IMG/VR virus record: IMGVR_UViG_3300027816_000052
Span: 62,001-126,000 of that record
Direction: 5' to 3' (one strand)
DNA length: 64,000 nt
Part shown: positions 1-64,000 of the stretch, one piece after another
Layout of the letters: every line of letters starts with the position of its first letter
Position numbering within the stretch: the first letter of the stretch is position 1
Translations under genes and position numbers: made by a program
The notes under the pieces: generated by a model
The model's input: only the letters and a program-made list of their open reading frames with translations
Told to the model about the DNA's origin: nothing
Database searches by the model: none

Positions 1-1023
1 CTATATACAGCGTTAAAAGAAAAGGATATTCTTAAAGATAAAAAATGTTTTGAGTTATTAGGTTACACTAAAAATGATTTAATAAAACATTTAACTAAAT
101 TACTAGAACCCGGAATGACCTTAGAAAATTATGGTGAGTGGCATATCGATCATATAATTCCAATATCTAAATTTAATTACACCTCAACGCAAGATGATGA
201 ATTTAAGGAATGTTGGTCATTAAGTAATTTAAAACCCATGTGGGGTCCAGAAAACATTAGTAAGAGTGATAAGATTATTGCGCATCAATATAAAATAAGA
301 CAACAAAAAGAAATCGAACAACAAAATGCAATTGATTTTAATATTACAAAAGTAAGTTTAAAGAATTGTGAAATTAGACAGATAACTAGAAAAGAATGTG
401 AACCAATCATAAATGAATATGAATGGTTAGGTTATCTTCCAAGATATACAAATTATTATTTTGGTATTTTCTTTAAGATTGACGATAGAGAAATTCTTGG
501 GGGTGTTGTCGCATATCAACCCGAATATGGTGAGAATATGGGGGTATGGGATAAATATGGTTATACGGGTAAAATAATACAATTAAGCAGAGGTGTTTGT
601 CTTTGGTGGACACCAAAAAATACAGCATCTTTCTTTATTACAAGAACAAATGAATGGTTAAAAAAGAATACACACTATAAGGTAGTTACAGCAACCGTGG
701 ACTCTTCCGCTGGTGAAATTGGTACTATATATCAATCAATGAATTGGTATTATGTTGGTACGTTTGGTGGTAATATAACAAAAACCGGTAAAGAGAGAAT
801 TCGTTATGGTTATATTATAAATGGTAAGACATACAATCAAAGACATATAAGAAGTATGATTGGTACAGCAAAAAAAGAAAATGTGTTAAAGCATTTTCCA
901 GATGTTAAAATGGTTAATTTGGGTAGGAAAAAAAGATATTTTACTTTCTTAGGTAATAAGAAAGAAAACGAAGAACTATTCAAACCAATAAAAAATTTAA
1001 TTAAGGAATATCCGAAACGATAA
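1..1023 (+). CDS. HNH-type endonuclease domain fused to Mom-like (GNAT) DNA-modification domain; 5' end lies outside the window
   Basis: Frame is open from base 1 (LYTALKEK...ELLGYT...HL...GMTLENYGEWHIDHIIP...CWSLSNLKPMW..EN: HNH motif). C-terminal part has Mom-like motifs QLSR...PKNTASFFI...VD...GEIGTIYQSMNWYYVG. Confidence 0.7.
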   Translation, partial: LYTALKEKDILKDKKCFELLGYTKNDLIKHLTKLLEPGMTLENYGEWHIDHIIPISKFNYTSTQDDEFKECWSLSNLKPMWGPENISKSDKIIAHQYKIRQQKEIEQQNAIDFNITKVSLKNCEIRQITRKECEPIINEYEWLGYLPRYTNYYFGIFFKIDDREILGGVVAYQPEYGENMGVWDKYGYTGKIIQLSRGVCLWWTPKNTASFFITRTNEWLKKNTHYKVVTATVDSSAGEIGTIYQSMNWYYVGTFGGNITKTGKERIRYGYIINGKTYNQRHIRSMIGTAKKENVLKHFPDVKMVNLGRKKRYFTFLGNKKENEELFKPIKNLIKEYPKR

Positions 1024-1025
1024 TA

Positions 1026-1268
1026 TTACCAAATTATTTTTTTCCAATCATCAATAAGTTTTTTTCTTTTTTCTTGGTCAATTCCAAGACTTTTTAAATC
1101 GTCCTCAATTTTTTGAACTAGTGTTGTTCTTTGTTCAATGATATTATCAACACCACCACCAAATGAAATTACCTTTCCAATTTTTGTTACATTAGATAAA
1201 ACTTCATGGTATTCTTGGGATGTTAATCCGGTTAAATGAAAGTTTGCTTGATATAATTGTTCACTCAT
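1026..1268 (-). CDS. hypothetical protein
   Basis: 80-aa ORF tightly coupled to 1261..1473. Confidence 0.6.
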   Translation of the reverse strand: MSEQLYQANFHLTGLTSQEYHEVLSNVTKIGKVISFGGGVDNIIEQRTTLVQKIEDDLKSLGIDQEKRKKLIDDWKKIIW

Positions 1269-1473
1269 TGGTCATTATATATCTTAAAGCTTTGGATACA
1301 ACTTCACTCTCCTCAAGAGAAAAGACTCCTCTTGAGTGTGCTGCTTTTATTGCTTGATTTAAACAATAAATTGCTTGTTCATTTGTCATTCCATTTGAAA
1401 AAGCATCCAAATCATTATTTGAATAATAATTTATTGAATTAAATAACGTACCTATTGGTGTTTTTTCTTCCAT
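1261..1473 (-). CDS. hypothetical protein
   Basis: 70-aa ORF with a TTGAAT-N16-TATATTT-like element upstream. Confidence 0.65.
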   Translation of the reverse strand: MEEKTPIGTLFNSINYYSNNDLDAFSNGMTNEQAIYCLNQAIKAAHSRGVFSLEESEVVSKALRYIMTNE

Positions 1474-1532
1474 TTTTATTTAAATATATAAAAATTTATC
1501 TCGCATTCAAGATATTTATTGTAAAAACTTTT

Positions 1533-3134
1533 ATGAAAGTTAAAAAAGAAATAATTTTTAGATTTTTGGATTTAAGATTTAGTCGATATACGTTGGTTAA
1601 ATCAAAATGTTCTGTTACTGGTGATTTGAGTTTTATCGTACCAGCTTGGGCAATGTATGCAATTGAATGCGGTAATTACGAGACATTAAGTGAAGAGGAA
1701 ATTGAAAGTCTTAATGATTTTTTGGATGATTTGGTTAAAACTTATGGTAATGCTGTGTTAGCTTTTGGGGATGAATCATATTTTTCAACAATCAATGATA
1801 TTGATAATTTAGGTGGTGACGTTTTTCAGGCTAGTTTAGTTCCAAGTGTAGTAAATACCTATATTGTGGATTTAAATAACGATAAATTAATAATGAAACA
1901 CGAATTTAAAAGTAATTATGTTTTTTTTAAGGATATAATATTTGAAATGAATTCTATTTTTAGTTTAAAAGAAGACGATTACAATTCACTTAGAGAAATT
2001 ATTAATGAGTGGGTTGAGGACAGATTTAATATACCAAGAAGTTTATCGACATTTCATACATTCTCAAAAATAAATTATCGTAACGATTTAATTTCATGTA
2101 TAATGCGTAAGGCAGTTGAGACAAAAAAACTAGATTATCTTAATAATAAAAAAAATAATGTTTCAGAAAATTCAAGTTCTAGATTTGCTGGTGAATATAA
2201 TGGACCGATTGAGTTGGGTTTAAGAAAGTGGAAAAATCCTGAACTTAAACCTTTTAGTGAAATTTCTTCGCATTTAGCAAATAACGATAGTAAAAGCAAA
2301 ACACTTAAAGATAACATAAAACGTATTGTTGGAATGTGGGAAAAAGGTTCAGATGGAACATATGATATACCAACACATGATGTTGATACAATTAATGAGG
2401 ATTTAGCTGTTTGGTTTGGTAAGAAAAAGAAACCAAAAGGTAGTAAACAACCACAAGGTCCGTGGGTTAATATTTGCAAAAAAGATAAAAATGGTAAACA
2501 TCCCCCATGCGGTAGAGGTGAAGCAAAAACATCTGCATATCCAAAATGTCGTGGATATGCTGCTGCTAGAAGAATGTCAGATGAAGCAAAAAGAAAAGCT
2601 TGTTCTCAAAAAAGAAGAGCGGAAAAAAAAGAACCAAAAACTGGAAAAGGAAATAAACCAACAATGGTTTCACATAAAAAGAAAGTTAAAATTAAGGAAT
2701 CCGACCTTTATAATATTATAAAGCGAGTTCTTCTTGAGCAGGAGGAAGAAAAAAGAACTGTTACATTTCCTGCGGGAGCATTTAAATCTTTCATAACATC
2801 ATCAAATGAAAAATTTGTTAAGATTCTTAATAACAAATATGATAGAGTTATTGTTAGTGGAGATTTGGATTTAGATGAGACAGATATTAAGATTTTACCA
2901 AATAATCTTGAAGTTAAGGGTATTCTCTTCTTAAGAGGGTCTTTGATTAAAGAATTACCAGAAAATCTTAAAGTTAATGGACAAATAGATTTAAGAAGTA
3001 CTAATATTAAATCTTTACCGAATAATCTTGTACATGAAAAAGGTTTTATTTGGATATTAGACACACCGTTAAATTACAATGAAGAATTAATAAATCATTA
3101 TGTGGATAAAAATTACGGGTTTTATAGATATTAA
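1533..3134 (+). CDS. multi-domain (polyprotein-like) putative head-associated protein with C-terminal leader + 3 LRR-like repeats
   Basis: ATG 1533 follows the ATATTTAT motif at 1512 (ORF track starts at 1455). Contains a basic Cys domain (EDLAVWFG..PWVNICK..PCGR..YPKCR) and, from ~2680, KKVKIKESDLYNIIKRVLLEQ followed by repeats homologous to 29139 and 54421. Confidence 0.75.
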   Translation: MKVKKEIIFRFLDLRFSRYTLVKSKCSVTGDLSFIVPAWAMYAIECGNYETLSEEEIESLNDFLDDLVKTYGNAVLAFGDESYFSTINDIDNLGGDVFQASLVPSVVNTYIVDLNNDKLIMKHEFKSNYVFFKDIIFEMNSIFSLKEDDYNSLREIINEWVEDRFNIPRSLSTFHTFSKINYRNDLISCIMRKAVETKKLDYLNNKKNNVSENSSSRFAGEYNGPIELGLRKWKNPELKPFSEISSHLANNDSKSKTLKDNIKRIVGMWEKGSDGTYDIPTHDVDTINEDLAVWFGKKKKPKGSKQPQGPWVNICKKDKNGKHPPCGRGEAKTSAYPKCRGYAAARRMSDEAKRKACSQKRRAEKKEPKTGKGNKPTMVSHKKKVKIKESDLYNIIKRVLLEQEEEKRTVTFPAGAFKSFITSSNEKFVKILNNKYDRVIVSGDLDLDETDIKILPNNLEVKGILFLRGSLIKELPENLKVNGQIDLRSTNIKSLPNNLVHEKGFIWILDTPLNYNEELINHYVDKNYGFYRY

Positions 3135-3532
3135 CCCAAAGACTCCAAAATTCTACTTAATGAGTGTTTAATATTTGAATTAATTTCCTTTTCCATTTGA
3201 AGTCTGCGTTTCTCAACTTCATTGTTAAACTCAGAAATAATTTTTTCATAATTTACGCCCTCCATAAAAATAGTATACGAATATACGTGGTTGACAATTT
3301 TTACCGTACCATCATGAATTACAATAAAAATACCGAGAGAATCGTTTTTAATATATCTTTTTTCACTAATTGGTGTTAAAAGGAGTGTAGTATCCTCTTT
3401 ATGAATTAATTTCTCACAGATTTTAAAACATTTAAATTCATGTTGCTGTTTTTTTGTTAAAGCAACATTACCAAATCTTTTAAATTTAATATAATTTTTT
3501 TGAAAAAATCTTTTAATTTTATGTAATAGCAT
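3131..3532 (-). CDS. hypothetical protein (probably early)
   Basis: 133-aa ORF preceded by a Bacteroidota-type promoter. Confidence 0.7.
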   Translation of the reverse strand: MLLHKIKRFFQKNYIKFKRFGNVALTKKQQHEFKCFKICEKLIHKEDTTLLLTPISEKRYIKNDSLGIFIVIHDGTVKIVNHVYSYTIFMEGVNYEKIISEFNNEVEKRRLQMEKEINSNIKHSLSRILESLG

Positions 3533-3552
3533 GTTGGTTAATTAATTTAATG

Positions 3553-3583
3553 CAAAGATATGGAATGTTTTTCAAATTCCAAA
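3553..3583 (-). promoter_or_regulatory. Bacteroidota-type housekeeping promoter (-33 TTTG / -7 TAnnTTTG)
   Basis: Minus strand reads TTTG-gaatttgaaaaacattcca (19 nt)-TATCTTTG, 20 nt upstream of the 3532 ATG. Confidence 0.7.
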
Positions 3584-3595
3584 ATATTTATGGAT

Positions 3596-5119
3596 ATGAA
3601 AAATATTTTAATAAATGATAATCAGTTAAAAAATTTGGTGGAATCAGTTAAACACATTTTAACTGAAGCCGATAAAAGAAATGTTATTATAGACAAAATT
3701 GGTTATTCAAAAGAATGGGCGGATGAGTTCCATAACTTAAGCGATAAATATTCTGTGTGGATTGCTGACTCTTATCTAAAAAAGAAAATGTCTGATAATA
3801 ACCGAACCAAAGAAGAAGTTTTAAAAAAAATAAATGAAAAAGGACCGGATGCAACATACACTTGGTTTAATGGAATTCAAGCAACATATCAATATATTTT
3901 AGATTGGTTAAAGGTACCAAGAAGAGAAGAAATTGATTTACAAAATTTAACATATGATGATGCTTATTTAAAAGCGCGTGAATGGCATGAATCATTAAAG
4001 ACCGGTGAAACAAAAAAATATGAAGAAACGGGCGAAATTATAATTGATTATCGGAATTCAAGAGGGGTTGGTTATTATTGGGTCAATCGAAAAACAAAGT
4101 ATTGTAGCGAAGAACAAAAAAGAATGGGGCATTGTGGTAAAACAGATTTGGGTGATACATTATTTTCATTAAGAAATGTTAATGAATTTGGTGAAGGACA
4201 AAGTTTTATTACAATAGCCTATAAAAATGATGGTACCGTTTATGACTTCAAAGCATCGGGTAATCAAAAACCATCACCAAAATATCATAAATATATTATA
4301 GACATTTTAACTCAGGATAAATATCCAATTAATAATTTATCAAGTGCTGGTCATTCACCAGAAACAAATTTTAAAATTTCTGATTTAAAACCAGAACAAA
4401 TTGAATATGTGTACTCGAAGAATAAAGCATTAAAATATAATATTAATGATAAATCATCGCATCCATATATTGTTAAAGATATTTTAGACGGTAAACTAAA
4501 TTTATCAAATTACTCAAAATCAGACCAAATTGATTTGATTAGAGCATCGAATGAGAATCCAAAATTAATGGAAATATTTAAAAACGAATTATCACATTTC
4601 AATAATTTATTATTGGGTAACACAAATAATATTAAGTTTATTGTTAAAAACTTTTTGGATGTATTTAAAGATTTATTAATTGGTTATATTAATGAAAAAA
4701 ATTATCCGCAGTTTAAACAAGCGTTGATTGTTATTAGTAGACTATTAAATGATTATAGGATAAATTTAATTGAACCATTTTGCGGAATTTTAGGAAAAGG
4801 TTTTACTAAATTTAAAAATAAGGAACTAGATATTATTAGTACCAGTGAAATTAACAGAGCAGTTTTAAGTTGCGCTAAAAAATATAAGTTAACCGATAAG
4901 TATGCTTATATATCTGATTTAAATAGACTTAATCACAGAATTGTAATTCCGGATGGTAAAGATAAAACGTTTGGTGTTATAGATGAGAAAGGAAATATAA
5001 TTATAGGTTTTAATTATGTTAGCTTAAGTCTTAATAAAGATGGTAATTATATTGGTAGAACATTAGGTAATGAAATTGAGGTATTGGACAAGACTGGAAA
5101 TTTAATTATACCGCAATAA
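3596..5119 (+). CDS. PcfJ-like domain protein with head-leader motif and C-terminal WG-like repeat
   Basis: AREWH...EEQKRMGHCG...LFSLR...ITIAY...FKASGNQKP is PcfJ-like; FGVIDEKGNIII is WG-like; likely start MKNILIND (3596) right after ATATTTAT. Confidence 0.55.
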   Translation: MKNILINDNQLKNLVESVKHILTEADKRNVIIDKIGYSKEWADEFHNLSDKYSVWIADSYLKKKMSDNNRTKEEVLKKINEKGPDATYTWFNGIQATYQYILDWLKVPRREEIDLQNLTYDDAYLKAREWHESLKTGETKKYEETGEIIIDYRNSRGVGYYWVNRKTKYCSEEQKRMGHCGKTDLGDTLFSLRNVNEFGEGQSFITIAYKNDGTVYDFKASGNQKPSPKYHKYIIDILTQDKYPINNLSSAGHSPETNFKISDLKPEQIEYVYSKNKALKYNINDKSSHPYIVKDILDGKLNLSNYSKSDQIDLIRASNENPKLMEIFKNELSHFNNLLLGNTNNIKFIVKNFLDVFKDLLIGYINEKNYPQFKQALIVISRLLNDYRINLIEPFCGILGKGFTKFKNKELDIISTSEINRAVLSCAKKYKLTDKYAYISDLNRLNHRIVIPDGKDKTFGVIDEKGNIIIGFNYVSLSLNKDGNYIGRTLGNEIEVLDKTGNLIIPQ

Positions 5120-5537
5120 TATCACCATCTTCTGTTACCATTATACCATCATCATATTTAAACGTTCCGTTATTACCCCTTATGTACCATTGATTTTTTT
5201 CTTGGTAAATACCAACATTTCTACAATTCAAAAATTTATTTAATCTATCTTTTGTTGTCGGTGTCCACCAACCTTTGGTATCTAATTTTATAATATTTGT
5301 GGGGTCTATTTTAATGATATATGTGCTATGGTATCTAATACCAATTTCGTTAATATCTGTTTTACTTAATAAAGTATTGTGACCAATTTTCTTACTTTCT
5401 CTATTACCTAACTCTTCTTTTAATTTATCATAATTTAATGATGTGCATGATAGATTAACTCTTTCTTTTATTAATCGTTTGGTTGAGTTAATCAAAGTTT
5501 CAAGTTGTGATTCTGTTATTATTATATTCTTTTTCAT
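5106..5537 (-). CDS. hypothetical protein with head-leader motif
   Basis: MKKNIIITESQLETLINSTKRLIKE followed by a small domain (YHST.I...LDTKGWWTPTTKDRLN). Confidence 0.7.
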   Translation of the reverse strand: MKKNIIITESQLETLINSTKRLIKERVNLSCTSLNYDKLKEELGNRESKKIGHNTLLSKTDINEIGIRYHSTYIIKIDPTNIIKLDTKGWWTPTTKDRLNKFLNCRNVGIYQEKNQWYIRGNNGTFKYDDGIMVTEDGDIIAV

Positions 5538-5556
5538 TTTGTTAATAATTTATTAT

Positions 5557-6417
5557 TTATTTATTTCTCCAACCACCACCTTGTTTTTTATACCATTTTG
5601 CCGCCCAACCACTAGCATAAGCCGAAGGCCAAACTTTATATTTTGATTTTGCTAAAGATTTTGCTTTTGACCATAGTTTTTTATTTGTTGGTTCACGTTT
5701 TGTTTCCTCATCCAATGGTCCAACAACAAATTCATCGTCCTCTTCATTCATCATAAAATCAAAAACTTGATCCAAATTTTCTGTTGCGGTTGTAATGTGG
5801 TCATCCGCCCAATCATGTCCATTTTGAAGTATGTCTTCAATCATTTGCGGTTCTAATGATAATAGTTTATCAATCTGTCTTCGCATTTGCTTCAAGTTGC
5901 TAAAAAACATGTAATTACCTGTTTTTTGCTCTTGGATTTTTGCATTTATTAATTCTATTAACTGCGATTCTGTTAATTTAATTGTTTTTTTCATTGTTAT
6001 ATTTCTATTTTCTTTTATTCCATCTCTTTTCTTTATTAAATCCGAAACTTTACCATGTGGGGGAAATTCAATAAACTTAAATAATTCTAATGCCCAACTT
6101 TCAACATAAGGTACAATTTCTTTTCTCTCAACACCCATAGCTGATGTGATATTATCTACTAACATACTTCGCATTGAGACCGAAGTTCTATCATGTTGTG
6201 TAGGTTCAAAACCTATTTCACTAAATTTTTGTTTTTCATTATAAAAAACTATTTCATTTTTAGCGTCACGTAATTCTTCTTCGGTATAGGATGGGTCAGC
6301 AAAAAGTTCAGGACCATAAGCTATTATCATAGCATTATAATATGTCATAACTAAACATTTAGATAATATAGCATCTAAATAAACATAAACCCCCCTCTTT
6401 ATTTTTTCCGGATTCAT
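5557..6417 (-). CDS. multi-domain hypothetical protein with internal leader motif and C-terminal basic WPSAYASG domain
   Basis: Internal MKKTIKLTESQLIELINAKIQEQ (ATG at 5994); C-terminus PTNKKLWSKAK..AK.KYKVWPSAYASGW...YK..GGGW. Confidence 0.7.
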   Translation of the reverse strand: MNPEKIKRGVYVYLDAILSKCLVMTYYNAMIIAYGPELFADPSYTEEELRDAKNEIVFYNEKQKFSEIGFEPTQHDRTSVSMRSMLVDNITSAMGVERKEIVPYVESWALELFKFIEFPPHGKVSDLIKKRDGIKENRNITMKKTIKLTESQLIELINAKIQEQKTGNYMFFSNLKQMRRQIDKLLSLEPQMIEDILQNGHDWADDHITTATENLDQVFDFMMNEEDDEFVVGPLDEETKREPTNKKLWSKAKSLAKSKYKVWPSAYASGWAAKWYKKQGGGWRNK

Positions 6418-8003
6418 TATTTCTTATTAACAATTTGAAATTTAATGGCTCTCTTATAAGTATCCTTTTCTCCACTAGTATTCACTTTTAAGTCAACAAA
6501 ATATTCATTCGGGAGCTTATCTCTCATATCAAAAATAAAATAATATTCATTTGGTGTTCTATTAACTAATGTCCAATCTTGAACCTGAACTTCGGTTTGA
6601 CCCTCTCTCACATAAACTCTATAATAAACCTCAACATCGGTTAAAAGTTGTTGTGTTGTATATGCTTTTTTAACAATAACACCAATTTTTCTAACATCAG
6701 TATTTAATATTTTTTCATCCTGTTTAATTCCATAAAAATCAAATCCTAAAATCGCGGGTTCTTTTGATTCAGTACCAATGTTAAAATAACTACCATAAGG
6801 TTTTATGATTAAATCATTTTCAACATTTGGTAATGGAATTCCATTGATTGCAATATTGCTCCAAACATCGGTATATTGACAAGGTGTTGTAATTCCTGTT
6901 ATAGAGGGAATCGTTACCTCATATATACCTTTTGTTATTAAGCACGTTGTTAACCCCATATAACCAGATATCGGGTCTCCATTGGTATCTAAAATTGATA
7001 CAACTGGATTGTTATCAAAATTTACATAATCACCATTAACATATGCGTAAAGATAAAGTTTGTTTTGTCTGTACTGAACAAAATTATTTCTATCATCTTG
7101 TATTAAATCATCATAAACCGTCTCAAGATATGGTTCATAAAATGTTTGTGTGTGTCTGGTAAAGAATCCAACGGAATAATTTTCAGATAAGCCGGTTAAA
7201 TTCTCAAGTTCAGGTTTAAATGCAATTCCCCAACCTGTAACACCCGTTAATGAACCATTTATAATTGAATTTATTTCATTTGTCATATCAAATTCAATAT
7301 CCTCATTTCCAAATTCAAAATGTTGGATATTGACAATGGTAATTGCGCTATAATTAATATTTCCGTTATTCTCATTGTTATATATTCCCGGTTCAGACCA
7401 ATAATCTAAAGTTGTTCTTTTTAACCAATTTGAGGGTCTCTGAGAGTATGACTTGTCTTCTGGTTCATAAAGTGGAACAGAAGCTCCCTGAGTCGAATTT
7501 AATGAGGTTGAGAAGTTATTATAATCATAACCAACACCTTCATCCCATAAAGCCAGTCCTTGGTCATAAATGCAAGTTGTTATTGCGGTTGGGTTTGGTA
7601 TAATTGGGTCGCAAGGGTCAATTGGTGTTGGTATTGGATTTCCGCTAATTGTACATGCTGCAATTTGGGGAATTCTAAATAAAATTAAATCAAAAGATGT
7701 TGCTCTTCTTCTACCGGAAGAATCTAATATATTTAATAGTTCTTTGTCAAAAGCGGATGTATTTGTCATACGTAACGTGTGGGTCATCGCTGTTGTACAC
7801 CCAGTTGAAATTGTTGTTCCAGTTATCTTATCAATTAATGGTTCTAAGTCCAAATCAAAGATAAATCTTGTATAACCTTTTGGAGCGATAGAATTGGGGT
7901 TTGTACCAAAATACAACTCAGTTACCGGATTTTGTCCGGTGTTTGTGCAATTATTGTAAATAATGGTATTATTTCTGCTAAAATATGACCTGTGTATTGA
8001 CAT
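6417..8003 (-). CDS. putative virion structural (baseplate-region) protein
   Basis: 528 aa, beta-rich composition, preceded by ATATTTAT, near the gp5-like gene. Confidence 0.5.
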   Translation of the reverse strand: MSIHRSYFSRNNTIIYNNCTNTGQNPVTELYFGTNPNSIAPKGYTRFIFDLDLEPLIDKITGTTISTGCTTAMTHTLRMTNTSAFDKELLNILDSSGRRRATSFDLILFRIPQIAACTISGNPIPTPIDPCDPIIPNPTAITTCIYDQGLALWDEGVGYDYNNFSTSLNSTQGASVPLYEPEDKSYSQRPSNWLKRTTLDYWSEPGIYNNENNGNINYSAITIVNIQHFEFGNEDIEFDMTNEINSIINGSLTGVTGWGIAFKPELENLTGLSENYSVGFFTRHTQTFYEPYLETVYDDLIQDDRNNFVQYRQNKLYLYAYVNGDYVNFDNNPVVSILDTNGDPISGYMGLTTCLITKGIYEVTIPSITGITTPCQYTDVWSNIAINGIPLPNVENDLIIKPYGSYFNIGTESKEPAILGFDFYGIKQDEKILNTDVRKIGVIVKKAYTTQQLLTDVEVYYRVYVREGQTEVQVQDWTLVNRTPNEYYFIFDMRDKLPNEYFVDLKVNTSGEKDTYKRAIKFQIVNKK

Positions 8004-8092
8004 TCAAATCTGTTTTCTAATAAATATTGGGTTTTTAATTAAAATTGATTTGTTTCAAGATATTTATATAATACCAAACCAACAACAACCAA

Positions 8093-8509
8093 ATGAAAAA
8101 ATGTTTAATTTTTTTATTGTTTTTATTATTTGGTAATCTAGCTATATCTCAGGATAATAAAACTATGATGTATGTCAGAATAGTTGATAGTAATTTATTA
8201 AATCCTGTGGAGTGCGAAGTTCAGATTTGGAAAGAAACTGAAGGAGGAAAATACACTAGAGGGTCGATAGTTTTTATTCAGCAAGCAAAAATTTCATTAA
8301 GTAAAGGTAAATATACTTTTTATTTTAAAATTAACGATAAAATTATACATAAAGACTATATTGAGGTTGGTCAGTATGATAATAGTATTATATATAATTT
8401 ATACGCTAACCCATTAAAATTATTGGATGCCGATTTTAATCAAATTTCAATAATTACACCGGAAGTTCATAGATTTTTAAATCATAGAACGGTTTATATT
8501 GAATTATAA
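8093..8509 (+). CDS. secreted/periplasmic protein with signal peptide
   Basis: MKKCLIFLLFLLFGNLAIS|Q: basic N-region, hydrophobic core, Gln at the predicted +1 position. Confidence 0.6.
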   Translation: MKKCLIFLLFLLFGNLAISQDNKTMMYVRIVDSNLLNPVECEVQIWKETEGGKYTRGSIVFIQQAKISLSKGKYTFYFKINDKIIHKDYIEVGQYDNSIIYNLYANPLKLLDADFNQISIITPEVHRFLNHRTVYIEL

Positions 8510-8510
8510 A

Positions 8511-10076
8511 TTAGTTAATTCTCACATTTTGATTTAAAATATTATCCGCAGCGTTTCTTATTTTATTTAGAATGTCTTGTGACTGTATTCCAGTTGTGCT
8601 AACAGGAACCGGAGGTAATCCCGGAAATGGATGTACGTGGGTTGTTAAAAACTGAACGATTAAATTTAATAAATCCATTAATTCCTCACCCCTTACCATT
8701 GAATTTGTCTTTGGTAATATTTCTGAATTCATTAGTTCTTGGGAAATTCCATATACCGTTCCATCAATATTTATCTTTCCTTTACTTGGTATTGTGGAAT
8801 TATGTGATAATAAGACCAATTTATCTCCACCCATAATACCGACAGTTTGAGTTAATGGACTTACCGATTTTTCAACATATTCCTCATTTGTAAATTGCAA
8901 TGGTTTACCAAAACTATTTTTTGTATATAATACACCTGTACCAAATATTTTATCAGATGGTTGTAATTTTACATTAGAATAAATATAACTAACATTATTA
9001 AATTGAACCGAATATTGAATTGGGTCTTCGGTTGATATCCATTTATATGTTATTTTATTTGGTCTAAATGCTAACGGAAATACATTTGGTAATGTTATAG
9101 TTACACCTTGTGTTGTTGTAATTCTACCCTCATTATTTAATTTCTTTATTGTATCATTAATGAATTGAGTTGTTAATTCTTTTGTTAAAGAATTAAATTG
9201 AACTGAAGTAACTAGTGTTATATCGCTAGGATTTAATTGCGTATCAACAGTAAACTCAACATTTTTTAGATATTCTATATTATCTTTTAATTGATATAAA
9301 TCAATTGTTCCGGTAAAATTATTAGGTATTGTATTGTTTTCCGGATTAATAATTGACCATTCCAATAAGAATTTAACTTGTGGTGAACCAGTTGTTATTT
9401 TTGTAAGCTTTCTCGTACCAACACTGTTTTCAGTTGTTCTATATGCGGAAAGTTGTAAGAATGATCTTTTATCGTAATATCTAGGAAGTTGATTGATTTT
9501 TTGTGGAATGTTTCTACCTGCTCTTAAAATAACATCATCATCTTTGACGATAATATCACAAGTTCCTCTACCAATAATTGCGTTGTCTCTTGGTTCAGGA
9601 TAAACACCTTTACTGAAATTATTATAATATTCATCAGTTCCCGGTTTTTTAATGTCGGGTAATGGTTTAACTTGCGTACCCTGTGAGGTGTATTTTCTGG
9701 AACTTAAATAACTTTCAAAACTTGATGCAACAGGTGAAGAAAATCCTCCCTGAACGTAATATTTATTTTGATATGGAAATTCTTTATCAGCATAAAAAAT
9801 ATTTACAGATTCCTGAGTTTCAGGTTGTTGATTTATAAAAAATGGTAATAGTGGTAAACATAAAAACGGATCTCTAGTAGTCCACTTATATAATTCTGGA
9901 ATATCTTCTTCAGTATCTTTTGTTGTTTTCTTTAATTCTAAAGCATCGCTCCATACAGCTTGAACAATTTGTACTTTATTGTCTAATTGTGAGACAGCAC
10001 GAATTCTTCCCAATAACAAAGGATCTTTATTATCAATGACAATTGCGGGAAAAATTATTTGATTTTTATTTTTCAT
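8511..10076 (-). CDS. baseplate hub/spike protein (gp5-like N-terminal OB fold)
   Basis: N-terminal VIDNKDPLLLGRIRAV; C-terminal HVHP motif typical of spike tips. Confidence 0.65.
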   Translation of the reverse strand: MKNKNQIIFPAIVIDNKDPLLLGRIRAVSQLDNKVQIVQAVWSDALELKKTTKDTEEDIPELYKWTTRDPFLCLPLLPFFINQQPETQESVNIFYADKEFPYQNKYYVQGGFSSPVASSFESYLSSRKYTSQGTQVKPLPDIKKPGTDEYYNNFSKGVYPEPRDNAIIGRGTCDIIVKDDDVILRAGRNIPQKINQLPRYYDKRSFLQLSAYRTTENSVGTRKLTKITTGSPQVKFLLEWSIINPENNTIPNNFTGTIDLYQLKDNIEYLKNVEFTVDTQLNPSDITLVTSVQFNSLTKELTTQFINDTIKKLNNEGRITTTQGVTITLPNVFPLAFRPNKITYKWISTEDPIQYSVQFNNVSYIYSNVKLQPSDKIFGTGVLYTKNSFGKPLQFTNEEYVEKSVSPLTQTVGIMGGDKLVLLSHNSTIPSKGKINIDGTVYGISQELMNSEILPKTNSMVRGEELMDLLNLIVQFLTTHVHPFPGLPPVPVSTTGIQSQDILNKIRNAADNILNQNVRIN

Positions 10077-10273
10077 TATTTTACTCTAGAAGTATACTCT
10101 GTATGTATTTTATTATAAGTTTCTTCAATTAAATCTAAGTGTTTTGATAATTTAATAATTAAATTTTTTGTCTCTTCAAAATCATTATTTAATGAATCCA
10201 TAGCCATCGTCAAGTCTTTATTTGACGAATTTTTATATTCACTAATTATTGAATTTAATTTTTCTTTATCCAT
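10076..10273 (-). CDS. small coiled-coil hypothetical protein
   Basis: 65-aa ORF coupled within the operon. Confidence 0.65.
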   Translation of the reverse strand: MDKEKLNSIISEYKNSSNKDLTMAMDSLNNDFEETKNLIIKLSKHLDLIEETYNKIHTEYTSRVK

Positions 10274-10278
10274 TTTAA

Positions 10279-12189
10279 TTATGCTTTAATTCCATACAAT
10301 TTTATTGGTGCTGGTGCTGGTAATAAAACATTAACAACACCATTTTGAATGTCTTCGTTTTGCACTCCAGTGATTTCAGCAAATTTTGATGCTAACATTA
10401 AATTTGGACTACCATCTGGCATCGGTCCTGTTGGTAGTCCTAATCTTTGATATTCAGTGATAACATTTGTAAATGCTCTAGAATTGTCAAAGCCGGGTCT
10501 TAGTGGTGCCGCAGCTAAAAGAGGTGTTGGTATATAAAAAGGAGTACTTCTTGTTGCTAATGATAAAATTTGTAATATCTCATCAACAACACTCTTACAT
10601 CTTCTATAATCAGAAACTAAATTTGCAACGACTAACGCTAATTCAATTAAAGATAAAATCATAGCATATCTTTTAGTAATGGCATTTCTTGCTAAATCAC
10701 CAATAATCGCTTGCACTAAAATTCTTAAATCTTTTACTATAATATCAAACAATTCTTTAACAAAAATTGCAAAAATTTTAGAGGTTAAATTAACCATTAA
10801 TTTAATATTCTTTTTTATAAATTCGGTTAAATTGGTGAACTCATAAACAAATGTTTTACCTAATGCTAATGACATAACAACAAAAGGAAAAAGAATTTTT
10901 GGTGTTAAAAGTGCTAAAACAACCGCTCTAGGTAATGATTTTAATATATCTGTATTAATACTAACTTCTAGTCCTGTCGGTAAAGTAATACCGCCCCATC
11001 CTTGGCTTTGTAATAAAGTCTGAGTTAATGAATCTGTTATATTATCTTCAGCATTTGGGTCCGAAACAAAGTTCATTTGATTAATTAAATCAAATAAAGA
11101 ATCGATATCCACAGGAAATTTAACATTATCACAATCAGTAAATTCAACAACACCTAACTGAATATCTGATATTCTAGCATCAATAGTTCTTAAATCAATT
11201 TCCGTTAATTCAAAAAAACTTTGGTCAATTGCGTCAACTTCTGGTGTTTTTGCAATTCCGCTAACATCAATTTCACGATTAAAATCAAAACATAACCCTA
11301 AAATTCTTTGCAAACGAAGTAAAAATTTACTTTGTTCCTCCATATCCGACATAAGTTTAATTGATATTGCGCCAGTCAATATTTCAATAATTTGAGCTAA
11401 GATATTTTTCGACTCAATCACTTTTATTTTTCTAAAGTAGTCAGCAAAAAATTCGGATACTTTTGGGTTTGGTCTATTACCCAATGTAACAATAAACGAT
11501 TCGGTTTGATAATTAAATGGTGGTGGTAATGTTGCTGTTGGGTTAAAGGTAATATCAAATAATGATTGATTAGAGTAACCTAAATAGGATGAACCAAAAT
11601 TCTGATTAAAATAATTAGGGTTTGTGTTTTGTGTTGCATAATAAAAACTTCTATTTAAACTGAACGGTGATGTTCCAATCGATGTACTATCCGATTTTTC
11701 ATAAAAAAGTTTACCAGTTACTGAATTCGGTTCTTGTTTAAGTTGTTTAAATAAATCAATCGACCAAAGAGGTACTGTGACCTGTATTCCCTGTTGATAT
11801 TCTTCTTGCTCAGAACAACCAAGAGCATTTATCATCTCATCCTGTAAAAGTTTCATTATTTTTGGACTACTTCTATTTGCTGAAGCAATTAATGCTTTTT
11901 TAATATAGTTAAGTGTTGTTGAGTTACCCTGAGCACCTCTTCCGTTCGGATTAAATTTCGCAAAATCTAAAAGTCTATCAAATTGATTTTTTACCTCCTG
12001 TTCATATTTTTTAGTCACGTTACTTAACCCATCCGGTAAGCCTTTATTAACGAGCCTATCGGCCTGTGTTAAGTTATTACCAGCGGACTTTTTTAAACTT
12101 TTAATATCGTCAGTGACTTGCTTATATGTTGCATAAGCCTTACTCTTCTCTTCAACTTCCCTATAAGAGCTTTCTAAATCTGCCGCCAT
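10279..12189 (-). CDS. putative structural protein
   Basis: 636-aa ORF in the late-motif-led operon with the gp5-like gene. Confidence 0.5.
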   Translation of the reverse strand: MAADLESSYREVEEKSKAYATYKQVTDDIKSLKKSAGNNLTQADRLVNKGLPDGLSNVTKKYEQEVKNQFDRLLDFAKFNPNGRGAQGNSTTLNYIKKALIASANRSSPKIMKLLQDEMINALGCSEQEEYQQGIQVTVPLWSIDLFKQLKQEPNSVTGKLFYEKSDSTSIGTSPFSLNRSFYYATQNTNPNYFNQNFGSSYLGYSNQSLFDITFNPTATLPPPFNYQTESFIVTLGNRPNPKVSEFFADYFRKIKVIESKNILAQIIEILTGAISIKLMSDMEEQSKFLLRLQRILGLCFDFNREIDVSGIAKTPEVDAIDQSFFELTEIDLRTIDARISDIQLGVVEFTDCDNVKFPVDIDSLFDLINQMNFVSDPNAEDNITDSLTQTLLQSQGWGGITLPTGLEVSINTDILKSLPRAVVLALLTPKILFPFVVMSLALGKTFVYEFTNLTEFIKKNIKLMVNLTSKIFAIFVKELFDIIVKDLRILVQAIIGDLARNAITKRYAMILSLIELALVVANLVSDYRRCKSVVDEILQILSLATRSTPFYIPTPLLAAAPLRPGFDNSRAFTNVITEYQRLGLPTGPMPDGSPNLMLASKFAEITGVQNEDIQNGVVNVLLPAPAPIKLYGIKA

Positions 12190-12198
12190 AATAAATAA

Positions 12199-12567
12199 TT
12201 ATTTTAACTTATATGACGTATTGTCAGAAATATTCTCAATATCTTTTTTCATTAAGTTTTCAATTAATGTTGGATCAATGTCAGCTAAATTATAATCCTC
12301 TTGTTTTCCGGAGCTTTTTTCCCAAATGGACGCTTGTAATTTAGCTAAGGATAGTTTTTTTTCAACAACATCATTAATTATTTTTTGTTGTTTTTCAATA
12401 ACCGGCCCAATCGTTTGCATGTCCTCAGGATCCTTTAACATTACCAACATTTTATTTTGAATTCTAATAGCGGTATTTCTCTGCTCAACGAGTTCGTTGT
12501 AGATTTCCTGCATCATTGCAAGAATCGATTCCTTTGTTAGATTTATTTCTTTTTTCTTCCCTGACAT
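12199..12567 (-). CDS. hypothetical coiled-coil protein
   Basis: 122-aa ORF with ATATTTAT directly upstream. Confidence 0.65.
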   Translation of the reverse strand: MSGKKKEINLTKESILAMMQEIYNELVEQRNTAIRIQNKMLVMLKDPEDMQTIGPVIEKQQKIINDVVEKKLSLAKLQASIWEKSSGKQEDYNLADIDPTLIENLMKKDIENISDNTSYKLK

Positions 12568-12578
12568 AATTATAAATA

Positions 12579-13310
12579 TTAGTCTAACATATTTTTTAAA
12601 GTACCATTATATAGTATTTTAAACTTCTTTATTGAAATTCGTATTTCTTTTGTTGATAAATTTGTTAGTTCTCTTAGTGTTAATAAAATTAAATTTTTAT
12701 TAAATTTATTATTTCTTGTTTCATAAAATAAAGATTGATAATTTGAAAATAACTCTATTAGACCATATGCTAATTTTTTTTCATTCTCATTTAGATTTGA
12801 ATTTTCCGCAAAATTGATTAAATCAGATAAATATGTTTTAACAATATCTTCTTCATCAATTTCATAATTCTCTATTAAATAAGACATTTCATAATTATTC
12901 TCTAGACTACTACATACATCTTCATAAGAAATTTTTTTATTTTTTTCTTTCTGATCTTTAATGATTTGACCCATTAAATAATTTTTACAAATTGTGCCAA
13001 AATAAGAATATGCTTTCTTTTCTCTTGACGGTTTGAATTTATCAACTTTAGTCATTAAAAAAGAATGTGTGTCTGTATGAATTTCTTTAAAATCCATATC
13101 TTTTCTATATAACTTATATCTTCTTATGATAGAAGATATCATTTTGTCAAGAGGGTGTCTTAAATACTCGTTGTATATCTTATTCTTTTCTTCAATTGTT
13201 GTTGCGGATAAGAACACTCTAACCGCGTGTTCTTGTTCCTCACCAAAATAATTTTCTTTTTCTATTTGTTCACCTCCTGTTTTAGTAACCTTTTTTGGTT
13301 TTACAGGCAT
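12579..13310 (-). CDS. late-transcription sigma factor, T4 gp55-like
   Basis: NYFG...KFKPSREKKAYSYFGTICKNYL...IIKD resembles sigma region 2 of the gp55 family (NFDP.K..NPFAYFTQI). Confidence 0.7.
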   Translation of the reverse strand: MPVKPKKVTKTGGEQIEKENYFGEEQEHAVRVFLSATTIEEKNKIYNEYLRHPLDKMISSIIRRYKLYRKDMDFKEIHTDTHSFLMTKVDKFKPSREKKAYSYFGTICKNYLMGQIIKDQKEKNKKISYEDVCSSLENNYEMSYLIENYEIDEEDIVKTYLSDLINFAENSNLNENEKKLAYGLIELFSNYQSLFYETRNNKFNKNLILLTLRELTNLSTKEIRISIKKFKILYNGTLKNMLD

Positions 13311-14116
13311 TAAACTTCTTGTTGTTCATATTTTATGCTTCTATCTTTTGTGAAGAAATATTCTTTTTTAGCAATATTCACCCAGAATTTAACCTCGTCT
13401 TCAGTAAGGACATTTTCACCATTCTTATAATTCCAAAAAATAGAACCTTCTCTTAAATTAATGTGTTTATAACCAACTCTAGGTATAGTCATTATTTTTG
13501 CTGAGTTATATGTCATTCTTAACAAGAACTCATAAACGAAGGTTAATTTCATTGATGCTTTGAACATTCCAAATTCCATTACTTTGTCACGTTTAATAAC
13601 CATTCCAGATGTTTGGAAATTTTGATAATTTTGTAATGTTTCATTTGTTAAAATACCCATTTCCATTGCAAAGTTCGCAGCAAATGTTGCTTCATTCGTG
13701 AAACCCGCAAAAGTACCCTTCGAGTCAACATCAACAACAATTGGAAGAAATGCTTGAACATCTGGATAGATTTCAGCATATTTCTTAACATTTTTAAACC
13801 AAATGCTAGAGTATTCATCATCAAATTCAAAAAATGAAACCCATTCAGATGATGACGATTCAATACCTAAGTTAACTTGGGATGCAAAGTTTGGAGTTTC
13901 GTTATATTCAACAAGTTTAACATTTAACTCACCAAAATCAGTTTCTTTTAGTTTACCAACTAACTGTTCCTCAGTTGTATGTACGATAATTAATTCGTTA
14001 ATACCAACTTGTTGTGTCTGTAATGATTTAATTGCTTTTTCAAAATATTCATTAAAATCTTTTACCAAAGCTGATTTAATTGGTAAAATGACGGATACGT
14101 TTAATTTGTTTTCCAT
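13310..14116 (-). CDS. glycosyltransferase, GT2-like
   Basis: VSVILPI...AIKSL...N.G......WVSFFEFDD (GT-A fold pattern). Confidence 0.7.
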   Translation of the reverse strand: MENKLNVSVILPIKSALVKDFNEYFEKAIKSLQTQQVGINELIIVHTTEEQLVGKLKETDFGELNVKLVEYNETPNFASQVNLGIESSSSEWVSFFEFDDEYSSIWFKNVKKYAEIYPDVQAFLPIVVDVDSKGTFAGFTNEATFAANFAMEMGILTNETLQNYQNFQTSGMVIKRDKVMEFGMFKASMKLTFVYEFLLRMTYNSAKIMTIPRVGYKHINLREGSIFWNYKNGENVLTEDEVKFWVNIAKKEYFFTKDRSIKYEQQEV

Positions 14117-14117
14117 G

Positions 14118-15185
14118 TTATGCTTCGACTGTTTCGTTAAGTTTATTTAATTGTGAGACAAATGATTCCTTTCTTGAATTTAAATAAGAATCAAAAAGTT
14201 CAATTACTTTATTATCAAACTTTTCAGCATCTGAGAATTGTGCTGCGGTTTTTTCAATTTCATCAAATAGTTCTGGTTTAATATTATCTTCAATCCAGTT
14301 TTGAACAAAATCAGCGGTAATATCAGCTAACTGTGTTGGGTTTTCCAACCAAATACCATTTTCTTCTTTCATCCAAGAAGGAACCAAATTTGGGACTTGT
14401 CCAATAACCGGAACACCAACCTTCATTGACTCCAATGGGAATGTACCAAAAGCACTTGTTGGGTCAATCCAAACGGAAAGGAAGCAATCTTTCAATCCAT
14501 TTGCGAATTCTTTTTCAGTTAAACCTCTTAAATCTCTAAATGTGACCCATCTAAACTGGGGATATTTTAAGTAGAATGTTTTAATGAAATTTAAACCATC
14601 TCTTTGCTCTCTAGCATGTACAGCAACAATCGGTTTTGCGGGAAGAGTTGCTTTTTCAAAAGTGTCGGGAATATATGGTTCCAAAATATCAATTGAAGCG
14701 GTTTTCATTATTTTTGAAATGAAATCCTTTTGAGTTTCAGAAGTTGTAATACACTTAACAAAACCATATTGCATCCAAGTTGCACCCGGTTGTAGTGTTT
14801 CCATCATATGGTCATATGCTTGACAAAGAACAATTTTACCGCAAGGTAAGTTTTTAACTTGGTCCATAACGAAAGCAAATATTTCCGGAATTACAAGATA
14901 ATCTTCGGGTGAAATTTCTAAGCTAGTACCCTCAATAGATTTGTGTGGAAGTTCCTTCATATAATCATCACCCAACCAATTTGCAACACCAACATAATCG
15001 GGTTTTTCATGAAGAATTATTGCATTATAACCCGCTCTTTTTAAGGTTAACGCCATTTGATAAATATATCTAATGGAACCTTTAGCATTTCCTTTAGTAT
15101 CTTGAACAAAGAAATAAATTTTAGAATTTTTTTGTTCTATATTTGAAATAGAATTTTTTAATTTTTCAACAACACTATTATCCAT
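14118..15185 (-). CDS. glycosyltransferase, GT-B/GT4-like
   Basis: LVIPEI...; SAFGTFPLESMKVGVPVIG motif. Confidence 0.7.
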   Translation of the reverse strand: MDNSVVEKLKNSISNIEQKNSKIYFFVQDTKGNAKGSIRYIYQMALTLKRAGYNAIILHEKPDYVGVANWLGDDYMKELPHKSIEGTSLEISPEDYLVIPEIFAFVMDQVKNLPCGKIVLCQAYDHMMETLQPGATWMQYGFVKCITTSETQKDFISKIMKTASIDILEPYIPDTFEKATLPAKPIVAVHAREQRDGLNFIKTFYLKYPQFRWVTFRDLRGLTEKEFANGLKDCFLSVWIDPTSAFGTFPLESMKVGVPVIGQVPNLVPSWMKEENGIWLENPTQLADITADFVQNWIEDNIKPELFDEIEKTAAQFSDAEKFDNKVIELFDSYLNSRKESFVSQLNKLNETVEA

Positions 15186-15186
15186 A

Positions 15187-15447
15187 TTAAATTTTGTTAA
15201 GTATTTTATGTTTTATTAATGTATTAAAAGCTAGCTTAAAGGGAATAGAAATTGATTGTCCTTTTAAACCTAATGTTTCATCAATTTGTTCTTCATTAGA
15301 AAGAATGACTTCAATCATCGCTTTAATAACTTCAAATTTAACCGCGCTTATACTGAGTTCAGTTCCACCAGATACGCTTGGTAATGCGACATATTCATCA
15401 AATTGGTCTATGTCAATGTAATATGCGTCTCCAAAAAGTTTAATCAT
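15187..15447 (-). CDS. hypothetical protein
   Basis: 86-aa ORF within the operon. Confidence 0.65.
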   Translation of the reverse strand: MIKLFGDAYYIDIDQFDEYVALPSVSGGTELSISAVKFEVIKAMIEVILSNEEQIDETLGLKGQSISIPFKLAFNTLIKHKILNKI

Positions 15448-16108
15448 TTTTTAATGTTTTAATAATTCCTTCCAATTCCTTAATTTTATTTATTTCGTAT
15501 TTTGAAGGAATATGTTTATTATATTCTTGATTGAATTTTATAACTGTTTTGTTGGATGGGTGATTTACGAGTAAGTCAGGGTTAGCTGTGATTAGAACAT
15601 CAATTTCATCCCACATTGAATTGATTGTGGAATTACTGTAAAATCTTATGGTCTCAATTAAGCAACCAAACTTGGACAAAAAGAATAATGAAGCTGGTTT
15701 TGATTTACCGATTTCATCTGAAACAATAACCAAATCATGTTCATCTCGCAAATTTCGATAAATATCATTTAAATCATTAAATGAGAAGTATTCAATAGAG
15801 GGCGCATGACCAAATATTTGCATGGGAAATTCTTCGTACATAAATGAGTATAATTCATCATCATTTCTAAATGCGAAATGTTCTTTAAGATTTAAAGACG
15901 TTATTGGTCTTTTTATTTCATAGGTAAAGTTATCTTCAGCACTTACTTCGGTAAATGTTGCTTCATCAGTATCTAAACTGGACTCACCTTCATGTTGTTT
16001 TAATGGTTGTTCTTCAACATCTTGCTCAAGATAGGTTTTTTCATAGATTTGAACAATCTTACCAAGAGTATCTCTTAAAACACCATTTAATTCAATACCA
16101 ATTCTCAT
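15440..16108 (-). CDS. 5'(3')-deoxyribonucleotidase-like HAD-fold protein with degenerate motif I
   Basis: RIGIELNGVLRD (vs DxDGV), DVLITANP (vs DxLIDD), YNKH at the C-terminus. Confidence 0.55.
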   Translation of the reverse strand: MRIGIELNGVLRDTLGKIVQIYEKTYLEQDVEEQPLKQHEGESSLDTDEATFTEVSAEDNFTYEIKRPITSLNLKEHFAFRNDDELYSFMYEEFPMQIFGHAPSIEYFSFNDLNDIYRNLRDEHDLVIVSDEIGKSKPASLFFLSKFGCLIETIRFYSNSTINSMWDEIDVLITANPDLLVNHPSNKTVIKFNQEYNKHIPSKYEINKIKELEGIIKTLKND

Positions 16109-16241
16109 TAATACTTTTTATGAAAAATTAAAAAGTAATTTTAATAACTAAATAGTTATTATTTGTAAAACGATATTTTTCTATTTATATCTAAAATATA
16201 ATTTTTATTTTATATTAAAAATAAACATATAATTTATAATT

Positions 16242-16535
16242 ATGGAAAAAATTGAACAGCATGAACTGTCTTTAAAAATTAAAGCGATGTTTAATGATGA
16301 ACGTAACAAGACAAAAAAAGAAGAAAGACCTGAATTCTTATTTTGTAATCACACAAAGGAAGTTAAACAAGTTTTAATTGATTCAGCGGATGTTATTTTT
16401 AATAAGTTACTTGATAGTTTATCTTATTGCGATGAGGGAACAATTAGAAATAACTTAAATTCATTTATAAATGATTTGGTTTTGTATGTAGAAAAAGAAG
16501 TTAATGCTATTCTTATTGAAGAAAAGAAAATTTAA
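16242..16535 (+). CDS. hypothetical protein
   Basis: 97-aa ORF followed by a terminator. Confidence 0.55.
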   Translation: MEKIEQHELSLKIKAMFNDERNKTKKEERPEFLFCNHTKEVKQVLIDSADVIFNKLLDSLSYCDEGTIRNNLNSFINDLVLYVEKEVNAILIEEKKI

Positions 16536-16552
16536 TAAAAAAGTTTAAAAAC

Positions 16553-16590
16553 AAAAAATAAATCCCATAAATTGTGGGATTTATTTTTTT
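16553..16590. terminator. bidirectional intrinsic terminator
   Basis: aaaaaataaatcccat-aaatt-gtgggatttattttttt between convergent genes. Confidence 0.75.
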
Positions 16591-16608
16591 AGAAAAACGA
16601 AGCAAAAA

Positions 16609-18429
16609 TTAAGATTGGTATCTTTTTAATATTTTGGATATTATAGGATTTCTGACAATATCTTCTTCGGTAAATTCAAATAATCCGATTTCATCAATAT
16701 TTTGTAATCTTTTCATTGCATCATATAAACCCGATTTTTCTAATTGTTTAAATTTATCAGATTGCTCAACATCACCAATTATAAAGAATTTACTATTATG
16801 ACCTATTCTTGTTAAAATAAGTTTCATTTCCGCAGGTGTACAGTTTTGACTTTCTTCAAGAAGTAAAATTGAATTTTCAACCGAAATTCCGCGAATAAAT
16901 GAAATTGACATAACTTCAATTATGTTAAAAAACTCTAATTTACCAGCAACACCTTCACCTAATATTTTATTTAATAAATAAAATGATGCGTACATATATG
17001 GGTTCATTTTTTCTCGTTCATTTCCCGGAAGCGAACCTAACCTGCTTTCACCACCCTCTACGGCTGGTCGTATAATTATAATTTTTTCATATGGTGTTGT
17101 GGGATCTAATATTAATTCTATTGCAGTTCTTAATGTGAGGTGTGAATTATGTGTAACTATAAAATTATCCGTTAAATAAAGACCTTTTTCTGAATTAACA
17201 GTAATACATTTAGCTTCTTTATTACCAATAAATTCAACATTTGTTATATATCGTTTTGGTAAATATCTACTTTTTGGTTTGACCAATTTTAATTTTCTTT
17301 TTAATCTAAAAGGAGTAATTTCGTTTGGTAAACAAATACATAATTCGTATGCTAATAATCCCATAATTTTTTCGCCTTCTTTATTTCTATAAAATGGTTG
17401 TTTTAACCATCTTTTAACAACACCACCTAAACTATTAACTAAAAAAACCATATCATCTGCTAATTTTTTAGATGTGGTTGTAAAAAATACTGAACCAGAT
17501 TTTGAATCTACTGTACCGTCAGTATCCATTAGACCTTGTAATAGAGAAATTCTATTTTCAATCGAATTGAACATATATTCATAAGGTATAAATTTATTTT
17601 CACTTTTTTTATAAAGTAAATTTAATTGGTTTAGCTCATTCAAAAATTCGTTTTTCCCGTTCTCACCAATAATTGAATATTTATATTTACCTTTTGGTTT
17701 GTTTAGGTGAATATTTTCTGGAATTAAAGCTTTTATGTTCTCAACAATTTCATTATCTGCACATGTAAACGTAATGTATTGTGTTAATCCCCCATCACCA
17801 ATAAGTACCCCCAATATATATGGGTCAATTAATAATTTTTGTTCATTAAATTGAACAGGTTTTGTAACTGGAATTGAATGATTTTTATCACCTCTTTTTG
17901 TTGTTAATGTTTCTTTAATTTTTTTTAGTGTTTTAACACTATAATCTTTTGGTGAAGAAATTCTTTTATTTAATCTATTTTCACCGACTCGTTTTCTGGC
18001 ATTTCTCTCATAATAAGTTTTTGTATACCATAAATGATCTTCACATGATTCGGTAAAAGTACCGTCATTAAATAATACTCTATAAATCGGCTTTTCCCCT
18101 TGTGGATGAACCGCAATAACCTCAACCGGGTTTCCATTTTCATCAATAACAAAATCTCCTACGACTATATCACCCATATTAACCATTCCGGTGGGTGTAA
18201 TTATTTTGGCATCAATTGGTTGTGCTTTTCCTGTACCAGCACTTCCTGAACAAATTGTAATTTCTTTTTCTTTTAAGAGTTGATAAAATTTTTTTTGGTT
18301 TTCGTTTAAAAATTTTTCTTTTGGTCTTTTTGTTATGATATTAGCAATTAAATCTTTCTTATTTATTTCCTTTGGTTCTTCAGGAACTTGATTTACCGTT
18401 TTTGGTTTTGCTTTTTGTTTTGCTGGCAT
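16609..18429 (-). CDS. phoH: PhoH-family ATPase interrupted by an intein
   Basis: GSAGTGK P-loop, IIIIRPAVE, LGSLPG..EKM.PY, IRG...LEESQN..., LTRIG..SK..I.GD..Q.D, VRNP. Confidence 0.92.
   Translation of the reverse strand: MPAKQKAKPKTVNQVPEEPKEINKKDLIANIITKRPKEKFLNENQKKFYQLLKEKEITICSGSAGTGKAQPIDAKIITPTGMVNMGDIVVGDFVIDENGNPVEVIAVHPQGEKPIYRVLFNDGTFTESCEDHLWYTKTYYERNARKRVGENRLNKRISSPKDYSVKTLKKIKETLTTKRGDKNHSIPVTKPVQFNEQKLLIDPYILGVLIGDGGLTQYITFTCADNEIVENIKALIPENIHLNKPKGKYKYSIIGENGKNEFLNELNQLNLLYKKSENKFIPYEYMFNSIENRISLLQGLMDTDGTVDSKSGSVFFTTTSKKLADDMVFLVNSLGGVVKRWLKQPFYRNKEGEKIMGLLAYELCICLPNEITPFRLKRKLKLVKPKSRYLPKRYITNVEFIGNKEAKCITVNSEKGLYLTDNFIVTHNSHLTLRTAIELILDPTTPYEKIIIIRPAVEGGESRLGSLPGNEREKMNPYMYASFYLLNKILGEGVAGKLEFFNIIEVMSISFIRGISVENSILLLEESQNCTPAEMKLILTRIGHNSKFFIIGDVEQSDKFKQLEKSGLYDAMKRLQNIDEIGLFEFTEEDIVRNPIISKILKRYQS
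17146..18225 (-). mobile_element. class 3 intein (360 aa) with LAGLIDADG homing endonuclease
   Basis: Inserted after the P-loop GK; starts with Ala (AQP), ends THN followed by Ser; W in block B (DHLW), C in block F (AKCITV), T in block G (VTHN); LAGLIDADG motifs LGVLIGDG and LQGLMDTDG. Confidence 0.9.
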
Positions 18430-18516
18430 TAAATTTTTTGATTTTTTTAATTATTATTTATATATAAATATAAATCAAAACTAAAGTAATAAAAATTATT
18501 ACTAATGTTTTTTTAT

Positions 18517-19119
18517 TTAATTTTTAAACTTATATAAACATAAACCAACGGAATCAAATTTTAAATTATCAAAATTTGAATTTTTTTTGTTTGCATGAAG
18601 TTGTTCTTGTAAAATCCATTTTTTAGATTTTTCCATGTAATCTTTTATGATTATGGATTTGGTTGAATAACCTTTATCATACGGTCTATAATAATCCCAA
18701 TCATGCATACAAAAATATGTTCCATCTTCTATATTTTGCTCTAATAATATGATATCATCATATGCTATATTTGGGTCTTCAGGTCCGTCAAACATTATAA
18801 AGTTGGGCTTAATATTTGATTCTAATAAATTGACGAGCATTTTTTGTGACTGCTCTTTAAAATACTTTACAAATGGAAATTCATTAAAAAACTCTTCTGT
18901 TGGTTTTCTTATTGGATCACAAGTAAAAATTTTCGAATTTAAATTATTATTTTTTATTGATTGAGATATAAAATAAGTAGAACCTCCACCGTCACCAGTA
19001 CCAACCTCAAAAATAATATTAGGTTTTATTTCCGAAATCCAATTATATAATTTATATCTTTCATATGGTAACATTTCACCATTATATGTTATTTCTCTAA
19101 AATTTATTTTTTCATCCAT
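18517..19119 (-). CDS. class I SAM methyltransferase (Methyltransf_24-like)
   Basis: IFEVGTGDGGGST...FIMFDG...MHDW. Confidence 0.75.
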   Translation of the reverse strand: MDEKINFREITYNGEMLPYERYKLYNWISEIKPNIIFEVGTGDGGGSTYFISQSIKNNNLNSKIFTCDPIRKPTEEFFNEFPFVKYFKEQSQKMLVNLLESNIKPNFIMFDGPEDPNIAYDDIILLEQNIEDGTYFCMHDWDYYRPYDKGYSTKSIIIKDYMEKSKKWILQEQLHANKKNSNFDNLKFDSVGLCLYKFKN

Positions 19120-19122
19120 ACT

Positions 19123-19752
19123 TTAATTTATTTGTAAATTATCAATAAAAAGGTAATCATGTACCACAAATTTATCTATTTTAGAATAGTTGTTTTTTTT
19201 CATAAAATCAAAAATTTCATCTTTATGTGTCGCCTCTATTAAAATATACTTAGGTCTGTATTTTTTAATATTCATTCCCATTAATACTTCTAACTCATGA
19301 CCCTCAACATCCAATGAAAAAAAATCAATTTTTTCTACTTTTTTTTCGTCTAAAATTGTTTCTAGTTTTTTTGTTGTTAAACTTAAAACATTTTTTTTTA
19401 AACTTTGACAGCGTTCGCCTTCTATTATCCAATCATTATCAGCGTCTTCTGATTTTCTAGAATTTTTTATAAAAGACATTAGATTAACATCATAAAAAAT
19501 AATTTCTTCATTTTCTGTATTTGATAGACAACAATTATAACAATTTGAGTTTGGTCTATTTTTTTTCATTAATTCAAATTTATGTGGTAATGCTTCTATT
19601 AAGATACCGCTCCAATTTTTATAGAATTCTAAATGCGCTGTATTTGATTGAAACATTCCATCATTTCCTCCAACTTCTATATAAAACCCAAATTCAAAAT
19701 TTAGGTACCTATCAATAATTTGTTTATCTATTTTTTCAACACCATAATACAT
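19123..19752 (-). CDS. FkbM-family methyltransferase
   Basis: YIEVGGNDG..SNT...W.GILIEA...IDFFSLDVEGHELEVL. Confidence 0.9.
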   Translation of the reverse strand: MYYGVEKIDKQIIDRYLNFEFGFYIEVGGNDGMFQSNTAHLEFYKNWSGILIEALPHKFELMKKNRPNSNCYNCCLSNTENEEIIFYDVNLMSFIKNSRKSEDADNDWIIEGERCQSLKKNVLSLTTKKLETILDEKKVEKIDFFSLDVEGHELEVLMGMNIKKYRPKYILIEATHKDEIFDFMKKNNYSKIDKFVVHDYLFIDNLQIN

Positions 19753-19754
19753 AC

Positions 19755-20597
19755 TTATAATTCTTTAGATTTATTTTTTATTAAATTTAACCAATAACTA
19801 TATTTTAAACTTTCTCTGCTATTATTTTTTACTTTTTTTATTTCATTTTTTATAAAAACAAAATCTTTTAATTTTTCTTCATCGTTAATATAAACAACTG
19901 GTAAATTTTTATATATTTTTTCATATATTATTTTGTAATCATTAAATGGTCCTACAACTATTGGTATGCCTCCGAGATAAAGAGTTTCATATGTACGAAT
20001 ACATTCAATTCCATTTCCTCTTGGGGAGATTACACCAAGATATGATTTTACATAATTACTAAATTCTTTAAAAGAAATTTCATCATAAGAATCTACATAA
20101 TCAAGTTCATTACAAATATTTTTTATTTTTTGTCTTAAATCATAATTTGTATTTACCCTAAAATTAGAAATCAATTTTTCTTTTATTATTGGCTGCGGAA
20201 TCAAATGTGGGTTTAGTAAATATTCTTTTTTTTCAAAAATACCTTCATTTATTATACCATGACCTAATCTAATAGGTAATATATCTATTTCAATACCCAA
20301 CGGTATTGGAGTGACTTTATCACTATTACAATTTGTGTTAGTTGCAAAAATGTGATAAACATTTTCAGGACATAAAGATAATCGTCTATCGTCAAAAGTT
20401 ATGTCACCATTTGCTATTATTAGAACACACTTATTATTTTTATTTTTTAATCTTATAAATTCTTTTTCTATAAAATCTATTTTACAAAAAACTATTTTTT
20501 CGTCATCATGTAAATCATTACAGAACCTAGTCATTTGAATTAACTCATGATTAATCATCATTATTAATTTTTTTTTTAATTTTAGCAGGGTTTCCAA
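19755..20597 (-). CDS. exostosin/GT47-like glycosyltransferase
   Basis: ISPRGNGIECIRTYETLYLGGIPIV; the real start may be the MM near 20561. Confidence 0.6.
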   Translation of the reverse strand: METLLKLKKKLIMMINHELIQMTRFCNDLHDDEKIVFCKIDFIEKEFIRLKNKNNKCVLIIANGDITFDDRRLSLCPENVYHIFATNTNCNSDKVTPIPLGIEIDILPIRLGHGIINEGIFEKKEYLLNPHLIPQPIIKEKLISNFRVNTNYDLRQKIKNICNELDYVDSYDEISFKEFSNYVKSYLGVISPRGNGIECIRTYETLYLGGIPIVVGPFNDYKIIYEKIYKNLPVVYINDEEKLKDFVFIKNEIKKVKNNSRESLKYSYWLNLIKNKSKEL

Positions 20598-21036
20598 AAA
20601 CTAAACTATTATCTGGAACATCTTTTGTAACGACAGAACCAGCACCTATTAAACTATTTTCACCAATAACTATACCGCAAATTATAACACTATTAGCACC
20701 AATTGAACATCTTTTCTTAAATAAAGTTTTTCTAAACCTATCATTATTTTTCCAATCACCATCAACTTTTGGTCTATAATCATTTGTTGTTACCGTATTT
20801 GGACCTAAAAATACGTTGTCCTCTAATGTAACACCCTCATAAATTAATGAATTATTTTGTATTTTACAATTATTACCAATAATAACGTTTGGACCGATAT
20901 AAACCCCTTCACCAATAGTACAATTTTTACCTATTTTTGCGTTTTTACAAACATGTGAAAATGCCCATATTTTAGTATTTTCACCAATATCTTCTGTCTC
21001 AACTATTGATGTTTCATGTAAAAAATAATTTTTCAT
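20551..21036 (-). CDS. hexapeptide-repeat sugar N-acetyltransferase (WbpD/FdtC-like)
   Basis: IGENTKIWAFSHV..A.IG.NC.IG...; VFLGPN...TND..P; IGAGSVVTKDVP...GNPA. Confidence 0.9.
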   Translation of the reverse strand: MKNYFLHETSIVETEDIGENTKIWAFSHVCKNAKIGKNCTIGEGVYIGPNVIIGNNCKIQNNSLIYEGVTLEDNVFLGPNTVTTNDYRPKVDGDWKNNDRFRKTLFKKRCSIGANSVIICGIVIGENSLIGAGSVVTKDVPDNSLVFGNPAKIKKKINNDD

Positions 21037-21038
21037 AA

Positions 21039-21827
21039 TTAGATAAATTTTGGAATATTAAAAAATAAATTATCTAAATAAGTTTTATGATGATTATAAG
21101 GTCTACATGCATGACATTCTATAAAGAAATTAGAATTTAATTTTGATATATCATAAGATACTTCATTATGTCTATGACAATCAATTCGTCTATTTAAAAA
21201 AGTTGACGCTAAACTCAAGCTTGAAATTCTTGATTTATCTTCAAACGAGGAAAGTATTTTACAACTATAAGCTTCATCCGTACCCCATTTATCTCCCCAC
21301 ATTGTTTTAAGATTTAAAGAATTTATTTTTTTTATTTCCAATTCAAATGATTCTTCAAATTTATAAATATCACAAAAAGTCTGTCCTTTTGCAATATGAT
21401 ATGCTGAAGGACTAAATCCTCCTTCATCCCATTTTTTGGGATATTTGTTTTCAAATTTATATTGGTCGTCAATTAACATAATATAATTATTTTCGTCAAT
21501 TAAGTTAATAGTTTCTTTAAAAAAATAAGTCCCTAATGGTATTTGATCAATACCCATTATAATACAAGTTTCACTTGGATAAAATTTAGTAAAATAAAAT
21601 AAAGCCCAAGTGTATTGCCATTCTGAGATATTAGATATTTTTTTCTCAATTAAAATTTCACCGTATTCAGTAGATAAATTTGCATTTTTTAATTCATCTT
21701 CTTCACCAAAAAAGATTAAAGTTGGGGTTATGCCGAATTTTTCTTTATAAGTATATGATAAATTATTCCAAAAATCATAATATAAAGGGTTATTATTAGT
21801 TACTAATATTACTCTATCTATTTTCAT
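21039..21827 (-). CDS. putative glycosyltransferase
   Basis: Located in the GT island; MGIDQIPL (DxD-like), WGTDE, RIDC motifs. Confidence 0.45.
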   Translation of the reverse strand: MKIDRVILVTNNNPLYYDFWNNLSYTYKEKFGITPTLIFFGEEDELKNANLSTEYGEILIEKKISNISEWQYTWALFYFTKFYPSETCIIMGIDQIPLGTYFFKETINLIDENNYIMLIDDQYKFENKYPKKWDEGGFSPSAYHIAKGQTFCDIYKFEESFELEIKKINSLNLKTMWGDKWGTDEAYSCKILSSFEDKSRISSLSLASTFLNRRIDCHRHNEVSYDISKLNSNFFIECHACRPYNHHKTYLDNLFFNIPKFI

Positions 21828-21833
21828 TTGTTA

Positions 21834-22643
21834 TTAATTAATTTGTACATTATGACTTGCGTGATAATAAGAAATTGTTTTACATTCACTGTAATGTTTT
21901 TCGTTAATTAGCGTTGATAAAATCATACCCCAAATAGGTAAATCGCCCCATCTATTACTATATATTCCGTGAGATAAATCAATTTTTTTTAAAATTTTAT
22001 TCAAAATTTTATTATTTCTTAAAAAGTCAACATTAACAATCATAAAATTAGTATAAGGACATTTGATATTATTAAATGTTTTATGTGGCTGAATATTTGT
22101 TTCAATTAAAAATTCGTTTAATAATCTTTCAAGACCCACAATAACTCTACTATCATCTTGATCTTGAAATTTTGGGCTTACAAAATAAATTTCTTTTTCA
22201 TTCATCTCATTTAAAATATTATTATCAAATTTGGTAATAAAACAATCTTCATCAATTCTTATAATAAATTTATAATCCTTAAGGTATTCTAAAAAATCTA
22301 TTGACCAAAAATGACACATATGTTTATAACCTAACGGAAAATGTGAGGATAAAAAATTAGGAGGACATAAATCATTATTAATTATATTTTTATTATTATC
22401 GAACGCTTTTTTATTTCCACATTCTTTAACATTTTTAAAAATTAAACTTTGTTTTGAATTATTGGAAATATATAATTGATGATCTTCCGGAATATTTCCT
22501 TCATGAAATATTACCATATCAAAATCAAAATTAGATTTACTAATTATATTTTCATAAATTAATGTATTACGTTTAATTAACGAATTATATTGTGATACAT
22601 TTTCATAGCCTCTAGTTAAGACTGTTATCGCTATTTTGTTCAT
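21834..22643 (-). CDS. GT15 (KRE2/Mnt1-like) mannosyltransferase
   Basis: GYKHMCHFW, IRIDED, YTNF, GIYSNRWGDLPI are GT15 hallmarks. Confidence 0.8.
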   Translation of the reverse strand: MNKIAITVLTRGYENVSQYNSLIKRNTLIYENIISKSNFDFDMVIFHEGNIPEDHQLYISNNSKQSLIFKNVKECGNKKAFDNNKNIINNDLCPPNFLSSHFPLGYKHMCHFWSIDFLEYLKDYKFIIRIDEDCFITKFDNNILNEMNEKEIYFVSPKFQDQDDSRVIVGLERLLNEFLIETNIQPHKTFNNIKCPYTNFMIVNVDFLRNNKILNKILKKIDLSHGIYSNRWGDLPIWGMILSTLINEKHYSECKTISYYHASHNVQIN

Positions 22644-22651
22644 ATCTTTAT

Positions 22652-23377
22652 TTAATTTTTATACATAAAGTTTAATATATGTAAATCCTCGACATCACAA
22701 AAATCATATTGAGTCCTAATCCAATCACTTTCTTTTTTAGGGATACCGGTATCAGCTTGACTTCTAACACACCTATCTTTCCAATCATCAAATGTTTTAT
22801 GGTGATAATGATTTAATTGTGCAATATCGTCAGTCCCATTTTCATTAAATGGTCCAGTAAAATAATTTTTAGCTGTATTCATAATTTTTACATTCGGATA
22901 ATGAGGACTAACCATAATACTATCTGATTGTAAATTTAGTATTGTTTTAATATGTTTATCAACATCTTTTTGTCTTATAGTAAATTGTTTAATTAATGAA
23001 TTACTATTTTCACTTCTTGTCAACCTACCACAAGCGCCGAAAAAAACCCAATTAATTCCAATACCATAAGGATTATTAAACTCGTTTATAAAATCTTTAA
23101 TATTTTGATGTTTTTTTAAAACTAAAAATTCATCAACATCAAAGAAAGCTACCCAATCATATTTAGTTTTATATTTTTTAATAAAATCATTATACGCGGA
23201 TATCTGTCTAGCAATACCATCATATTTTATTTTTTTAATAAAATCGTGTTCTAAATTACAAATCCAATCATTTTCATAAATGATTATATCATCAAAACCT
23301 AATTTTTTATGATACAATACCCATTCTTTTATATAGAAATCTTCCATTTTAGCTATACAAACTAATGCAACTCTCAT
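22652..23377 (-). CDS. glycosyltransferase, GT92/GT2_4-like
   Basis: IKEWVLYHKKLGFD.I.IYEN...Q..AYN...WVAFFDVDEF...NW..FG...LNHY. Confidence 0.8.
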   Translation of the reverse strand: MRVALVCIAKMEDFYIKEWVLYHKKLGFDDIIIYENDWICNLEHDFIKKIKYDGIARQISAYNDFIKKYKTKYDWVAFFDVDEFLVLKKHQNIKDFINEFNNPYGIGINWVFFGACGRLTRSENSNSLIKQFTIRQKDVDKHIKTILNLQSDSIMVSPHYPNVKIMNTAKNYFTGPFNENGTDDIAQLNHYHHKTFDDWKDRCVRSQADTGIPKKESDWIRTQYDFCDVEDLHILNFMYKN

Positions 23378-23378
23378 A

Positions 23379-24119
23379 TTATAACAATTTATTATAATTA
23401 TTTATAAACTTTTGTTCACCAATTCCTTGTGTTTGATGACTATCAAATTGAAAATGTGTAATTGTATTATTTAGTATTTTATATGGTATTTGATTTAACA
23501 AATAAAAAACACTAATACTTCTTTCAATCTCATGTCCGGAAAAAATTGATTTTTTAATATCGTTAACTAAAATATCAACCCATTCCATGTATTCATTAAA
23601 CCTATCAAGTTTAAACGTATGATTAGATGTCATACTGCAAATAGTATTTTTAGGTAAAGACTCAATAAAATCAATTATATTAATATTATAGTTTTTAATC
23701 AAAGAAGTAATTAAATTTTGACTCCAAGGTGTATGACGTAAATATTCATATGAATGAACGTTATGTGGTATATAGCCAAAAATATCAAATTTTTTAGTTT
23801 CTATAACTTCATTTAAAATCTCCTCTAAATTAGATATTGTATTTATATCATATTCAAATAAGTTTATATACTTACCTTTAAGTAAATTATTTTTCCATAA
23901 AGCATACCAACCGGTATATGATGTTAATTTAGGATATTCTTCAATATTATTTTCTAAATTTCTTGCTATAATCACATTATCTAAATTTTCTAATTTAGAT
24001 ATATCGTTTTTACCTAAAAAAACATACGTTAAATTACTAAAATTATTAAATTTTTTATGTCTAATAAAATCTAAAATAATATCTTGATTATGAACAAATA
24101 TAAATGTTTGAAACGTCAT
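23379..24119 (-). CDS. putative glycosyltransferase
   Basis: Located in the GT island; LTSYTGWYALWKN, FEYD, GHEIER. Confidence 0.5.
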   Translation of the reverse strand: MTFQTFIFVHNQDIILDFIRHKKFNNFSNLTYVFLGKNDISKLENLDNVIIARNLENNIEEYPKLTSYTGWYALWKNNLLKGKYINLFEYDINTISNLEEILNEVIETKKFDIFGYIPHNVHSYEYLRHTPWSQNLITSLIKNYNINIIDFIESLPKNTICSMTSNHTFKLDRFNEYMEWVDILVNDIKKSIFSGHEIERSISVFYLLNQIPYKILNNTITHFQFDSHQTQGIGEQKFINNYNKLL

Positions 24120-24127
24120 GAATAAAC

Positions 24128-25627
24128 TTAATTAGTTATGAAAAACTTATTTAATTTTCTCATATTATCAATAACAAATGGTGCTAAATTTTTGTTATAG
24201 TCGTTATTCATTAAATAAGAATCCTCATCATTTTCTTTTCTAGTCTGAGACTCATAATGATAAGAAACTAAATTACCATCCAAATAATTTTCAAAACCTA
24301 AAGTAAGGTAATTAAGATTTAATTCGACATCTTCAAAACATGATTGATATGTTTCATTAAACATACCACATTTTTCAAATAAAGTCTTTTTAGTCATCAT
24401 TAATCCGCCCGTATTACCAATTACTTTTTTAAGTGACGTTGAATGATTATAGTATGATTTAAATCCAACGTGTCCAAGAACAAATTTTTTATTCTTATCG
24501 AATCCTGCAAAGATTCCATCATGCTGAACCGTATTATCTCCGAAATGTAATCTACATCCAACAGTTCCAGCTTTATTATTTTCTTTAAAAACTTTTAACA
24601 TACCATAAATAACATTATTTAATAACTTAATATCGTTATTGCAAAATAATAAAAATTCATAATCATTTGTAACATGATTTTTTACAACATCGTTATTAAT
24701 TTTAGCAAAATTATAATAATCATATTCAATTAATTTAATATCACCGAGTGGTAAGATATTATCTTTAATCCATTCTTTTTCATCCGCCGATGAACCAGTA
24801 TCTGCAATAAAAATATCAAATAAGTTTGGATTGCAATGGTCATAAAAAGATTTAACACAATCAAATAACATTTGAACCTTACCTTTAGTTGGGATTATTA
24901 CCGCAACTTTACTGAAACCTTTTATTGACTTTTCTTTTATCTCAGGAACGAATATTTTTTCTGGTTTTAAATCTAATGGTAATTTACTTCCCCATTTTTC
25001 CAAGAATTTATTTTTGCTCTCCCAAAACTCTTGGTTTGGTTGTCCAATTGATTGATGTGTGATTTCAAAAGAAGATGTAACACCAATTTTAACTCCATCT
25101 AAATAATTAGGTACGCAAAATAAATGATCATAAAAATGGAATTTACCTATTGTTTCATCGAATCTATGTTTGATTTTATTTTTATCAAATGCAATAAACA
25201 ATCCATCAATTGTTACAACGGGAATTAAAAATGGAAATTTTGGTGAATATTTACTTAACCATTTCTTTTGACCCTCAGGGTGATGATAAACTTGACCAAC
25301 CATTGTTTGTTGCATTCTTTCCCAATAAACACCTGATTCCGGAAAATAACAAGAACCAGCTTTACCAATTATACCAAAATCAGGATTTTCATTAAAATCT
25401 TTTGATAACTTTACTCCCCAGTTGGTTTCTAATTTTATATCATCATGAATCAAAACAACAATATCATTGTTTGATTCTGAAATAATTTCATTATAAACAG
25501 TTGATAATGATTTAATTCCGGGATTAACTTTCTCAATAACTTGAACGTTTTTTAAACCACAAGTATCGATGATGTATTTAGTAAAGTTTGGTTTACTAGA
25601 TTTTGTACTATATCCGATTGTAATCAT
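24128..25627 (-). CDS. two-domain GT2 glycosyltransferase
   Basis: N-domain IHDD...IDGLF...FHFYD; C-domain VIIPT...NFAKINN...FCNND...VG.RL...QHDG...EDVEL..HYES. Confidence 0.85.
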   Translation of the reverse strand: MITIGYSTKSSKPNFTKYIIDTCGLKNVQVIEKVNPGIKSLSTVYNEIISESNNDIVVLIHDDIKLETNWGVKLSKDFNENPDFGIIGKAGSCYFPESGVYWERMQQTMVGQVYHHPEGQKKWLSKYSPKFPFLIPVVTIDGLFIAFDKNKIKHRFDETIGKFHFYDHLFCVPNYLDGVKIGVTSSFEITHQSIGQPNQEFWESKNKFLEKWGSKLPLDLKPEKIFVPEIKEKSIKGFSKVAVIIPTKGKVQMLFDCVKSFYDHCNPNLFDIFIADTGSSADEKEWIKDNILPLGDIKLIEYDYYNFAKINNDVVKNHVTNDYEFLLFCNNDIKLLNNVIYGMLKVFKENNKAGTVGCRLHFGDNTVQHDGIFAGFDKNKKFVLGHVGFKSYYNHSTSLKKVIGNTGGLMMTKKTLFEKCGMFNETYQSCFEDVELNLNYLTLGFENYLDGNLVSYHYESQTRKENDEDSYLMNNDYNKNLAPFVIDNMRKLNKFFITN

Positions 25628-25715
25628 TAAAATTTATTAAAAATATAAAAAATTTTCTTAAGAAAATCAATCTTTTTTTTTTGGATATATTTATAATGTA
25701 TAAAACATTATAAAA

Positions 25716-26000
25716 ATGAGAACAAAAAATAAAAAACCAACAAGAATAACTGAAAAACAGTTAGTAGCAATACTTAAAAAAGTAATTAATGAGCAAGATT
25801 CTTCAGAATATGATGATAATGAAGATGAAAAAGAAGAACATATTAAATTTATTGAAGATGCGGTATATGATTCGGCAATGAGTATTATAGGAAATTTAAT
25901 AGCGGTTATTGATGACAACTATGAAGAAGGTATTGTTTTTGCTTTAGAGGAATTGGATTCTATTAAAAAAATTATAATGGATGTAAAAACAAGTTATTAA
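25716..26000 (+). CDS. acidic protein with head-leader motif
   Basis: TRITEKQLVAILKKVINEQ; ATATTTAT at 25687. Confidence 0.65.
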   Translation: MRTKNKKPTRITEKQLVAILKKVINEQDSSEYDDNEDEKEEHIKFIEDAVYDSAMSIIGNLIAVIDDNYEEGIVFALEELDSIKKIIMDVKTSY

Positions 26001-26001
26001 T

Positions 26002-26415
26002 ATGAAAAATTTATTAAAAATTACAGAAGACGAAAAAAAGCATATTTTAACTATGCACAAAACCAAAATTAATGAAAGTGATTTTGGTAGAATTGCTGGC
26101 GCTATTGCGGCAACAGGAGCAATAATGACACTAATATTGGCGCAAAGAGCGGTCGATATTTATGATTCAGAAGGAAATTCTGTTGAGGCTAATGTTGGTG
26201 ATACATATACTGGTATTGTAACTGAAATGGTAGCAAAACCAAAAATGGGATTTGTTGTTAAAATGGAAACAGATGATGGTCATACTTTAGATTTCATGAC
26301 ATATTACAATAATTTTGTAACAGGTGATAAAATTAAGGTTGTTATTGGACGAGAATTTAATTCAGGTGGAATGATGGTGTTTCCTGATGTAACACACACA
26401 GAAAAAGTTAAATAA
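26002..26415 (+). CDS. protein with head-leader motif, one hydrophobic helix and an OB-like beta domain
   Basis: KITEDEKKHILTMHKTKINES, then IAGAIAATGAIMTLILA. Confidence 0.65.
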   Translation: MKNLLKITEDEKKHILTMHKTKINESDFGRIAGAIAATGAIMTLILAQRAVDIYDSEGNSVEANVGDTYTGIVTEMVAKPKMGFVVKMETDDGHTLDFMTYYNNFVTGDKIKVVIGREFNSGGMMVFPDVTHTEKVK

Positions 26416-26436
26416 TAAGTTTTATATTTTTAATAA

Positions 26437-26474
26437 AAATTCCCCCACTAGTTTTTAGCTAATTGGGGGAATTT
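26437..26474. terminator. intrinsic terminator between convergent genes
   Basis: aaattccccca...tgggggaattt 11-bp stem. Confidence 0.7.
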
Positions 26475-26487
26475 ACTATTAAAAAAT

Positions 26488-27069
26488 TTAAATTCCAGTC
26501 GATCCAAACCCGTTTGAACCTCTTGTTTTTTCGTTTATTACGTCAACCTCAGAAACTGAAACATAACCACCACAGATTGCAGGTGATAAAACACCTTGTC
26601 CAACCTTCATTCCCTTTTTAATAACAATATCATGACCATTGGTGTTAAACAATATAACTTTTACCTCTGAAGTGTATCCATTATCTATTGTCGCAGGAGA
26701 ATTTAATACCATTAATCCCTGATTAATCGCTAGACCGCTTTTACTTCTAATTTGTAACTCATGTCCAGCGGGTAAATCAAAAGCTAATCCAGTCGGAATT
26801 AAAGCCCTTCCAAACGGTCCAATTGTTACCTCTTCAGTCGAATGAAAATCAAATCCCGAATCACCATCATAATTATATTTTGGTAAAACAGCATCGGGAT
26901 GAAGTTTCTTAACGTTTAATTCAATTTTTGGTTGCGCCATGCTAAATAATGTTGTAAATTCATCAAGTTCAGAATCAATTTCATCACCAATAGTTTCTTG
27001 CCAATTAGGTGATTGCATTTTCTGTTTAAGTTGTTCTAATTTTTCTCTAAGTTCATCAAGACTATCCAT
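26488..27069 (-). CDS. dut: trimeric dUTPase
   Basis: GDSGFD, IRSKSG, ATIDNGY, GQG, RGSNGFGSTG motifs. Confidence 0.93.
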   Translation of the reverse strand: MDSLDELREKLEQLKQKMQSPNWQETIGDEIDSELDEFTTLFSMAQPKIELNVKKLHPDAVLPKYNYDGDSGFDFHSTEEVTIGPFGRALIPTGLAFDLPAGHELQIRSKSGLAINQGLMVLNSPATIDNGYTSEVKVILFNTNGHDIVIKKGMKVGQGVLSPAICGGYVSVSEVDVINEKTRGSNGFGSTGI

Positions 27070-27070
27070 G

Positions 27071-27769
27071 TTAATTTAATTTTTCAAGTTTAGATACGAC
27101 CATCATTAATACCTCGACATCTTTCTCACAATATTCAGCAATTTCTTTAGTCCCCTTGCTCCAATAATGTTCATGTACTTTACTTCCATTTACTTCACCA
27201 GTTTTAGATGAGTCAACACCAAGAGAAGCACACATTAATTCGAGAGTTGCGATTGAGAAATTATTACCATATTGCCAAAAATCTTTTGTATCAATTGCTT
27301 TAACCTCCCAAGGTTTTGTATCAAATGCGGGAAGAATAGCTGGTGGTTTTATTCCATTAATAATCATTCGTTTACATAGCATTGGGATATCGAATAATTT
27401 AATATTATGACCACACAAACTAAAATCCATTTTTGCAACTTTATTAAGCAAAGCCTTAACTTCACTTAATAATGTTTTTTCATCCTCATTTGAAAACGTT
27501 TGAATTTTAATTTCTCCATCAGGAGTTATAAAACCAAAGCTAGCAACAATTATTTTACCAAATTCAGGTAATAAAGCCGATTTACTTAAATAAAGTTCGT
27601 CAATTGTTAAATCTTTATCTTCAGGATATCGTTTTCTAAACCAGTCTTGGTATTTCTCAAACTGAATCGCTAAACTTGGATGATTTTCCTTTAAGGTTGT
27701 GAAGTCTTTTTCAAGCCCAACCGTTTCCAAATCAAAAAAAAGGATTTTACTAATAGGTTTATTAAACAT
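27071..27769 (-). CDS. stand-alone DnaQ/PolB-type 3'-5' exonuclease
   Basis: FFDLET, GHNIKLFDIP, YCEKDV (DEDDy). Confidence 0.85.
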   Translation of the reverse strand: MFNKPISKILFFDLETVGLEKDFTTLKENHPSLAIQFEKYQDWFRKRYPEDKDLTIDELYLSKSALLPEFGKIIVASFGFITPDGEIKIQTFSNEDEKTLLSEVKALLNKVAKMDFSLCGHNIKLFDIPMLCKRMIINGIKPPAILPAFDTKPWEVKAIDTKDFWQYGNNFSIATLELMCASLGVDSSKTGEVNGSKVHEHYWSKGTKEIAEYCEKDVEVLMMVVSKLEKLN

Positions 27770-27773
27770 TTTT

Positions 27774-29023
27774 TTAAATTATTGATTTATAAAATTCCGC
27801 TCTGTTTTTAGTAACAATTGATAATTCATATTTATCTTTGACTGTTTCATAAAGTCTTTCACCAAGGTCTTTAGCCCAATTTGGATTTTGAATAAGTTTC
27901 TTCATGTACTTTGCCCAATCACCATGATTTCTATTTTCATTTACCAAAAGTGCATTACCATCAACAAATTTACCATTTTCCAATGCATGGGTCAAGTCAA
28001 TGGTATATGGACCAACATCTGAAGCTATAATTGCTTTCTTATAGAAACCCGCTTCAATAACTTTAAGCTGCGATTTCATTCGATTAAACATATGATTCAT
28101 AATTGGTGCTAAGGATACATCAAATTTTGTATAATTCTTTGCATATGATGTTATTGGTCGGGTCCAAACTCTTTCATATGGTTCATTCTTAAATTTAGTT
28201 GTATCAAATTCAACAAATTTATCCAATTCTTTTTTATATTCCGGTGAAACCAAATTGTATTTATTTGTAAAAATTTCTTCATATTTAACCCACACCGTTT
28301 CATGTGGTTTAATTGGTCTTTTCTTTTGTTCACCAGTTTGCTGATTAATTTCAGTTATTTCACCTCTAGTATCAAAACCACAAAGGAAAACTTTCATTTT
28401 ATCTTTTTCTGATGAAAGTGCGTTAAATGTACCATCCAACAATTTTAAATCATGTAAGTGAGATGAACCACCTAACCAACCAAAACGAAGTCTCTCATCT
28501 TCTTCTGTAACACCTTTAAATTGTTCTGTTTTTGTATCAATTGCATTTGGAAATACAACAACATCATTATGGAATTTTCTTATTTGGTCAGCAAAAATTT
28601 CTGTTGTTGTTGTAATATATTTTGCATATCTAAGACTTTCAATAATCTTCTCATTAATTTTATGTTGTACAATTACCGAATGCAAAGGATGTTCTTTTGT
28701 GGGTAACCAATAATCATCGATATCTGCAATCGTGATAATACCCATATTGTTAAGCATTTTAACAATTTCTGGAGACCTATCATAATCTCTACCAATACTT
28801 CGATGGTAGTGAACAATTTGATATTGCTTCCAATAATTTAAATTATCAACTTGTGGGTCGTAATCGATATCCACATGAAAATCATCCGGATACATGTTTT
28901 GTAACATTATGTGGGGGTCTACTGATCTGTAGGAACCTAACCAACCCCCGAACGGTCAGATGGGAGTACTAAGACTCGAATCTTTTCACGACCGTTAAGG
29001 GGCGAAATTTGTGTGTTTGTCAT
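27774..29023 (-). CDS. GT4-like glycosyltransferase with a frame break at 28935-28939 (bypass, frameshift or pseudogene)
   Basis: Upstream frame MTNTQ...IRVLVLPSDRSGVG* (29023-28937) continues in another frame as SYRSVDPHIMLQ...; motifs DIDD, GWLGGSSH..DL, APIM...FNRMKSQLKVIEAG. Confidence 0.8.
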
Positions 29024-29138
29024 CTTTATCTATAAGATATAGTAATAATTTATTGTTTTTATAAATTATAATCAAAATTTTTGATTAGTTCAAGTTTTTT
29101 ATAATTTATTTTTTTAAACCAATAGAATATTTATAATT

Positions 29139-29900
29139 ATGAAAAAGATAAAATTAACAGAATCAGATTTATATAGAATTGTTAGAAAGGTTCTTCTTGA
29201 GCAAGAGGAAGAAAAGAGAAGTTTTACATTTTCTCCGGGAACATTTGCGTCTTTTATAACATCATCATCAGGTGAAAGATTTGTTAAACATCTTAATAAC
29301 AAATATGATGAGGTTATTATTAATGGTGATTTGGATTTAGATGGAACACCAATTCAATCCTTACCTGATAATCTTCATGTTGGTGGGGATTTGAATTTAT
29401 ATGGAACACCAATTCAATCCTTACCGGATAATCTTTATGTTGGGAGAAATTTGGATTTAAGAGGAACACCAATTCAATCCTTACCGGATAATCTTTATGT
29501 TGGGAGAAATTTGGATTTACAAGGAACACCAATTCAATACTTACCGGATAATCTTCATGTTGGGGGAAGTTTGTGGTTAAATGGAACACCAATTCAATAC
29601 TTACCGGATAATCTTCATGTTGAGGGAAGTTTGGATTTAAGAGGAACACCAATTCAATCCTTACCGGATAATCTTTATGTTGGGGGATATTTGAATTTAC
29701 ATGAAACACAAATTCAATCCTTACCGGATAATCTTTATGTTGGGGGATATTTGAATTTACATGAAACACAAATTCAATCCTTACCGGATAATCTTTATGT
29801 TGGGGGGACAATTTATATTAATGGAATACCTTTAAATGATAATGATAAGTTGGTTGCAAAATATAAAGAAAAATATAGAATTGATAGAGCACTTATTTAA
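29139..29900 (+). CDS. LRR-like repeat protein (8 x 20 aa) with head-leader motif
   Basis: Leader MKKIKLTESDLYRIVRKVLLEQ; repeats LxVGGxLxLxGTPIQSLPDN. Confidence 0.85.
   Translation: MKKIKLTESDLYRIVRKVLLEQEEEKRSFTFSPGTFASFITSSSGERFVKHLNNKYDEVIINGDLDLDGTPIQSLPDNLHVGGDLNLYGTPIQSLPDNLYVGRNLDLRGTPIQSLPDNLYVGRNLDLQGTPIQYLPDNLHVGGSLWLNGTPIQYLPDNLHVEGSLDLRGTPIQSLPDNLYVGGYLNLHETQIQSLPDNLYVGGYLNLHETQIQSLPDNLYVGGTIYINGIPLNDNDKLVAKYKEKYRIDRALI
29320..29810 (+). repeat. 60-nt tandem repeat array, 8 units
   Basis: Successive 60-nt lines align in register (ggaacaccaattcaatccttaccggataatctt...). Confidence 0.95.
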
Positions 29901-30480
29901 CCTTCTTAGCCTTTGTAATTTTACCCTCAAAAATTGTTTTACCAACTTTGAACTGGATAGTTTCATTTACTTTTGATGTATTTTCAATCAATAACCCATT
30001 TTCCTCTAAAAGTTCTTCAAATACTTCGCGCATCATTGACTTTAATTCATTTTTATTCGGTAATGATGTAATTTGTTTTGATTGAACATTAGACGGAGTT
30101 TCTTGTCGTTTTGTACCCATCAATCTGCTAGCTTTCTCAACTAATTCATCAGATAGTGCTGTTGTTGGTGGTTGCGGTTGCTGAATGGGGTGTTCAATCA
30201 TTAATTTCTTAATTTCATCTGGAAGTCTTGAATTTAAAATTCTATCCTTAACAGGAACCGCTGAATTAATTGGTTTTGGTTTTACTTGCTGTTCTGAAAG
30301 ATATTCCTGTGGGATATTATATTTAACATCGGGAACTTCAAAATCGTCAACCTGAGGTCTTTCTACATTTATTCTAGTATTTTCACTTATTCCTATATCA
30401 CTAGTCTGACCTCTAGGAATTTTATTGTGTTTATCCATTATTTTTTTGGATATCATTAGTTTTTCAATAAGTGCGTCCAT
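29893..30480 (-). CDS. hypothetical protein
   Basis: 195-aa ORF, ILNSRLPDEIKKLMIEHPI. Confidence 0.65.
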   Translation of the reverse strand: MDALIEKLMISKKIMDKHNKIPRGQTSDIGISENTRINVERPQVDDFEVPDVKYNIPQEYLSEQQVKPKPINSAVPVKDRILNSRLPDEIKKLMIEHPIQQPQPPTTALSDELVEKASRLMGTKRQETPSNVQSKQITSLPNKNELKSMMREVFEELLEENGLLIENTSKVNETIQFKVGKTIFEGKITKAKKVK

Positions 30481-30485
30481 AGTTT

Positions 30486-31289
30486 TTAGAATTTAGCATT
30501 AATAATAAGACGATTCATGGATTTGTCACCAGTTCTGTTATAATTTGGTCTAACTTCATTAAATTTTTCATCGGTAGGGATGTAAGTCATGATTTTATCA
30601 ACCCTAAATAAACGCCAACCCGGAAGTGGTTGTGTACCCAAAAAATCTGTGTGTGATGCACCCAAAAAGTCCCAAGCTCTTAATACTTGATTACCAGCTT
30701 TTGAGTAACCAAAAGCAACAGGTTCAATTTCTCTATTACCTTTACCTCCGGGTTCATCACCATCATAATACATGACCGTAATTCGTTTATTTTTTATCGA
30801 ATCCATAATCGAATCAATTTTATTTCCAGTTTTTGGAACATCAGTTGGTATTTCTGGTTCATATTCGTCTGGTCTAAAATTCTTGATTATAAGTTTAATC
30901 GCATCATCGGTATAACCAGCAGATTTTAAATCACCAACTAAATCTTCAGATGGTTCATATTTTCTTTTGAATGTTGTTGTATTAATTAATTCTTTTGCAA
31001 CAGCATCCATAAGATTTTTATCCATACCCGTATTTTTAAGTATGGATGCGGTAATTTTACCAAACTCTTGAACAGTAATTCGCCCTTCTTTTATTGCGTC
31101 AATAAGTTCTTGACCTGTTTTAGCGACAACTGGATTACCTTCAGAATCTACGTAGGTAATACGTTTAAATCTTGAAACAGAATCTAATGCATTTTTGACA
31201 ATATCATCGCTAACCCCCGCAAAAACATCTTCTCTTGCAGGAATTAATTGTTCAATAATTAAACCGGTTAGCGATTCAAGTAATCTCAT
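30486..31289 (-). CDS. WYL-like domain protein with short leader
   Basis: C-terminus YY.G...G.REIEPVAFG...LRAW...WRLFRVDKI; N-terminus MRLLESLTGLIIEQ. Confidence 0.65.
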   Translation of the reverse strand: MRLLESLTGLIIEQLIPAREDVFAGVSDDIVKNALDSVSRFKRITYVDSEGNPVVAKTGQELIDAIKEGRITVQEFGKITASILKNTGMDKNLMDAVAKELINTTTFKRKYEPSEDLVGDLKSAGYTDDAIKLIIKNFRPDEYEPEIPTDVPKTGNKIDSIMDSIKNKRITVMYYDGDEPGGKGNREIEPVAFGYSKAGNQVLRAWDFLGASHTDFLGTQPLPGWRLFRVDKIMTYIPTDEKFNEVRPNYNRTGDKSMNRLIINAKF

Positions 31290-31582
31290 TGTCCAAAATC
31301 AGGATATGGCTTATTGTTGCTGTATTTATTAAATTTTAAATCACCAATTCTTTCGACATTATCTGTTAAATTACCTGCGGCTGTGTTATAAACATCTAAA
31401 TCACCACCGGTACCTTTACCTTTTTCATCTCCGTCAGCAAGAGCATTTGGATTAACATCCGAATATTCGTTCGTTTTCTTATAGTCGTTCTTTGGGAACA
31501 ATTTTGCCCTTTCAGCTTCAGCTATCTTTGAAAGGTTATTATTTTCTATTTGATTTGTATCAATTGGTTCTAAGTTTGCCAT
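31286..31582 (-). CDS. hypothetical protein
   Basis: 98-aa ORF within the operon. Confidence 0.65.
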   Translation of the reverse strand: MANLEPIDTNQIENNNLSKIAEAERAKLFPKNDYKKTNEYSDVNPNALADGDEKGKGTGGDLDVYNTAAGNLTDNVERIGDLKFNKYSNNKPYPDFGQ

Positions 31583-32043
31583 TATAGTAATTTTTTCATT
31601 AAATCATTTATTCTTTTTAGACTTTCAGTAACCTGATTATCAAATTTTTGAATCATTTTACTGTTATTTGCATCGACTTTTGCAATGTTAGGAACAATGT
31701 CGATAAATTCACTATTATCAACAGTATATTCTTTTTTTCTATCTTGTGTTGTTTTTAGAGATTCTCTTGACGAACCTAATGTTTGTTCAATCCAATTTTT
31801 AACTTTGTCTCCACCATTTAATACATAGGGAACATCTTCTTTTCTTCCTTGGTATTTATCGAACCAATTTTTCATTCTTTTCAATTGCTGATACGTAATT
31901 GAATTAGTATTTTGTAGTTCTTGGTTTCTTCTATAACCTTCAATATTAGAATCTGCATCAGGACAAAGACGGAAGCACACTTTTAAATGTTGTCGAAGAT
32001 AGTCAGGAAATGGATATTTTTTACCATATAAATTACTGTTCAT
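31582..32043 (-). CDS. hypothetical protein
   Basis: 153-aa ORF (ITYQQLKRMKNWFD...LNGG..VK.W). Confidence 0.65.
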   Translation of the reverse strand: MNSNLYGKKYPFPDYLRQHLKVCFRLCPDADSNIEGYRRNQELQNTNSITYQQLKRMKNWFDKYQGRKEDVPYVLNGGDKVKNWIEQTLGSSRESLKTTQDRKKEYTVDNSEFIDIVPNIAKVDANNSKMIQKFDNQVTESLKRINDLMKKLL

Positions 32044-32878
32044 TTTTAAGTAAATTAAGTAACTCTTTTATTGATAAACCCTCTCTATTAGCCATTTTCT
32101 TTAAAGACTTCATATTCTTCATAAGAATTTTGCTAGCAGTTTTTTGTTCTTTAGGTCTTACATCATAATCATCAACATATTTTTTAGTTAAGATGTCTTC
32201 AACCATTTTAACCATTTTTTCTTTTTGTTTTTCAGAAAGTGTCATTCTATCCACAAAACCTTCTTTATTTTTTATGCTATTAGGAGCTTTTTTTGTTTTA
32301 TTACCCGAAGGGTCTTTACCAAATTGTTTTGTTCTTTTTTTAGCTTCATCTGATTCTAAACCCATTTTTTCTAAATGTTTTTTAGTTTGTTTACCACTCA
32401 TATTTTTTGTTTCATCATATCCGAAAGCATCTGAAAAATCGGTTTCCGTTATTTCGCCCTCATTATAATATGTTCTAAATCCTCGAAGAAGTGGATCATT
32501 TGTTTGTCTTGTTGCTGGAATTGTCTGATCAGTTGTTTTTCTTGGATGTTGTGTTAAATCCAAAATAGGAATTTTTGAAGAAGATAATGTCCCATCCGCA
32601 TTTATAAATTCTTCAAGCTCATGTTTATCTTTTATTTTAATTAATTCAAATTTTTTCTTAATGTCGTCTTTTGAATATTTTTTCTTTGATTTAGCGATTT
32701 CATATATTAATGATTTAATTTTTGGTAAATCTGAGGTTGGAAAATCGATTTTTACATCATTTTTTCTAGCCTCACTTATTGTCGTCTCAACAGAAAAATA
32801 TAAAGAAATTCTTTCTTTATTCTCTTTTAAGAAGAAATAATAAGGTTTTATAAAATATTCTTTGTTTGTATGAATCAT
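32033..32878 (-). CDS. hypothetical protein
   Basis: 281-aa ORF preceded by ATATTTAT. Confidence 0.65.
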   Translation of the reverse strand: MIHTNKEYFIKPYYFFLKENKERISLYFSVETTISEARKNDVKIDFPTSDLPKIKSLIYEIAKSKKKYSKDDIKKKFELIKIKDKHELEEFINADGTLSSSKIPILDLTQHPRKTTDQTIPATRQTNDPLLRGFRTYYNEGEITETDFSDAFGYDETKNMSGKQTKKHLEKMGLESDEAKKRTKQFGKDPSGNKTKKAPNSIKNKEGFVDRMTLSEKQKEKMVKMVEDILTKKYVDDYDVRPKEQKTASKILMKNMKSLKKMANREGLSIKELLNLLKNEQ

Positions 32879-32946
32879 TTTTCTTTTTAATTAATAAATA
32901 TCATTCACTTTATATTTATCTATAAATACAAGAAAAAACACTAAAT

Positions 32947-34812
32947 ATGGCACAACAAAATATAAATCAACACGTTTTTGATAAATTTTATTTATCGCCA
33001 ATTAATGGAAATATGGATTTAAGTTTAGCGACAAATAATAATTATAATGAAGAGATTATATTTTCAAATGAAGTAATTGCATATCTTGATGGTAATAGAC
33101 TTCCATTACAATTCGATATTAATGATTTGGATTCTAACCCAGAATATACATTAATTTATAAACAATATAATCCAAATAATGTGTTATTATCAACAAATTA
33201 TTGGAATCCAAATAATTTGGTTTTAACTTGTTCTACCATGTTTAACTTATGTGATATTGGTTTAACTGGAACAGATAATGGTTTGGTTGACCAAATGACC
33301 GGAGAAACAATAACCGTAACAAATGGTTTATTGCCGGATGTTGATAAATTTAATAGGTTAATGTTTGACAGAAGAATGAAATTGTTTCAGGTAACAGGAT
33401 ATACTAGTTCACGAAATGAAAGATTTTCTGGCTATTCTGCGACAACATTATATGAGGTGGTTTCAAAGACAGGTACAACTGAAGGAGTTTATCATGAGCT
33501 TTATGGTGGTTTCTATCAAGGATTTTATAAACTATTTGGTTATGATTATCAAACAATGCCAACTAGAATGCCTAAAGGATGGACGGTTGAGTTGATGTTA
33601 AAACCTCGACTATACCCCGAATATTTTCCATCTAGTGGGGAAACAACTCTCAATGGGTATTATCCTGAAAATAGTAATATGTTTTTTTATATGGGGACTA
33701 GAGCAGAAAATAAATATTATCATTATGCGGATGGTTCTCCTGTGTCAGATTCCGGGTATACTAGAGCAACATCTGGTTTAACTTGTTTAAAAACCTGTGC
33801 TTGCTCAAATACTGCGGTAACAAATTCTGATTGTATTGAAGTTTATCCACCATCAGCGGTAACTGTTGACCATTCTTATGGTGGTTGTGGTTACTATAAT
33901 GAAGTTGTTTTAGAACCGGAATTAGACCCCGCATGGGATAGTATATCAAATGCAATTTCGCTGAAGTTTTGTGGCAATTTATCAAATCCTAAACTCGGTG
34001 TTAAGGTATTAAGGTTCGTTGGGGATTGTGTTGTTACCGGAAGTTGTGAAACTACTGGTACTACATATACAACAGGATACACCGTTACAGAATATTGTTC
34101 CCCAAATGGAATTTATGATATTTGTCCATCGGGTAGTTCTTTTGTACAGGTAGAACATTGGGTACAAATTGATGTTGTCTTTGAAAGGAATGCTTGGATG
34201 GATGAATGTGATTTAATTTATAAAGGAGGATTGGGTTCAATAACAAAATTTGAATATTTAGATTCACTTTTAGATAATTCTGTAGCGTTGGTTTCACCAC
34301 CTATAACTCATCAACAAACAACCCCAGAACAAATAGAAATTGTAAAGTTAAATGAAGAATGGTTGCTTGAGAAGAAGTATAGAATGGGAACCTTAAAGTT
34401 TTATGTAAATGGTAAATTATTCTACACAATAGAAGATTTTGAAGAAATAATCCCAAGAGGTGAAAATACTAGGAAAGAAAGACAAATCGGTGTACCGTTT
34501 AATATATCGGTTGGGGGCGGCACTCAAGGATTACACGAAGCATTAATTTTTACTGGGTGTGTAACTGGTTTAACAACAACATATAAACAAGACCCAGAAT
34601 TAGTACCTAACCAAATTTTAAGTGCGACAACATTATCTGGGTTATCAACAAATATTTTAATTGAACCCAATTTTGCGGGTAATTTTGAAGGAGCAATTGC
34701 TCAATTTAGAATGTATATAGAACCATTAAGTGCTGCACAAATCCAACATAATTTTAGAATTTTAAAAGATAAGTTTTTACTATTCGATTATTTTTGCGAT
34801 ACTTGTAATTGA
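32947..34812 (+). CDS. structural protein with LamG/concanavalin A-like fold
   Basis: WTVELMLKP...LKFYVNG...F.GAIAQFRMY..PLSAAQIQHNF. Confidence 0.6.
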   Translation: MAQQNINQHVFDKFYLSPINGNMDLSLATNNNYNEEIIFSNEVIAYLDGNRLPLQFDINDLDSNPEYTLIYKQYNPNNVLLSTNYWNPNNLVLTCSTMFNLCDIGLTGTDNGLVDQMTGETITVTNGLLPDVDKFNRLMFDRRMKLFQVTGYTSSRNERFSGYSATTLYEVVSKTGTTEGVYHELYGGFYQGFYKLFGYDYQTMPTRMPKGWTVELMLKPRLYPEYFPSSGETTLNGYYPENSNMFFYMGTRAENKYYHYADGSPVSDSGYTRATSGLTCLKTCACSNTAVTNSDCIEVYPPSAVTVDHSYGGCGYYNEVVLEPELDPAWDSISNAISLKFCGNLSNPKLGVKVLRFVGDCVVTGSCETTGTTYTTGYTVTEYCSPNGIYDICPSGSSFVQVEHWVQIDVVFERNAWMDECDLIYKGGLGSITKFEYLDSLLDNSVALVSPPITHQQTTPEQIEIVKLNEEWLLEKKYRMGTLKFYVNGKLFYTIEDFEEIIPRGENTRKERQIGVPFNISVGGGTQGLHEALIFTGCVTGLTTTYKQDPELVPNQILSATTLSGLSTNILIEPNFAGNFEGAIAQFRMYIEPLSAAQIQHNFRILKDKFLLFDYFCDTCN

Positions 34813-34825
34813 TATCATTATTAAA

Positions 34826-35008
34826 ATGAGTTTTAACAAAAAAATTATTACTAAAGAAAAATTAATTGAAGCTCTTAATAGTGAGATTTCATTAGAGAAA
34901 TTTTTTTCTGCGGATTCAATAGTTTTTAAAGATGATTTATCTCATTATGCTTTTGGGTTATTTAAAGAAGGATTCTCAAAAGAAGAAATTTTTAAAAAAA
35001 TCTTGTAA
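34826..35008 (+). CDS. hypothetical protein
   Basis: 60-aa ORF. Confidence 0.55.
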   Translation: MSFNKKIITKEKLIEALNSEISLEKFFSADSIVFKDDLSHYAFGLFKEGFSKEEIFKKIL

Positions 35009-35025
35009 ATAGTTGATTACTACGT

Positions 35026-35055
35026 ATTATGAGTTAGTTTTAAATAACTCATAAT
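35026..35055. promoter_or_regulatory. perfect 11-bp inverted repeat (operator or hairpin) just upstream of the GT gene at 35060
   Basis: attatgagtta-gttttaaa-taactcataat, downstream of TTGATT at 35013. Confidence 0.5.
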
Positions 35056-35059
35056 TCAC

Positions 35060-37792
35060 ATGGAAAAAAAACTAAATATTTTAGCACACGCCTCTTTTAT
35101 TGGTAAAACCGGTTATGCTAATCATGCTAAATCATTTTTTTGCGCGTTAAATAAGTATGCTAATGTTAAAGTTAGAAATCTGACAGTAGGTGATAGTTGG
35201 TGTGGATTATCGGAAAAACCTCATGATAAAGAAGAGTATTTTACCGATGAAATGCGTAATATGCTTATACTGCAAACATTATACGAACAAGATAATACAA
35301 GAAAAGATTATCCAATATACGGTTACGATGGGTCTTTCATTCCTGATATTCATATCGTTTTAAATGATGTTAATAACCCATATTTTTATGATAACTATGA
35401 TGGATATCGCATAGCTTATAATGTTTGGGAATCAACGGAATACCCAAAAGATTTTTTTGAAAGATTATTTTATTTTCATGAGGTTTGGGTACCATCTAAA
35501 TGGCAAAAAGATAATTTAATTAAACAAGGTTACCCAAAGGAAAGAATTTCGGTTGTTCCAGAAGGTGTTGACCCTGAAGTTTTTAAACCAACAAATGAAA
35601 TTGATTTATCAGAAAAGTTTACATTTTTACTTTTTGGTAGGTGGGAATATAGAAAATCAACAAGTGAAATAATTAGAGCGTTTAATGAAGAATTTAAAAA
35701 TGAGGATGTTAACTTAGTTGTTTGTGCAAATAATCCATTTGCTAATGATGGGTTTAAAACAACTGAAGAAAGAATAATTGCAAATGGTTTGGAAAATAAA
35801 AATCTTAAAATAGTTAATTTTCCAACTAGAGAAGAATATATTAATTATTTAAAAAATGGTCATGTTTTTATTTCATGTGCTAGAAGTGAGGGGTGGAATC
35901 TACCTTTAATAGAAGCAATGGCTTGTGGTACGCCATCAATTTATTCAAACTGGGGAGCACAACTTGAATTTGCTGATGGATTAGGAATTCCTGTTAAAGT
36001 TACTGATTTTGTTTCAGCTAAAAACCAAGATAATTCATTTGTTGGCGATTATATAGAACCAGATTTTAACGATTTGAAATTAAAAATGAGAATGGTCTAT
36101 AATGATTATAAATCATTTAAAGAAAATGCTTTATTAGAATCTGAAACAATTCACAGAAATTTTAATTGGGATTTGGTGGCTAAAAATGCTAATAATATTT
36201 TACAAAAAAAGGTAAATGACTTTGTTTTTGTTACTACCGGTAACGAAAATTATATGCCTCTTATTGAATGTTTAGTTAAGTCTTTAAATGAGTTTTCAAA
36301 ATTTAAAATTATTGTTTATGGGATAAATTGTGATGTACCATTTGATTATCCAAATTTAATAAAAAGAAGATTAAATATTGAAGAATACTCAGAACATGAT
36401 AGGTGGTTTTGGAAGCAATACGCATGTATTGAGTCAATTAACGAATCATTTGAAAATTTTGTTTGGGTTGATGGGGACGTTGTTGCAAATTTTAATATTG
36501 ATAATATAATCAATTATTTCCCTTATGTTGGGAATTATCCGCTATCTGACATACACAGACAAAAAGAATTCTATGGATTTTTTTATGAAAATGGTGTTAA
36601 ATATGAGCAACTATTTAATGAAAATCTTAGTAAATACTTAAATGTTACACCACATTTACCATTTATGCACGTTTGTCTTTTCATTTACAATAAAACCTGC
36701 AAATGGTTTTTTGATGAGATTATAAACCTCTATAAATCAACAGATTTAAATAAATATAGGCATTTATTCTTATGGAATGATGAAGGTGCTGATAATGCAA
36801 TTAGATCGAAGTTTAATTTAAAAAACCATTTACCGTTATCTAATTTTGATGTTTCATCATATGATGGCGAATCATATGAGTTTATTAATAACCAACTATC
36901 TGATTTTTATACATTTTGGGAGAAAGATGGTCCATATAATTTTAATAAAATTTATGGACTTCAATATATTCCTGAAAATAAAAAAGATATTATCTACTTC
37001 CACGGTAACAAAAATGTTGACGCAGCAAATAAAATGATTGATTTTATTAAAATAAAAAGAGACAATTCTTTTTACGAATCAAATAATTTTTATACTTCAA
37101 AAAATGTAATAACAGATTTTAGTGATATAAAAAATATTGAGGGCGGAACTATTTGGGTTGCTGAAAATTACGGTTGGTCACACGCAATATATCATGAAAT
37201 TTATAACTTACAGGATTACTATTTAAGTAGAAAAAAACAAATAAATGATGGGGATATTGTTGTTGATTTAGGAGGTAATATTGGTATCTTCAATAGATGG
37301 GCTTATTCACAAGGAGCGTCTAAAGTTATCTCATTTGAACCAGATAGAAGATATTTTGAATTATTGAAGAAAAACACAAGTCCTAATTCAATTCTTTTTA
37401 ATGCGGCGATGTCTGATAGGATTGGGGAGTTGAGTCTATTTGAGAGCGACCATTTGGGTGGTTCAAATATATTTGGTGTGCCTAGTAACACAAAAAATTA
37501 CAAGGTCCGGACTTATACATTAGATTTTTTATTTGATACAGATTTAATTACTCACATTGACTTTTTAAAGGTTGACGTTGAGGGTGCAGAACATCTAATT
37601 TTTAAAGGAATTAGCGATAACAATTTATCTAAAGTTAAAACTATTTCAATGGAATATCATCACTCACATTTTAATTTTGATGAAAAATTACGTGATGATT
37701 TTATTAATAGATTTGTTAGTCTTGGCTTCAATTCTTATCTTTTATTTATGGGGACAAATAATGCATTACAAATGATATATTTTTATAGATAA
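35060..37792 (+). CDS. GT4 glycosyltransferase + GT-A domain + FkbM methyltransferase fusion
   Basis: TGYA.H..., WES, GRWEYRK, SEGWNLPLIEAMACGTP; middle WVDGD, YFHG; C-terminus DLGGNIG..FEP..LKVDVEGAE. Confidence 0.88.
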   Translation: MEKKLNILAHASFIGKTGYANHAKSFFCALNKYANVKVRNLTVGDSWCGLSEKPHDKEEYFTDEMRNMLILQTLYEQDNTRKDYPIYGYDGSFIPDIHIVLNDVNNPYFYDNYDGYRIAYNVWESTEYPKDFFERLFYFHEVWVPSKWQKDNLIKQGYPKERISVVPEGVDPEVFKPTNEIDLSEKFTFLLFGRWEYRKSTSEIIRAFNEEFKNEDVNLVVCANNPFANDGFKTTEERIIANGLENKNLKIVNFPTREEYINYLKNGHVFISCARSEGWNLPLIEAMACGTPSIYSNWGAQLEFADGLGIPVKVTDFVSAKNQDNSFVGDYIEPDFNDLKLKMRMVYNDYKSFKENALLESETIHRNFNWDLVAKNANNILQKKVNDFVFVTTGNENYMPLIECLVKSLNEFSKFKIIVYGINCDVPFDYPNLIKRRLNIEEYSEHDRWFWKQYACIESINESFENFVWVDGDVVANFNIDNIINYFPYVGNYPLSDIHRQKEFYGFFYENGVKYEQLFNENLSKYLNVTPHLPFMHVCLFIYNKTCKWFFDEIINLYKSTDLNKYRHLFLWNDEGADNAIRSKFNLKNHLPLSNFDVSSYDGESYEFINNQLSDFYTFWEKDGPYNFNKIYGLQYIPENKKDIIYFHGNKNVDAANKMIDFIKIKRDNSFYESNNFYTSKNVITDFSDIKNIEGGTIWVAENYGWSHAIYHEIYNLQDYYLSRKKQINDGDIVVDLGGNIGIFNRWAYSQGASKVISFEPDRRYFELLKKNTSPNSILFNAAMSDRIGELSLFESDHLGGSNIFGVPSNTKNYKVRTYTLDFLFDTDLITHIDFLKVDVEGAEHLIFKGISDNNLSKVKTISMEYHHSHFNFDEKLRDDFINRFVSLGFNSYLLFMGTNNALQMIYFYR

Positions 37793-40527
37793 TGGCGCAC
37801 GTAGAACAAAGAAATTTTTGCATTAAAGTAAAAGAAAAGTTTCCTGATTTTTTTAAAAATAAAAAAGTCTTGGATATTGGTTCATTAGACATAAATGGTA
37901 GTAATCGAGATTTATTTGAGGATTGTGATTATATAGGATTAGACGTTGGTGAAGGTAGGAATGTCGATGTGGTATCTGTTGGTCATTTATATGATGCTCC
38001 AGATAGTTTTTTCGATACGATTATTTCTACTGAAGTCTTTGAACACGATATGTTCTATGAGGAAACCGTTAAAAACATAATGAGAATGTTAAAACCCGGT
38101 GGCTTATTTGTATTTACCTGTGCCGCACCGGGAAGACCGGAGCATGGAACTAGACGATGTGGTGAAGAGTGCGCTCCATTATTGATACAAATTTCAGAAG
38201 AATGGGCTGACTATTATAAAAATTTAGATAGCCATGATTTTAAAATTATACCAAGTTTTAATGAAACATTTCCCGATGGTTATTTTGAATTAAATAATTT
38301 ATATCTAGAAATACCATCTGATTTGTATTTTTATGGTATAAAAGGTGGTGAGAAATATTACATAAATAATATTGTTACAGAATACAATAAACCAGAATTT
38401 AATGAACATATTTTTGTTATTGATTCTTGGCCTGACGATGAAAAAAAAGAAAATGATTTAGTTAATTTAATTAAAAAATTAAAATCATTTAATATTCAAA
38501 TTTTACTAGCCGGACATTATCCGATTAAAGAAGAAATACAAAAAATGGTGGATTATTATATTTTTGATAAAAATAATCCATTATTACTTTCTAGTGAATT
38601 TAATTCGTTTGATGTTGGTAGTGGAAGATGGGCAGAAACTTCAGAATATAGAATAGATATGTCAATGGTCTTTCATCATGATTATGCAATATGGGAAACA
38701 ATGAGAACGGCATTTAATTTTTGTAAATTTTTAAATAAAAAATACATTCATTTCTTAGAATATGATAATAATCCAAATGTTTTCCAATATAAACAATGTT
38801 TTATTGAACAAATAATTAATCATGATGCAATCATATACGAATATAGTTTAGATTCAGCAAAAAATTTAAATCCATATTGTGCCACTTTTATTTTTTCAAT
38901 AAAAACAGATATCGCATTAAAATTAATTTCACAAATAAATTCAAAAACGGAATATTTTACTAACAAACCTAAAGGTTGGCAGTTAGAGCGAGTTTTTTTA
39001 GAAAAATTAACTAATGTTACAAATAACATAAAACTTTCAGAATATATTGCAAATGAAAATGAATTAAATACTCAAGCAGTTTGGAATAGAGATGGTATAG
39101 TTAAAAATGGTGCAATATTTCAATCCTACTTAGCTGTTGATTATAAAAATCATTTATATTTAGAACTAATATCTGGTTTTGATAGTAAAAAAGCTGATAA
39201 AGATTATATTATAGAGATTGAGTATCTTTCAACAAGAAAGTTTATAACATTAAAAAAAGATAACATGATGATTGTTCCGTTAGGGGAATATCACGTTGGA
39301 GGTTATGTTAAATTATATTATGAGGGGGTTTTAATTTTTAATGAATTTCTATATAAATCAGCAAAAAAATTTAGAGAAGTGAGTTCAATTATTTTAAAAA
39401 ATGAGTCACTACCTGAACCCAAAATTAATATTAATTTTATTGATGGGGCGTTTGTTGAAATATTAGATGATATTGATTCTAAATATGATGTTGAATTTAT
39501 AGATAAGCAAACAAATCGTGTAATTTTTGGAACAACAATAAAAAATAATTGTTGGGCTAAATGTAATAAAAAATATTTTATTGATTGGAAAATCAAAATT
39601 AAATCACAATACGGTAAAGAATATACATATGACTTAGATTTAAAAAATCAAAATGTTTTGATTTCATTTGAGTCTAAATCCTTAGGGGATACTTTAGCGT
39701 GGATGTCATATGTTGAGGCTTTCGGTATCAAACACGGATGTAATGTTATCTGCTCAACATTCCACAATGATTTATTTGTAAACCAATATAAAAATATTAA
39801 ATTCGTTAAACCGGGAAATACAGCTAGTAATATAATTGCTCTTTATAGATTAGGTGTTTTTTATAATGGAAATAATTTTAATGAGGAATATCATTTAATG
39901 GACCCAAAAAAGGAACCACTATTAAAAATAGCTTCCGACATATTGGGATTAGAATATAAAGAATTAAAACCAAGTCTTCCCGTTTTATCAATAAAAAAAG
40001 AAAAACGAGTTTGTATAGCAACACATTCAACCGCACAATGCAAGTATTGGAATAACCCAACTGGTTGGCAAGAAGTTGTTGATTTCTTGATAGAAAATGG
40101 ATATGAAGTTAGATTGTTGTCAATTGAAGAAGATGGATATATGGGTAATAAAAATCCTATCGGTGTTACACAACAACCAAAAGGTGAAATAACAGATGTC
40201 CTTAAAACATTACAGGAATCGGAATTTTTTATTGGTATTAGTAGCGGACTAAGCTGGTTAGCTTGGGCATCTGGAATTAAAACAATACTAATATCCGGTT
40301 TTACTGATAAATATTTAGAACCATTAAATGATATTTATCGGGTAATAAATAAAGAAGTATGTCATGGGTGTTGGCACACACATAAATTTGACGCTGGCGA
40401 CTGGAATTGGTGTCCAATACACAAAGGAACATCTAGAGAATTTGAATGCTCTAAATCAATAACCGCAGACCAAGTTATTAATTTAATTAAAAATGAAAAT
40501 TTATGTTCAAATTGCGTCATATCGTGA
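37792..40527 (+). CDS. methyltransferase + Aah/TibC-type (BAHT) protein O-heptosyltransferase fusion
   Basis: N-terminus VLDIGSLDING..TEVFEHD; C-terminus KYFIDW...SLGDTLAW...STAQCKYWNNPTGW...FIGISSGLSWLAW...LISGF...CHGCW...WCP.HKGT.R.FECSK (iron-finger Cys). Confidence 0.85.
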   Translation: MAHVEQRNFCIKVKEKFPDFFKNKKVLDIGSLDINGSNRDLFEDCDYIGLDVGEGRNVDVVSVGHLYDAPDSFFDTIISTEVFEHDMFYEETVKNIMRMLKPGGLFVFTCAAPGRPEHGTRRCGEECAPLLIQISEEWADYYKNLDSHDFKIIPSFNETFPDGYFELNNLYLEIPSDLYFYGIKGGEKYYINNIVTEYNKPEFNEHIFVIDSWPDDEKKENDLVNLIKKLKSFNIQILLAGHYPIKEEIQKMVDYYIFDKNNPLLLSSEFNSFDVGSGRWAETSEYRIDMSMVFHHDYAIWETMRTAFNFCKFLNKKYIHFLEYDNNPNVFQYKQCFIEQIINHDAIIYEYSLDSAKNLNPYCATFIFSIKTDIALKLISQINSKTEYFTNKPKGWQLERVFLEKLTNVTNNIKLSEYIANENELNTQAVWNRDGIVKNGAIFQSYLAVDYKNHLYLELISGFDSKKADKDYIIEIEYLSTRKFITLKKDNMMIVPLGEYHVGGYVKLYYEGVLIFNEFLYKSAKKFREVSSIILKNESLPEPKININFIDGAFVEILDDIDSKYDVEFIDKQTNRVIFGTTIKNNCWAKCNKKYFIDWKIKIKSQYGKEYTYDLDLKNQNVLISFESKSLGDTLAWMSYVEAFGIKHGCNVICSTFHNDLFVNQYKNIKFVKPGNTASNIIALYRLGVFYNGNNFNEEYHLMDPKKEPLLKIASDILGLEYKELKPSLPVLSIKKEKRVCIATHSTAQCKYWNNPTGWQEVVDFLIENGYEVRLLSIEEDGYMGNKNPIGVTQQPKGEITDVLKTLQESEFFIGISSGLSWLAWASGIKTILISGFTDKYLEPLNDIYRVINKEVCHGCWHTHKFDAGDWNWCPIHKGTSREFECSKSITADQVINLIKNENLCSNCVIS

Positions 40528-41740
40528 CCCGCAATTAATTCCGACAATTAAAAATTTATTAGAAAATTCAAAAAATCCAGAAAATTTAAGGATTGGTATT
40601 GCTAGACAATATCATCCAGAAGATAAATTTGATGATTTGTCTGAGTATGATAACGATGAACGATTTAGAATTTTAAATATTCCATATGAAGAATCTTTAG
40701 GTGTTTGTTGGGCTAGACATTTGATTCAACAACTTTATGATAATGAGGAATATACCCTTCAGATAGATTCTCACATGAGATTTGAAAAAGATTGGGATGA
40801 AACATTAATTAATATGCTTGAAGGATTAAAAAAAGATGGTTATAGAAAGCCACTATTAACAGCATATGTACCATCATTTAATCCTGAAAATGACCCTAAT
40901 GATAGAGTCAAGGTTCCTTGGCGGATGGTTTTTGATAAGTTTACACCAGAAGGTGTTGTATTTTTTCTTCCTGAGGTTATCCAAAATTGGAAACAATTAG
41001 ATAAACCAATTCCTGCTAGATTTTACTCTGCACATTTTTGTTTTACAATTGGACAATTTGCGTTAGAGGCGCAACATGACCCCGAATATTATTTTCATGG
41101 TGAAGAGATTTCTATCGCAGCAAGAGCATATACACATGGATATGATTTATTTCATCCGCATAAGGTCATTCTTTGGCATGAATATACTAGAAAGGGTAGA
41201 ACAAAGCATTGGGACGATATACAAAATTGGTCAGCTTTAAACAAAGAATCACACAGAAGAAATAGAGTATTATTTGGTATGGATAATGAAATTCAAAACA
41301 TTGATTTTGGTAGATTTGGTTTTGGTAAATTAAGAACTTTAAGAGATTATGAAAAATATGTTGGTTTATTATTTGAAAAACGTGCTATACAGCAATACAC
41401 GTTAGATAAAAAATATGCACCAAATCCATATACATTTAATGATGAAAATGAGTGGAAAAATAGTTTTGCATCAAAGTTTAAATATGATATAAAAGTTCCA
41501 AAAATTAATTTACAAGAAAAAGATTATGAGTTTTTTGCTATTGCTTTTCACGACAAAAAAGATGAAACGTTATACAGAAAAGATGCAGACAAGATTGAAA
41601 TTTTTAATTCTTTTAAGACAGTTGATGACTTTATAACAATTAGGAGAGAATTTAATAATGAACAAATTCCGGCGTATTGGGTTGTTTGGCCTTATAGTAA
41701 AACAAAAGGATGGTGCGATAGATTGGTAGGTGAAATTTAA
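40493..41740 (+). CDS. Skp1-type (GT60/Gnt1-like) protein GlcNAc transferase
   Basis: IYVQIASYRD, G.CWAR...Q......LQIDSHMRF..DWD, F.GEEI..AARAYT.GYD, WHEY. Confidence 0.85.
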   Translation: MKIYVQIASYRDPQLIPTIKNLLENSKNPENLRIGIARQYHPEDKFDDLSEYDNDERFRILNIPYEESLGVCWARHLIQQLYDNEEYTLQIDSHMRFEKDWDETLINMLEGLKKDGYRKPLLTAYVPSFNPENDPNDRVKVPWRMVFDKFTPEGVVFFLPEVIQNWKQLDKPIPARFYSAHFCFTIGQFALEAQHDPEYYFHGEEISIAARAYTHGYDLFHPHKVILWHEYTRKGRTKHWDDIQNWSALNKESHRRNRVLFGMDNEIQNIDFGRFGFGKLRTLRDYEKYVGLLFEKRAIQQYTLDKKYAPNPYTFNDENEWKNSFASKFKYDIKVPKINLQEKDYEFFAIAFHDKKDETLYRKDADKIEIFNSFKTVDDFITIRREFNNEQIPAYWVVWPYSKTKGWCDRLVGEI

Positions 41741-41772
41741 TTATTTGATATATTTATTATTAAAAATAATAA

Positions 41773-42138
41773 ATGGAATTCTTTATTAAAAAAAACGCAA
41801 CACTTCCTGTTTTAAAAATGCAAGTTTTAAATAATGGTAGGCATGAATATAAAACATTTATGAATTTACTTGAAACTGCGACAATTTCATTTACAATGAT
41901 TAATGAAGCTACTGGAATACCAAAAATAGCAAATGCTCCAGCATATATAACAGATAAAATTTTTGAAAATCCTAATGCTGATAGGGAATATTATGTTTAT
42001 TATCTTTTTTCACAGAAAGACACTAATAAGGTAGGACGTTATCAGGGTCAATTTGTACTAGCCTTGAATAACGGGACATTAATTTGTCCAATCAGAGAGG
42101 ATTTATACATAAATATAACGGATAGTACAATTTCATAA
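41773..42138 (+). CDS. BppU-like baseplate/fibre attachment protein
   Basis: FFIKKNATLP.L...F.M......Y.F...DT...G.Y...F. Confidence 0.55.
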   Translation: MEFFIKKNATLPVLKMQVLNNGRHEYKTFMNLLETATISFTMINEATGIPKIANAPAYITDKIFENPNADREYYVYYLFSQKDTNKVGRYQGQFVLALNNGTLICPIREDLYINITDSTIS

Positions 42139-42140
42139 AA

Positions 42141-42641
42141 ATGAATTTTTTTATAAAAAAAAATGCAACACTACCATTTTTGGTATTAAAAATAATTAAA
42201 GGTGAGGTAGATGATTTCTATGAATATTTTGATTCATTATCTTCAACCACAATTAATTTCTCAATGAGAGATACTGAAACAAAAAAATTAAAAATAGTTA
42301 ATGATTCATGTAACATAGAAAAAAATGAAAATGAAGAAAGAGATGAATATTTAATTTATTATCAATTTAAAAATCACCATACCAAATTAATAGGTCGCTA
42401 CGAAGCGGAATTTAATATTCAAGAAAATCAAAAAAAAATAGGTTTACCATTAAAAAATAAACTCTATATTAATGTTGTTGATAGTTTTGCGGCAAATAAT
42501 CTTTCATATAGTTCTACTACAGCAACAATAGTAAGTAATAATTGTTGTGTAACATCTATAACACAAGAAACTTTCTTCTTATTAACAGAAGATAATATAA
42601 TACTTGCAACTGAAGATGGTGAAAATATTCTATGGATATAA
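42141..42641 (+). CDS. BppU-like protein (tandem paralog)
   Basis: Same FFIKKNATLP start; C-terminus LLTEDNIILATEDGENIL. Confidence 0.55.
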   Translation: MNFFIKKNATLPFLVLKIIKGEVDDFYEYFDSLSSTTINFSMRDTETKKLKIVNDSCNIEKNENEERDEYLIYYQFKNHHTKLIGRYEAEFNIQENQKKIGLPLKNKLYINVVDSFAANNLSYSSTTATIVSNNCCVTSITQETFFLLTEDNIILATEDGENILWI

Positions 42642-42662
42642 TATTTATATTTAAAAAAGATT

Positions 42663-43931
42663 ATGGCTAATAAAAAAATTAGTAACTTACCTGAGTATAA
42701 CACACCACAACCAAATGATGTGTTACCAATTGTTAATGTTGCTAATAGCGTAACACAAAAAGTACTATTTTCAGCAATTAGTCAAACAATAACATCAGGA
42801 TTAGTTGATGTTTTTGTGACTGGTGGTACTTATTCAGCTGGAACAGCAACATTTATAAATAATACTGGCGGAACGTTTAGTGTTAGTGGCTTTACCGATA
42901 GTCAAGCAGGTTCCTCAGGAACATCAGGGACAAGTGGCTCATCTGGCTCTAGCGGAACATCAGGGATAAGCGGCTCTTCAGGAAGTTCTGGAACATCTGG
43001 TACAAGTGGTTCATCAGGAAGTTCTGGTACAAGTGGTTCATCTGGTAGTTCAGGAACATCTGGAACAAGTGGTTCATCAGGAAGTTCTGGTACAAGTGGT
43101 TCGTCAGGTTCTTCAGGAACAAGTGGTTCATCTGGTAGTTCAGGAACATCTGGAACAAGTGGTTCATCAGGAAGTTCTGGTACAAGTGGTTCGTCAGGAA
43201 GTTCTGGTACAAGTGGTTCGTCAGGTTCTTCAGGAACAAGTGGTTCATCAGGAAGTTCTGGTTCTTCAGGTACAAGTGGAATAAATGGTTCTTCTGGAAC
43301 ATCAGGAACAAGTGGTTCATCTGGTAGTTCAGGAACATCTGGAACAAGTGGTTCATCAGGAAGTTCTGGTACAAGTGGTTCATCAGGAAATTCTGGTTCT
43401 TCAGGAACAAGTGGTTCATCTGGTAGTTCAGGAACATCAGGAACAAGTGGTTCATCAGGAAGTTCTGGCACAAGTGGTTCGTCAGGTTCTTCAGGAACAA
43501 GTGGTTCATCTGGTAGTTCAGGAACATCTGGAACAAGTGGTTCATCAGGAAGTTCTGGTACAAGTGGTTCGTCAGGTTCTTCTGGTACAAGTGGTTCATC
43601 AGGAAGTTCTGGTTCTTCAGGTACAAGTGGAATAAATGGTTCTTCTGGAACATCTGGTACAAGTGGTTCTTCAGGAAGTTCTGGTACAAGTGGTTCATCA
43701 GGTTCTAGCGGAACATCTGGCACAAGTGGTTCTTCAGGAAGTTCAAGTGTTACTAATTTTCCGGTAACTTTTAATAATTCTGGAAGTGGAAATGCATCTG
43801 GGGTTAATTTTGATGGTTCTGTTGCACGAACTGTTAGTTTTAATACAATAGGTGCAAATAAAGTAATAACCTCTGGTACCGCTGCTCCGACCGGAGGTAA
43901 TGATGGAGACATCTATTTACAATTTACATAA
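42663..43931 (+). CDS. fibre protein with a long Gly-Ser-Ser/Gly-Thr-Ser repeat
   Basis: MANKKISNLP N-terminus; ~280 aa of G-X-X repeats; C-terminus SGTAAPTGGNDGDIYLQ. Confidence 0.75.
   Translation: MANKKISNLPEYNTPQPNDVLPIVNVANSVTQKVLFSAISQTITSGLVDVFVTGGTYSAGTATFINNTGGTFSVSGFTDSQAGSSGTSGTSGSSGSSGTSGISGSSGSSGTSGTSGSSGSSGTSGSSGSSGTSGTSGSSGSSGTSGSSGSSGTSGSSGSSGTSGTSGSSGSSGTSGSSGSSGTSGSSGSSGTSGSSGSSGSSGTSGINGSSGTSGTSGSSGSSGTSGTSGSSGSSGTSGSSGNSGSSGTSGSSGSSGTSGTSGSSGSSGTSGSSGSSGTSGSSGSSGTSGTSGSSGSSGTSGSSGSSGTSGSSGSSGSSGTSGINGSSGTSGTSGSSGSSGTSGSSGSSGTSGTSGSSGSSSVTNFPVTFNNSGSGNASGVNFDGSVARTVSFNTIGANKVITSGTAAPTGGNDGDIYLQFT
42908..43746 (+). repeat. 9-nt (GSS/GTS) tandem repeat with higher-order duplication
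   Basis: ggt tca tca / gga aca agt units; the rare GIN unit recurs 351 nt apart (43271, 43622). Confidence 0.9.
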
Positions 43932-43940
43932 TCGCTCAAT

Positions 43941-44120
43941 ATGATTAAAATAGAAAAAAATACAGAAGTAGAATCAAACATAAACTACATAACTTGTGAA
44001 AGTGGGGAATTTAACGATACCGATTTAGTTAAGTGTAGACTTAAAACCAAACTTTCAGAAAACACCGTTATGTTTCTAGTATCACAAATAAAAAACACAA
44101 CCAATGAAAGTAGCATTTGA
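43941..44120 (+). CDS. small hypothetical protein (59 aa; not in ORF track)
   Basis: Hand translation MIKIEKNTEVESNINYITCESGEF...NESSI*; fills the gap and overlaps the next start. Confidence 0.55.
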   Translation: MIKIEKNTEVESNINYITCESGEFNDTDLVKCRLKTKLSENTVMFLVSQIKNTTNESSI

Positions 44121-46245
44121 ACAGATATTTAATGGGTCGCTAGACCAAGTTGCAATAGGTGGTGCTTATGACGCAACAAAAATAAACAGAGGTAAGCATA
44201 CAGGACAATTCAATCTTGGAGCAAACGCGATTGATAAATTCGTAGGTCCAGCACCTGTTGGTGTTGCTAACTTCGGTCAATCATCATTAGCTATACCCTC
44301 TCAGTTTGTTCATCCAGTCAAAATAACAGACGATTTATTTTGGATTTTTGGTGCGGATGTTGCTAGTGCAGGAGCTACACGTAGAGTCCAATTATGGACT
44401 TTTGTCCCTTCTACCAATACGTACACTTTTATAGGCGCAATTACTTGTACATTTCCTACCGCTACTGCTCATACAGTAAGAGGCATTCGTGTTATTCTTG
44501 AAAACTACACAACAGGTACAGTAGGTGTAAGCGGTACGGCAGTAACAGGTTCGGGAACCACTTGGAATACAGACAGACTTTCTGTAGGTTCACGCATAGG
44601 GTTTGGTTCTACCAATCCTAATAATATTACACAGTGGTTTCAAATATCTGCTATTGGTTCTGATACAACAATCACGTTGACAACTTCAGCAGGAACAGTA
44701 GCATCAGGGACACCTTATGTCATTCAGGATTTAATGATTGTGCAAGCTACAACCAACGCAACTGTTACTAATGGTGGATTGTTTGTGACAAAAGGGTTAC
44801 AATATGGCGATTTCCAAAATCCAGCAATAGTCATTCCTGCTGCTACTACCGTTGATAGGATAAAGGCGGTGTATTGGTTGAAAGATGCGGCCACTATAAC
44901 GAATGACGTTATTGGTGGATGTGCCTTAGGAGATAGAGATAGTTGGACTCAACAATACATCTATTCTACTGAAGGTGCATCAACTACATTAGCGATTTAC
45001 CGATATAACATTAGAGCGGCTCTTACTCCAAGTGCGGGTGCATTTACACTTACTGGGACAGATATTGTTATTACGGGAAACCAAGCAGTAACGGGTAACA
45101 TTTCTCAGTTTAACAATGGTAGAGTGGCTACATTGCAACACGGAGCGGGCAGTGGTGTTCCTTCTTTATACCTATTCACTACTACTCGTATTATTCGTGT
45201 TCCTATTTCAAACATAACAGCAGGTAACACTTCCTTTGTTGCAGATACTATGAGCGAAGTCGTTCCGGGCGGTACTGAAACAAATGTTGCTATTGGCACA
45301 TTTGCTACATTTGATGTTGCTCAATCAATGGATAAACTTGTTATCGCTGGGGGGGCAGGCACAGTATCATTGTACATCACCGATTATTACACAGGGGGTC
45401 AGCAAATGGATAGGAGATCAAATATCATATCAACACAAATGGTTTCATCACTGCGTGACGTTGACAGTCCAATTTATGTTCACCAAATTCCAAGCCAAGC
45501 GCCTTCTGTTTGGGTTGAAGATGGATGGTTATTTTGGATGTATGGTACGACCACAACAACTAATACAAATGCTTTAAGTGTATATCCACTTGCAGCAGAT
45601 TTGGATTTTCAAGCTGAAGTAAACAACAGGATAATACTACCTAAAATAACATTGGGTGCTACACCCGCAAAATTATACAGAGTTGCTACCACCAGTATGG
45701 GAAATGTAGGCGATGTTACAATGGGCGTATCGCCTGATTTTTACAGAATTCAGGTTCGCACATCAGGTATTGATAACAATAGTGGAGGATGGACTGATAT
45801 ATCACAAGACGGTGATTTATCAGGACTTGGCACACCTTCAACTATCCAATTTGCTTTGCAGTTTAGAACTGCGGGTGTAATTATGTTACCTGCAAGGGTT
45901 TTAAGTTTGGCTTTATTGTACGAAACTGACGATGCTCTACCTTCTCAATATCGTTGGAATTACGCCGATTTCAACACTTCTAACGGAACATTTGCGTGGG
46001 TTCAAGCAATTCTTTTTGGAACGACGATTGGAACACACACCATCAACATTTATCGTGCCGATACGGATGCCTTGGTGCTTACACAAGCAAGCACATCAAC
46101 TACCAATGGTACATTCGAGAATTGGGATGGTAGTGCGTGGGTAGCTGGTTTAGGTGCCGATACTGTAGGAAGAAGGAGAAGGTTTGTTCCTTCAGGTTCA
46201 TTACCCGGATCAGTTGATTTATATGCTAAAATAACAATTGCTTAA
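44104..46245 (+). CDS. putative tail fibre / receptor-binding protein
   Basis: Thr/Gly/Ala-rich; YTTGTVGVSGTAVTGSGTTW...IGSDTTITL fibre motif; visibly higher GC than flanks. Confidence 0.6.
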   Translation: MKVAFEQIFNGSLDQVAIGGAYDATKINRGKHTGQFNLGANAIDKFVGPAPVGVANFGQSSLAIPSQFVHPVKITDDLFWIFGADVASAGATRRVQLWTFVPSTNTYTFIGAITCTFPTATAHTVRGIRVILENYTTGTVGVSGTAVTGSGTTWNTDRLSVGSRIGFGSTNPNNITQWFQISAIGSDTTITLTTSAGTVASGTPYVIQDLMIVQATTNATVTNGGLFVTKGLQYGDFQNPAIVIPAATTVDRIKAVYWLKDAATITNDVIGGCALGDRDSWTQQYIYSTEGASTTLAIYRYNIRAALTPSAGAFTLTGTDIVITGNQAVTGNISQFNNGRVATLQHGAGSGVPSLYLFTTTRIIRVPISNITAGNTSFVADTMSEVVPGGTETNVAIGTFATFDVAQSMDKLVIAGGAGTVSLYITDYYTGGQQMDRRSNIISTQMVSSLRDVDSPIYVHQIPSQAPSVWVEDGWLFWMYGTTTTTNTNALSVYPLAADLDFQAEVNNRIILPKITLGATPAKLYRVATTSMGNVGDVTMGVSPDFYRIQVRTSGIDNNSGGWTDISQDGDLSGLGTPSTIQFALQFRTAGVIMLPARVLSLALLYETDDALPSQYRWNYADFNTSNGTFAWVQAILFGTTIGTHTINIYRADTDALVLTQASTSTTNGTFENWDGSAWVAGLGADTVGRRRRFVPSGSLPGSVDLYAKITIA

Positions 46246-46547
46246 TGAGTTTACAATTAACATTCGGTGGAGCAGAGACTGTTCTGGTACGAGATACCGG
46301 AACAGCTAATGCTGTGCAAGGATTTGTTAGTGAAGAAATTGTTGTTTCTAAGAACGTAACTGCACTACCTACCAACTTTTTATTCCAATTATATGAATAC
46401 ATTCAGGCTCCACTAGTATCAATAACGGGTACAGTTGCTTGGATAAAAGTAAGTGGAGTTTGGAAGCAAGCCATAGTATGGTTAAAGGTAGGTGGTGTTT
46501 GGAAGATAACAACCCCGTTTATTAAAGTAAGTGGAGTTTGGAAGTGA
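46245..46547 (+). CDS. fibre-associated protein with three (W/F)xKVxGVWK repeats
   Basis: WIKVSGVWK, WLKVGGVWK, FIKVSGVWK. Confidence 0.55.
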   Translation: MSLQLTFGGAETVLVRDTGTANAVQGFVSEEIVVSKNVTALPTNFLFQLYEYIQAPLVSITGTVAWIKVSGVWKQAIVWLKVGGVWKITTPFIKVSGVWK

Positions 46548-46550
46548 TTA

Positions 46551-46580
46551 TTGACAATACTAATCATAATTCTTATTTTT
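46551..46580 (+). promoter_or_regulatory. putative early/middle promoter of the DNA polymerase gene
   Basis: TTGACA-N17-TATTTT upstream of ATG 46641. Confidence 0.5.
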
Positions 46581-46640
46581 AAGAAAAAGGTAAATGTCAT
46601 TATGTATGACAGCAAATAAACCACTTAAATTTATAAACTT

Positions 46641-49514
46641 ATGATTAGTCAAGAAGAAATTAAGTCCTTTTTGGAAGGAAGTGACCCAGAAGAGTTTATT
46701 GTATCCGTAGAGTTCGATTACGTATCAAATTCGATTTTTAAAGTCAAAGAATTACCTAATGGAGATAAAAAAATACTCCAAGATAGATTTACCCCATTTG
46801 CGTGGGTTGGTGATTTAAAAGGTTTAAATTTTTATGAGAACTCAAAACAAAAACAAAAAGAAGCAATAAATAAACATGGTATTGTTATTGAGAAATTAAG
46901 AACTGATAGTAACCAGAGGCTTGAAAATGGTTTAAATTTTATTGTTAAATCATTAAAAGGTTACAGACAGTTAAAACAATTTTTTAGTGAAGGTGGTTTA
47001 GATATTTGGGGTTCAGCTAAAGATAAGGTTCTTATGTTATCTCCAGTAGAACAATACTTAATCTCAAAAGAAAAAAGACTATTTAAAGGGTTTGATGAAT
47101 ATAATGATATTACTAGACTAGTATTTGACTTAGAAACAACATCACTCGAACCAAAAGACGGTAGAATCTTTATGATTGGTATAAAGACCAATAAAGGTTT
47201 TCATAAGGTTATTGAGTGTTCTGATGATGACGCGGAGAGAAAAGCTATTTTAGAATTTTTTAAAACAATTGACGATATAAAACCAACAATTATTGCTGGA
47301 TATAACTCAGCAAACTTCGATTGGAACTGGATATTTGAGCGTTGCAAGATTTTAGGAATAGATATTAAGCAATATTGTAAGACCTTACATACTAAAGTTA
47401 GTATTACAAAAAATGAACAAGTTTTAAAGCTTGGAAATGAAGTTGAGCGTTACAGTCAGGTAACAATGTGGGGTTATAATGTTATTGATATTATTCACTC
47501 TGTTAGACGAGCACAAGCAATTAATTCAGGTATTAAATCTGCGGGTCTTAAATATATAACAAAATATATTCAAGCAGAAGCAAAAGACCGTGTTTATATC
47601 GACCATGACAAAATTGGACCAATGTATAAAAATAATGAAGAATATTGGTTAAATATAACAAATGGTCGGTATAGAAAAGCGGACAATCCTGAATTTAGTG
47701 ATTTGGATAAGAAATTTCCGGATGTTTATATAAAGACAAATGGTGTTGATATTGTTGAGCGGTATCTAGATGATGACTTGGAAGAAACCCTTAAGGTTGA
47801 CGATGAATTTAATCAAGGTTCATTTTTGCTAGCATCATTGGTACCGACCACTTATGAAAGAATTTCTACAATGGGTACAGCTTCCTTATGGAAAATGATT
47901 ATGCTTGCGTGGTCATATAAACATAAATTAGCAATACCTCAAAAAAATAGTAAACAAGATTTTGTTGGTGGTCTATCGAGACTACTTACGGTAGGCTACT
48001 CAAATGATGTGTTAAAACTAGACTATTCTTCGCTTTATCCATCAATTCAGTTGACGCATGATATTTTTCCTGATTGTGATATTACAGGTGTTATGAAAGG
48101 TCTTCTATCTTATTTTAGAGATGCTAGAATTCTATATAAGAATTTAGCTAGCGAACTAGCAGAAACAGACCCAAAAAAATCAAAATCTTATGATAGAAAA
48201 CAACTCCCAATTAAGATATTCATCAACTCAATGTTTGGCGCATTAAGTGCTCCGCAAGTGTTCCAATGGGGTGATATGGACAAAGGAGAACAGATTACTT
48301 GTACCGGTAGACAATACTTGCGACAAATGATAAAATTCTTCACAAAAAGAGGATATAAAATTCTAGTATTGGATACTGACGGTTGCAATTTTAGTTTACC
48401 TGAAGGTGTTGAATCAAAAAAATATGTTGGGAAAGGTCTAAACTGGAAAGTTAAAAAGGACAAAGAATATGTCGGCTATGATGCTGATGTTGCTGAATTT
48501 AATGACACTTTTATGTCAGGTCCAATGGCTTTAGATTGTGATGGTACATGGGTTTCTTGTATAAACTTATCAAGAAAGAACTACGCTACTTTGGATGGTA
48601 AGGGAAAAATTAAATTGACCGGAAATACAATTAAAAGTAAAAAACTTCCCCTATATATTGAAGGATTCTTGGATATCGGAATTAAATTACTCTTAGAAGG
48701 TAAGGGACAAGAATTTGTTGAGTATTATTATGAATATTTAGGAAAAATCTATAACAAAGAAATCCCACTTTCTAAAATTGCGCAACGAGCTAAAGTAAAA
48801 TTATCGATTGAGGAATATATTGAACGTTCCAAAAAGAAGACAAAATCAGGTGGGGCGATGAGTAGAATGGCACACATGGAATTAGCAATAAAGCATGGTT
48901 TAAATGTTAATTTAGGTGATGTTATTTATTATGTTAATAATGGGGTTAAAGCATCCGATGGTGATGTTCAAAAAGTCTCTAAAACCGGAATTAAAGAGAA
49001 TCCGACAAAGGATGATATGAAAAAATATATATCTAAGAATGGTTGGACTGAAGGTCATGGTACGGATAATTGGTTACCGCCCGGAAATAATAATGATTGG
49101 TCTTCTGTTAGTTTAGAAGAGGTGTATGAAACAGCAATTAAAACGGATGTTAAAATAAATTGTTATTTATTAGACCCAAAAACATTAGAGCAAAACGAGA
49201 ATTTAACCGGTGAATACAACGCAGCTAGAGCAATAACAACATTTAACAAACGAATCGAACCTCTATTGATTGTTTTTGATGATGAAGTTAGAAATAATCT
49301 ATTGGTTGATAATCCGGAAAAACGTGGATTATTCACTAGAGCACAATGTGAGTTAATTAATGGTAAACCTTTTGAAGAAGGGGACCAAGATACTATCGAG
49401 GAGTTGTTGACAATAAGTGATGGGGAAATTAAATTCTGGAATAAAGTTAATATGGACCCGAATTATATCTATAAATTAGCTCAACCGGGGTGGGAAGAAA
49501 AAATATCAACTTAA
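46641..49514 (+). CDS. family B DNA polymerase
   Basis: Exo motifs FDLET, YNSANFD, YLDDD; polymerase motifs DYSSLYPS, K...NSMFG, DTDG, KNYA. Confidence 0.95.
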   Translation: MISQEEIKSFLEGSDPEEFIVSVEFDYVSNSIFKVKELPNGDKKILQDRFTPFAWVGDLKGLNFYENSKQKQKEAINKHGIVIEKLRTDSNQRLENGLNFIVKSLKGYRQLKQFFSEGGLDIWGSAKDKVLMLSPVEQYLISKEKRLFKGFDEYNDITRLVFDLETTSLEPKDGRIFMIGIKTNKGFHKVIECSDDDAERKAILEFFKTIDDIKPTIIAGYNSANFDWNWIFERCKILGIDIKQYCKTLHTKVSITKNEQVLKLGNEVERYSQVTMWGYNVIDIIHSVRRAQAINSGIKSAGLKYITKYIQAEAKDRVYIDHDKIGPMYKNNEEYWLNITNGRYRKADNPEFSDLDKKFPDVYIKTNGVDIVERYLDDDLEETLKVDDEFNQGSFLLASLVPTTYERISTMGTASLWKMIMLAWSYKHKLAIPQKNSKQDFVGGLSRLLTVGYSNDVLKLDYSSLYPSIQLTHDIFPDCDITGVMKGLLSYFRDARILYKNLASELAETDPKKSKSYDRKQLPIKIFINSMFGALSAPQVFQWGDMDKGEQITCTGRQYLRQMIKFFTKRGYKILVLDTDGCNFSLPEGVESKKYVGKGLNWKVKKDKEYVGYDADVAEFNDTFMSGPMALDCDGTWVSCINLSRKNYATLDGKGKIKLTGNTIKSKKLPLYIEGFLDIGIKLLLEGKGQEFVEYYYEYLGKIYNKEIPLSKIAQRAKVKLSIEEYIERSKKKTKSGGAMSRMAHMELAIKHGLNVNLGDVIYYVNNGVKASDGDVQKVSKTGIKENPTKDDMKKYISKNGWTEGHGTDNWLPPGNNNDWSSVSLEEVYETAIKTDVKINCYLLDPKTLEQNENLTGEYNAARAITTFNKRIEPLLIVFDDEVRNNLLVDNPEKRGLFTRAQCELINGKPFEEGDQDTIEELLTISDGEIKFWNKVNMDPNYIYKLAQPGWEEKIST

Positions 49515-49841
49515 TTTTAAACCATCGGATGACATAATATACCAGTTATTCATCACTAATCTAAATTCAACACAAGCACCCTTTTCAATATTAATTTCAT
49601 CATATTCCTCATCTATGGAATTATTATCTGGTATAATTATCACGCTAGTTAGTGCTTTAATTGTTATGTGTTCAGTTGTTTTTGAATCTAATTTTATTTT
49701 ACACAAAGGAACATCTTTAACAACAATAAATGATTCACCATGCGTATTATATTGATTTTCAGATATAATAGCAGTTTCTGATACGGTCATAACCGTATTA
49801 TGTATAACTTTATTTACAGGTATACTTTTGAATATTGACAT
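49506..49841 (-). CDS. hypothetical protein (possibly structural)
   Basis: 111-aa beta-rich ORF downstream of the neck gene. Confidence 0.55.
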   Translation of the reverse strand: MSIFKSIPVNKVIHNTVMTVSETAIISENQYNTHGESFIVVKDVPLCKIKLDSKTTEHITIKALTSVIIIPDNNSIDEEYDEINIEKGACVEFRLVMNNWYIMSSDGLKLS

Positions 49842-49852
49842 ATTAAAATATA

Positions 49853-50968
49853 TTAAATACTTAAAATAGGTACAGGGAATGCGCGGAATTTTAATTCTTT
49901 ATTCAAATTCTCCGCTACCTGTGCTGCTTTTTCCATCACTTTTTCGGGTCTTAATCTTTCCAATCTTAATTTAAGCTCTTCCTCTAATTTAGATTTTTCA
50001 TCTTTAGCTTCAGTTAATAAACTCTGATAATCCATTGTTAATTCACTGTCTGGGGTCTTTAAATTACCACTAAATTTACCTCTAACTCTACCACCTAAAA
50101 CTTCTTTACAGTAAGCAACAAACCACCGTCTAACCCATTGTTGTGCTGGATTATTTAAATCACCCCAAGACAATTCCTCTAACGGAACATCTGAAGGTAA
50201 TTTTACAATATCTGGATTAGCTTTTAAACAAGCGTCTCTATCAGCACCTTCGACTTCGTAATACCAATACCAAACTCTGAATCTATTAACCGTGGAATTA
50301 CCAAAATCAAATCTACCGCCCGGAGTATTATATAAGTGAACTAATCTTTTACCGTCAGGCGCTGCGGTAATCCTATATGTTAAATCACCTTGGAAAAGTC
50401 TATTTTTAATGTTAATATCTTGTAGTCTCATTAGGATGTCAAATCCCGGAGTCATGAAGTAATTACCTACAGCCCCTAATTGAGCATAACCACCGGGACC
50501 ACCAAGACCGGGACCGCCCATAAATCCAAATGACCAAGGATCAAATAGAACGTTATTCATTTCTGCGGTAGTAAACCAAAGCAATTCATTTATTTCTCTA
50601 CCAGCAGGAATTTCATAAATTTGTTGATTTTTAACCAAATCGAAATAGTCTTTCTTTAAAACACTATCACCACCAGCTTGTAATCCAACAATTTTAGAAT
50701 ATGCATAAGTATATTGCGTTTCATAATTCATGCTTCTGGTAATCAAAGCCTTAGCAACAGACTGTTGGTCCATATTTAAACCAGCAAGAGTGGTCCACTG
50801 TGACTCAATCAACCAATCTTGTACATACTGAGAATAATCATTTATTGAGAATTCTAAAAAAGAATCCATCATTTCATCTTCTAATTCAACAGCACGAATT
50901 GGTGCTCCTAAAAGATGTCTAATTTTAGTATATAAACTACTTCTTTCTGGTTCTTGTATTATTGCCAT
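49853..50968 (-). CDS. neck protein, T4 gp13-like
   Basis: LGAPIRAVELEDE...WVRRW..A..KE.LG..RGKF....P...L..D...L..EA..E...LEEEL; likely start MAIIQ at 50968, after ATATTTAT. Confidence 0.75.
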   Translation of the reverse strand: MAIIQEPERSSLYTKIRHLLGAPIRAVELEDEMMDSFLEFSINDYSQYVQDWLIESQWTTLAGLNMDQQSVAKALITRSMNYETQYTYAYSKIVGLQAGGDSVLKKDYFDLVKNQQIYEIPAGREINELLWFTTAEMNNVLFDPWSFGFMGGPGLGGPGGYAQLGAVGNYFMTPGFDILMRLQDINIKNRLFQGDLTYRITAAPDGKRLVHLYNTPGGRFDFGNSTVNRFRVWYWYYEVEGADRDACLKANPDIVKLPSDVPLEELSWGDLNNPAQQWVRRWFVAYCKEVLGGRVRGKFSGNLKTPDSELTMDYQSLLTEAKDEKSKLEEELKLRLERLRPEKVMEKAAQVAENLNKELKFRAFPVPILSI

Positions 50969-51009
50969 CTTAATTGGTATTTCTACCAATAAATATCATA
51001 ATAAAAGAA

Positions 51010-52545
51010 TTAATCTAAAATAAATAATAAGTCCTTATCTTTAAAGATACAAACGCCCTCATCAATTATTGTGTTAGCGTTTGAAAATACATATGTTTTT
51101 TTGTTTTTTTCAAAAATTAACCAATCGGTTTTGTATTTTTTTATTGAAGATGACGGTACTATTTTAATGGTATTATTTTCGGTTACAATTTCTTTAGCTG
51201 GTTTTATTTGCGCATTTGCCACCAATCCATTAAGCTTAACTTGCACATCAATTCCTCCGCGCATATCATCACTATTACCGTAACCAGAAATTTTTGCAAC
51301 ATTGTTTTCACCAAATCGTTTAATTAAAGCATCCACCACTAAATTTTCAATCGAATCCCCCTTTTTTGTTGTCTCTGAAAGAGCGGTAATTAATTTTTTA
51401 AATGTTTTGGACTCCTTACTAAAAATTCTATACTTAAATAAATCAATATGTTCCATTAAAGTGGAAATCTGTTTTTTTAATTCTTCCTTATTTTGAGAAT
51501 TATTAAGGAAATCAATAGAATCTTTACCATTGATTTCTAAGACTTTATTAATGTCTTCAGTCAAAATCTTTAATCCTAAAATGTTTGTGTTTAATTTATT
51601 AAGGACAGACCATCCCTTTTTCTCAACATCATAAACACCGTGTATATCATTTATTATTCTAAAATTTTCATTAAAAACTTCAGAGAGAACATTACCAATG
51701 AAAACTTTATAACCTTCAAATAATTCCTTATTTTTTTTATAAACTTCTAAGTAACTTCCGAAGTTTTCTCTACCATAAGATTCTTCTAATATTTCAGAAC
51801 TATTATTCATACTCTCTTTAATATTTTCATTTTGTTGATTTTCTAGTCGTTCATTAATATATTCCCAATTAACGACTCTCCAGAAATTTTCAATATACTT
51901 ATCTTTCTGGTTTCTATAAGTAAGATAGTAAGCATGTTCCCATAAATCAAGTCCTAATAGGGGAAAACCGCCATTATCAACAATACCCATCAACGGGTTG
52001 TCTTGATTAGGTGTGTTCATTATTTTTAATGTACCTCTTTTTGTTAAAACCAACCAAACCCATCCGGAACCAAAACGTTCTTTTGCGGAAGCTTCAAATT
52101 TTTTTCTAAATTCTTTTATTCCACCAAAATTTTTTTGAATTATTTTAAGAATTGGACCGCTAGCTTCTTGTTGTTTTGGAGATAACATCTTCCAAAAAAT
52201 TGCATGATTATATGCTCCACCGGCATTATTTCTAATATCGGTGTTATATTGACTAATTGTTTTGACAATATGTTCTAAATCATCCTCTTTTTTTCCGCTT
52301 TTTGTTAAAGCATCATTTAATTTATTAACATAACCAATATAATGTTTGTTATAATGGTAACTCATAGTTTCCGGGTCAATAAATTTTTTTAGCGAGTCAA
52401 ACTTATACGGTAACTTTTCAATTGGAATTTTACCTTTTACGTTTTTAACCTTTTTTTCTTCTCGAAGGTAACCCTTTTTCATTTCTACTCTGTAGATTTC
52501 TTCCTCCAATCTGTCAATTCTATTAATTAAATTTTTCATGACCAA
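51010..52545 (-). CDS. Mn/Fe superoxide dismutase fused to a PD-(D/E)XK nuclease-like domain
   Basis: LPY..L...ID.ETM.YHY.KH..YV, NAGG.YNH..FW, FGSGWVWL, NQD, DLWEHAYY; C-terminus G...E...DDMRGGIDV.......QIKP. Confidence 0.85.
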   Translation of the reverse strand: MVMKNLINRIDRLEEEIYRVEMKKGYLREEKKVKNVKGKIPIEKLPYKFDSLKKFIDPETMSYHYNKHYIGYVNKLNDALTKSGKKEDDLEHIVKTISQYNTDIRNNAGGAYNHAIFWKMLSPKQQEASGPILKIIQKNFGGIKEFRKKFEASAKERFGSGWVWLVLTKRGTLKIMNTPNQDNPLMGIVDNGGFPLLGLDLWEHAYYLTYRNQKDKYIENFWRVVNWEYINERLENQQNENIKESMNNSSEILEESYGRENFGSYLEVYKKNKELFEGYKVFIGNVLSEVFNENFRIINDIHGVYDVEKKGWSVLNKLNTNILGLKILTEDINKVLEINGKDSIDFLNNSQNKEELKKQISTLMEHIDLFKYRIFSKESKTFKKLITALSETTKKGDSIENLVVDALIKRFGENNVAKISGYGNSDDMRGGIDVQVKLNGLVANAQIKPAKEIVTENNTIKIVPSSSIKKYKTDWLIFEKNKKTYVFSNANTIIDEGVCIFKDKDLLFILD

Positions 52546-52595
52546 AATAATTGTTACCTTTATTATGTGAAAGTCAACAATTATAAATAGTTTGA

Positions 52596-54371
52596 TTATC
52601 TAGAATTATTAATGAAAGAAAGAATTTCTTCAACTGAATCAACTTCATTCATTCCATCTCCCATAACAGTTCTCACTATTTGCTTTTTTCTATTTAGAAT
52701 ATCATAAATTTTACCTTCAATTGTATTTTCAAAAATTGGATAGTATACCAAAACTTTATTTTTCTGACCAAATCTATACGCCCTATCTTCTGCTTGAGCA
52801 TGATCTGCTGGGACAAAGGATAAATCGTTCATTACAACAACTTCCGCTGATGTTAACGTTAGTCCCACACCAGCAGCAATAATCTGTCCAACAAAAATCA
52901 TTGTTTTTTCATCGTTTTGAAACTTATCAACAGACTCTTGTTTTTGTTTCGAATTCATACTACCATCTAACTTAACCGCTTTATCACCAAAATGCTCATA
53001 AATTTTATTTAATGGTTCAATAAAGTTGGTAAATATTATTATTTTTTTTCCTTGTTCAAGGATATCTTCACAAAAATCAATTGTTGACTGTATTTTTTCC
53101 AATGAAATTAATTTTCTAACTTTCATTAATTTTGTAAACTGTACGGTCAAAGACGATGATTCTTCTTTTTTATTATCATACCAATCATAATATTCACCCA
53201 TAAAATTTTCATATTCTTTAGATTTTAATCTAAGATAGATTGGTGTAATAATTTTTTCAGGTAAATCTAAAATATCTTCTTTATGTCTACGTAAAATGTA
53301 TTTTGAAGTCCTTTCTCTTAATTCATCTAAATTACTAGCGCCACTAACATTCCATATTTTTCTTTTTCCGGCTTTAAATTGGAATCCATTACAGTATCGT
53401 TTAACATATGCCATCCAATTATTTGCAACAGGACAATCTATCAATTTTAATAAATTAAAATAATTAATCGGTCTAGACGTAATTGGGGTACCGGAAAGCA
53501 ACCAAATTTTTTTTATTTTACCTGAAATAGCTAAAATAATTTTAGTTCGTATTGTTTGTGAATTTGCAATTTTATGCGCTTCATCAATAATACATAAATC
53601 AAAATTTGAAATTATTAATTCGGAATTTTCAGGATTATCCGAATCATAGAAATTCTTTAGAATATCATAATTTATTATTGTATACGTGACATCATCTTCA
53701 ATCCAAATTTTACCATCAATTATTGCCACTTTATCATTAGTATATAATTCAATCTCTCGTTTCCAATTTATTTTTAATGATGCTGGACAAATTATTAAAA
53801 TTTTTTTTGCTTTAGACTCTAATGAAGCAATTATTGCTGATGTCGTTTTTCCAACACCCATCGAATCTGCTAAAATAAATTTATCATTCTTTAATAACGT
53901 CTCAATTGCAATTTTTTGGTGCTCTAACGGTGGACGATGTGCATATTTTTCATAATCAACTTCAACCTTTACGTTACTTGTTTTTAAAATCGCTACTTTA
54001 GGTAACCAAATATCTGTAAGCTCTTCATTTTCAAAAAATTTACCCCAAATATGATAAGATGTATCTTTTTCAACCAAAAGTTTTTCAACATATATTTTTT
54101 CAGGAATTTGAATATACGCTTTATCATTTGCAAATTTTTTTGCAAAATATATATCCAAATCAACCCATTTTTTTGCAACTTTTGGAACAATAGTTTCATA
54201 AGTAATAATATAATCTGCTTGAGTTCTGGTTGGATAAAATTTTTTATTTTTAAGGTATTTTTCCTTTAATTTTAAAATAAAATTATTCACCCCACGATAT
54301 TCATCAAGGATTTTTAACGCTTTTTGTTCTGGTATGTTGTTTATATCAATCAAACAAGTAATAATAATCAA
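52596..54371 (-). CDS. SNF2-family (HARP-like) helicase/ATPase
   Basis: LADSMGVGKT, CPAS, DEAH, LSGTP, GVGLTL, QAEDRAYRFGQ. Confidence 0.92.
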   Translation of the reverse strand: MIIITCLIDINNIPEQKALKILDEYRGVNNFILKLKEKYLKNKKFYPTRTQADYIITYETIVPKVAKKWVDLDIYFAKKFANDKAYIQIPEKIYVEKLLVEKDTSYHIWGKFFENEELTDIWLPKVAILKTSNVKVEVDYEKYAHRPPLEHQKIAIETLLKNDKFILADSMGVGKTTSAIIASLESKAKKILIICPASLKINWKREIELYTNDKVAIIDGKIWIEDDVTYTIINYDILKNFYDSDNPENSELIISNFDLCIIDEAHKIANSQTIRTKIILAISGKIKKIWLLSGTPITSRPINYFNLLKLIDCPVANNWMAYVKRYCNGFQFKAGKRKIWNVSGASNLDELRERTSKYILRRHKEDILDLPEKIITPIYLRLKSKEYENFMGEYYDWYDNKKEESSSLTVQFTKLMKVRKLISLEKIQSTIDFCEDILEQGKKIIIFTNFIEPLNKIYEHFGDKAVKLDGSMNSKQKQESVDKFQNDEKTMIFVGQIIAAGVGLTLTSAEVVVMNDLSFVPADHAQAEDRAYRFGQKNKVLVYYPIFENTIEGKIYDILNRKKQIVRTVMGDGMNEVDSVEEILSFINNSR

Positions 54372-54420
54372 TTAAAAATAATTAATCAATATTTTTTAAA
54401 TCAATAGAATATTTATAATT

Positions 54421-55539
54421 ATGAAAAAGATAAAATTAACAGAATCAGATTTATATAGGATAATTAAACAAGTTCTTTTTGAACAGGAGGAAGAAAAGAG
54501 AAGTTTTACATTTTCTCCGGGAGCATTTGCATCTTTTATAACATCATCATCAGGTGAAAGATTTGTTAAACATCTTAATAACAAATATGATGAGATTGTT
54601 GTTAATGGGGGTTTGGATTTACAAGGAACACCAATTCAATCCTTACCGGATAATCTTAAAGTTGGGGGATGGTTGGATTTACGAGGAACACCAATTCAAT
54701 CCTTACCGGATAATCTTCATGTTGGGGGAAATTTGGAGTTAGATGAAACACAAATTCAATCCTTACCGGATAATCTTTATGTTGGGGGAAATTTGGAGTT
54801 AGATGGAATACCAATTCAATACTTAGGGAATAATATTCATGTTAAGGGAAATTTGGAGTTAGATGGAATACCAATTCAATACTTAGGGAATAATATTCAT
54901 GTTGGGGGAAATTTGTATTTATATGGAACACAAATTCAATCCTTAGGGGATAATCTTCATGTTGGGGGAAATTTGGATTTATATGGAACACCAATTCAAT
55001 CCTTACCGGATAATCTTCGTGTTGGGGGATGGTTGGATTTAAAAAGAGCACCAATTCAATCCTTACCGGATAATCTTCATGTTGGGGGAGATTTGTTTTT
55101 AAGTAAAACACCAATTCAATCCTTACCGAATAATCTTCATGTTGGGGGAAGTTTGTATTTACAAGGAACACCAATTCAATCCTTACCGGATAATCTTTAT
55201 GTTGGGAGAAATTTGGATTTAAGAGGAACACCAATTCAATCCTTACCGGATAATCTTCGTGTTGGGGGAGATTTGTGGTTAAATGGAACACCAATTAAAT
55301 CCTTAGGGGATAATCTTTATGTTGGGGGAAGTTTGTGGTTAAATGGAACACCAATTCAATACTTACCGGATAATCTTCATGTTGAGGGAAGTTTGGATTT
55401 AAGAGGAACACCAATTCAATCCTTACCGGATAATCTTCATGTTCCAAAAATTATTTTAATTAAAACCACGCCATTAAGTGATAATTATGAATTGGTTCAG
55501 ACATATAGTGAAAAATATAAAATTAATAGTACTTTTTAA
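54421..55539 (+). CDS. LRR-like repeat protein (14 x 20 aa) with head-leader motif
   Basis: Near-identical leader/N-cap to 29139; repeats LxVGGxLxLxGTPIQSLPDN. Confidence 0.85.
   Translation: MKKIKLTESDLYRIIKQVLFEQEEEKRSFTFSPGAFASFITSSSGERFVKHLNNKYDEIVVNGGLDLQGTPIQSLPDNLKVGGWLDLRGTPIQSLPDNLHVGGNLELDETQIQSLPDNLYVGGNLELDGIPIQYLGNNIHVKGNLELDGIPIQYLGNNIHVGGNLYLYGTQIQSLGDNLHVGGNLDLYGTPIQSLPDNLRVGGWLDLKRAPIQSLPDNLHVGGDLFLSKTPIQSLPNNLHVGGSLYLQGTPIQSLPDNLYVGRNLDLRGTPIQSLPDNLRVGGDLWLNGTPIKSLGDNLYVGGSLWLNGTPIQYLPDNLHVEGSLDLRGTPIQSLPDNLHVPKIILIKTTPLSDNYELVQTYSEKYKINSTF
54601..55440 (+). repeat. 60-nt tandem repeat array, 14 units
   Basis: Lines 54601-55381 align in register. Confidence 0.95.
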
Positions 55540-55548
55540 TTATAAAAA

Positions 55549-56061
55549 ATGGAAAAAAAAGTTCCAATAACTAGAATAGGAAAATTTTTTGGAGGTGAAG
55601 ATTTCGCTTTAGATATTTCTATGGGTGAAGAATGGTTAGTAGGTGATATGAATTTTAAGTTAATTCTTTATAGAATAGATAAATATAAAACAAAAAATGA
55701 TGATGTTTATGGTGAAGCGGTAAAAGATGGAATAAAATTTTTACCGCCAATTGAATTTAATGCGTATGTTAAAGTTGTTCAGCCAGAAAATAAATTTCTT
55801 GGTCAGTCGATGGTATCACAAACCGAACCGGGTAATATGACGTTTTCTGTTTATCAAAAAACACTAGATGAACTTGGAATTGAAATTAATTTTGGTGATT
55901 ATATTGGTTATTATGAAACCGAAACCAGAGTTAGATACTATACAGTTAATAATGATGGTCGTATTGTATCTGATAATAAACATACATATGGTGGATATAA
56001 GCCGTTTTATAGGACTTATGTTGCGTCACCAGTAACAAATAATGAATTTAGAGGACTATAA
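55549..56061 (+). CDS. head closure/neck protein, gp14-like
   Basis: YRID..KT..DDVYGEA...; G.M.F.V....L.E......GD.I; position before the tail terminator and sheath genes. Confidence 0.6.
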   Translation: MEKKVPITRIGKFFGGEDFALDISMGEEWLVGDMNFKLILYRIDKYKTKNDDVYGEAVKDGIKFLPPIEFNAYVKVVQPENKFLGQSMVSQTEPGNMTFSVYQKTLDELGIEINFGDYIGYYETETRVRYYTVNNDGRIVSDNKHTYGGYKPFYRTYVASPVTNNEFRGL

Positions 56062-57107
56062 TGGGTTTACCAAAAAAAATAAAAAAAGATTTAAACCTTA
56101 CGCCAGAAAAAATTCTTCTTGAGAGAAGAGAAGAGTTATTGGAATATATTAATGAGGATGGAACTTATTTACCAAAATCAATTTTACATGCTGATTTAGA
56201 TAGAGGGTTTTTAGATTTTGTTAAAGATAAACTCAGAACCGTTGTTGAGGGAAAAGAAGTTCCAATGATTGATGTTATCATTACAACACAAAATTGGGCG
56301 CAGTTTACCGAAACTTGGAAATTCCAAAATATGGATGATAATCCGGAACCTCCGTTCATTACTGTTGTTAGAAAAAAGGAAACAAAATTTGGAACAAATC
56401 CCGCATTAAAATATAACATACCAAATAGAAGACAATATTTTTACGCTGCGGTACCAACATGGACTGGAACAAGAAAGGGGGTTGATATATACACAATACC
56501 CCAACCAATTCCCGTCGATATTAATTACAGCATAAAAATAGTTTGTAATAGGATGAGGGAATTAAATGAATTTAATAAAAATGTTTTAAGAGAGTTTGCA
56601 TCCAGACAAGCATATACAACAGTTAAAGGTCATTATATCCCAATTATAATGGATAATATTAGTGATGAATCGGTTAATGAATTAGAGAAAAGAAGATATT
56701 ATATGCAAAATTATGATTTTACTTTATTGGGTTTCTTAATAGATGAAGATGAATTTGAGGTAAAACCAGCAATTTCTAGATCACTTGCTCTAATTGAAAC
56801 GGATAGTTCGTTACCCAAAAAATCTAATGGTAAAATAAATCAAAGACTTGATTATGGTAATCAAATGATTTTTAATAGTGGTGTTACTGAATTAACACAA
56901 GTTTTCTATTCTCAAACTAATATATCATTACAACAAACATCAAATGTTGATTCATATGATGTTTATATAAATAATGATTTATATGGTAGTGATATTCAAA
57001 AATTATTATTAAATAGTGGTGATGTTTTAAGAATTGTCATCACAAAAACAGACAACGGACAAAAAGGAATAATTAATTTTCAAACTGAAATTAACTATTC
57101 ACCGTAA
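56061..57107 (+). CDS. tail terminator / sheath stabiliser, gp15-like
   Basis: DLD..F..F...P.P.P.PVDINY.I.I......ELN; directly upstream of the sheath gene. Confidence 0.55.
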   Translation: MGLPKKIKKDLNLTPEKILLERREELLEYINEDGTYLPKSILHADLDRGFLDFVKDKLRTVVEGKEVPMIDVIITTQNWAQFTETWKFQNMDDNPEPPFITVVRKKETKFGTNPALKYNIPNRRQYFYAAVPTWTGTRKGVDIYTIPQPIPVDINYSIKIVCNRMRELNEFNKNVLREFASRQAYTTVKGHYIPIIMDNISDESVNELEKRRYYMQNYDFTLLGFLIDEDEFEVKPAISRSLALIETDSSLPKKSNGKINQRLDYGNQMIFNSGVTELTQVFYSQTNISLQQTSNVDSYDVYINNDLYGSDIQKLLLNSGDVLRIVITKTDNGQKGIINFQTEINYSP

Positions 57108-57253
57108 ACATCTTTTTTTTCTTTACACTTTTCAATAATTAAAGATTCCAAAAATTTATAAATTTTGTAACCTTTTTTATCGCAATATCTTTTTAAGATA
57201 TCGTGTACTTCTGGGTCAATTTTTAAGTTTTTAATTTTTTTGTTATTTGGCAT
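57095..57253 (-). CDS. ribbon-helix-helix DNA-binding protein (52 aa; not in ORF track)
   Basis: Hand translation MPNNKKIKNLKIDPEVHDILKRYCDKKGYKIYKFLESLIIEKCKEKKDVYGE*: beta strand-helix-Gly-helix RHH pattern; ATATTTAT upstream. Confidence 0.7.
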   Translation of the reverse strand: MPNNKKIKNLKIDPEVHDILKRYCDKKGYKIYKFLESLIIEKCKEKKDVYGE

Positions 57254-57330
57254 GGTAGAAAAAAGGAAGAATTTTTTCTTCCCATATTATAAATATATTG
57301 ACTTTTTGCTGATTTTTAATAAAAACGTAG

Positions 57331-57338
57331 ATATTTAT
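57331..57338 (+). promoter_or_regulatory. candidate phage late promoter motif ATATTTAT (representative copy, before the sheath gene)
   Basis: Same sense-strand octamer precedes genes at 1512, 3584, 8027(-), 8060, 12579(-), 18471(-), 25687, 29127, 32901(-), 32912, 41750, 42641, 50996(-), 54409, 57296(-). Confidence 0.7.
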
Positions 57339-57370
57339 TGAAAAATAAATTAAAAAGAAAATTTTAAAAA

Positions 57371-60300
57371 ATGGCAACATCCAATAAAGTCTTTGTATCT
57401 CCGGGGGTTTACACTTCAGAGCGAGACTTAAGTTTTGTGGCACAAAGTGTAGGTGTCACAACCTTAGGTATTGCTGGTGAAACTCAAAAAGGTCCGGCTT
57501 TCGAACCTATATTCATCACAAGTTACGATGAATTTGAAACTTATTTTGGTGGAACATCACCAGAAAAGTTTATAAACACACAAATTCCAAAATATGAAGC
57601 TGCTTACATAGCAAAATCTTATTTACAGCAATCAAACCAATTGTTTGTATCAAGAATTCTTGGTCTTTCTGGTTATGATGCTGGTCCTTCATGGTCAATT
57701 AAGATTAATGCTAATATGAATCCAGCAACGGTTTCATTATCTAGCTGCACAACTTATTGCTCCGCTGGTGAATATTTAACAAGCGGTTGCACCGTAGAAG
57801 CACCAATTACATTTACAATTAATTTTACAGGTAATACTTGTTCACTTAGCAGTATTGTAATTAGTGGTGATTCAAATTACAACAGCATTATTGGTCAATA
57901 TGCTACAAGTGAATATGAGCAGTTTAATGGAAGTATTTCAACATTAGAAGAAGATTTAAAAGAGCAAATCTTTGGTGTTATGAGTTCAACCGGTACAAGC
58001 GGAAGCTCAGTTTATTACTTCGGTTCTATTCCCGCTTCAGCAACAACTGTATCACCCTTAAGTGCTTACACAGCATCAACAAATGCGGTTAACGTATTTA
58101 GTGTAGCTGACCCGGTTAGCTTGAATCAATTAACATCAAGATTAAACGATTCTTGGTACTTTGCAACATTCAATCAATTTGCACCTAATGTAACGGTACT
58201 ACCTAACGGTGAATCGGTAACACCTAACTACTCAGGTATTTCATTCTATAGTGTTGTTAATAGTTTAGTGTTCTCAGGTCAGGTATGTACAACAGCATCT
58301 ACGTCAACTACAACATCGACAACAACAGATCCTTGCGCTGCTCCAGTACCCTCACAAACACCTGTTGCTCCGGTGGTTACATGCTGCAATTACTTTACAG
58401 GAACATTAACGGGTACAATTTACACATTATTTGGTAAACAATTTAATGATTACCAAGATTTGGTTGTTGCAACTCTAAGATCTAGAGGTGTTGTTGATTA
58501 TGTGTCAAGTAATGGACCTGTTTATGAAATCTCAACATTAAATTATGTTGGTCTCGATTGTACCACAGATTCTTATGAATTAGTACAAAAAAATCCTTTT
58601 ATGTCATTTGCAATTACTGGTTTTACAGATGCGGGTCAATACTTTAACTTCAAAACCTCAATGAGTAACACCGATAAGAACTTCATTGATAGAGTTCTTG
58701 GTTCGGGTAACTTTAGCAAACCAAAAACCGAAGTTCCTTTATTTGTTGAAGAAAATTATTCAAACTTATTAACTTATGGTTGGAATAAGGGTTATGTAAG
58801 AGGTTTACAATGTAACTTATTGGCTTTAGATAGTGCGAGAAGTAATGATGGAAATTCTATCGGTTGGTATCTTGATAGATATCAAACACCAATTACTCCG
58901 TTTATTGTGTCTGAATTAAGAGGTAATAAAGTATTTAAGCTCTTTAAATTCCATAGTATTTCAGATGGTACAAATGCAAATACTGAAATTAAGATTTCAA
59001 TCGCTAATATTTCATTTGCAAATGGAACATTTGATATCTTGGTAAGAGATTATAATGATACTGATCAAAATCCGGTTGTAATTGAGAAGTTCTCAAACTG
59101 TAGCATGAATCCTTCTCTTAATAACTTCGTTGCTAAGAGAATTGGTACTGTTGATGGGGAATATGAACTTAAGTCAAAGTATGTTATGGTTGAATTAAGT
59201 GATGAATATCCTACTGATGCATTACCTTGCGGTTTCGAGGGTTACTTAATGAGAGAATATGATAATGAAACATCTCCGTTCGTTGTCTACAAAACAAAAT
59301 ATGATTTTCCGGGTGAAGTTATCTACAATCCTCCATTTGGTACATTAGCTGGTGCTGAAGATTCAATCACAAGTAGCGGCGATAGAGTAAGAAATACTTA
59401 CTTAGGTATTTCTTCAGAAATTCCGGTTGATTCAGATTTCTTCTACTACAAAGGTAAGAAAAATGTTTCATCAGTTGAGCTTTGCACAAGTGAAACATCA
59501 GATTCTTGGTTGTATTTAACAAAAGGTTTCCACATGGATTCTGGTGCTAGCGTTGTAAAGATTTCTTCTGATTATGTAACATCAGGTAAACCTGCGTTTG
59601 ATGTTGGTGTAACTTCATTCAGGAGTGAACCCACATCAGCAAATAATCCTTACTACAAATTACAATCTCGTAAGTTTACTCTCTACTTACAAAATGGTTT
59701 CGACGGTTGGGACATTTATACAGAATCAAGAACAAATACTGATAGATTCCAATTAGGTGGTTCCGGTTACCAAAATGGTGCTTGTCCTTCAGTTAGATAT
59801 CCTGATGCAACCGGTGTTGGATTGTTAAAACAAATCTCTGTAAATGACACATTTACCGATTATGCTAACACTGACTTCTACGCTTACTTGTATGGTATCA
59901 GACAATTTGCAAATCCTGAAGCAACAACAATTAACGTTCTTGTAACTCCGGGTATTGATTTTGTAAATAACTTACAATTAATTGAGGATACAATTACAAT
60001 GGTTGAACAAGAAAGAGCGGATTCACTTTATGTCATGACAACTCCTGACATGAATATGTTTGTTCCAACAGCTTCAGATCCTGCTGATTTCTACACACCA
60101 ACAGATATTGTTGATCAGTTAGAAGCTGCAAATATTGACACAAACTACACAGCAACTTACTATCCTTGGATTCTTGTTAAGGACACGGTAAATAATACTC
60201 AGGTATATATTCCTTCTACGGGTGAAGTTTGCAGAAACTTCGCACTAACCGATAACATTGCATTCCCTTGGTTCGCAACCGCTGGTTACACAAGAGGTAT

Positions 60301-60760
60301 CGTAAATTCTGTTAAAGCAAGAAAGAAGCTCACTCAAGAGGATAGAGACACCTTGTATCAGGGTAGAATTAACCCGATTGCAACCTTCAGCGATGTTGGT
60401 ACTGTAATTTGGGGTAATAAGACTCTACAAGTTGCTGAATCCGCTCTTGATAGAATCAACGTTAGAAGATTGTTGTTACAAACAAGAAAGTTAATTTCTG
60501 CTGTAGCTGTTAGATTGTTATTCGAACAAAATGATAGTAAGGTAAGACAAGACTTCTTGGATGCTGTTAATCCGATACTTGATTCGATTAGAAGAGATAG
60601 GGGTCTATACGACTTCAGAGTAACGCTCTCATCAAGTCCTGAGGATTTAGATAGAAATCAATTAGTTGGTAAAATTTACATTAAACCAACAAAGTCGCTT
60701 GAGATAATTGATTTGGAATTCTTAATTACACCTACTGGTGCAAGTTTCGAAAATATCTAA
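57371..60760 (+). CDS. contractile tail sheath protein (gp18-like)
   Basis: FVSPGVYTSERDLS, G..QKGPAFEP; C-terminus YYPW, PWFATAG..RG, RDTLYQGRINPI, WGNKTLQ, LDRINVRRLL, IYIKPTKSLE.I.L.F. Confidence 0.95.
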   Translation: MATSNKVFVSPGVYTSERDLSFVAQSVGVTTLGIAGETQKGPAFEPIFITSYDEFETYFGGTSPEKFINTQIPKYEAAYIAKSYLQQSNQLFVSRILGLSGYDAGPSWSIKINANMNPATVSLSSCTTYCSAGEYLTSGCTVEAPITFTINFTGNTCSLSSIVISGDSNYNSIIGQYATSEYEQFNGSISTLEEDLKEQIFGVMSSTGTSGSSVYYFGSIPASATTVSPLSAYTASTNAVNVFSVADPVSLNQLTSRLNDSWYFATFNQFAPNVTVLPNGESVTPNYSGISFYSVVNSLVFSGQVCTTASTSTTTSTTTDPCAAPVPSQTPVAPVVTCCNYFTGTLTGTIYTLFGKQFNDYQDLVVATLRSRGVVDYVSSNGPVYEISTLNYVGLDCTTDSYELVQKNPFMSFAITGFTDAGQYFNFKTSMSNTDKNFIDRVLGSGNFSKPKTEVPLFVEENYSNLLTYGWNKGYVRGLQCNLLALDSARSNDGNSIGWYLDRYQTPITPFIVSELRGNKVFKLFKFHSISDGTNANTEIKISIANISFANGTFDILVRDYNDTDQNPVVIEKFSNCSMNPSLNNFVAKRIGTVDGEYELKSKYVMVELSDEYPTDALPCGFEGYLMREYDNETSPFVVYKTKYDFPGEVIYNPPFGTLAGAEDSITSSGDRVRNTYLGISSEIPVDSDFFYYKGKKNVSSVELCTSETSDSWLYLTKGFHMDSGASVVKISSDYVTSGKPAFDVGVTSFRSEPTSANNPYYKLQSRKFTLYLQNGFDGWDIYTESRTNTDRFQLGGSGYQNGACPSVRYPDATGVGLLKQISVNDTFTDYANTDFYAYLYGIRQFANPEATTINVLVTPGIDFVNNLQLIEDTITMVEQERADSLYVMTTPDMNMFVPTASDPADFYTPTDIVDQLEAANIDTNYTATYYPWILVKDTVNNTQVYIPSTGEVCRNFALTDNIAFPWFATAGYTRGIVNSVKARKKLTQEDRDTLYQGRINPIATFSDVGTVIWGNKTLQVAESALDRINVRRLLLQTRKLISAVAVRLLFEQNDSKVRQDFLDAVNPILDSIRRDRGLYDFRVTLSSSPEDLDRNQLVGKIYIKPTKSLEIIDLEFLITPTGASFENI

Positions 60761-60775
60761 AATAAAATAACTAAG

Positions 60776-60810
60776 AAAAAACCCCCTTCAGAAATGAGTG
60801 GGGGTTTTTT
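60776..60810. terminator. bidirectional intrinsic terminator after the sheath gene
   Basis: aaaaaacccccttca-gaaa-tgagtgggggtttttt. Confidence 0.8.
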
Positions 60811-60814
60811 ATTT

Positions 60815-61045
60815 TCATATCTTTAACTTAAAAATATGTCTATAATCAACATCGCAAAATAGTGTAAATTTAATCCAAATTAAATTAAGTGAAATATACC
60901 AATACCAAGGTTGAATACCACTTGTTGTTTTGATATATGTACCCTTTTTAAACTCTAAACCAAGTTGTTTTGGTAATAGTCTAATAGTTATATCAGACCA
61001 AACTGATTTGACTCTAAATTTTAAATCAATATTAAAAATTTTCAT
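60815..61045 (-). CDS. hypothetical protein
   Basis: One of a series of small overlapping ORFs. Confidence 0.5.
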   Translation of the reverse strand: MKIFNIDLKFRVKSVWSDITIRLLPKQLGLEFKKGTYIKTTSGIQPWYWYISLNLIWIKFTLFCDVDYRHIFKLKI

Positions 61046-61281
61046 TAACTAATAATTTTAACCTCACTTTCAGTTTCAATTACAACCCTAGCACCACAAC
61101 TTAATAAAGGTTTAGCATCACAACCATGACCACCATAAATTATTTTGCTTGGACCAAGAATTTCAACTTCGTTACAATATGTATTTTTTTTACCTTGTTT
61201 AACTGTTATAACAGGTAAATCAGTCCCATTTGTTTTATTGGAACGAATATTGTGTTGGTTAACGTGAATTTTGGTTTTCAT
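61045..61281 (-). CDS. hypothetical protein (IHVNQH...KPLLSCGARV motif)
   Basis: 78-aa ORF; motif pattern familiar from large phages. Confidence 0.65.
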   Translation of the reverse strand: MKTKIHVNQHNIRSNKTNGTDLPVITVKQGKKNTYCNEVEILGPSKIIYGGHGCDAKPLLSCGARVVIETESEVKIIS

Positions 61282-61478
61282 TCAATATCTTTTTGATAAA
61301 GTACCTCAACTTTTTCTATGGTTTCATCCAATAAATCAAAACAAGGTTCAGAAATAAGATTTTTTAGTATATTATCGTCATCTTTTAAATAACTACGTAT
61401 AACTTCTAAATTATTCATTACATCCCACAATGGATGATTAATATCGTGTTTTTTTATATTATTCATCTTCTTCAGCAA
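61278..61478 (-). CDS. hypothetical protein
   Basis: One of a series of small overlapping ORFs. Confidence 0.5.
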   Translation of the reverse strand: MLKKMNNIKKHDINHPLWDVMNNLEVIRSYLKDDDNILKNLISEPCFDLLDETIEKVEVLYQKDIE

Positions 61479-61731
61479 GATTATTAAATTTTAATATTGT
61501 ACCATCATTAAAATGAAGTTCTTTCGTACCTCTAAATGAATCATCAGTCCAAATAAAAGCTTTCATCGCAGAATTTGGATATTCACCATTTATTTTTTTA
61601 TGTTGTTTTTTTAACTGAGTTATTTTAATCATTAAATCAGTGAAATCAATCATTAGATTTGAAAAATTTTCAGGGTTGATAATATCAACAAACTCCTCAA
61701 TTGTTGATATTGTATATTGTTTTTCTTCCAT
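61459..61731 (-). CDS. hypothetical protein
   Basis: 90-aa ORF. Confidence 0.55.
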   Translation of the reverse strand: MEEKQYTISTIEEFVDIINPENFSNLMIDFTDLMIKITQLKKQHKKINGEYPNSAMKAFIWTDDSFRGTKELHFNDGTILKFNNLAEEDE

Positions 61732-61744
61732 CTTTTATAATTTA

Positions 61745-62224
61745 TTAAATTTTTGTTACCGATTCAATATAATACATAATTCCATTTATACCACCACCGG
61801 TTCTCGCATCAAATTTCATAAAATCAGAACATATAATTACATTATATTTTTCACCAGTATTTTCATCATATTTAACTAAAATATCTTTAATTTTTTCATC
61901 ACCTTCGGAACTAGCACCAAGTGATGAGTATGAACCAATATATACGGTATCACCAATAGTTAAATCTTTTAAATCTTTCATTTTTTCTTCTCTTTTTATA
62001 TATTCCTCTTCTATTTTTTCATTAAGAGATGTGTATCGGTCAAGAATATATTCAGTTTCTAAATTTTTATAAAATTTCTCCCAAGCTAATTGAATTTGTT
62101 GTATTTTTCTACCACAAACACCACAACAATCACCTTCAGATTCCAAATCCATAAAATCTGAAATATATTGACATTCCTCGCAATCCCATTTTGGTGAATC
62201 TAATTTATTTGTATTCATTTTCAA
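61745..62224 (-). CDS. hypothetical protein with CxxC...CxxC zinc-ribbon motif
   Basis: CEEC...CGVC. Confidence 0.55.
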   Translation of the reverse strand: MKMNTNKLDSPKWDCEECQYISDFMDLESEGDCCGVCGRKIQQIQLAWEKFYKNLETEYILDRYTSLNEKIEEEYIKREEKMKDLKDLTIGDTVYIGSYSSLGASSEGDEKIKDILVKYDENTGEKYNVIICSDFMKFDARTGGGINGIMYYIESVTKI

Positions 62225-62402
62225 TTCTTATTTCGTTTATCGCTAAATTAAGATAAAAATGCGACTTTTCCAAACATTCTGTTAAAGTTTCAGATGAACC
62301 ACCATATAATTCACCATAATTAGCATCTGGTTGACATATTGACCAGTACCATCTAAATCCATTTGATGGGTGTGGTTTATCTATTATTGTTTCTAATAAC
62401 AT
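62205..62402 (-). CDS. hypothetical protein
   Basis: 65-aa ORF. Confidence 0.5.
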   Translation of the reverse strand: MLLETIIDKPHPSNGFRWYWSICQPDANYGELYGGSSETLTECLEKSHFYLNLAINEIRIENEYK

Positions 62403-62737
62403 TATTGTATTATGTTAATTGGGTCATATAAAATAACTTTTTCATAATTCACACCAACATATAACATATCTTCTGATATTTTTTTATTATCAGCCCCATA
62501 CCTATATGTATATTTACACACATAACCTAAATTTTTGTGATTATGTATTTTTGTTTTTGGTTGTGTTATTTCAACTATAAGTTTACTGCGCTCTTGAAGT
62601 TTATTATCAAACTGTATAGATAGGTGTTCTAATTGTTTTTCAATAAATCTATCAAACCACCGTTCTTCCACGGTGTATCGTAAATTAACATAACCATCAA
62701 TATAATCGGGTTCATAAATAACATAAATATATTTCAT
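62402..62737 (-). CDS. hypothetical protein
   Basis: 111-aa ORF. Confidence 0.55.
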   Translation of the reverse strand: MKYIYVIYEPDYIDGYVNLRYTVEERWFDRFIEKQLEHLSIQFDNKLQERSKLIVEITQPKTKIHNHKNLGYVCKYTYRYGADNKKISEDMLYVGVNYEKVILYDPINIIQ

Positions 62738-62750
62738 TTTTTTTAATTAA

Positions 62751-63074
62751 TTAAAAAGGTAAATCTTCATCAAATTCATTCGGTACACTACTATTCTTAT
62801 AACCCATTTCTTCCATCCTTTTAAAATCTTCATCAATAAAATCTTTCCAAGGTTGGTTAAGTTCAGTTAATAATTTTAATATCATTTCTAAATCATATTC
62901 ACTTAAAAAACCGCCTCTTCTTGGTGCATCATAATAAAAGAAACCATCCTCAAGCATCTGAAACTCACCAACATAGGCGCTTTCATTAAAATAAATCTTA
63001 TAGTGAGTTGGTTCTTCCTCCTTATTCGGTATTAGTTTAAATTTTTCTTTCATTTTAATATCCAAATGCTTCAA
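62751..63074 (-). CDS. hypothetical protein
   Basis: Likely start MKEKF near 63053; ends in acidic EDLPF. Confidence 0.55.
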   Translation of the reverse strand: MKHLDIKMKEKFKLIPNKEEEPTHYKIYFNESAYVGEFQMLEDGFFYYDAPRRGGFLSEYDLEMILKLLTELNQPWKDFIDEDFKRMEEMGYKNSSVPNEFDEDLPF

Positions 63075-63735
63075 TTGTATGTTTAAATGGATTACCTTCG
63101 ATATTTTTAACTAAGTCCAGCATTTCTTGTGTAAGTTCTCTTACTTCAACCTGAGCATGTTCGCTATTGCGTAGTTGTTGGAAGTGTGCAAAACTTCTCC
63201 AGTTAAACATAATATCCATTGTGATTTGTGAATTGAATGTTTTAAAGAATCTAGCAGACTCTTTTGCTCTTTTTCTACCTAAGATGGGTGTTAAATCAGA
63301 CAAACATTCGTGATAGAGAGCGTTACCTAAATCAGTATAAGATTTTAATGCTTCAAACCAACTATTGATATTACCATCGTTATCATAAAAAAACTCATTG
63401 GCGTGACCCTGAGAAATTTCAATTCCTTTCCAATCTTTAGGTAGATACGTCTTATCTTCCTTCAACTCTTTATAACGAGCACTTTCACCATTAACACTTA
63501 CACCTATTCGGTGCTTCAATACATGAATATGTGTTGCTTGATCGACTGTAACTAGAAAATGTAAGCTAGATTTTTCAAAAGGAGTGTGATGACCTTCTTT
63601 TGCTAACATTGTTAATAATTTAGGTACACGTTCTAATTTTTCAGGTGTCAATTCACGCGAGGTAGATGTCCACGCTGAACAAGCGTGTGTTAAATCATCA
63701 CCATAGTAACCAAGTAATTCTACTTTATTGTTCAT
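63055..63735 (-). CDS. thyX: flavin-dependent thymidylate synthase
   Basis: H.TPFE, KHR....VNGESARY, KESARF, NWRSF.HF..LR...HAQ.E.R. Confidence 0.92.
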   Translation of the reverse strand: MNNKVELLGYYGDDLTHACSAWTSTSRELTPEKLERVPKLLTMLAKEGHHTPFEKSSLHFLVTVDQATHIHVLKHRIGVSVNGESARYKELKEDKTYLPKDWKGIEISQGHANEFFYDNDGNINSWFEALKSYTDLGNALYHECLSDLTPILGRKRAKESARFFKTFNSQITMDIMFNWRSFAHFQQLRNSEHAQVEVRELTQEMLDLVKNIEGNPFKHTIEAFGY

Positions 63736-63772
63736 TTCTTATTAATAATTAATGTATTCATATACGCCCATT

Positions 63773-64000
63773 TTAAGAGTGAATTATAAAATGATTATAT
63801 ATGTTTAAAATTGTAAATTGCATTTCAAATTTTGGGCATGGTTTCATTTTCCACAAATCTAAGGAAAATTTTAGATTAAAAAAAGTTATACCATCAGAAA
63901 ATGAACGATTTTTTGCTAATAGCTGCAAATCAATATATTTTCTTTTAAAGAATGAAATTTTTCCGTATATACATAAACCGTTTATTATTCTTGTTTTAAT
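63773..64000 (-). CDS. partial hypothetical protein (5' end outside window)
   Basis: Open frame IKTRIINGLCIYGK...NHFIIHS* of 76 codons. Confidence 0.45.
   Translation of the reverse strand: MKTRIINGLCIYGKISFFKRKYIDLQLLAKNRSFSDGITFFNLKFSLDLWKMKPCPKFEMQFTILNIYNHFIIHS

What the first reader, a model, noticed from the sequence alone, without database searches (positions are those of the whole stretch)
29109..55539. Dispersed hypervariable LRR-like gene family built from exchangeable 60-nt modules (VLR-like system in a phage)
Seen: two genes 25 kb apart (29139..29900, 8 units; 54421..55539, 14 units) share ~30 nt of upstream DNA (tttttaaa(c/t)caatagaatatttataatt) and a near-identical ~60-aa leader/N-cap, then diverge in module number and order and in the C-cap. 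Across the 22 units the framework codons (TTG, TTA, ATT, CAA, CCG, GAT, AAT, CTT, GTT, GGA) are almost free of synonymous change. The codons in xLxLxx vary heavily and non-synonymously (D/N/S/Y/W/G; D/N/W/E/Y/F; D/Y/R/Q/N/H/K/S). Exact multi-module blocks are shared between the loci: 29559-29675 = 55321-55437 (117 nt) and 29403-29495 = 55165-55257 (93 nt). Established: these positions form the concave ligand-binding beta-sheet of LRR solenoids, and lamprey VLRs diversify by module copying. Inference: the phage shuffles or gene-converts LRR cassettes to generate a repertoire of binders, possibly virion-delivered inhibitors of variable host defence proteins.
Basis: partly seen in the sequence, partly recalled or inferred. 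Interest (0 to 1): 0.92.

Follow-up and report, generated by a model that had tools for sequence, protein, structure and literature searches.

The report
Phage LRR binder family, shuffled modules
An uncultivated giant phage carries at least eleven scattered copies of a leucine-rich-repeat gene built from almost identical 60-base modules that differ only at three or four exposed codons and have been swapped between copies. This looks like an evolving repertoire of binding proteins, not a programmed lamprey-style diversity generator.

Summary
Gene A (29139..29900, 8 modules) and gene B (54421..55539, 14 modules) exist as described, and the 93-nt and 119-nt exact shared blocks are there. A third, diverged copy lies at 2664..3134. 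The parent 256-kb contig holds at least 11 paralogues.

Across modules, non-synonymous diversity at codons 1, 3, 5 and 17 is 0.46, against synonymous diversity of 0.036 in the framework codons. An AlphaFold model (pLDDT 90.7) is an LRR solenoid. Its closest solved relative is Vibrio FlrP. By sequence pattern, the variable residues face outward on the beta strands.

Modules behave as whole units. There are 33 distinct variable triplets where about 53 are expected, and they recur in different paralogues in different orders. Leaders are up to 99% identical where C-caps are only 70% identical, which shows exchange between paralogues.

Nothing supports a programmed VLR-like or DGR-like mechanism. 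Every copy is a complete gene, the window has no orphan cassettes, and array A is identical in four of five independent assemblies. The few strain differences found do lie in the family genes.

Function is inferred: binding proteins, probably made early inside the cell, since three prophage homologues sit in early operons. A 22-residue N-terminal helix shared with thousands of unrelated phage proteins hints at a targeting tag. This is a new variant of a known kind.

The parts
29109..29138 (+). Upstream stretch shared by A and B (TTTTTAAA(C/T)CAATAGAATATTTATAATT). All paralogues share only the last ~12 nt (ATATTTAT(GG/AA)TT).
29139..29900 (+). Gene A, 253 aa: N-terminal tag, N-cap, 8 LRR modules, C-cap.
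29139..29204 (+). 22-residue amphipathic tag of A (MKKIKLTESDLYRIVRKVLLEQ), shared with many unrelated phage proteins.
   Evidence: helix 8-21 with lower pLDDT
29205..29327 (+). N-cap of A (one strand and two helices in the model).
29328..29807 (+). Array A: 8 modules of 60 nt.
29808..29900 (+). C-cap of A (TIYINGIPLNDNDKLVAKYKEKYRIDRALI), only 71% identical to the C-cap of B.
54391..54420 (+). Upstream stretch of B, the counterpart of 29109-29138.
54421..55539 (+). Gene B, 372 aa: tag, N-cap, 14 LRR modules, C-cap. The next gene starts 10 nt downstream (55549) and heads a + strand run that includes the tail sheath gene.
54610..55449 (+). Array B: 14 modules of 60 nt. It is a mosaic of blocks identical to A, g167 and g168.
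55450..55539 (+). C-cap of B.
2664..3134 (+). Third, diverged family copy (tag, N-cap, 3 modules, C-cap). It is in frame with, and apparently fused to, the upstream ORF 1455/1533..3134.

Best explanation
A and B are two members of a recently expanded, dispersed family. There are three copies in the window and at least 11 in the 256-kb parent contig of an uncultivated jumbo myovirus-like phage.

Each protein has four parts: a 22-residue amphipathic N-terminal helix, an N-cap of about 40 residues, 3 to 14 tandem LRR modules of 20 or 21 residues (xLxLxGTPIQSLPDNLxVGG), and a C-cap. It is predicted to fold as an LRR beta-solenoid.

Shown: the copies exchange sequence with one another. Unequal crossing-over and gene conversion between paralogues are the inferred routes, made easy by the identical framework. 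This keeps the framework and leader nearly identical at the DNA level and re-orders whole modules.

Shown: diversity is kept or driven at three or four codons per module, namely 1, 3 and 5 on the xLxLx strand and 17 on the LxV strand.

Inferred: the products are a repertoire of specific binding proteins without a Sec signal. Most likely they are made as independent accessory genes and act inside the infected cell on variable targets, such as host or competitor proteins (counter-defence or host takeover). The shared N-terminal helix would be a common docking or targeting element.

Diversification happens over evolutionary time. It is not a programmed event in each infection.
For: Anatomy and codon pattern. 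pN at the variable codons is 0.46 against framework pS of 0.036 for A+B, and 0.49 against 0.08 for 59 modules from 7 paralogues.

Fold:
- AlphaFold2 model with pLDDT 90.7 and pTM 0.82, with short strands at module positions 2-3 and 16-18.
- Best Foldseek match is 8z5u_0 (35% identity, rmsd 1.5 A, TM 0.85 normalised to the target).
- phmmer E = 1.7e-34 to the same chain. This is Vibrio FlrP, described as a typical LRR beta-solenoid (PMC13626733).

Module behaviour:
- 33 distinct (1,3,5) triplets against 53 expected.
- 38 identical triplets between genes against 5.5 expected.
- Only 2 adjacent module pairs are shared between genes.

Mosaicism:
- The B and g167 leaders are 99% identical while their C-caps are 70% identical.
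- Exact blocks of at least 75 nt link B to A, g167, g168, g175 and g176. The block orders are non-collinear for g167 versus g176 and for g168 versus g174.

Recent, lineage-specific insertion: among 80 loci carrying the neighbour of A, only contigs of this same phage have an LRR gene. Among 80 loci carrying the neighbour of B, only this phage has one directly upstream; two others have a distant LRR match a few kb away.

Strain differences fall in or at the edge of the family genes. L165 versus L164 has 2 SNPs in 8,759 nt, both in the array and both non-synonymous.

Variability at positions 1, 3 and 5 is a family-wide property, seen in 101 proteins and 721 modules.

Three homologues in temperate phages or prophages lie in early operons. 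These are Edno5 gp47, next to the repressor region and cIII/exo/RecT, a Methylocystis prophage, and a Flavobacterium prophage, where the gene follows RecT and a weak Apyc1-like hit.
Against: - No experiment and no annotated relative gives a function. PHROGs, NCBIfam and PADLOC are silent.
- B sits directly upstream of, and is co-oriented with, a + strand run that contains the tail sheath gene. A late or virion role is therefore not excluded.
- Because conversion homogenises the framework, the ratio pN(variable)/pS(framework) is not a clean dN/dS. It shows that diversity is maintained, but not necessarily that new mutations are positively selected.
Outward orientation of the variable residues rests on the strand assignment and the in/out alternation rule, not on measured accessibility.
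- Several hybrid genes come from contigs that begin or end inside arrays (L001, L170, L171/L172). They could be short-read assembly chimeras.
Confidence: 0.6

Rival explanations
1. Programmed diversity generator, VLR-like cassette assembly or DGR-like targeted mutagenesis. The phage would rebuild or mutate the arrays at high frequency, so each population holds many variants.
For: The variable codons are extremely concentrated while the framework is identical. Modules recur in different orders. Contigs often break at the arrays.
Against: - All copies are complete genes, and the window has no orphan cassettes.
- Array A is identical in assemblies from four samples and differs by 2 SNPs in a fifth. 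B, g167, g176 and g194 are identical wherever they are covered.
- The invariant adenines in TTA, ACA, CCA, ATT, CAA, GAT and AAT, together with frequent TGG and GAG at variable codons, do not fit adenine mutagenesis.
- No reverse transcriptase or deaminase turned up among the roughly 40 window ORFs scanned. This scan was not exhaustive.
Confidence: 0.05
2. Virion-borne host-recognition or adhesion modules. The conserved N-terminal part would dock each paralogue on the tail, baseplate or capsid, and the variable LRR face would bind cell-surface glycans or proteins, giving a multi-receptor host range.
For: - A conserved N-terminus with a variable distal part is the usual layout of receptor-binding proteins.
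- B lies immediately upstream of, and co-oriented with, a + strand run that contains the sheath gene.
- The variable positions are rich in D, N, S, Y and W, which suits glycan binding.
- Two other tag-bearing proteins carry a peptidoglycan-binding domain.
Against: - Most paralogues sit among replication or nucleotide-metabolism genes, or stand as isolated single genes on the opposite strand to their neighbours.
- The prophage homologues are in early operons, not tail modules.
- There is no match to a tail-fibre or spike family.
- The tag also occurs inside proteins, and in thousands of small unrelated proteins.
Confidence: 0.2
3. Artefact: the arrays and their shared blocks are products of short-read assembly of repeats.
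For: Many contigs start or end inside family genes. Hybrids join the flanks of different paralogues (L001, L170, L171/L172). A 4-module duplication in g174 is absent from L173.
Against: - Array A with its flanks was assembled identically from several samples (L083, L085, L163, L278), and with 2 SNPs in L084/L165.
- The full B array is identical in L170.
- The ORFs stay open in frame through 8 to 14 modules, and the proteins fold with high confidence.
- Homologues exist in finished genomes and in an isolated phage.
Confidence: 0.04
4. No selection for diversity. The exposed residues of a recently amplified repeat are simply unconstrained, and the family is neutral baggage.
For: Surface residues of solenoids tolerate change. 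Tandem repeats amplify readily.
Against: - Non-synonymous diversity at four codons is about 6 to 13 times the synonymous diversity of the framework, far above the neutral expectation of 1.
- The same positions vary in 101 homologues across phyla, with a biased residue set of S, Y, D, N, W and R.
- At least 11 intact paralogues are kept in one phage genome.
Confidence: 0.06

Closest known systems
Vibrio FlrP (PDB 8z5u chain 0; PMC13626733), an LRR protein bound to the rod of the polar flagellar motor
   Same: It has the same 20-residue LRR subtype (xLxLxxTxIxxLPxxLxVxG). phmmer gives E = 1.7e-34, with 35% identity and rmsd 1.5 A over 164 columns. It is the only solved member.
   Different: FlrP has a Sec signal and is a single-copy periplasmic structural part of a bacterial machine. 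The phage proteins have a charged N-terminal helix instead, occur as many paralogues, and have near-identical modules with hypervariable positions.
[quoted passage not shown] Edwardsiella phage Edno5 gp47, Methylocystis parvus P0025, Flavobacterium P0092)
   Same: They share the module consensus and the near-identical modules with variation at positions 1, 3, 5 and 17. They are carried by phages.
   Different: They are single genes with a different N-terminus and an extra C-terminal domain of about 150 aa. Their variable vocabulary is much smaller (S/Y, D/Y, E/R). They have neither the tag nor the multi-locus family.
Lamprey and hagfish variable lymphocyte receptors
   Same: They are LRR solenoids whose diversity lies on the concave beta-sheet and arises by copying LRR modules. 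PDB VLR and repebody chains are weak sequence hits.
   Different: VLRs are assembled somatically from hundreds of non-coding donor cassettes into an incomplete germline gene by deaminase-linked copy choice (established knowledge). Here all copies are complete genes, no donor cassettes are seen, and the arrays are stable between samples.
TAL effector repeats (Xanthomonas and Ralstonia)
   Same: The evolutionary pattern is the same: tandem repeats almost identical at the DNA level, variation confined to a few specificity codons, and paralogues that recombine and re-order repeats (established knowledge).
   Different: TAL repeats are helical, 33-35 residues long, and read DNA bases. Here the fold is an LRR beta-solenoid, the proteins are mildly acidic (pI about 5), and the ligand is unknown.
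T-even phage internal proteins (IPI and others) with a capsid targeting sequence
   Same: This is an analogy for the tag. The T-even internal proteins are a diverse set of proteins that share only a short conserved N-terminal sequence, and they are described as injected anti-restriction proteins (PMC3012670). The tag here has an invariant Glu at position 21, preceded by L, I, V or T at position 19. That resembles protease sites that cut after Glu, such as AXE in SPN3US (PMC7411985).
   Different: There is no sequence similarity. The tag here is 22 residues long and also occurs inside proteins. No protease or virion data are available.

Membership tests
Leucine-rich repeat (LRR) superfamily | Tandem repeats of 20-30 residues with an LxxLxLxx(N/T/C)xL-type core | tested here: met
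   22 units of xLxLxGTPIQSLPDNLxVGG, with L2, L4, I9, L12, N15 and V18 invariant, and L16 and T7 nearly so.
Leucine-rich repeat (LRR) superfamily | Solenoid fold with one parallel beta strand per repeat, and similarity to solved LRRs | tested here: met
   AF2 model with pLDDT 90.7. Foldseek returns FlrP, IpaH, SspH1, VLR and repebody LRR domains. phmmer E = 1.7e-34 to FlrP. This rests on prediction, not a solved structure of this protein.
Leucine-rich repeat (LRR) superfamily | Pfam LRR model above its gathering score | tested here: not met
   For A and B, LRR_14 scores 12.2 and 10.3 bits against a cut-off of 40. The bacterial homologue P0025 reaches LRR_4 at 31.1 against 27. Current models cover this subtype poorly.
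VLR-type assembled antigen receptor system | Incomplete expressed gene plus arrays of partial, non-coding donor cassettes | tested here: not met
   Every copy is a complete ORF with a start codon and both caps. All module matches in the window fall inside the three genes.
VLR-type assembled antigen receptor system | Different assembled arrays in different individuals of one population | tested here: inconclusive
   Consensus arrays are identical or differ by 2 SNPs across samples. Minor variants cannot be seen without reads.
VLR-type assembled antigen receptor system | AID/APOBEC-like cytidine deaminase | not tested
   Only about 40 window ORFs were scanned, with no such hit. The rest of the 256-kb genome was not examined.
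Diversity-generating retroelement (DGR) | Template/variable repeat pair differing at adenines of the template | tested here: not met
   Framework adenines are invariant. The variable codons include TGG, GAG, AGA and GTA, and variation is spread over many modules in many genes.
Diversity-generating retroelement (DGR) | Reverse transcriptase gene nearby | tested here: inconclusive
   None was found among the ORFs scanned. The scan was not exhaustive.
TAL effector-like repeat proteins | Helical repeats of 33-35 residues with a two-residue specificity loop | tested here: not met
   The repeats are 20 or 21 residues and beta-solenoid. Only the evolutionary pattern is alike.
Capsid-targeted internal (ejected) proteins | Short conserved N-terminal peptide shared by otherwise unrelated proteins | tested here: met
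   The tag heads 37 distinct non-LRR sequences in viral contigs (three of them family fragments cut off by a contig end) and matches 3,525 protein clusters. It also occurs internally, which fits less well.
Capsid-targeted internal (ejected) proteins | Removal of the peptide by the prohead protease, and presence in virions | not testable with these tools
   Only a conserved motif with invariant Glu21 is seen. No proteomics is available, and no protease gene was identified in the window.
FlrP flagellar rod protein | Sec signal peptide and flagellar role | tested here: not met
   The N-terminus is a charged amphipathic helix, and the genes are in a phage genome.

The most novel reading that the evidence does not exclude
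The phage keeps a combinatorial library of LRR binders at eleven or more loci. Their modules are re-dealt by recombination between loci. The products would be directed by a common 22-residue tag into the capsid, or to another shared site, and delivered with the DNA to neutralise variable host defence proteins. This would be a phage counterpart of an adaptive binder repertoire working at the population level. The same tag would then mark a large, unrecognised class of delivered phage proteins, represented by 3,525 clusters.
Probability: 0.12. Interest if true: 0.85.

Novelty: new variant of a known kind. Interest (0 to 1): 0.62.

Why it matters
Repeat proteins with a homogenised framework and a few hypervariable specificity codons are the natural binder scaffolds that biology and biotechnology use again and again. 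TAL effectors, VLRs, repebodies and DARPins are examples.

I found no paper describing a phage that maintains a multi-locus family of this kind. If the targets are host defence or surface molecules, the family would be a compact and readable record of a phage-host arms race. It would also be a source of small, well-folding LRR scaffolds with a natural variable vocabulary.

The shared N-terminal helix is a separate lead. It marks thousands of unannotated phage proteins and may define a common localisation or delivery route.

Tried and rejected
- DGR-type mutagenesis was rejected on the codon pattern.
- Sigma-70 promoter and intrinsic terminator scans around both genes gave no more sites than shuffles.
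- The motif ATATTTAT(R)(R)TT before the ATG occurs four times in the window. Its role as a promoter or start context is unresolved.
- PHROGs, NCBIfam and PADLOC gave no informative family for A, B or the homologues. There were only sub-threshold LRR-level hits to type III effector models.
- The Pfam hit to pAdhesive_15 (26.4 bits for A, cut-off 23.8) is treated as a solenoid-repeat cross-match, not as a function.
- No nucleotide match to any isolated phage was found. The DNA polymerase is only about 23% identical to any isolate's, so neither host nor taxon could be assigned.
- The first scan of bacterial genomes with protein A found nothing. A profile scan found the bacterial type in many phyla.
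- A Pfam scan of 55 tag-bearing proteins gave only four single, scattered domain hits.
- Literature searches for phage LRR families found nothing relevant.
- The long antisense ORFs inside the arrays (29320..29811 and 54842..55294) are taken as by-products of a repeat that has no stop codon in that frame.
- The metagenome scan for more alleles of A returned only the parent contig and one other, and the array there is identical.
- Model coordinates could not be read, so solvent accessibility was not computed.

Full report
**1. The observation**

Two + strand ORFs lie at 29139..29900 (253 aa) and 54421..55539 (372 aa). Tandem Repeats Finder reports 60-nt arrays at 29329-29806 (8.0 copies) and 54612-55443 (13.9 copies). 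In register, the proteins have a 63-residue leader and then 8 and 14 units of xLxLxGTPIQSLPDNLxVGG.

The codon table of the 22 units shows TTG, TTA, ATT, TTA, AAT and GTT invariant. CAA, CCG, GAT and CTT are nearly invariant. Outside codons 1, 3, 5 and 17, the only synonymous variants are one CCT, one GGT and two GGG. Codons 1, 3, 5 and 17 carry 6, 6, 8 and 4 different residues.

Upstream stretch plus leader are 202/219 identical.

It is also incomplete. tblastn of A and B against the window finds a third copy at 2664..3134. It has the same leader, three diverged units and a related C-cap, and it is in frame with a long upstream ORF.

**2. More than chance**

Nei-Gojobori diversities over all unit pairs were computed.
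- For A+B, pN at codons 1, 3, 5 and 17 is 0.46 and pS in the other 16 codons is 0.036, a ratio of about 13.
- For 59 units from seven paralogues of the same genome, the values are 0.49 and 0.08, a ratio of about 6.

In the collinear stretch A2-A6 versus B10-B14 (300 nt) there are 25 differences. None is a synonymous framework change, and 14 lie in codons 1, 3, 5 or 17.

**3. Genome context**

The window is GC-poor (about 29%). It encodes:
- a 1129-aa tail sheath;
- a collagen-like tail-fibre protein;
- a B-family DNA polymerase;
- an SNF2-type helicase;
- a terminase/PhoH-like ATPase;
- many glycosyl- and methyltransferases.

There is no nucleotide match to any isolated phage. The polymerase is only about 23% identical to the nearest isolates.

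The window corresponds to positions 62001-126000 of a 256-kb IMG/VR contig. That contig carries further family members. I call them g167, g168, g174, g175, g176 and g194, after the loci that hold them. g175 is cut by the contig start. There is also a 159-aa copy in tandem after g175, and probably a 337-aa copy. Their arrays hold 3 to 14 units, and some units belong to a 21-residue type (xLxLxGCKNLKSLPDNLxVGG). With the three copies in the window, that makes at least 11 paralogues.

Among 80 related loci that carry the orthologue of A's neighbour, only contigs of this same phage have an LRR gene. Among 80 that carry the orthologue of B's neighbour, only this phage has one directly upstream; two others (L017, L028) have a distant LRR match a few kb away. 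The copies are therefore recent, lineage-specific insertions. Homology between paralogues starts only about 12 nt before the ATG.

**4. Fold**

An AlphaFold2 model of A, built with 14 relatives, has pLDDT 90.7 and pTM 0.82. It shows:
- an N-terminal helix (residues 8-21) with lower confidence;
- a small N-cap;
- a solenoid with short strands at unit positions 2-3 and 16-18;
- a helical C-cap.

The best PDB match is chain 0 of 8z5u: 35% identity, rmsd 1.5 A, TM 0.85 on the target. After it come the LRR domains of IpaH, SspH1, SlrP and YopM, and the VLR-derived repebodies. By sequence the same chain scores E = 1.7e-34. It is FlrP, a 'typical LRR' beta-solenoid found on the rod of the Vibrio polar flagellar motor (PMC13626733).

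With L2, L4, L16 and V18 in the core, side chains 1, 3, 5 and 17 must point outward from the two strands. This follows from strand alternation and is an inference; I could not read the coordinates. Pfam LRR models score A and B far below threshold. This LRR subtype is poorly covered by current models.

**5. Modules are exchanged as units**

The 59 twenty-residue units show only 33 distinct (1,3,5) triplets. Shuffling the three positions independently gives 53.3 on average, with a minimum of 45 in 5000 shuffles. There are 38 identical triplets between different genes where 5.5 are expected.

Types such as SWN, NED, DWN, SYR, DSV, SYQ and YNH recur in several paralogues. Yet only two adjacent pairs of types are shared between genes, so the order is re-dealt.

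Leaders and C-caps tell different histories. B and g167 have 99% identical leaders but 70% identical C-caps. C-caps range from 56 to 89% identity overall, while the array frameworks are nearly identical.

Exact blocks of at least 75 nt link B to several paralogues:
- g167 (leader to u1; u11-12 with g167 u7-8);
- g168 (u3-5);
- A (u10-11 and u12-14).

Blocks between g167 and g176, and between g168 and g174, are in a different order in the two genes. B is thus a mosaic of pieces, each closest to a different paralogue.

This is the signature of exchange between paralogues and of unequal crossing-over. It also explains the missing synonymous changes: the framework is homogenised, or only recently spread, while diversity at a few codons persists.

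**6. Is diversification programmed?**

I find no support for this.
- All module matches in the window lie inside the three genes, so there are no orphan cassettes.
- The pattern does not fit DGR mutagenesis. Framework adenines never vary, and TGG, GAG, AGA and GTA are common at the variable codons.
- Independent assemblies of the same phage give the same arrays. A is identical in L083, L085/L163 and L278, and differs by two SNPs in L084/L165. The full B array is identical in L170, and its parts are identical in L181 and L182. g167, g176 and g194 are identical wherever they are covered.

The few strain differences do fall in the family genes. The clearest case is L165 versus L164, with 2 differences in 8,759 nt, both in array A and both non-synonymous: E>G at unit position 19 and R>S at position 5. 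If differences fell uniformly, the chance of this would be about 0.003.

Other differences sit at contig ends or at the edges of alignments, and I do not rely on them.

Several contigs join the flanks of different paralogues, or begin inside a family gene:
- L001 carries g168/g174 and g167/g175 hybrids;
- L170 has gene B with a different upstream flank;
- L171/L172 have a g168-like 5' part joined to the B 3' part.

L173 lacks a 4-unit duplication that is present in g174.

These may be real recombinants, or chimeras and collapses from short-read assembly. I cannot tell which without reads.

**7. The wider family**

A word-indexed search finds 944 proteins. The closest have the same leader and come from metagenomes. 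Others are bacterial 'LRR domain-containing proteins' with the same unit and an extra C-terminal domain.

Over 101 proteins and 721 units, within-protein entropy is highest at positions 1 (1.64), 5 (1.58), 3 (1.29) and 6 (1.11), and lowest at the Leu/Ile/Pro core. The preferred residues are S, Y, D, N, W and R.

A profile scan of species-representative genomes finds the bacterial type in Bacteroidota, Clostridia, Alpha- and Gammaproteobacteria, Helicobacter, candidate phyla and others, at 40-80% identity. This patchy spread is typical of mobile genes.

Three contexts could be read, and all three are early regions of temperate phages.
- In Edwardsiella phage Edno5, gp47 lies between the repressor/regulator region and cIII, exonuclease VIII and RecT.
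- In Methylocystis parvus, the gene follows an S24-type repressor and precedes ParB-like and SSB genes.
- In Flavobacterium sp., it follows an SMC-like ATPase, RecT and a metallo-beta-lactamase-fold gene with a weak Apyc1 (anti-Pycsar) hit.

No defence-system model matches these proteins.

**8. The N-terminal helix**

The first 22 residues (MKKIKLTESDLYRIVRKVLLEQ) are not specific to this family. A degenerate DNA pattern finds them at the start of 37 distinct non-LRR sequences in viral contigs (three of these are family fragments cut off by a contig end). Two of the proteins carry a PG_binding_1 domain above the Pfam threshold.

A 30-column profile finds 3,525 clusters among 1.84 billion representatives. 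Nearly all matches are at residue 1, but some proteins carry two or three copies, including internal ones. The third copy in the window is also an internal case.

M1-E8, L11, I14 and E21 are invariant, and position 19 is L, I, V or T.

By analogy with the T-even internal proteins, the helix could be a targeting or docking peptide. Those proteins share only a capsid targeting sequence and are described as injected defence-countering proteins (PMC3012670). Giant-phage head proteases also cut after Glu; the SPN3US motif is AXE (PMC7411985).

This is a lead, not a finding. Pfam on 55 tag-bearing proteins was almost empty.

**9. Most likely mechanism**

Shown:
- a real family of at least 11 members;
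- a confidently predicted LRR solenoid, homologous to a solved LRR;
- exchange of modules between paralogues;
- diversity concentrated at exposed positions and far above synonymous divergence;
- arrays that are stable between samples.

Inferred:
- the proteins are specific binders whose specificity is set by the string of (1,3,5,17) residues;
- new specificities arise by re-dealing modules between loci and by substitutions at those codons;
- the targets are variable, so diversity is selected;
- the proteins act inside the infected cell as accessory early or counter-defence factors, given the absence of a Sec signal, the isolated single-gene units, and the early-operon position of prophage homologues.

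A virion-associated role, as receptor-binding proteins or as packaged proteins, remains a serious alternative. It applies especially to B, which heads a + strand run that contains the sheath gene.

**10. Verdict**

The system behaves like TAL-effector or multigene LRR families, with concerted evolution plus diversifying selection. It does not behave like the lamprey VLR assembly system or a DGR.

It is a new variant of a known kind, in a phage lineage with no cultured relative. The function is open and is worth an experiment.

Noticed in passing
window 2664..3134, within ORF 1455..3134: The third family copy is in frame with about 400 upstream codons that contain a basic Cys-rich motif. Other tag-bearing phage proteins end with a similar motif (KLCARGK..YPSAYANGYAVQVC). 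It looks like a fusion of two genes.
   Followed up: partly
window 29139-29204 and 54421-54486; loci L206-L274: A 22-residue helix (MKKIKLTExxLxxIVxRVIxE) heads many unrelated small phage proteins and matches 3,525 protein clusters. Some proteins carry 2-3 copies, and two carry a peptidoglycan-binding domain.
   Followed up: partly
window 42663..43931 (+): A Gly/Ser/Thr-rich collagen-like tail-fibre ORF with nested repeats of 9, 27, 63 and 90 nt. It sits in the most GC-rich part of the window.
   Followed up: no
window 13310..14116, 24128..25627, 27774..28907, 35060..41740: An unusually dense set of glycosyltransferase and methyltransferase genes, including two ORFs of about 910 aa, one of which combines both activities.
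   Followed up: no
window 51010..52545 (-): A 511-aa protein with complete Fe/Mn superoxide dismutase N- and C-terminal domains (E = 4e-21 and 1e-37) plus about 280 extra residues.
   Followed up: no
window 16609..18429 (-): A 606-aa protein that matches terminase-large-subunit-like and helicase-like ATPases in its first part and PhoH-like ATPases in its last 175 residues.
   Followed up: no
window 12568-12579 (-), 26156-26167 (+), 29127-29138, 54409-54420: The motif ATATTTAT(R)(R)TT occurs four times where 0.7 are expected. Three of the four lie directly before an ATG start (A, B and ORF 12199..12567). TATTTATA-like motifs also precede tag-bearing genes in other contigs, sometimes after a terminator-like hairpin.
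   Followed up: partly
window 29320..29811 (-) and 54842..55294 (-): Long antisense ORFs run through both arrays. They are most likely a by-product of a repeat unit that has no stop codon in that frame.
   Followed up: no
L001, L170, L171/L172, L173 versus the parent contig: Contigs from other samples join the flanks of different paralogues or lack a 4-module duplication. Many contigs end inside family genes. The family is a hotspot either for recombination or for misassembly.
   Followed up: partly
L276:6597-7334, next to the Flavobacterium homologue at 8001-9011: A metallo-beta-lactamase-fold gene with a weak Anti-Pycsar Apyc1 hit lies two small genes upstream of the prophage LRR gene.
   Followed up: no
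window about 32648, versus L278: A 21-nt indel and one SNP (32379) are the only differences over 8.2 kb between the window and a contig from another sample.
   Followed up: no
window 115..1023 (+): An ORF that combines endonuclease VII-like and Mom-like DNA-modification matches.
   Followed up: no

What the first reader, a model, noticed from the sequence alone, without database searches (positions are those of the whole stretch)
35060..43931. Putative virion protein O-glycosylation cluster: TibC/Aah-type heptosyltransferase and Skp1-type GlcNAc transferase beside a Ser/Thr-repeat fibre
Two enzyme families known to glycosylate proteins (BAHT heptosyltransferases acting on Ser of autotransporter repeats, with all four iron-finger Cys visible; GT60/Gnt1-like GlcNAc transferase) plus a GT4-GT-FkbM fusion lie co-oriented immediately upstream of BppU-like genes and a fibre with ~280 residues of GSS/GTS. 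Inference: the fibre is the acceptor, giving a mucin-like glycosylated and methylated virion appendage.
Basis: partly seen in the sequence, partly recalled or inferred. Interest (0 to 1): 0.72.

Follow-up and report, generated by a model that had tools for sequence, protein, structure and literature searches.

The report
Phage sugar-coating enzymes beside collagen fibre
A freshwater jumbo phage carries a TibC-like protein O-glycosyltransferase, fused to further sugar- and methyl-transferases, next to a collagen-like fibre made of Gly-Ser/Thr-Ser triplets; the same pairing recurs in dozens of other phages, so the fibre is very likely built as a sugar-coated collagen, though nobody has yet shown the sugars.

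Summary
ORFs 35060-43931 (+) encode a GT4 / GT8-like GT-A / FkbM fusion. Next comes a SAM-methyltransferase / GT-A / TibC-like BAHT fusion (TIGR04414 302 bits against a cut-off of 200; TibC E=1e-59; catalytic Asp and all four iron-finger Cys present). A GT60 (PF11397) enzyme, two BppU_N-like small proteins and a 422-aa fibre follow. The "GSS/GTS" stretch of the fibre is 93 uninterrupted collagen triplets, G-[S/T]-S.

- 51 of 80 viral BAHT loci hold such a collagen ORF, and in 25 it is the very next gene.
- Controls gave 0 of 80 tail-sheath loci and 0 of 70 bacterial BAHT loci.
- Of 9 large viral records picked only for the repeat, 6 hold a BAHT, including all 4 that are at least 90% complete.

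So the link between BAHT (with the GT4-GT8-FkbM gene) and the collagen fibre is well supported.

Two corrections apply.
- GT60 is a backbone gene of this phage lineage. In relatives it sits beside Pro/Thr-rich mucin-like proteins (75 of 79 loci), not beside collagen (7 of 79).
- The viral BAHT clade has lost TibC Arg-286, the adenine contact, in all 59 viral loci and all 120 nearest homologues. The donor need not be ADP-heptose.

There is no biochemical proof, and I found no paper describing this module.

The parts
32947..34812 (+). 621-aa protein of unknown function at the head of the co-oriented block
   Evidence: No Pfam, PHROG or NCBIfam hit. Homologues lie upstream of GT60 in 16 of 80 related loci and directly before a G-S/T-S collagen ORF in L086.
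35060..37792 (+). 910-aa three-domain enzyme (P0004): GT4 (about 35291-36208), GT8-like retaining GT-A with an invariant DxD (about 36227-37129), FkbM methyltransferase (about 37139-37726)
   Evidence: Pfam, PHROG and NCBIfam hits. The middle domain was modelled at pLDDT 84.7 and its best folds are glycogenin, UGGT and alpha-3GalT. The same three-domain gene sits upstream of the BAHT gene in the 30-row clade of relatives.
37792..38343 (+). N-terminal class-I SAM methyltransferase domain of P0003
   Evidence: Methyltransf_23 E=4e-8 and phrog_32762 E=1e-49. It is present in only some relatives' BAHT fusions.
38407..39396 (+). Middle part of P0003: a GT-A-fold nucleotide-sugar transferase domain followed by a beta-sandwich
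   Evidence: Model pLDDT 84.6. Foldseek gives GT-A folds (GlcAT-P, LH3 GT domain, PBCV-1 A64R), TMt about 0.5, E about 1e-5. The domain is fused to BAHT in most relatives.
39424..40491 (+). TibC/AAH-like (BAHT, GT9) protein O-glycosyltransferase domain with an iron finger
   Evidence: TibC 4RAP/4RB4 E=1e-59 over the full length. TIGR04414 scores 302 bits against 200. D633, T747, K751, W822 and C857/860/874/886 are conserved; the Arg-286 equivalent is V803.
40493..41740 (+). GT60-family (PF11397) polypeptide GlcNAc-transferase-like enzyme with a QIDSH (DxH) motif
   Evidence: PF11397 258 bits and phrog_24687 E=4e-163. There are 156 viral relatives, and QIDSH is present in 80 of 80.
41773..42138 (+). 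121-aa BppU_N-like small protein, paralogue of the next gene
   Evidence: It matches the 166-aa neighbour at E=1e-18. A homologue lies downstream of GT60 in 71 of 80 loci. An RNA-library contig starts at 41772.
42141..42641 (+). 166-aa BppU_N-like small protein (probable baseplate or fibre adaptor)
   Evidence: BppU_N E=0.005, below the cut-off. Atlas structural look-alikes are BppU_N clusters with TM 0.55-0.80.
42663..43931 (+). 422-aa collagen-like fibre (P0001): N-terminal anchor, 93 G-[S/T]-S triplets (42909-43745), short C-terminal domain. Proposed glycan acceptor.
   Evidence: Collagen Pfam E=1e-41; sequence; position-specific composition. It is the only collagen-like ORF in the 256-kb record. 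The N-terminal motif is shared with non-collagen fibres of relatives. Relatives' collagen proteins end in a Peptidase_S74 chaperone domain.
44104..46245 (+). 713-aa Ser/Thr/Gly/Ala-rich probable fibre or receptor-binding protein (P0002); 40% G+C against 29% around it
   Evidence: Weak tail-fibre PHROGs at E=2e-7. Atlas look-alikes are all viral. G+C profile.
46245..46547 (+). 100-aa protein with C-terminal (V/I)xGVWK repeats, last gene of the block before the DNA polymerase
   Evidence: phrog_6977 minor tail protein E=7e-7; sequence.

Best explanation
This is a virion-fibre glycosylation module of an uncultured freshwater jumbo myovirus.

Shown:
- The genes, domains and conserved catalytic residues are present.
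- The linkage recurs across phages.

Inferred mechanism:
- During late infection the fibre P0001 is made in the host cytoplasm.
- The TibC-like domain of P0003 uses catalytic Asp633, the phosphate-binding Thr747 and Lys751, the sugar-contacting Trp822 and a four-Cys iron finger. It transfers a sugar from a host-supplied nucleotide sugar to Ser hydroxyls of the G-[S/T]-S triplets. The most likely acceptor is the near-invariant Ser in the Y position.
- The fused or adjacent GT-A, GT4 and GT8-like domains extend the glycan or add further sugars. The FkbM and class-I methyltransferase domains O-methylate it.
- The glycosylated chains form a proline-free collagen triple helix. This helix is anchored through the N-terminal domain, probably with the two BppU_N-like proteins, to the tail or baseplate.
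- The sugars probably stabilise and protect the helix, the role hydroxyproline plays in animal collagen.

The first sugar may be a heptose, as in TibC and AAH. However, the viral clade lacks the Arg that reads the adenine of ADP-heptose, so another nucleotide sugar is possible. GT60 is a lineage backbone enzyme whose usual partners are Pro/Thr-rich mucin-like virion proteins. In this phage it may also act on the fibre, but that is the weakest link.
For: Membership of the enzyme.

Forward linkage:
- 51 of 80 viral BAHT loci hold a G-[S/T]-[S/T] collagen ORF, and in 25 it is the next gene, 25-103 bp downstream.
- After dereplication at 70% identity, 23 of 34 clusters hold one. In 12 it is the next gene. 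Of the 28 clusters with at least 3 kb on both sides, 20 hold one.
- The linkage survives different architectures (MTase-GT-A-BAHT, GT-A-BAHT, GT4-BAHT, BAHT-FkbM, BAHT alone) and different positions (downstream, upstream, opposite strand).

Controls: 0 of 80 sheath loci, 0 of 70 bacterial BAHT loci, 7 of 79 GT60 loci.

Reverse linkage: 6 of 9 large records chosen for the repeat hold a BAHT, including 4 of 4 that are at least 90% complete.

Within the lineage, among 24 records: both 3, BAHT only 3, collagen only 1 (at a contig end), neither 17.

Other support:
- Only 4 of 50,697 deposited phage records hold a BAHT-domain match. Of these, the cultured Microcystis phage Mel-JY01 also holds such a collagen ORF, and the repeat matches LR756501 and LR756503.
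- Fibre nature: Peptidase_S74 chaperone ends in relatives, an N-terminal motif shared with other fibres, and tail-fibre PHROGs.
- Y = Ser in 83% of 7,773 triplets from 44 distinct ORFs.
- Precedent: the collagen region of Bacillus BclA is O-glycosylated (PMC12357932).
- RNA libraries from three freshwater samples hold identical contigs over the enzymes and, at about 5-fold higher depth, over the fibre genes from 41772 onward. A DNA run is flat.
Against: - There is no biochemical or proteomic evidence for any glycan.
- Arg-286, whose Ala mutant abolished or largely diminished heptosylation in TibC, is V/I/L/T/A/M in 59 of 59 viral and 120 of 120 nearest sequences.
- No ADP-heptose pathway genes were found in the 85%-complete record.
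- Many G-S/T-S collagen genes have no BAHT within the few kb held (about 110 of 120 short loci). Three records hold a BAHT without the strict repeat pattern.
- Deeper-branching viral BAHTs have no collagen nearby.
- Related loci are not independent samples, so the Fisher p-values overstate the support.
- The complex prediction gave no answer.
Confidence: 0.55

Rival explanations
1. The enzymes glycosylate virion proteins in general, or a different one: P0002, the capsid, the tail tube or Pro/Thr-rich proteins, as in mycobacteriophages. The collagen fibre would be only one target, or a bystander kept nearby because both belong to the structural-gene region.
For: - In some relatives BAHT fusions sit next to Pro/Thr-rich or other Ser/Thr-rich fibre proteins without collagen (L363, L391, L397, L421).
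- Three records hold a BAHT without the strict repeat.
- P0002 is also rich in Ser and Thr.
- Virion glycosylation of the capsid and tail tube is known in mycobacteriophages (cited in PMC12619734).
Against: - Being the very next gene in 25 loci, with co-absence in relatives and genome-level co-occurrence, is more specific than shared membership of a structural module.
- Sheath-centred structural loci hold no collagen at all.
Confidence: 0.17
2. The cluster modifies the host envelope (lipopolysaccharide core, O-antigen or capsule) during infection, to block superinfection or free progeny. The methyltransferases would cap a polysaccharide.
For: GT9, GT4, GT8 and FkbM families are typical of lipopolysaccharide and polysaccharide synthesis. 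The weak NCBIfam hits are to EPS and LPS enzymes. PHROG files these GTs as 'moron / host takeover'.
Against: - The GT9 domain is a full-length TibC/AAH-type protein glycosyltransferase, not WaaC/WaaF (TIGR02193 scores 21 bits against a cut-off of 185).
- There are no membrane, flippase or polymerase genes in the block.
- Envelope modification does not explain the linkage to a fibre gene.
Confidence: 0.08
3. The BAHT-like domain is mainly a scaffold or chaperone that binds and helps assemble the collagen-like trimer. Catalysis would be reduced or lost after the loss of Arg-286.
For: Arg-286 is lost in the whole viral clade. TibC forms a ring that clasps its substrate through the iron finger (PMC4358343).
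Against: The catalytic Asp, the phosphate-binding Thr and Lys, the sugar-contacting Trp and the four Cys are invariant or nearly so in 59 viral and 120 further sequences. That argues for selection on catalysis. The domain is also fused to other transferase domains.
Confidence: 0.05
4. The glycosyltransferases decorate phage DNA (hypermodified bases) to evade restriction.
For: Phage glycosyltransferases often do this (discussed in PMC12619734). The block lies next to the DNA polymerase.
Against: No thymidylate-synthase-like hydroxymethylase was found in the record. BAHT and GT60 are protein-modifying families. DNA modification does not explain the linkage to collagen or mucin-like genes.
Confidence: 0.03

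Closest known systems
TibC / AAH bacterial autotransporter heptosyltransferases (BAHT, TIGR04414; PDB 4RAP, 4RB4)
   Same: - Full-length homology, including the N-terminal barrel, the GT-B catalytic core, the thumb region and the four-Cys iron finger.
- The catalytic Asp, Thr/Lys and Trp are conserved.
- The enzyme is soluble and cytoplasmic and is expected to place many sugars on Ser residues of a long repetitive fibre-like protein encoded next door.
   Different: - The neighbouring substrate candidate is a collagen-like triple-helix repeat of a phage fibre, not a beta-helical autotransporter.
- The enzyme is fused to a methyltransferase and a GT-A domain.
- The adenine-reading Arg-286 is replaced by a hydrophobic residue in the whole viral clade.
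- The viral sequences form their own clade (SH-aLRT 100), at most 39% identical to any of 185,579 species' genomes.
Bacillus exosporium BclA and related collagen-like filaments
   Same: A microbial collagen-like G-X-Thr/Ser repeat that is heavily O-glycosylated with short, partly methylated sugars made by nearby glycosyltransferase genes (PMC12357932). It forms a surface nap or fibre.
   Different: BclA triplets are rich in Pro (GPT) and are modified by rhamnose-based glycans and other enzyme families. BclA is a spore protein, not a virion protein. No BAHT is involved.
Mycobacteriophage virion glycosylation (Che8, Corndog, Myrna; Freeman et al. 2023, cited)
   Same: Phage-encoded glycosyltransferases O-glycosylate structural virion proteins in the host cytoplasm.
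   Different: The targets there are C-terminal tails of the capsid and tail-tube subunits. The enzyme families differ, and there is no collagen repeat and no BAHT.
GT60 polypeptide alpha-GlcNAc transferases of protists (T. cruzi OGNT, Dictyostelium; Skp1 Gnt1)
   Same: The window's 415-aa enzyme is a PF11397 member with the DxH motif. In related phages it lies beside Pro/Thr-rich mucin-like proteins, the substrate type of the protist enzymes (PMC9472816 and PMC8724618).
   Different: The enzyme is viral and prokaryotic in setting and has no Golgi anchor. No solved Gnt1 matches by sequence. In this phage no Pro/Thr-rich gene lies nearby.

Membership tests
BAHT (TibC/AAH, TIGR04414) | Score above the curated equivalog cut-off and end-to-end alignment with TibC | tested here: met
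   302 bits against a cut-off of 200. P0003 545-900 aligns with TibC 24-384 at E=1e-59. The separate Pfam model for the N-terminal barrel is below its cut-off (20.4 against 27).
BAHT (TibC/AAH, TIGR04414) | Catalytic base Asp-110 and ligand residues Thr-226, Lys-230 and Trp-305 | tested here: met
   These correspond to D633, T747, K751 and W822. D, K and W are invariant in 59 distinct viral sequences and T is present in 56 of 59.
BAHT (TibC/AAH, TIGR04414) | Arg-286, which contacts adenine N1 of ADP-heptose | tested here: not met
   V803 in the window. Arg occurs in 0 of 59 viral sequences against 67 of 68 bacterial ones, and in 0 of 120 nearest homologues. The role of the residue is described in PMC4358343.
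BAHT (TibC/AAH, TIGR04414) | Four-Cys 1Fe-0S iron finger (Cys339, 342, 358, 370) | tested here: met
   C857, C860, C874 and C886, conserved in 58 of 59 viral sequences. Iron binding itself was not tested.
BAHT (TibC/AAH, TIGR04414) | Beta-hairpin thumb with a hydrophobic tip, and dodecameric ring assembly | tested here: inconclusive
   The tip Phe265-Val266 aligns with Tyr783-Met784 (Tyr or Phe in 48 of 59, Met in 47 of 59). The oligomeric state cannot be tested here.
BAHT (TibC/AAH, TIGR04414) | Autotransporter substrate encoded alongside; heptosyl transfer to its Ser residues | tested here: not met
   None of the ten ORFs scanned in the block gave an autotransporter-family Pfam hit. The neighbour is a collagen-like fibre, and bacterial BAHT loci hold no collagen repeat (0 of 70). 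Transferase activity and the sugar are not testable with these tools.
GT60 (PF11397 GlcNAc transferase) | Pfam score above the gathering threshold and a DxH metal motif | tested here: met
   258 bits against 21. QIDSH is present in 80 of 80 viral homologues. That DxH is the GT60/GT27 motif is from my own knowledge.
GT60 (PF11397 GlcNAc transferase) | Skp1-type (Gnt1) subfamily, acting on hydroxyproline of Skp1 | tested here: inconclusive
   No match to any solved chain at E<0.1. The repeat has no Pro. The gene's neighbours in relatives are Pro/Thr-rich mucin-like proteins, which fits the mucin-type branch better.
Collagen triple-helix repeat proteins (PF01391) | A long uninterrupted Gly-X-Y run, above the Pfam cut-off | tested here: met
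   93 triplets at residues 83-361; 140.7 bits against 27.2.
Collagen triple-helix repeat proteins (PF01391) | An adjoining trimerisation domain; actual triple-helix formation | tested here: inconclusive
   Relatives end in a Peptidase_S74 chaperone domain. P0001's own 61-aa C-terminus has no match. Folding is not testable here.
BppU_N baseplate upper protein domain (PF10651) | Pfam score above the cut-off | tested here: inconclusive
   16.9 bits against 23.1 for the 166-aa protein and none for the 121-aa one. Structural look-alikes have TM 0.55-0.58 by the query and 0.62-0.80 by the target.
FkbM methyltransferase / GT4 / GT8-like | Family scores above the cut-offs (FkbM, GT4); fold and DxD (GT8-like) | tested here: met
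   FkbM 60 bits against 22.7 and TIGR01444 87 against 37.7. Glycos_transf_1 53.7 against 26.4. The GT8-like assignment is at fold level only (glycogenin E=8e-8, TM about 0.4-0.5) with invariant D87 and D89.

The most novel reading that the evidence does not exclude
A large, purely viral branch of the TibC/AAH family has changed both substrate and donor. It would coat proline-free G-[S/T]-S collagen fibres of aquatic phages with methylated oligosaccharides, and these sugars would take over the helix-stabilising role of hydroxyproline: a sugar-stabilised viral collagen. In the same phage lineage a eukaryote-type GT60 enzyme would put GlcNAc on Pro/Thr-rich mucin-like virion proteins. These phages would then carry two separate mucin-style O-glycosylation systems for their appendages.
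Probability: 0.3. Interest if true: 0.82.

Novelty: new variant of a known kind. Interest (0 to 1): 0.7.

Why it matters
- Protein glycosylation of phage virions is known experimentally from only a few cases, and BAHT enzymes are known only as modifiers of bacterial autotransporter adhesins.
- Here a distinct viral BAHT clade is tied to one substrate type, Gly-Ser/Thr-Ser collagen fibres. It comprises 139 viral contigs found in one pattern-limited scan, and the 120 nearest protein clusters share its Arg-286 replacement.
- If the link holds, many aquatic phages display heavily glycosylated, possibly methylated collagen fibres. That would affect host recognition, particle stability and stickiness in water, and resistance to proteases.
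- It would also give a natural system in which sugars rather than hydroxyproline hold a collagen helix together, and a new enzyme for dense Ser glycosylation of designed collagen-like materials.
- A cultured relative, Microcystis phage Mel-JY01, carries the module, so the idea can be tested directly.

Tried and rejected
- Complex prediction of the BAHT domain with P0001 residues 1-160 gave no answer (score 0.00, partner poorly folded). It is not evidence either way.
- Promoter and terminator scans found no more sites than in shuffled sequence.
- DNA similarity to deposited phages: only the collagen repeat matched two huge-phage records.
- ADP-heptose supply: no SIS/GmhA match, and only a sub-threshold cytidylyltransferase match, in the 256-kb record.
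- In Mel-JY01 the nearby 'cytidylyltransferase-like' protein barely reaches its Pfam cut-off and its neighbours have no hits, so it says nothing about the donor.
- Reverse test at short range: among 120 loci picked by the repeat pattern only about 10 showed a BAHT. Those loci are short, off-centre pieces, so I repeated the test on whole records.
- DNA-modification reading: no thymidylate-synthase-like gene.
- A wider idea, that every viral BAHT sits by a Ser/Thr-rich protein, does not hold for the deep-branching lineages.
- Literature searches for phage BAHT, heptosyltransferase with collagen, glycosylated collagen-like tail fibres and Mel-JY01 found no description of this module. The library covers open-access papers only.
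- I considered a tail-sheath control too narrow on its own, because it samples one syntenic region of one lineage. I therefore added the bacterial BAHT, GT60-locus and whole-record controls.

Full report
**What the window is**

The window is bases 62001-126000 of a 256-kb IMG/VR virus record, estimated 85% complete. G+C is about 29%. It encodes a 1129-aa tail sheath, a family-B DNA polymerase, a helicase and a PhoH-like ATPase. It is therefore an uncultured jumbo myovirus. Near-identical DNA occurs in freshwater metagenomes from 2017 to 2024. Its sheath has more than 600 relatives in IMG/VR, so the lineage is abundant.

**The observation**

Eleven co-oriented ORFs run from 32947 to 46547.

- P0004 (35060-37792) is GT4 plus a middle domain plus FkbM. 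An alignment-based model of the middle domain (pLDDT 84.7) matches glycogenin, UGGT and alpha-3-galactosyltransferase. This makes it a GT8-like retaining GT-A. It has an invariant DxD.
- P0003 (37792-40527) has three parts.
  - A class-I SAM methyltransferase.
  - A GT-A-fold domain with a beta-sandwich (pLDDT 84.6).
  - A C-terminal domain (residues 545-900) that aligns end to end with TibC at E=1e-59. It scores 302 bits on NCBI's equivalog model for Aah/TibC, whose cut-off is 200.
- Using the residue roles given in the TibC structure paper (PMC4358343), I mapped the key positions.
  - The catalytic Asp110 corresponds to D633.
  - Thr226 and Lys230 correspond to T747 and K751.
  - Trp305 corresponds to W822.
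  - Cys339, 342, 358 and 370 correspond to C857, C860, C874 and C886.
- The next gene (40493-41740) is a strong PF11397 (GT60) member.
- Two small paralogous proteins follow (41773-42138 and 42141-42641). Their BppU_N likeness is weak by sequence and moderate by predicted structure.
- P0001 (42663-43931) holds 93 uninterrupted triplets. X is Ser 53 or Thr 36, and Y is Ser in 91 of 93. This is a collagen-type repeat (Pfam E=1e-41), not merely a Ser/Thr-rich stretch.
- P0001 is the only collagen-like ORF in the record, and P0003 holds the only BAHT.

**Is the enzyme-fibre neighbourhood more than chance?**

- Forward test.
  - A scan of IMG/VR with the BAHT domain found 139 relatives, of which 80 loci were kept.
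  - Of these, 51 hold an ORF with at least 10 G-X-Y triplets whose X and Y are at least 60% Ser/Thr.
  - In 25 loci it is the very next gene on the same strand, 25-103 bp downstream. One of the 80 loci is the window's own phage.
- Dereplicated test. Clustering the viral BAHTs at 70% identity gives 34 clusters.
  - 23 hold the collagen ORF.
  - In 12 it is the next gene.
  - Of the 28 clusters with at least 3 kb on both sides, 20 hold it.
- Different arrangements. The pairing persists through different domain architectures and gene orders. That argues against simple inherited synteny.
- Controls. None of 80 tail-sheath-centred loci (1.02 Mb) and none of 70 bacterial BAHT loci (1.26 Mb) hold any collagen repeat. 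Only 7 of 79 GT60-centred loci do.
- Tree. The viral BAHTs form one clade (SH-aLRT 100) apart from 67 of the 68 bacterial ones.
  - The window's 51-row subclade has 41 rows with collagen.
  - Five of the ten without it have under 1 kb of downstream flank.
- Reverse test, short range. I picked loci by a degenerate DNA pattern for ten G-[S/T..]-[S/T..] triplets. In those short pieces BAHT was seldom seen.
- Reverse test, whole records. Of nine large records, 6 hold a BAHT above the cut-off, including all 4 that are at least 90% complete.
- Within the lineage. I took 24 large records chosen through GT60 or the sheath, and so not chosen for either trait.
  - Three hold both traits, three hold a BAHT only, and 17 hold neither.
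  - One holds the repeat only, and there the repeat lies at the very end of a contig.
  - The 17 without either trait include all three complete genomes. Fisher p=0.035.
  - Pooled with the nine records above, p=0.003.
  - These p-values ignore relatedness and are indicative only.
- Deposited phages. Only four of 50,697 records have a BAHT-domain match.
  - One is the cultured Microcystis phage Mel-JY01, which also carries a 202-triplet G-T/S-S ORF just upstream of its fusion enzyme.
  - Two more are the records that matched the window's collagen repeat.

**Is P0001 a virion fibre?**

- The collagen proteins next to BAHT in relatives end in the Peptidase_S74 intramolecular chaperone domain, which is typical of trimeric tail fibres and spikes.
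- P0001's N-terminal motif and its 'TGGTY..G...F.N..GG.F.VSG' unit recur at the start of non-collagen fibre proteins in related phages.
- The downstream genes have weak tail-fibre and minor-tail matches.
- Its location on the particle is inferred, not shown.

**Expression**

Three freshwater metatranscriptome runs hold contigs identical to the window. In the best run the word depth is about 4.5 over the BAHT and GT60 genes. It is about 22-26 from position 41772 onward, one base before the start of the first BppU_N-like gene, through the fibre genes. A DNA run is flat at 14-16. The pattern fits low-level enzyme transcripts and stronger structural transcripts. Contig depths are crude, however, and DNA carry-over cannot be excluded.

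1. GT60.
   - The enzyme has 156 viral relatives at 62-69% identity and is a backbone gene of this lineage.
   - It is followed in 71 of 80 loci by a homologue of the BppU_N-like genes.
   - Only 7 of 79 relatives' loci hold the collagen type and 14 hold a BAHT.
   - In contrast, 75 of 79 hold ORFs with long Pro/Thr(Ser) runs such as TPTPTLTPTNTPT. The rates elsewhere are 13 of 79 BAHT loci, 20 of 80 sheath loci and 3 of 70 bacterial loci.
   - After dereplication, 17 of 29 clusters have such an ORF ending within 200 bp of the GT60 start.
   - GT60 enzymes of protists make GlcNAc-alpha-1-O-Thr on mucin-like proteins (PMC9472816 and PMC8724618). The natural partners of the phage GT60 are therefore probably these mucin-like virion proteins.
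   - The window's phage has none nearby; its only one lies at genome 196790-199141. Whether its GT60 touches the collagen fibre is open.
2. The donor.
   - In TibC, Arg-286 hydrogen-bonds adenine N1 and explains the use of an ADP-sugar. Its Ala mutant abolished or largely diminished heptosylation.
   - It is Arg in 67 of 68 bacterial BAHTs. In 59 of 59 distinct viral sequences, and in 120 of 120 nearest homologues from a 5.8-billion-protein collection, it is Val, Ile, Leu, Thr, Ala or Met.
   - The residues that touch the phosphate and the sugar are kept. The position that sets heptose stereochemistry is Ser, as in AAH.
   - The sugar may still be a heptose, but the nucleotide carrier may differ.
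   - No ADP-heptose pathway gene was found in the record, so the donor would come from the host.

**Most likely mechanism**

The mechanism is inferred from family knowledge plus the linkage. It has four steps.

- The BAHT-like domain puts the first sugar on Ser of the G-[S/T]-S triplets. Y is Ser in 83% of 7,773 triplets from 44 distinct BAHT-linked ORFs.
- The GT-A, GT4 and GT8-like domains extend the glycan.
- FkbM and the class-I methyltransferase methylate it.
- The decorated chains trimerise into a proline-free collagen shaft.

O-glycosylated collagen regions have a microbial precedent in BclA. From my own knowledge, glycosylated Thr in the Y position stabilises the cuticle collagen of the tube worm Riftia. 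Stabilisation and protection of the helix is my preferred function, but it is untested.

**Rivals**

The rivals are: (a) other or several virion proteins as targets; (b) modification of the host envelope; (c) a non-catalytic chaperone role for the BAHT-like domain; (d) DNA glycosylation. They are weighed in their own sections. None explains the specific and repeated pairing with this one repeat type as well as the best explanation does.

**Novelty**

I found no paper describing a phage BAHT, or its pairing with collagen-like fibres. A 2025 paper on a lineage of large aquatic phages notes several core glycosyltransferases but mentions neither heptosyltransferases nor collagen. I rate this a new variant of a known kind: a known enzyme family with a new substrate class, new fusions and an altered donor site, in viruses.

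**Limits**

- All functional statements are inferences from sequence, fold and gene neighbourhood.
- Many loci come from related phages.
- Metagenomic contigs are fragments, so 'absent' often means 'not on this piece'.
- The collagen detector (at least 8 consecutive G-X-Y triplets) and the DNA pattern are strict, and both miss interrupted repeats.

Noticed in passing
window 40493-41740; loci L358-L436 (e.g. L391:8571-9932, L429:4707-6686, L363:13803-15029): The GT60 gene of this phage lineage is almost always flanked by ORFs with long Pro/Thr(Ser) mucin-like runs: 75 of 79 loci, against 13-20 of about 80 in other viral loci. In 17 of 29 dereplicated clusters such an ORF ends within 200 bp of the GT60 start. 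This suggests mucin-type O-GlcNAc glycosylation of virion proteins.
   Followed up: partly
window 40198-40200 (P0003 Val803); alignment of L004-L083 and L285-L353: The viral BAHT clade has replaced TibC Arg-286, the adenine N1 contact, with a hydrophobic residue in every sequence examined (59 loci and 120 database homologues). 67 of 68 bacterial ones keep Arg. This may mean a changed nucleotide-sugar donor.
   Followed up: yes
window 42965-43718: In a DNA run that may be the source sample, one contig skips 752 bases inside the collagen repeat at depth 2.8, against 14.3 for the full form. Several loose ends also fall in the repeat. This is either repeat-length variation in the population or an assembly artefact.
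   Followed up: no
window 44104-46245: The 713-aa protein after the fibre has 40% G+C in a 29% genome. It is rich in Ser, Thr, Gly and Ala and has only viral look-alikes. It may be a recently acquired receptor-binding protein.
   Followed up: partly
window 27774-28907 (- strand): A further stand-alone glycosyltransferase (phrog_7162, E=5e-43) lies 6 kb upstream on the other strand. Its target is unknown.
   Followed up: no
window 57371-60760: The tail sheath is unusually long at 1129 aa, with only its last 200 or so residues matching sheath families. More than 600 relatives in IMG/VR show that this is an abundant aquatic lineage.
   Followed up: partly
window 16609-18429 (- strand): A 606-aa protein combines a PhoH-like ATPase C-terminal half with an N-terminal half that matches 'terminase large subunit', primase and helicase-loader PHROGs. 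No Terminase_6C domain was found anywhere in the record.
   Followed up: no
L076:1-4038 with L076:8759-11077: One deep-branching GT4-BAHT lineage sits near a collagen-like ORF of quite another make-up (X mostly Pro; Y mostly Ile, Gln, Lys or Glu; 4% Ser/Thr). Not every BAHT-linked collagen is of the Ser/Thr type.
   Followed up: no
L285 (3.5-kb contig of a 'Staphylococcaceae' MAG): The only 'bacterial' BAHT that falls inside the viral clade sits on a very short contig of a metagenome bin. It is probably a phage contig binned with a bacterium.
   Followed up: no
L003 (Xanthomonas phage XacN1 213308-223508): In the cultured jumbo phage XacN1 the GT60 homologue (47% identical) lies near a carbamoyltransferase, a GT9-family gene and a 9.9-kb ORF whose visible part contains a Pro/Thr run. 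XacN1 could serve as a second experimental system for the GT60 idea.
   Followed up: no
window 37800-42700 in runs X3-X6, X8-X10, X12-X14: The same phage DNA is held at 27-99% of sampled words by runs labelled 'fungus metagenome' (2019) as well as by freshwater runs from 2017 to 2024. The phage is persistent and widespread, and the sample label is odd.
   Followed up: no
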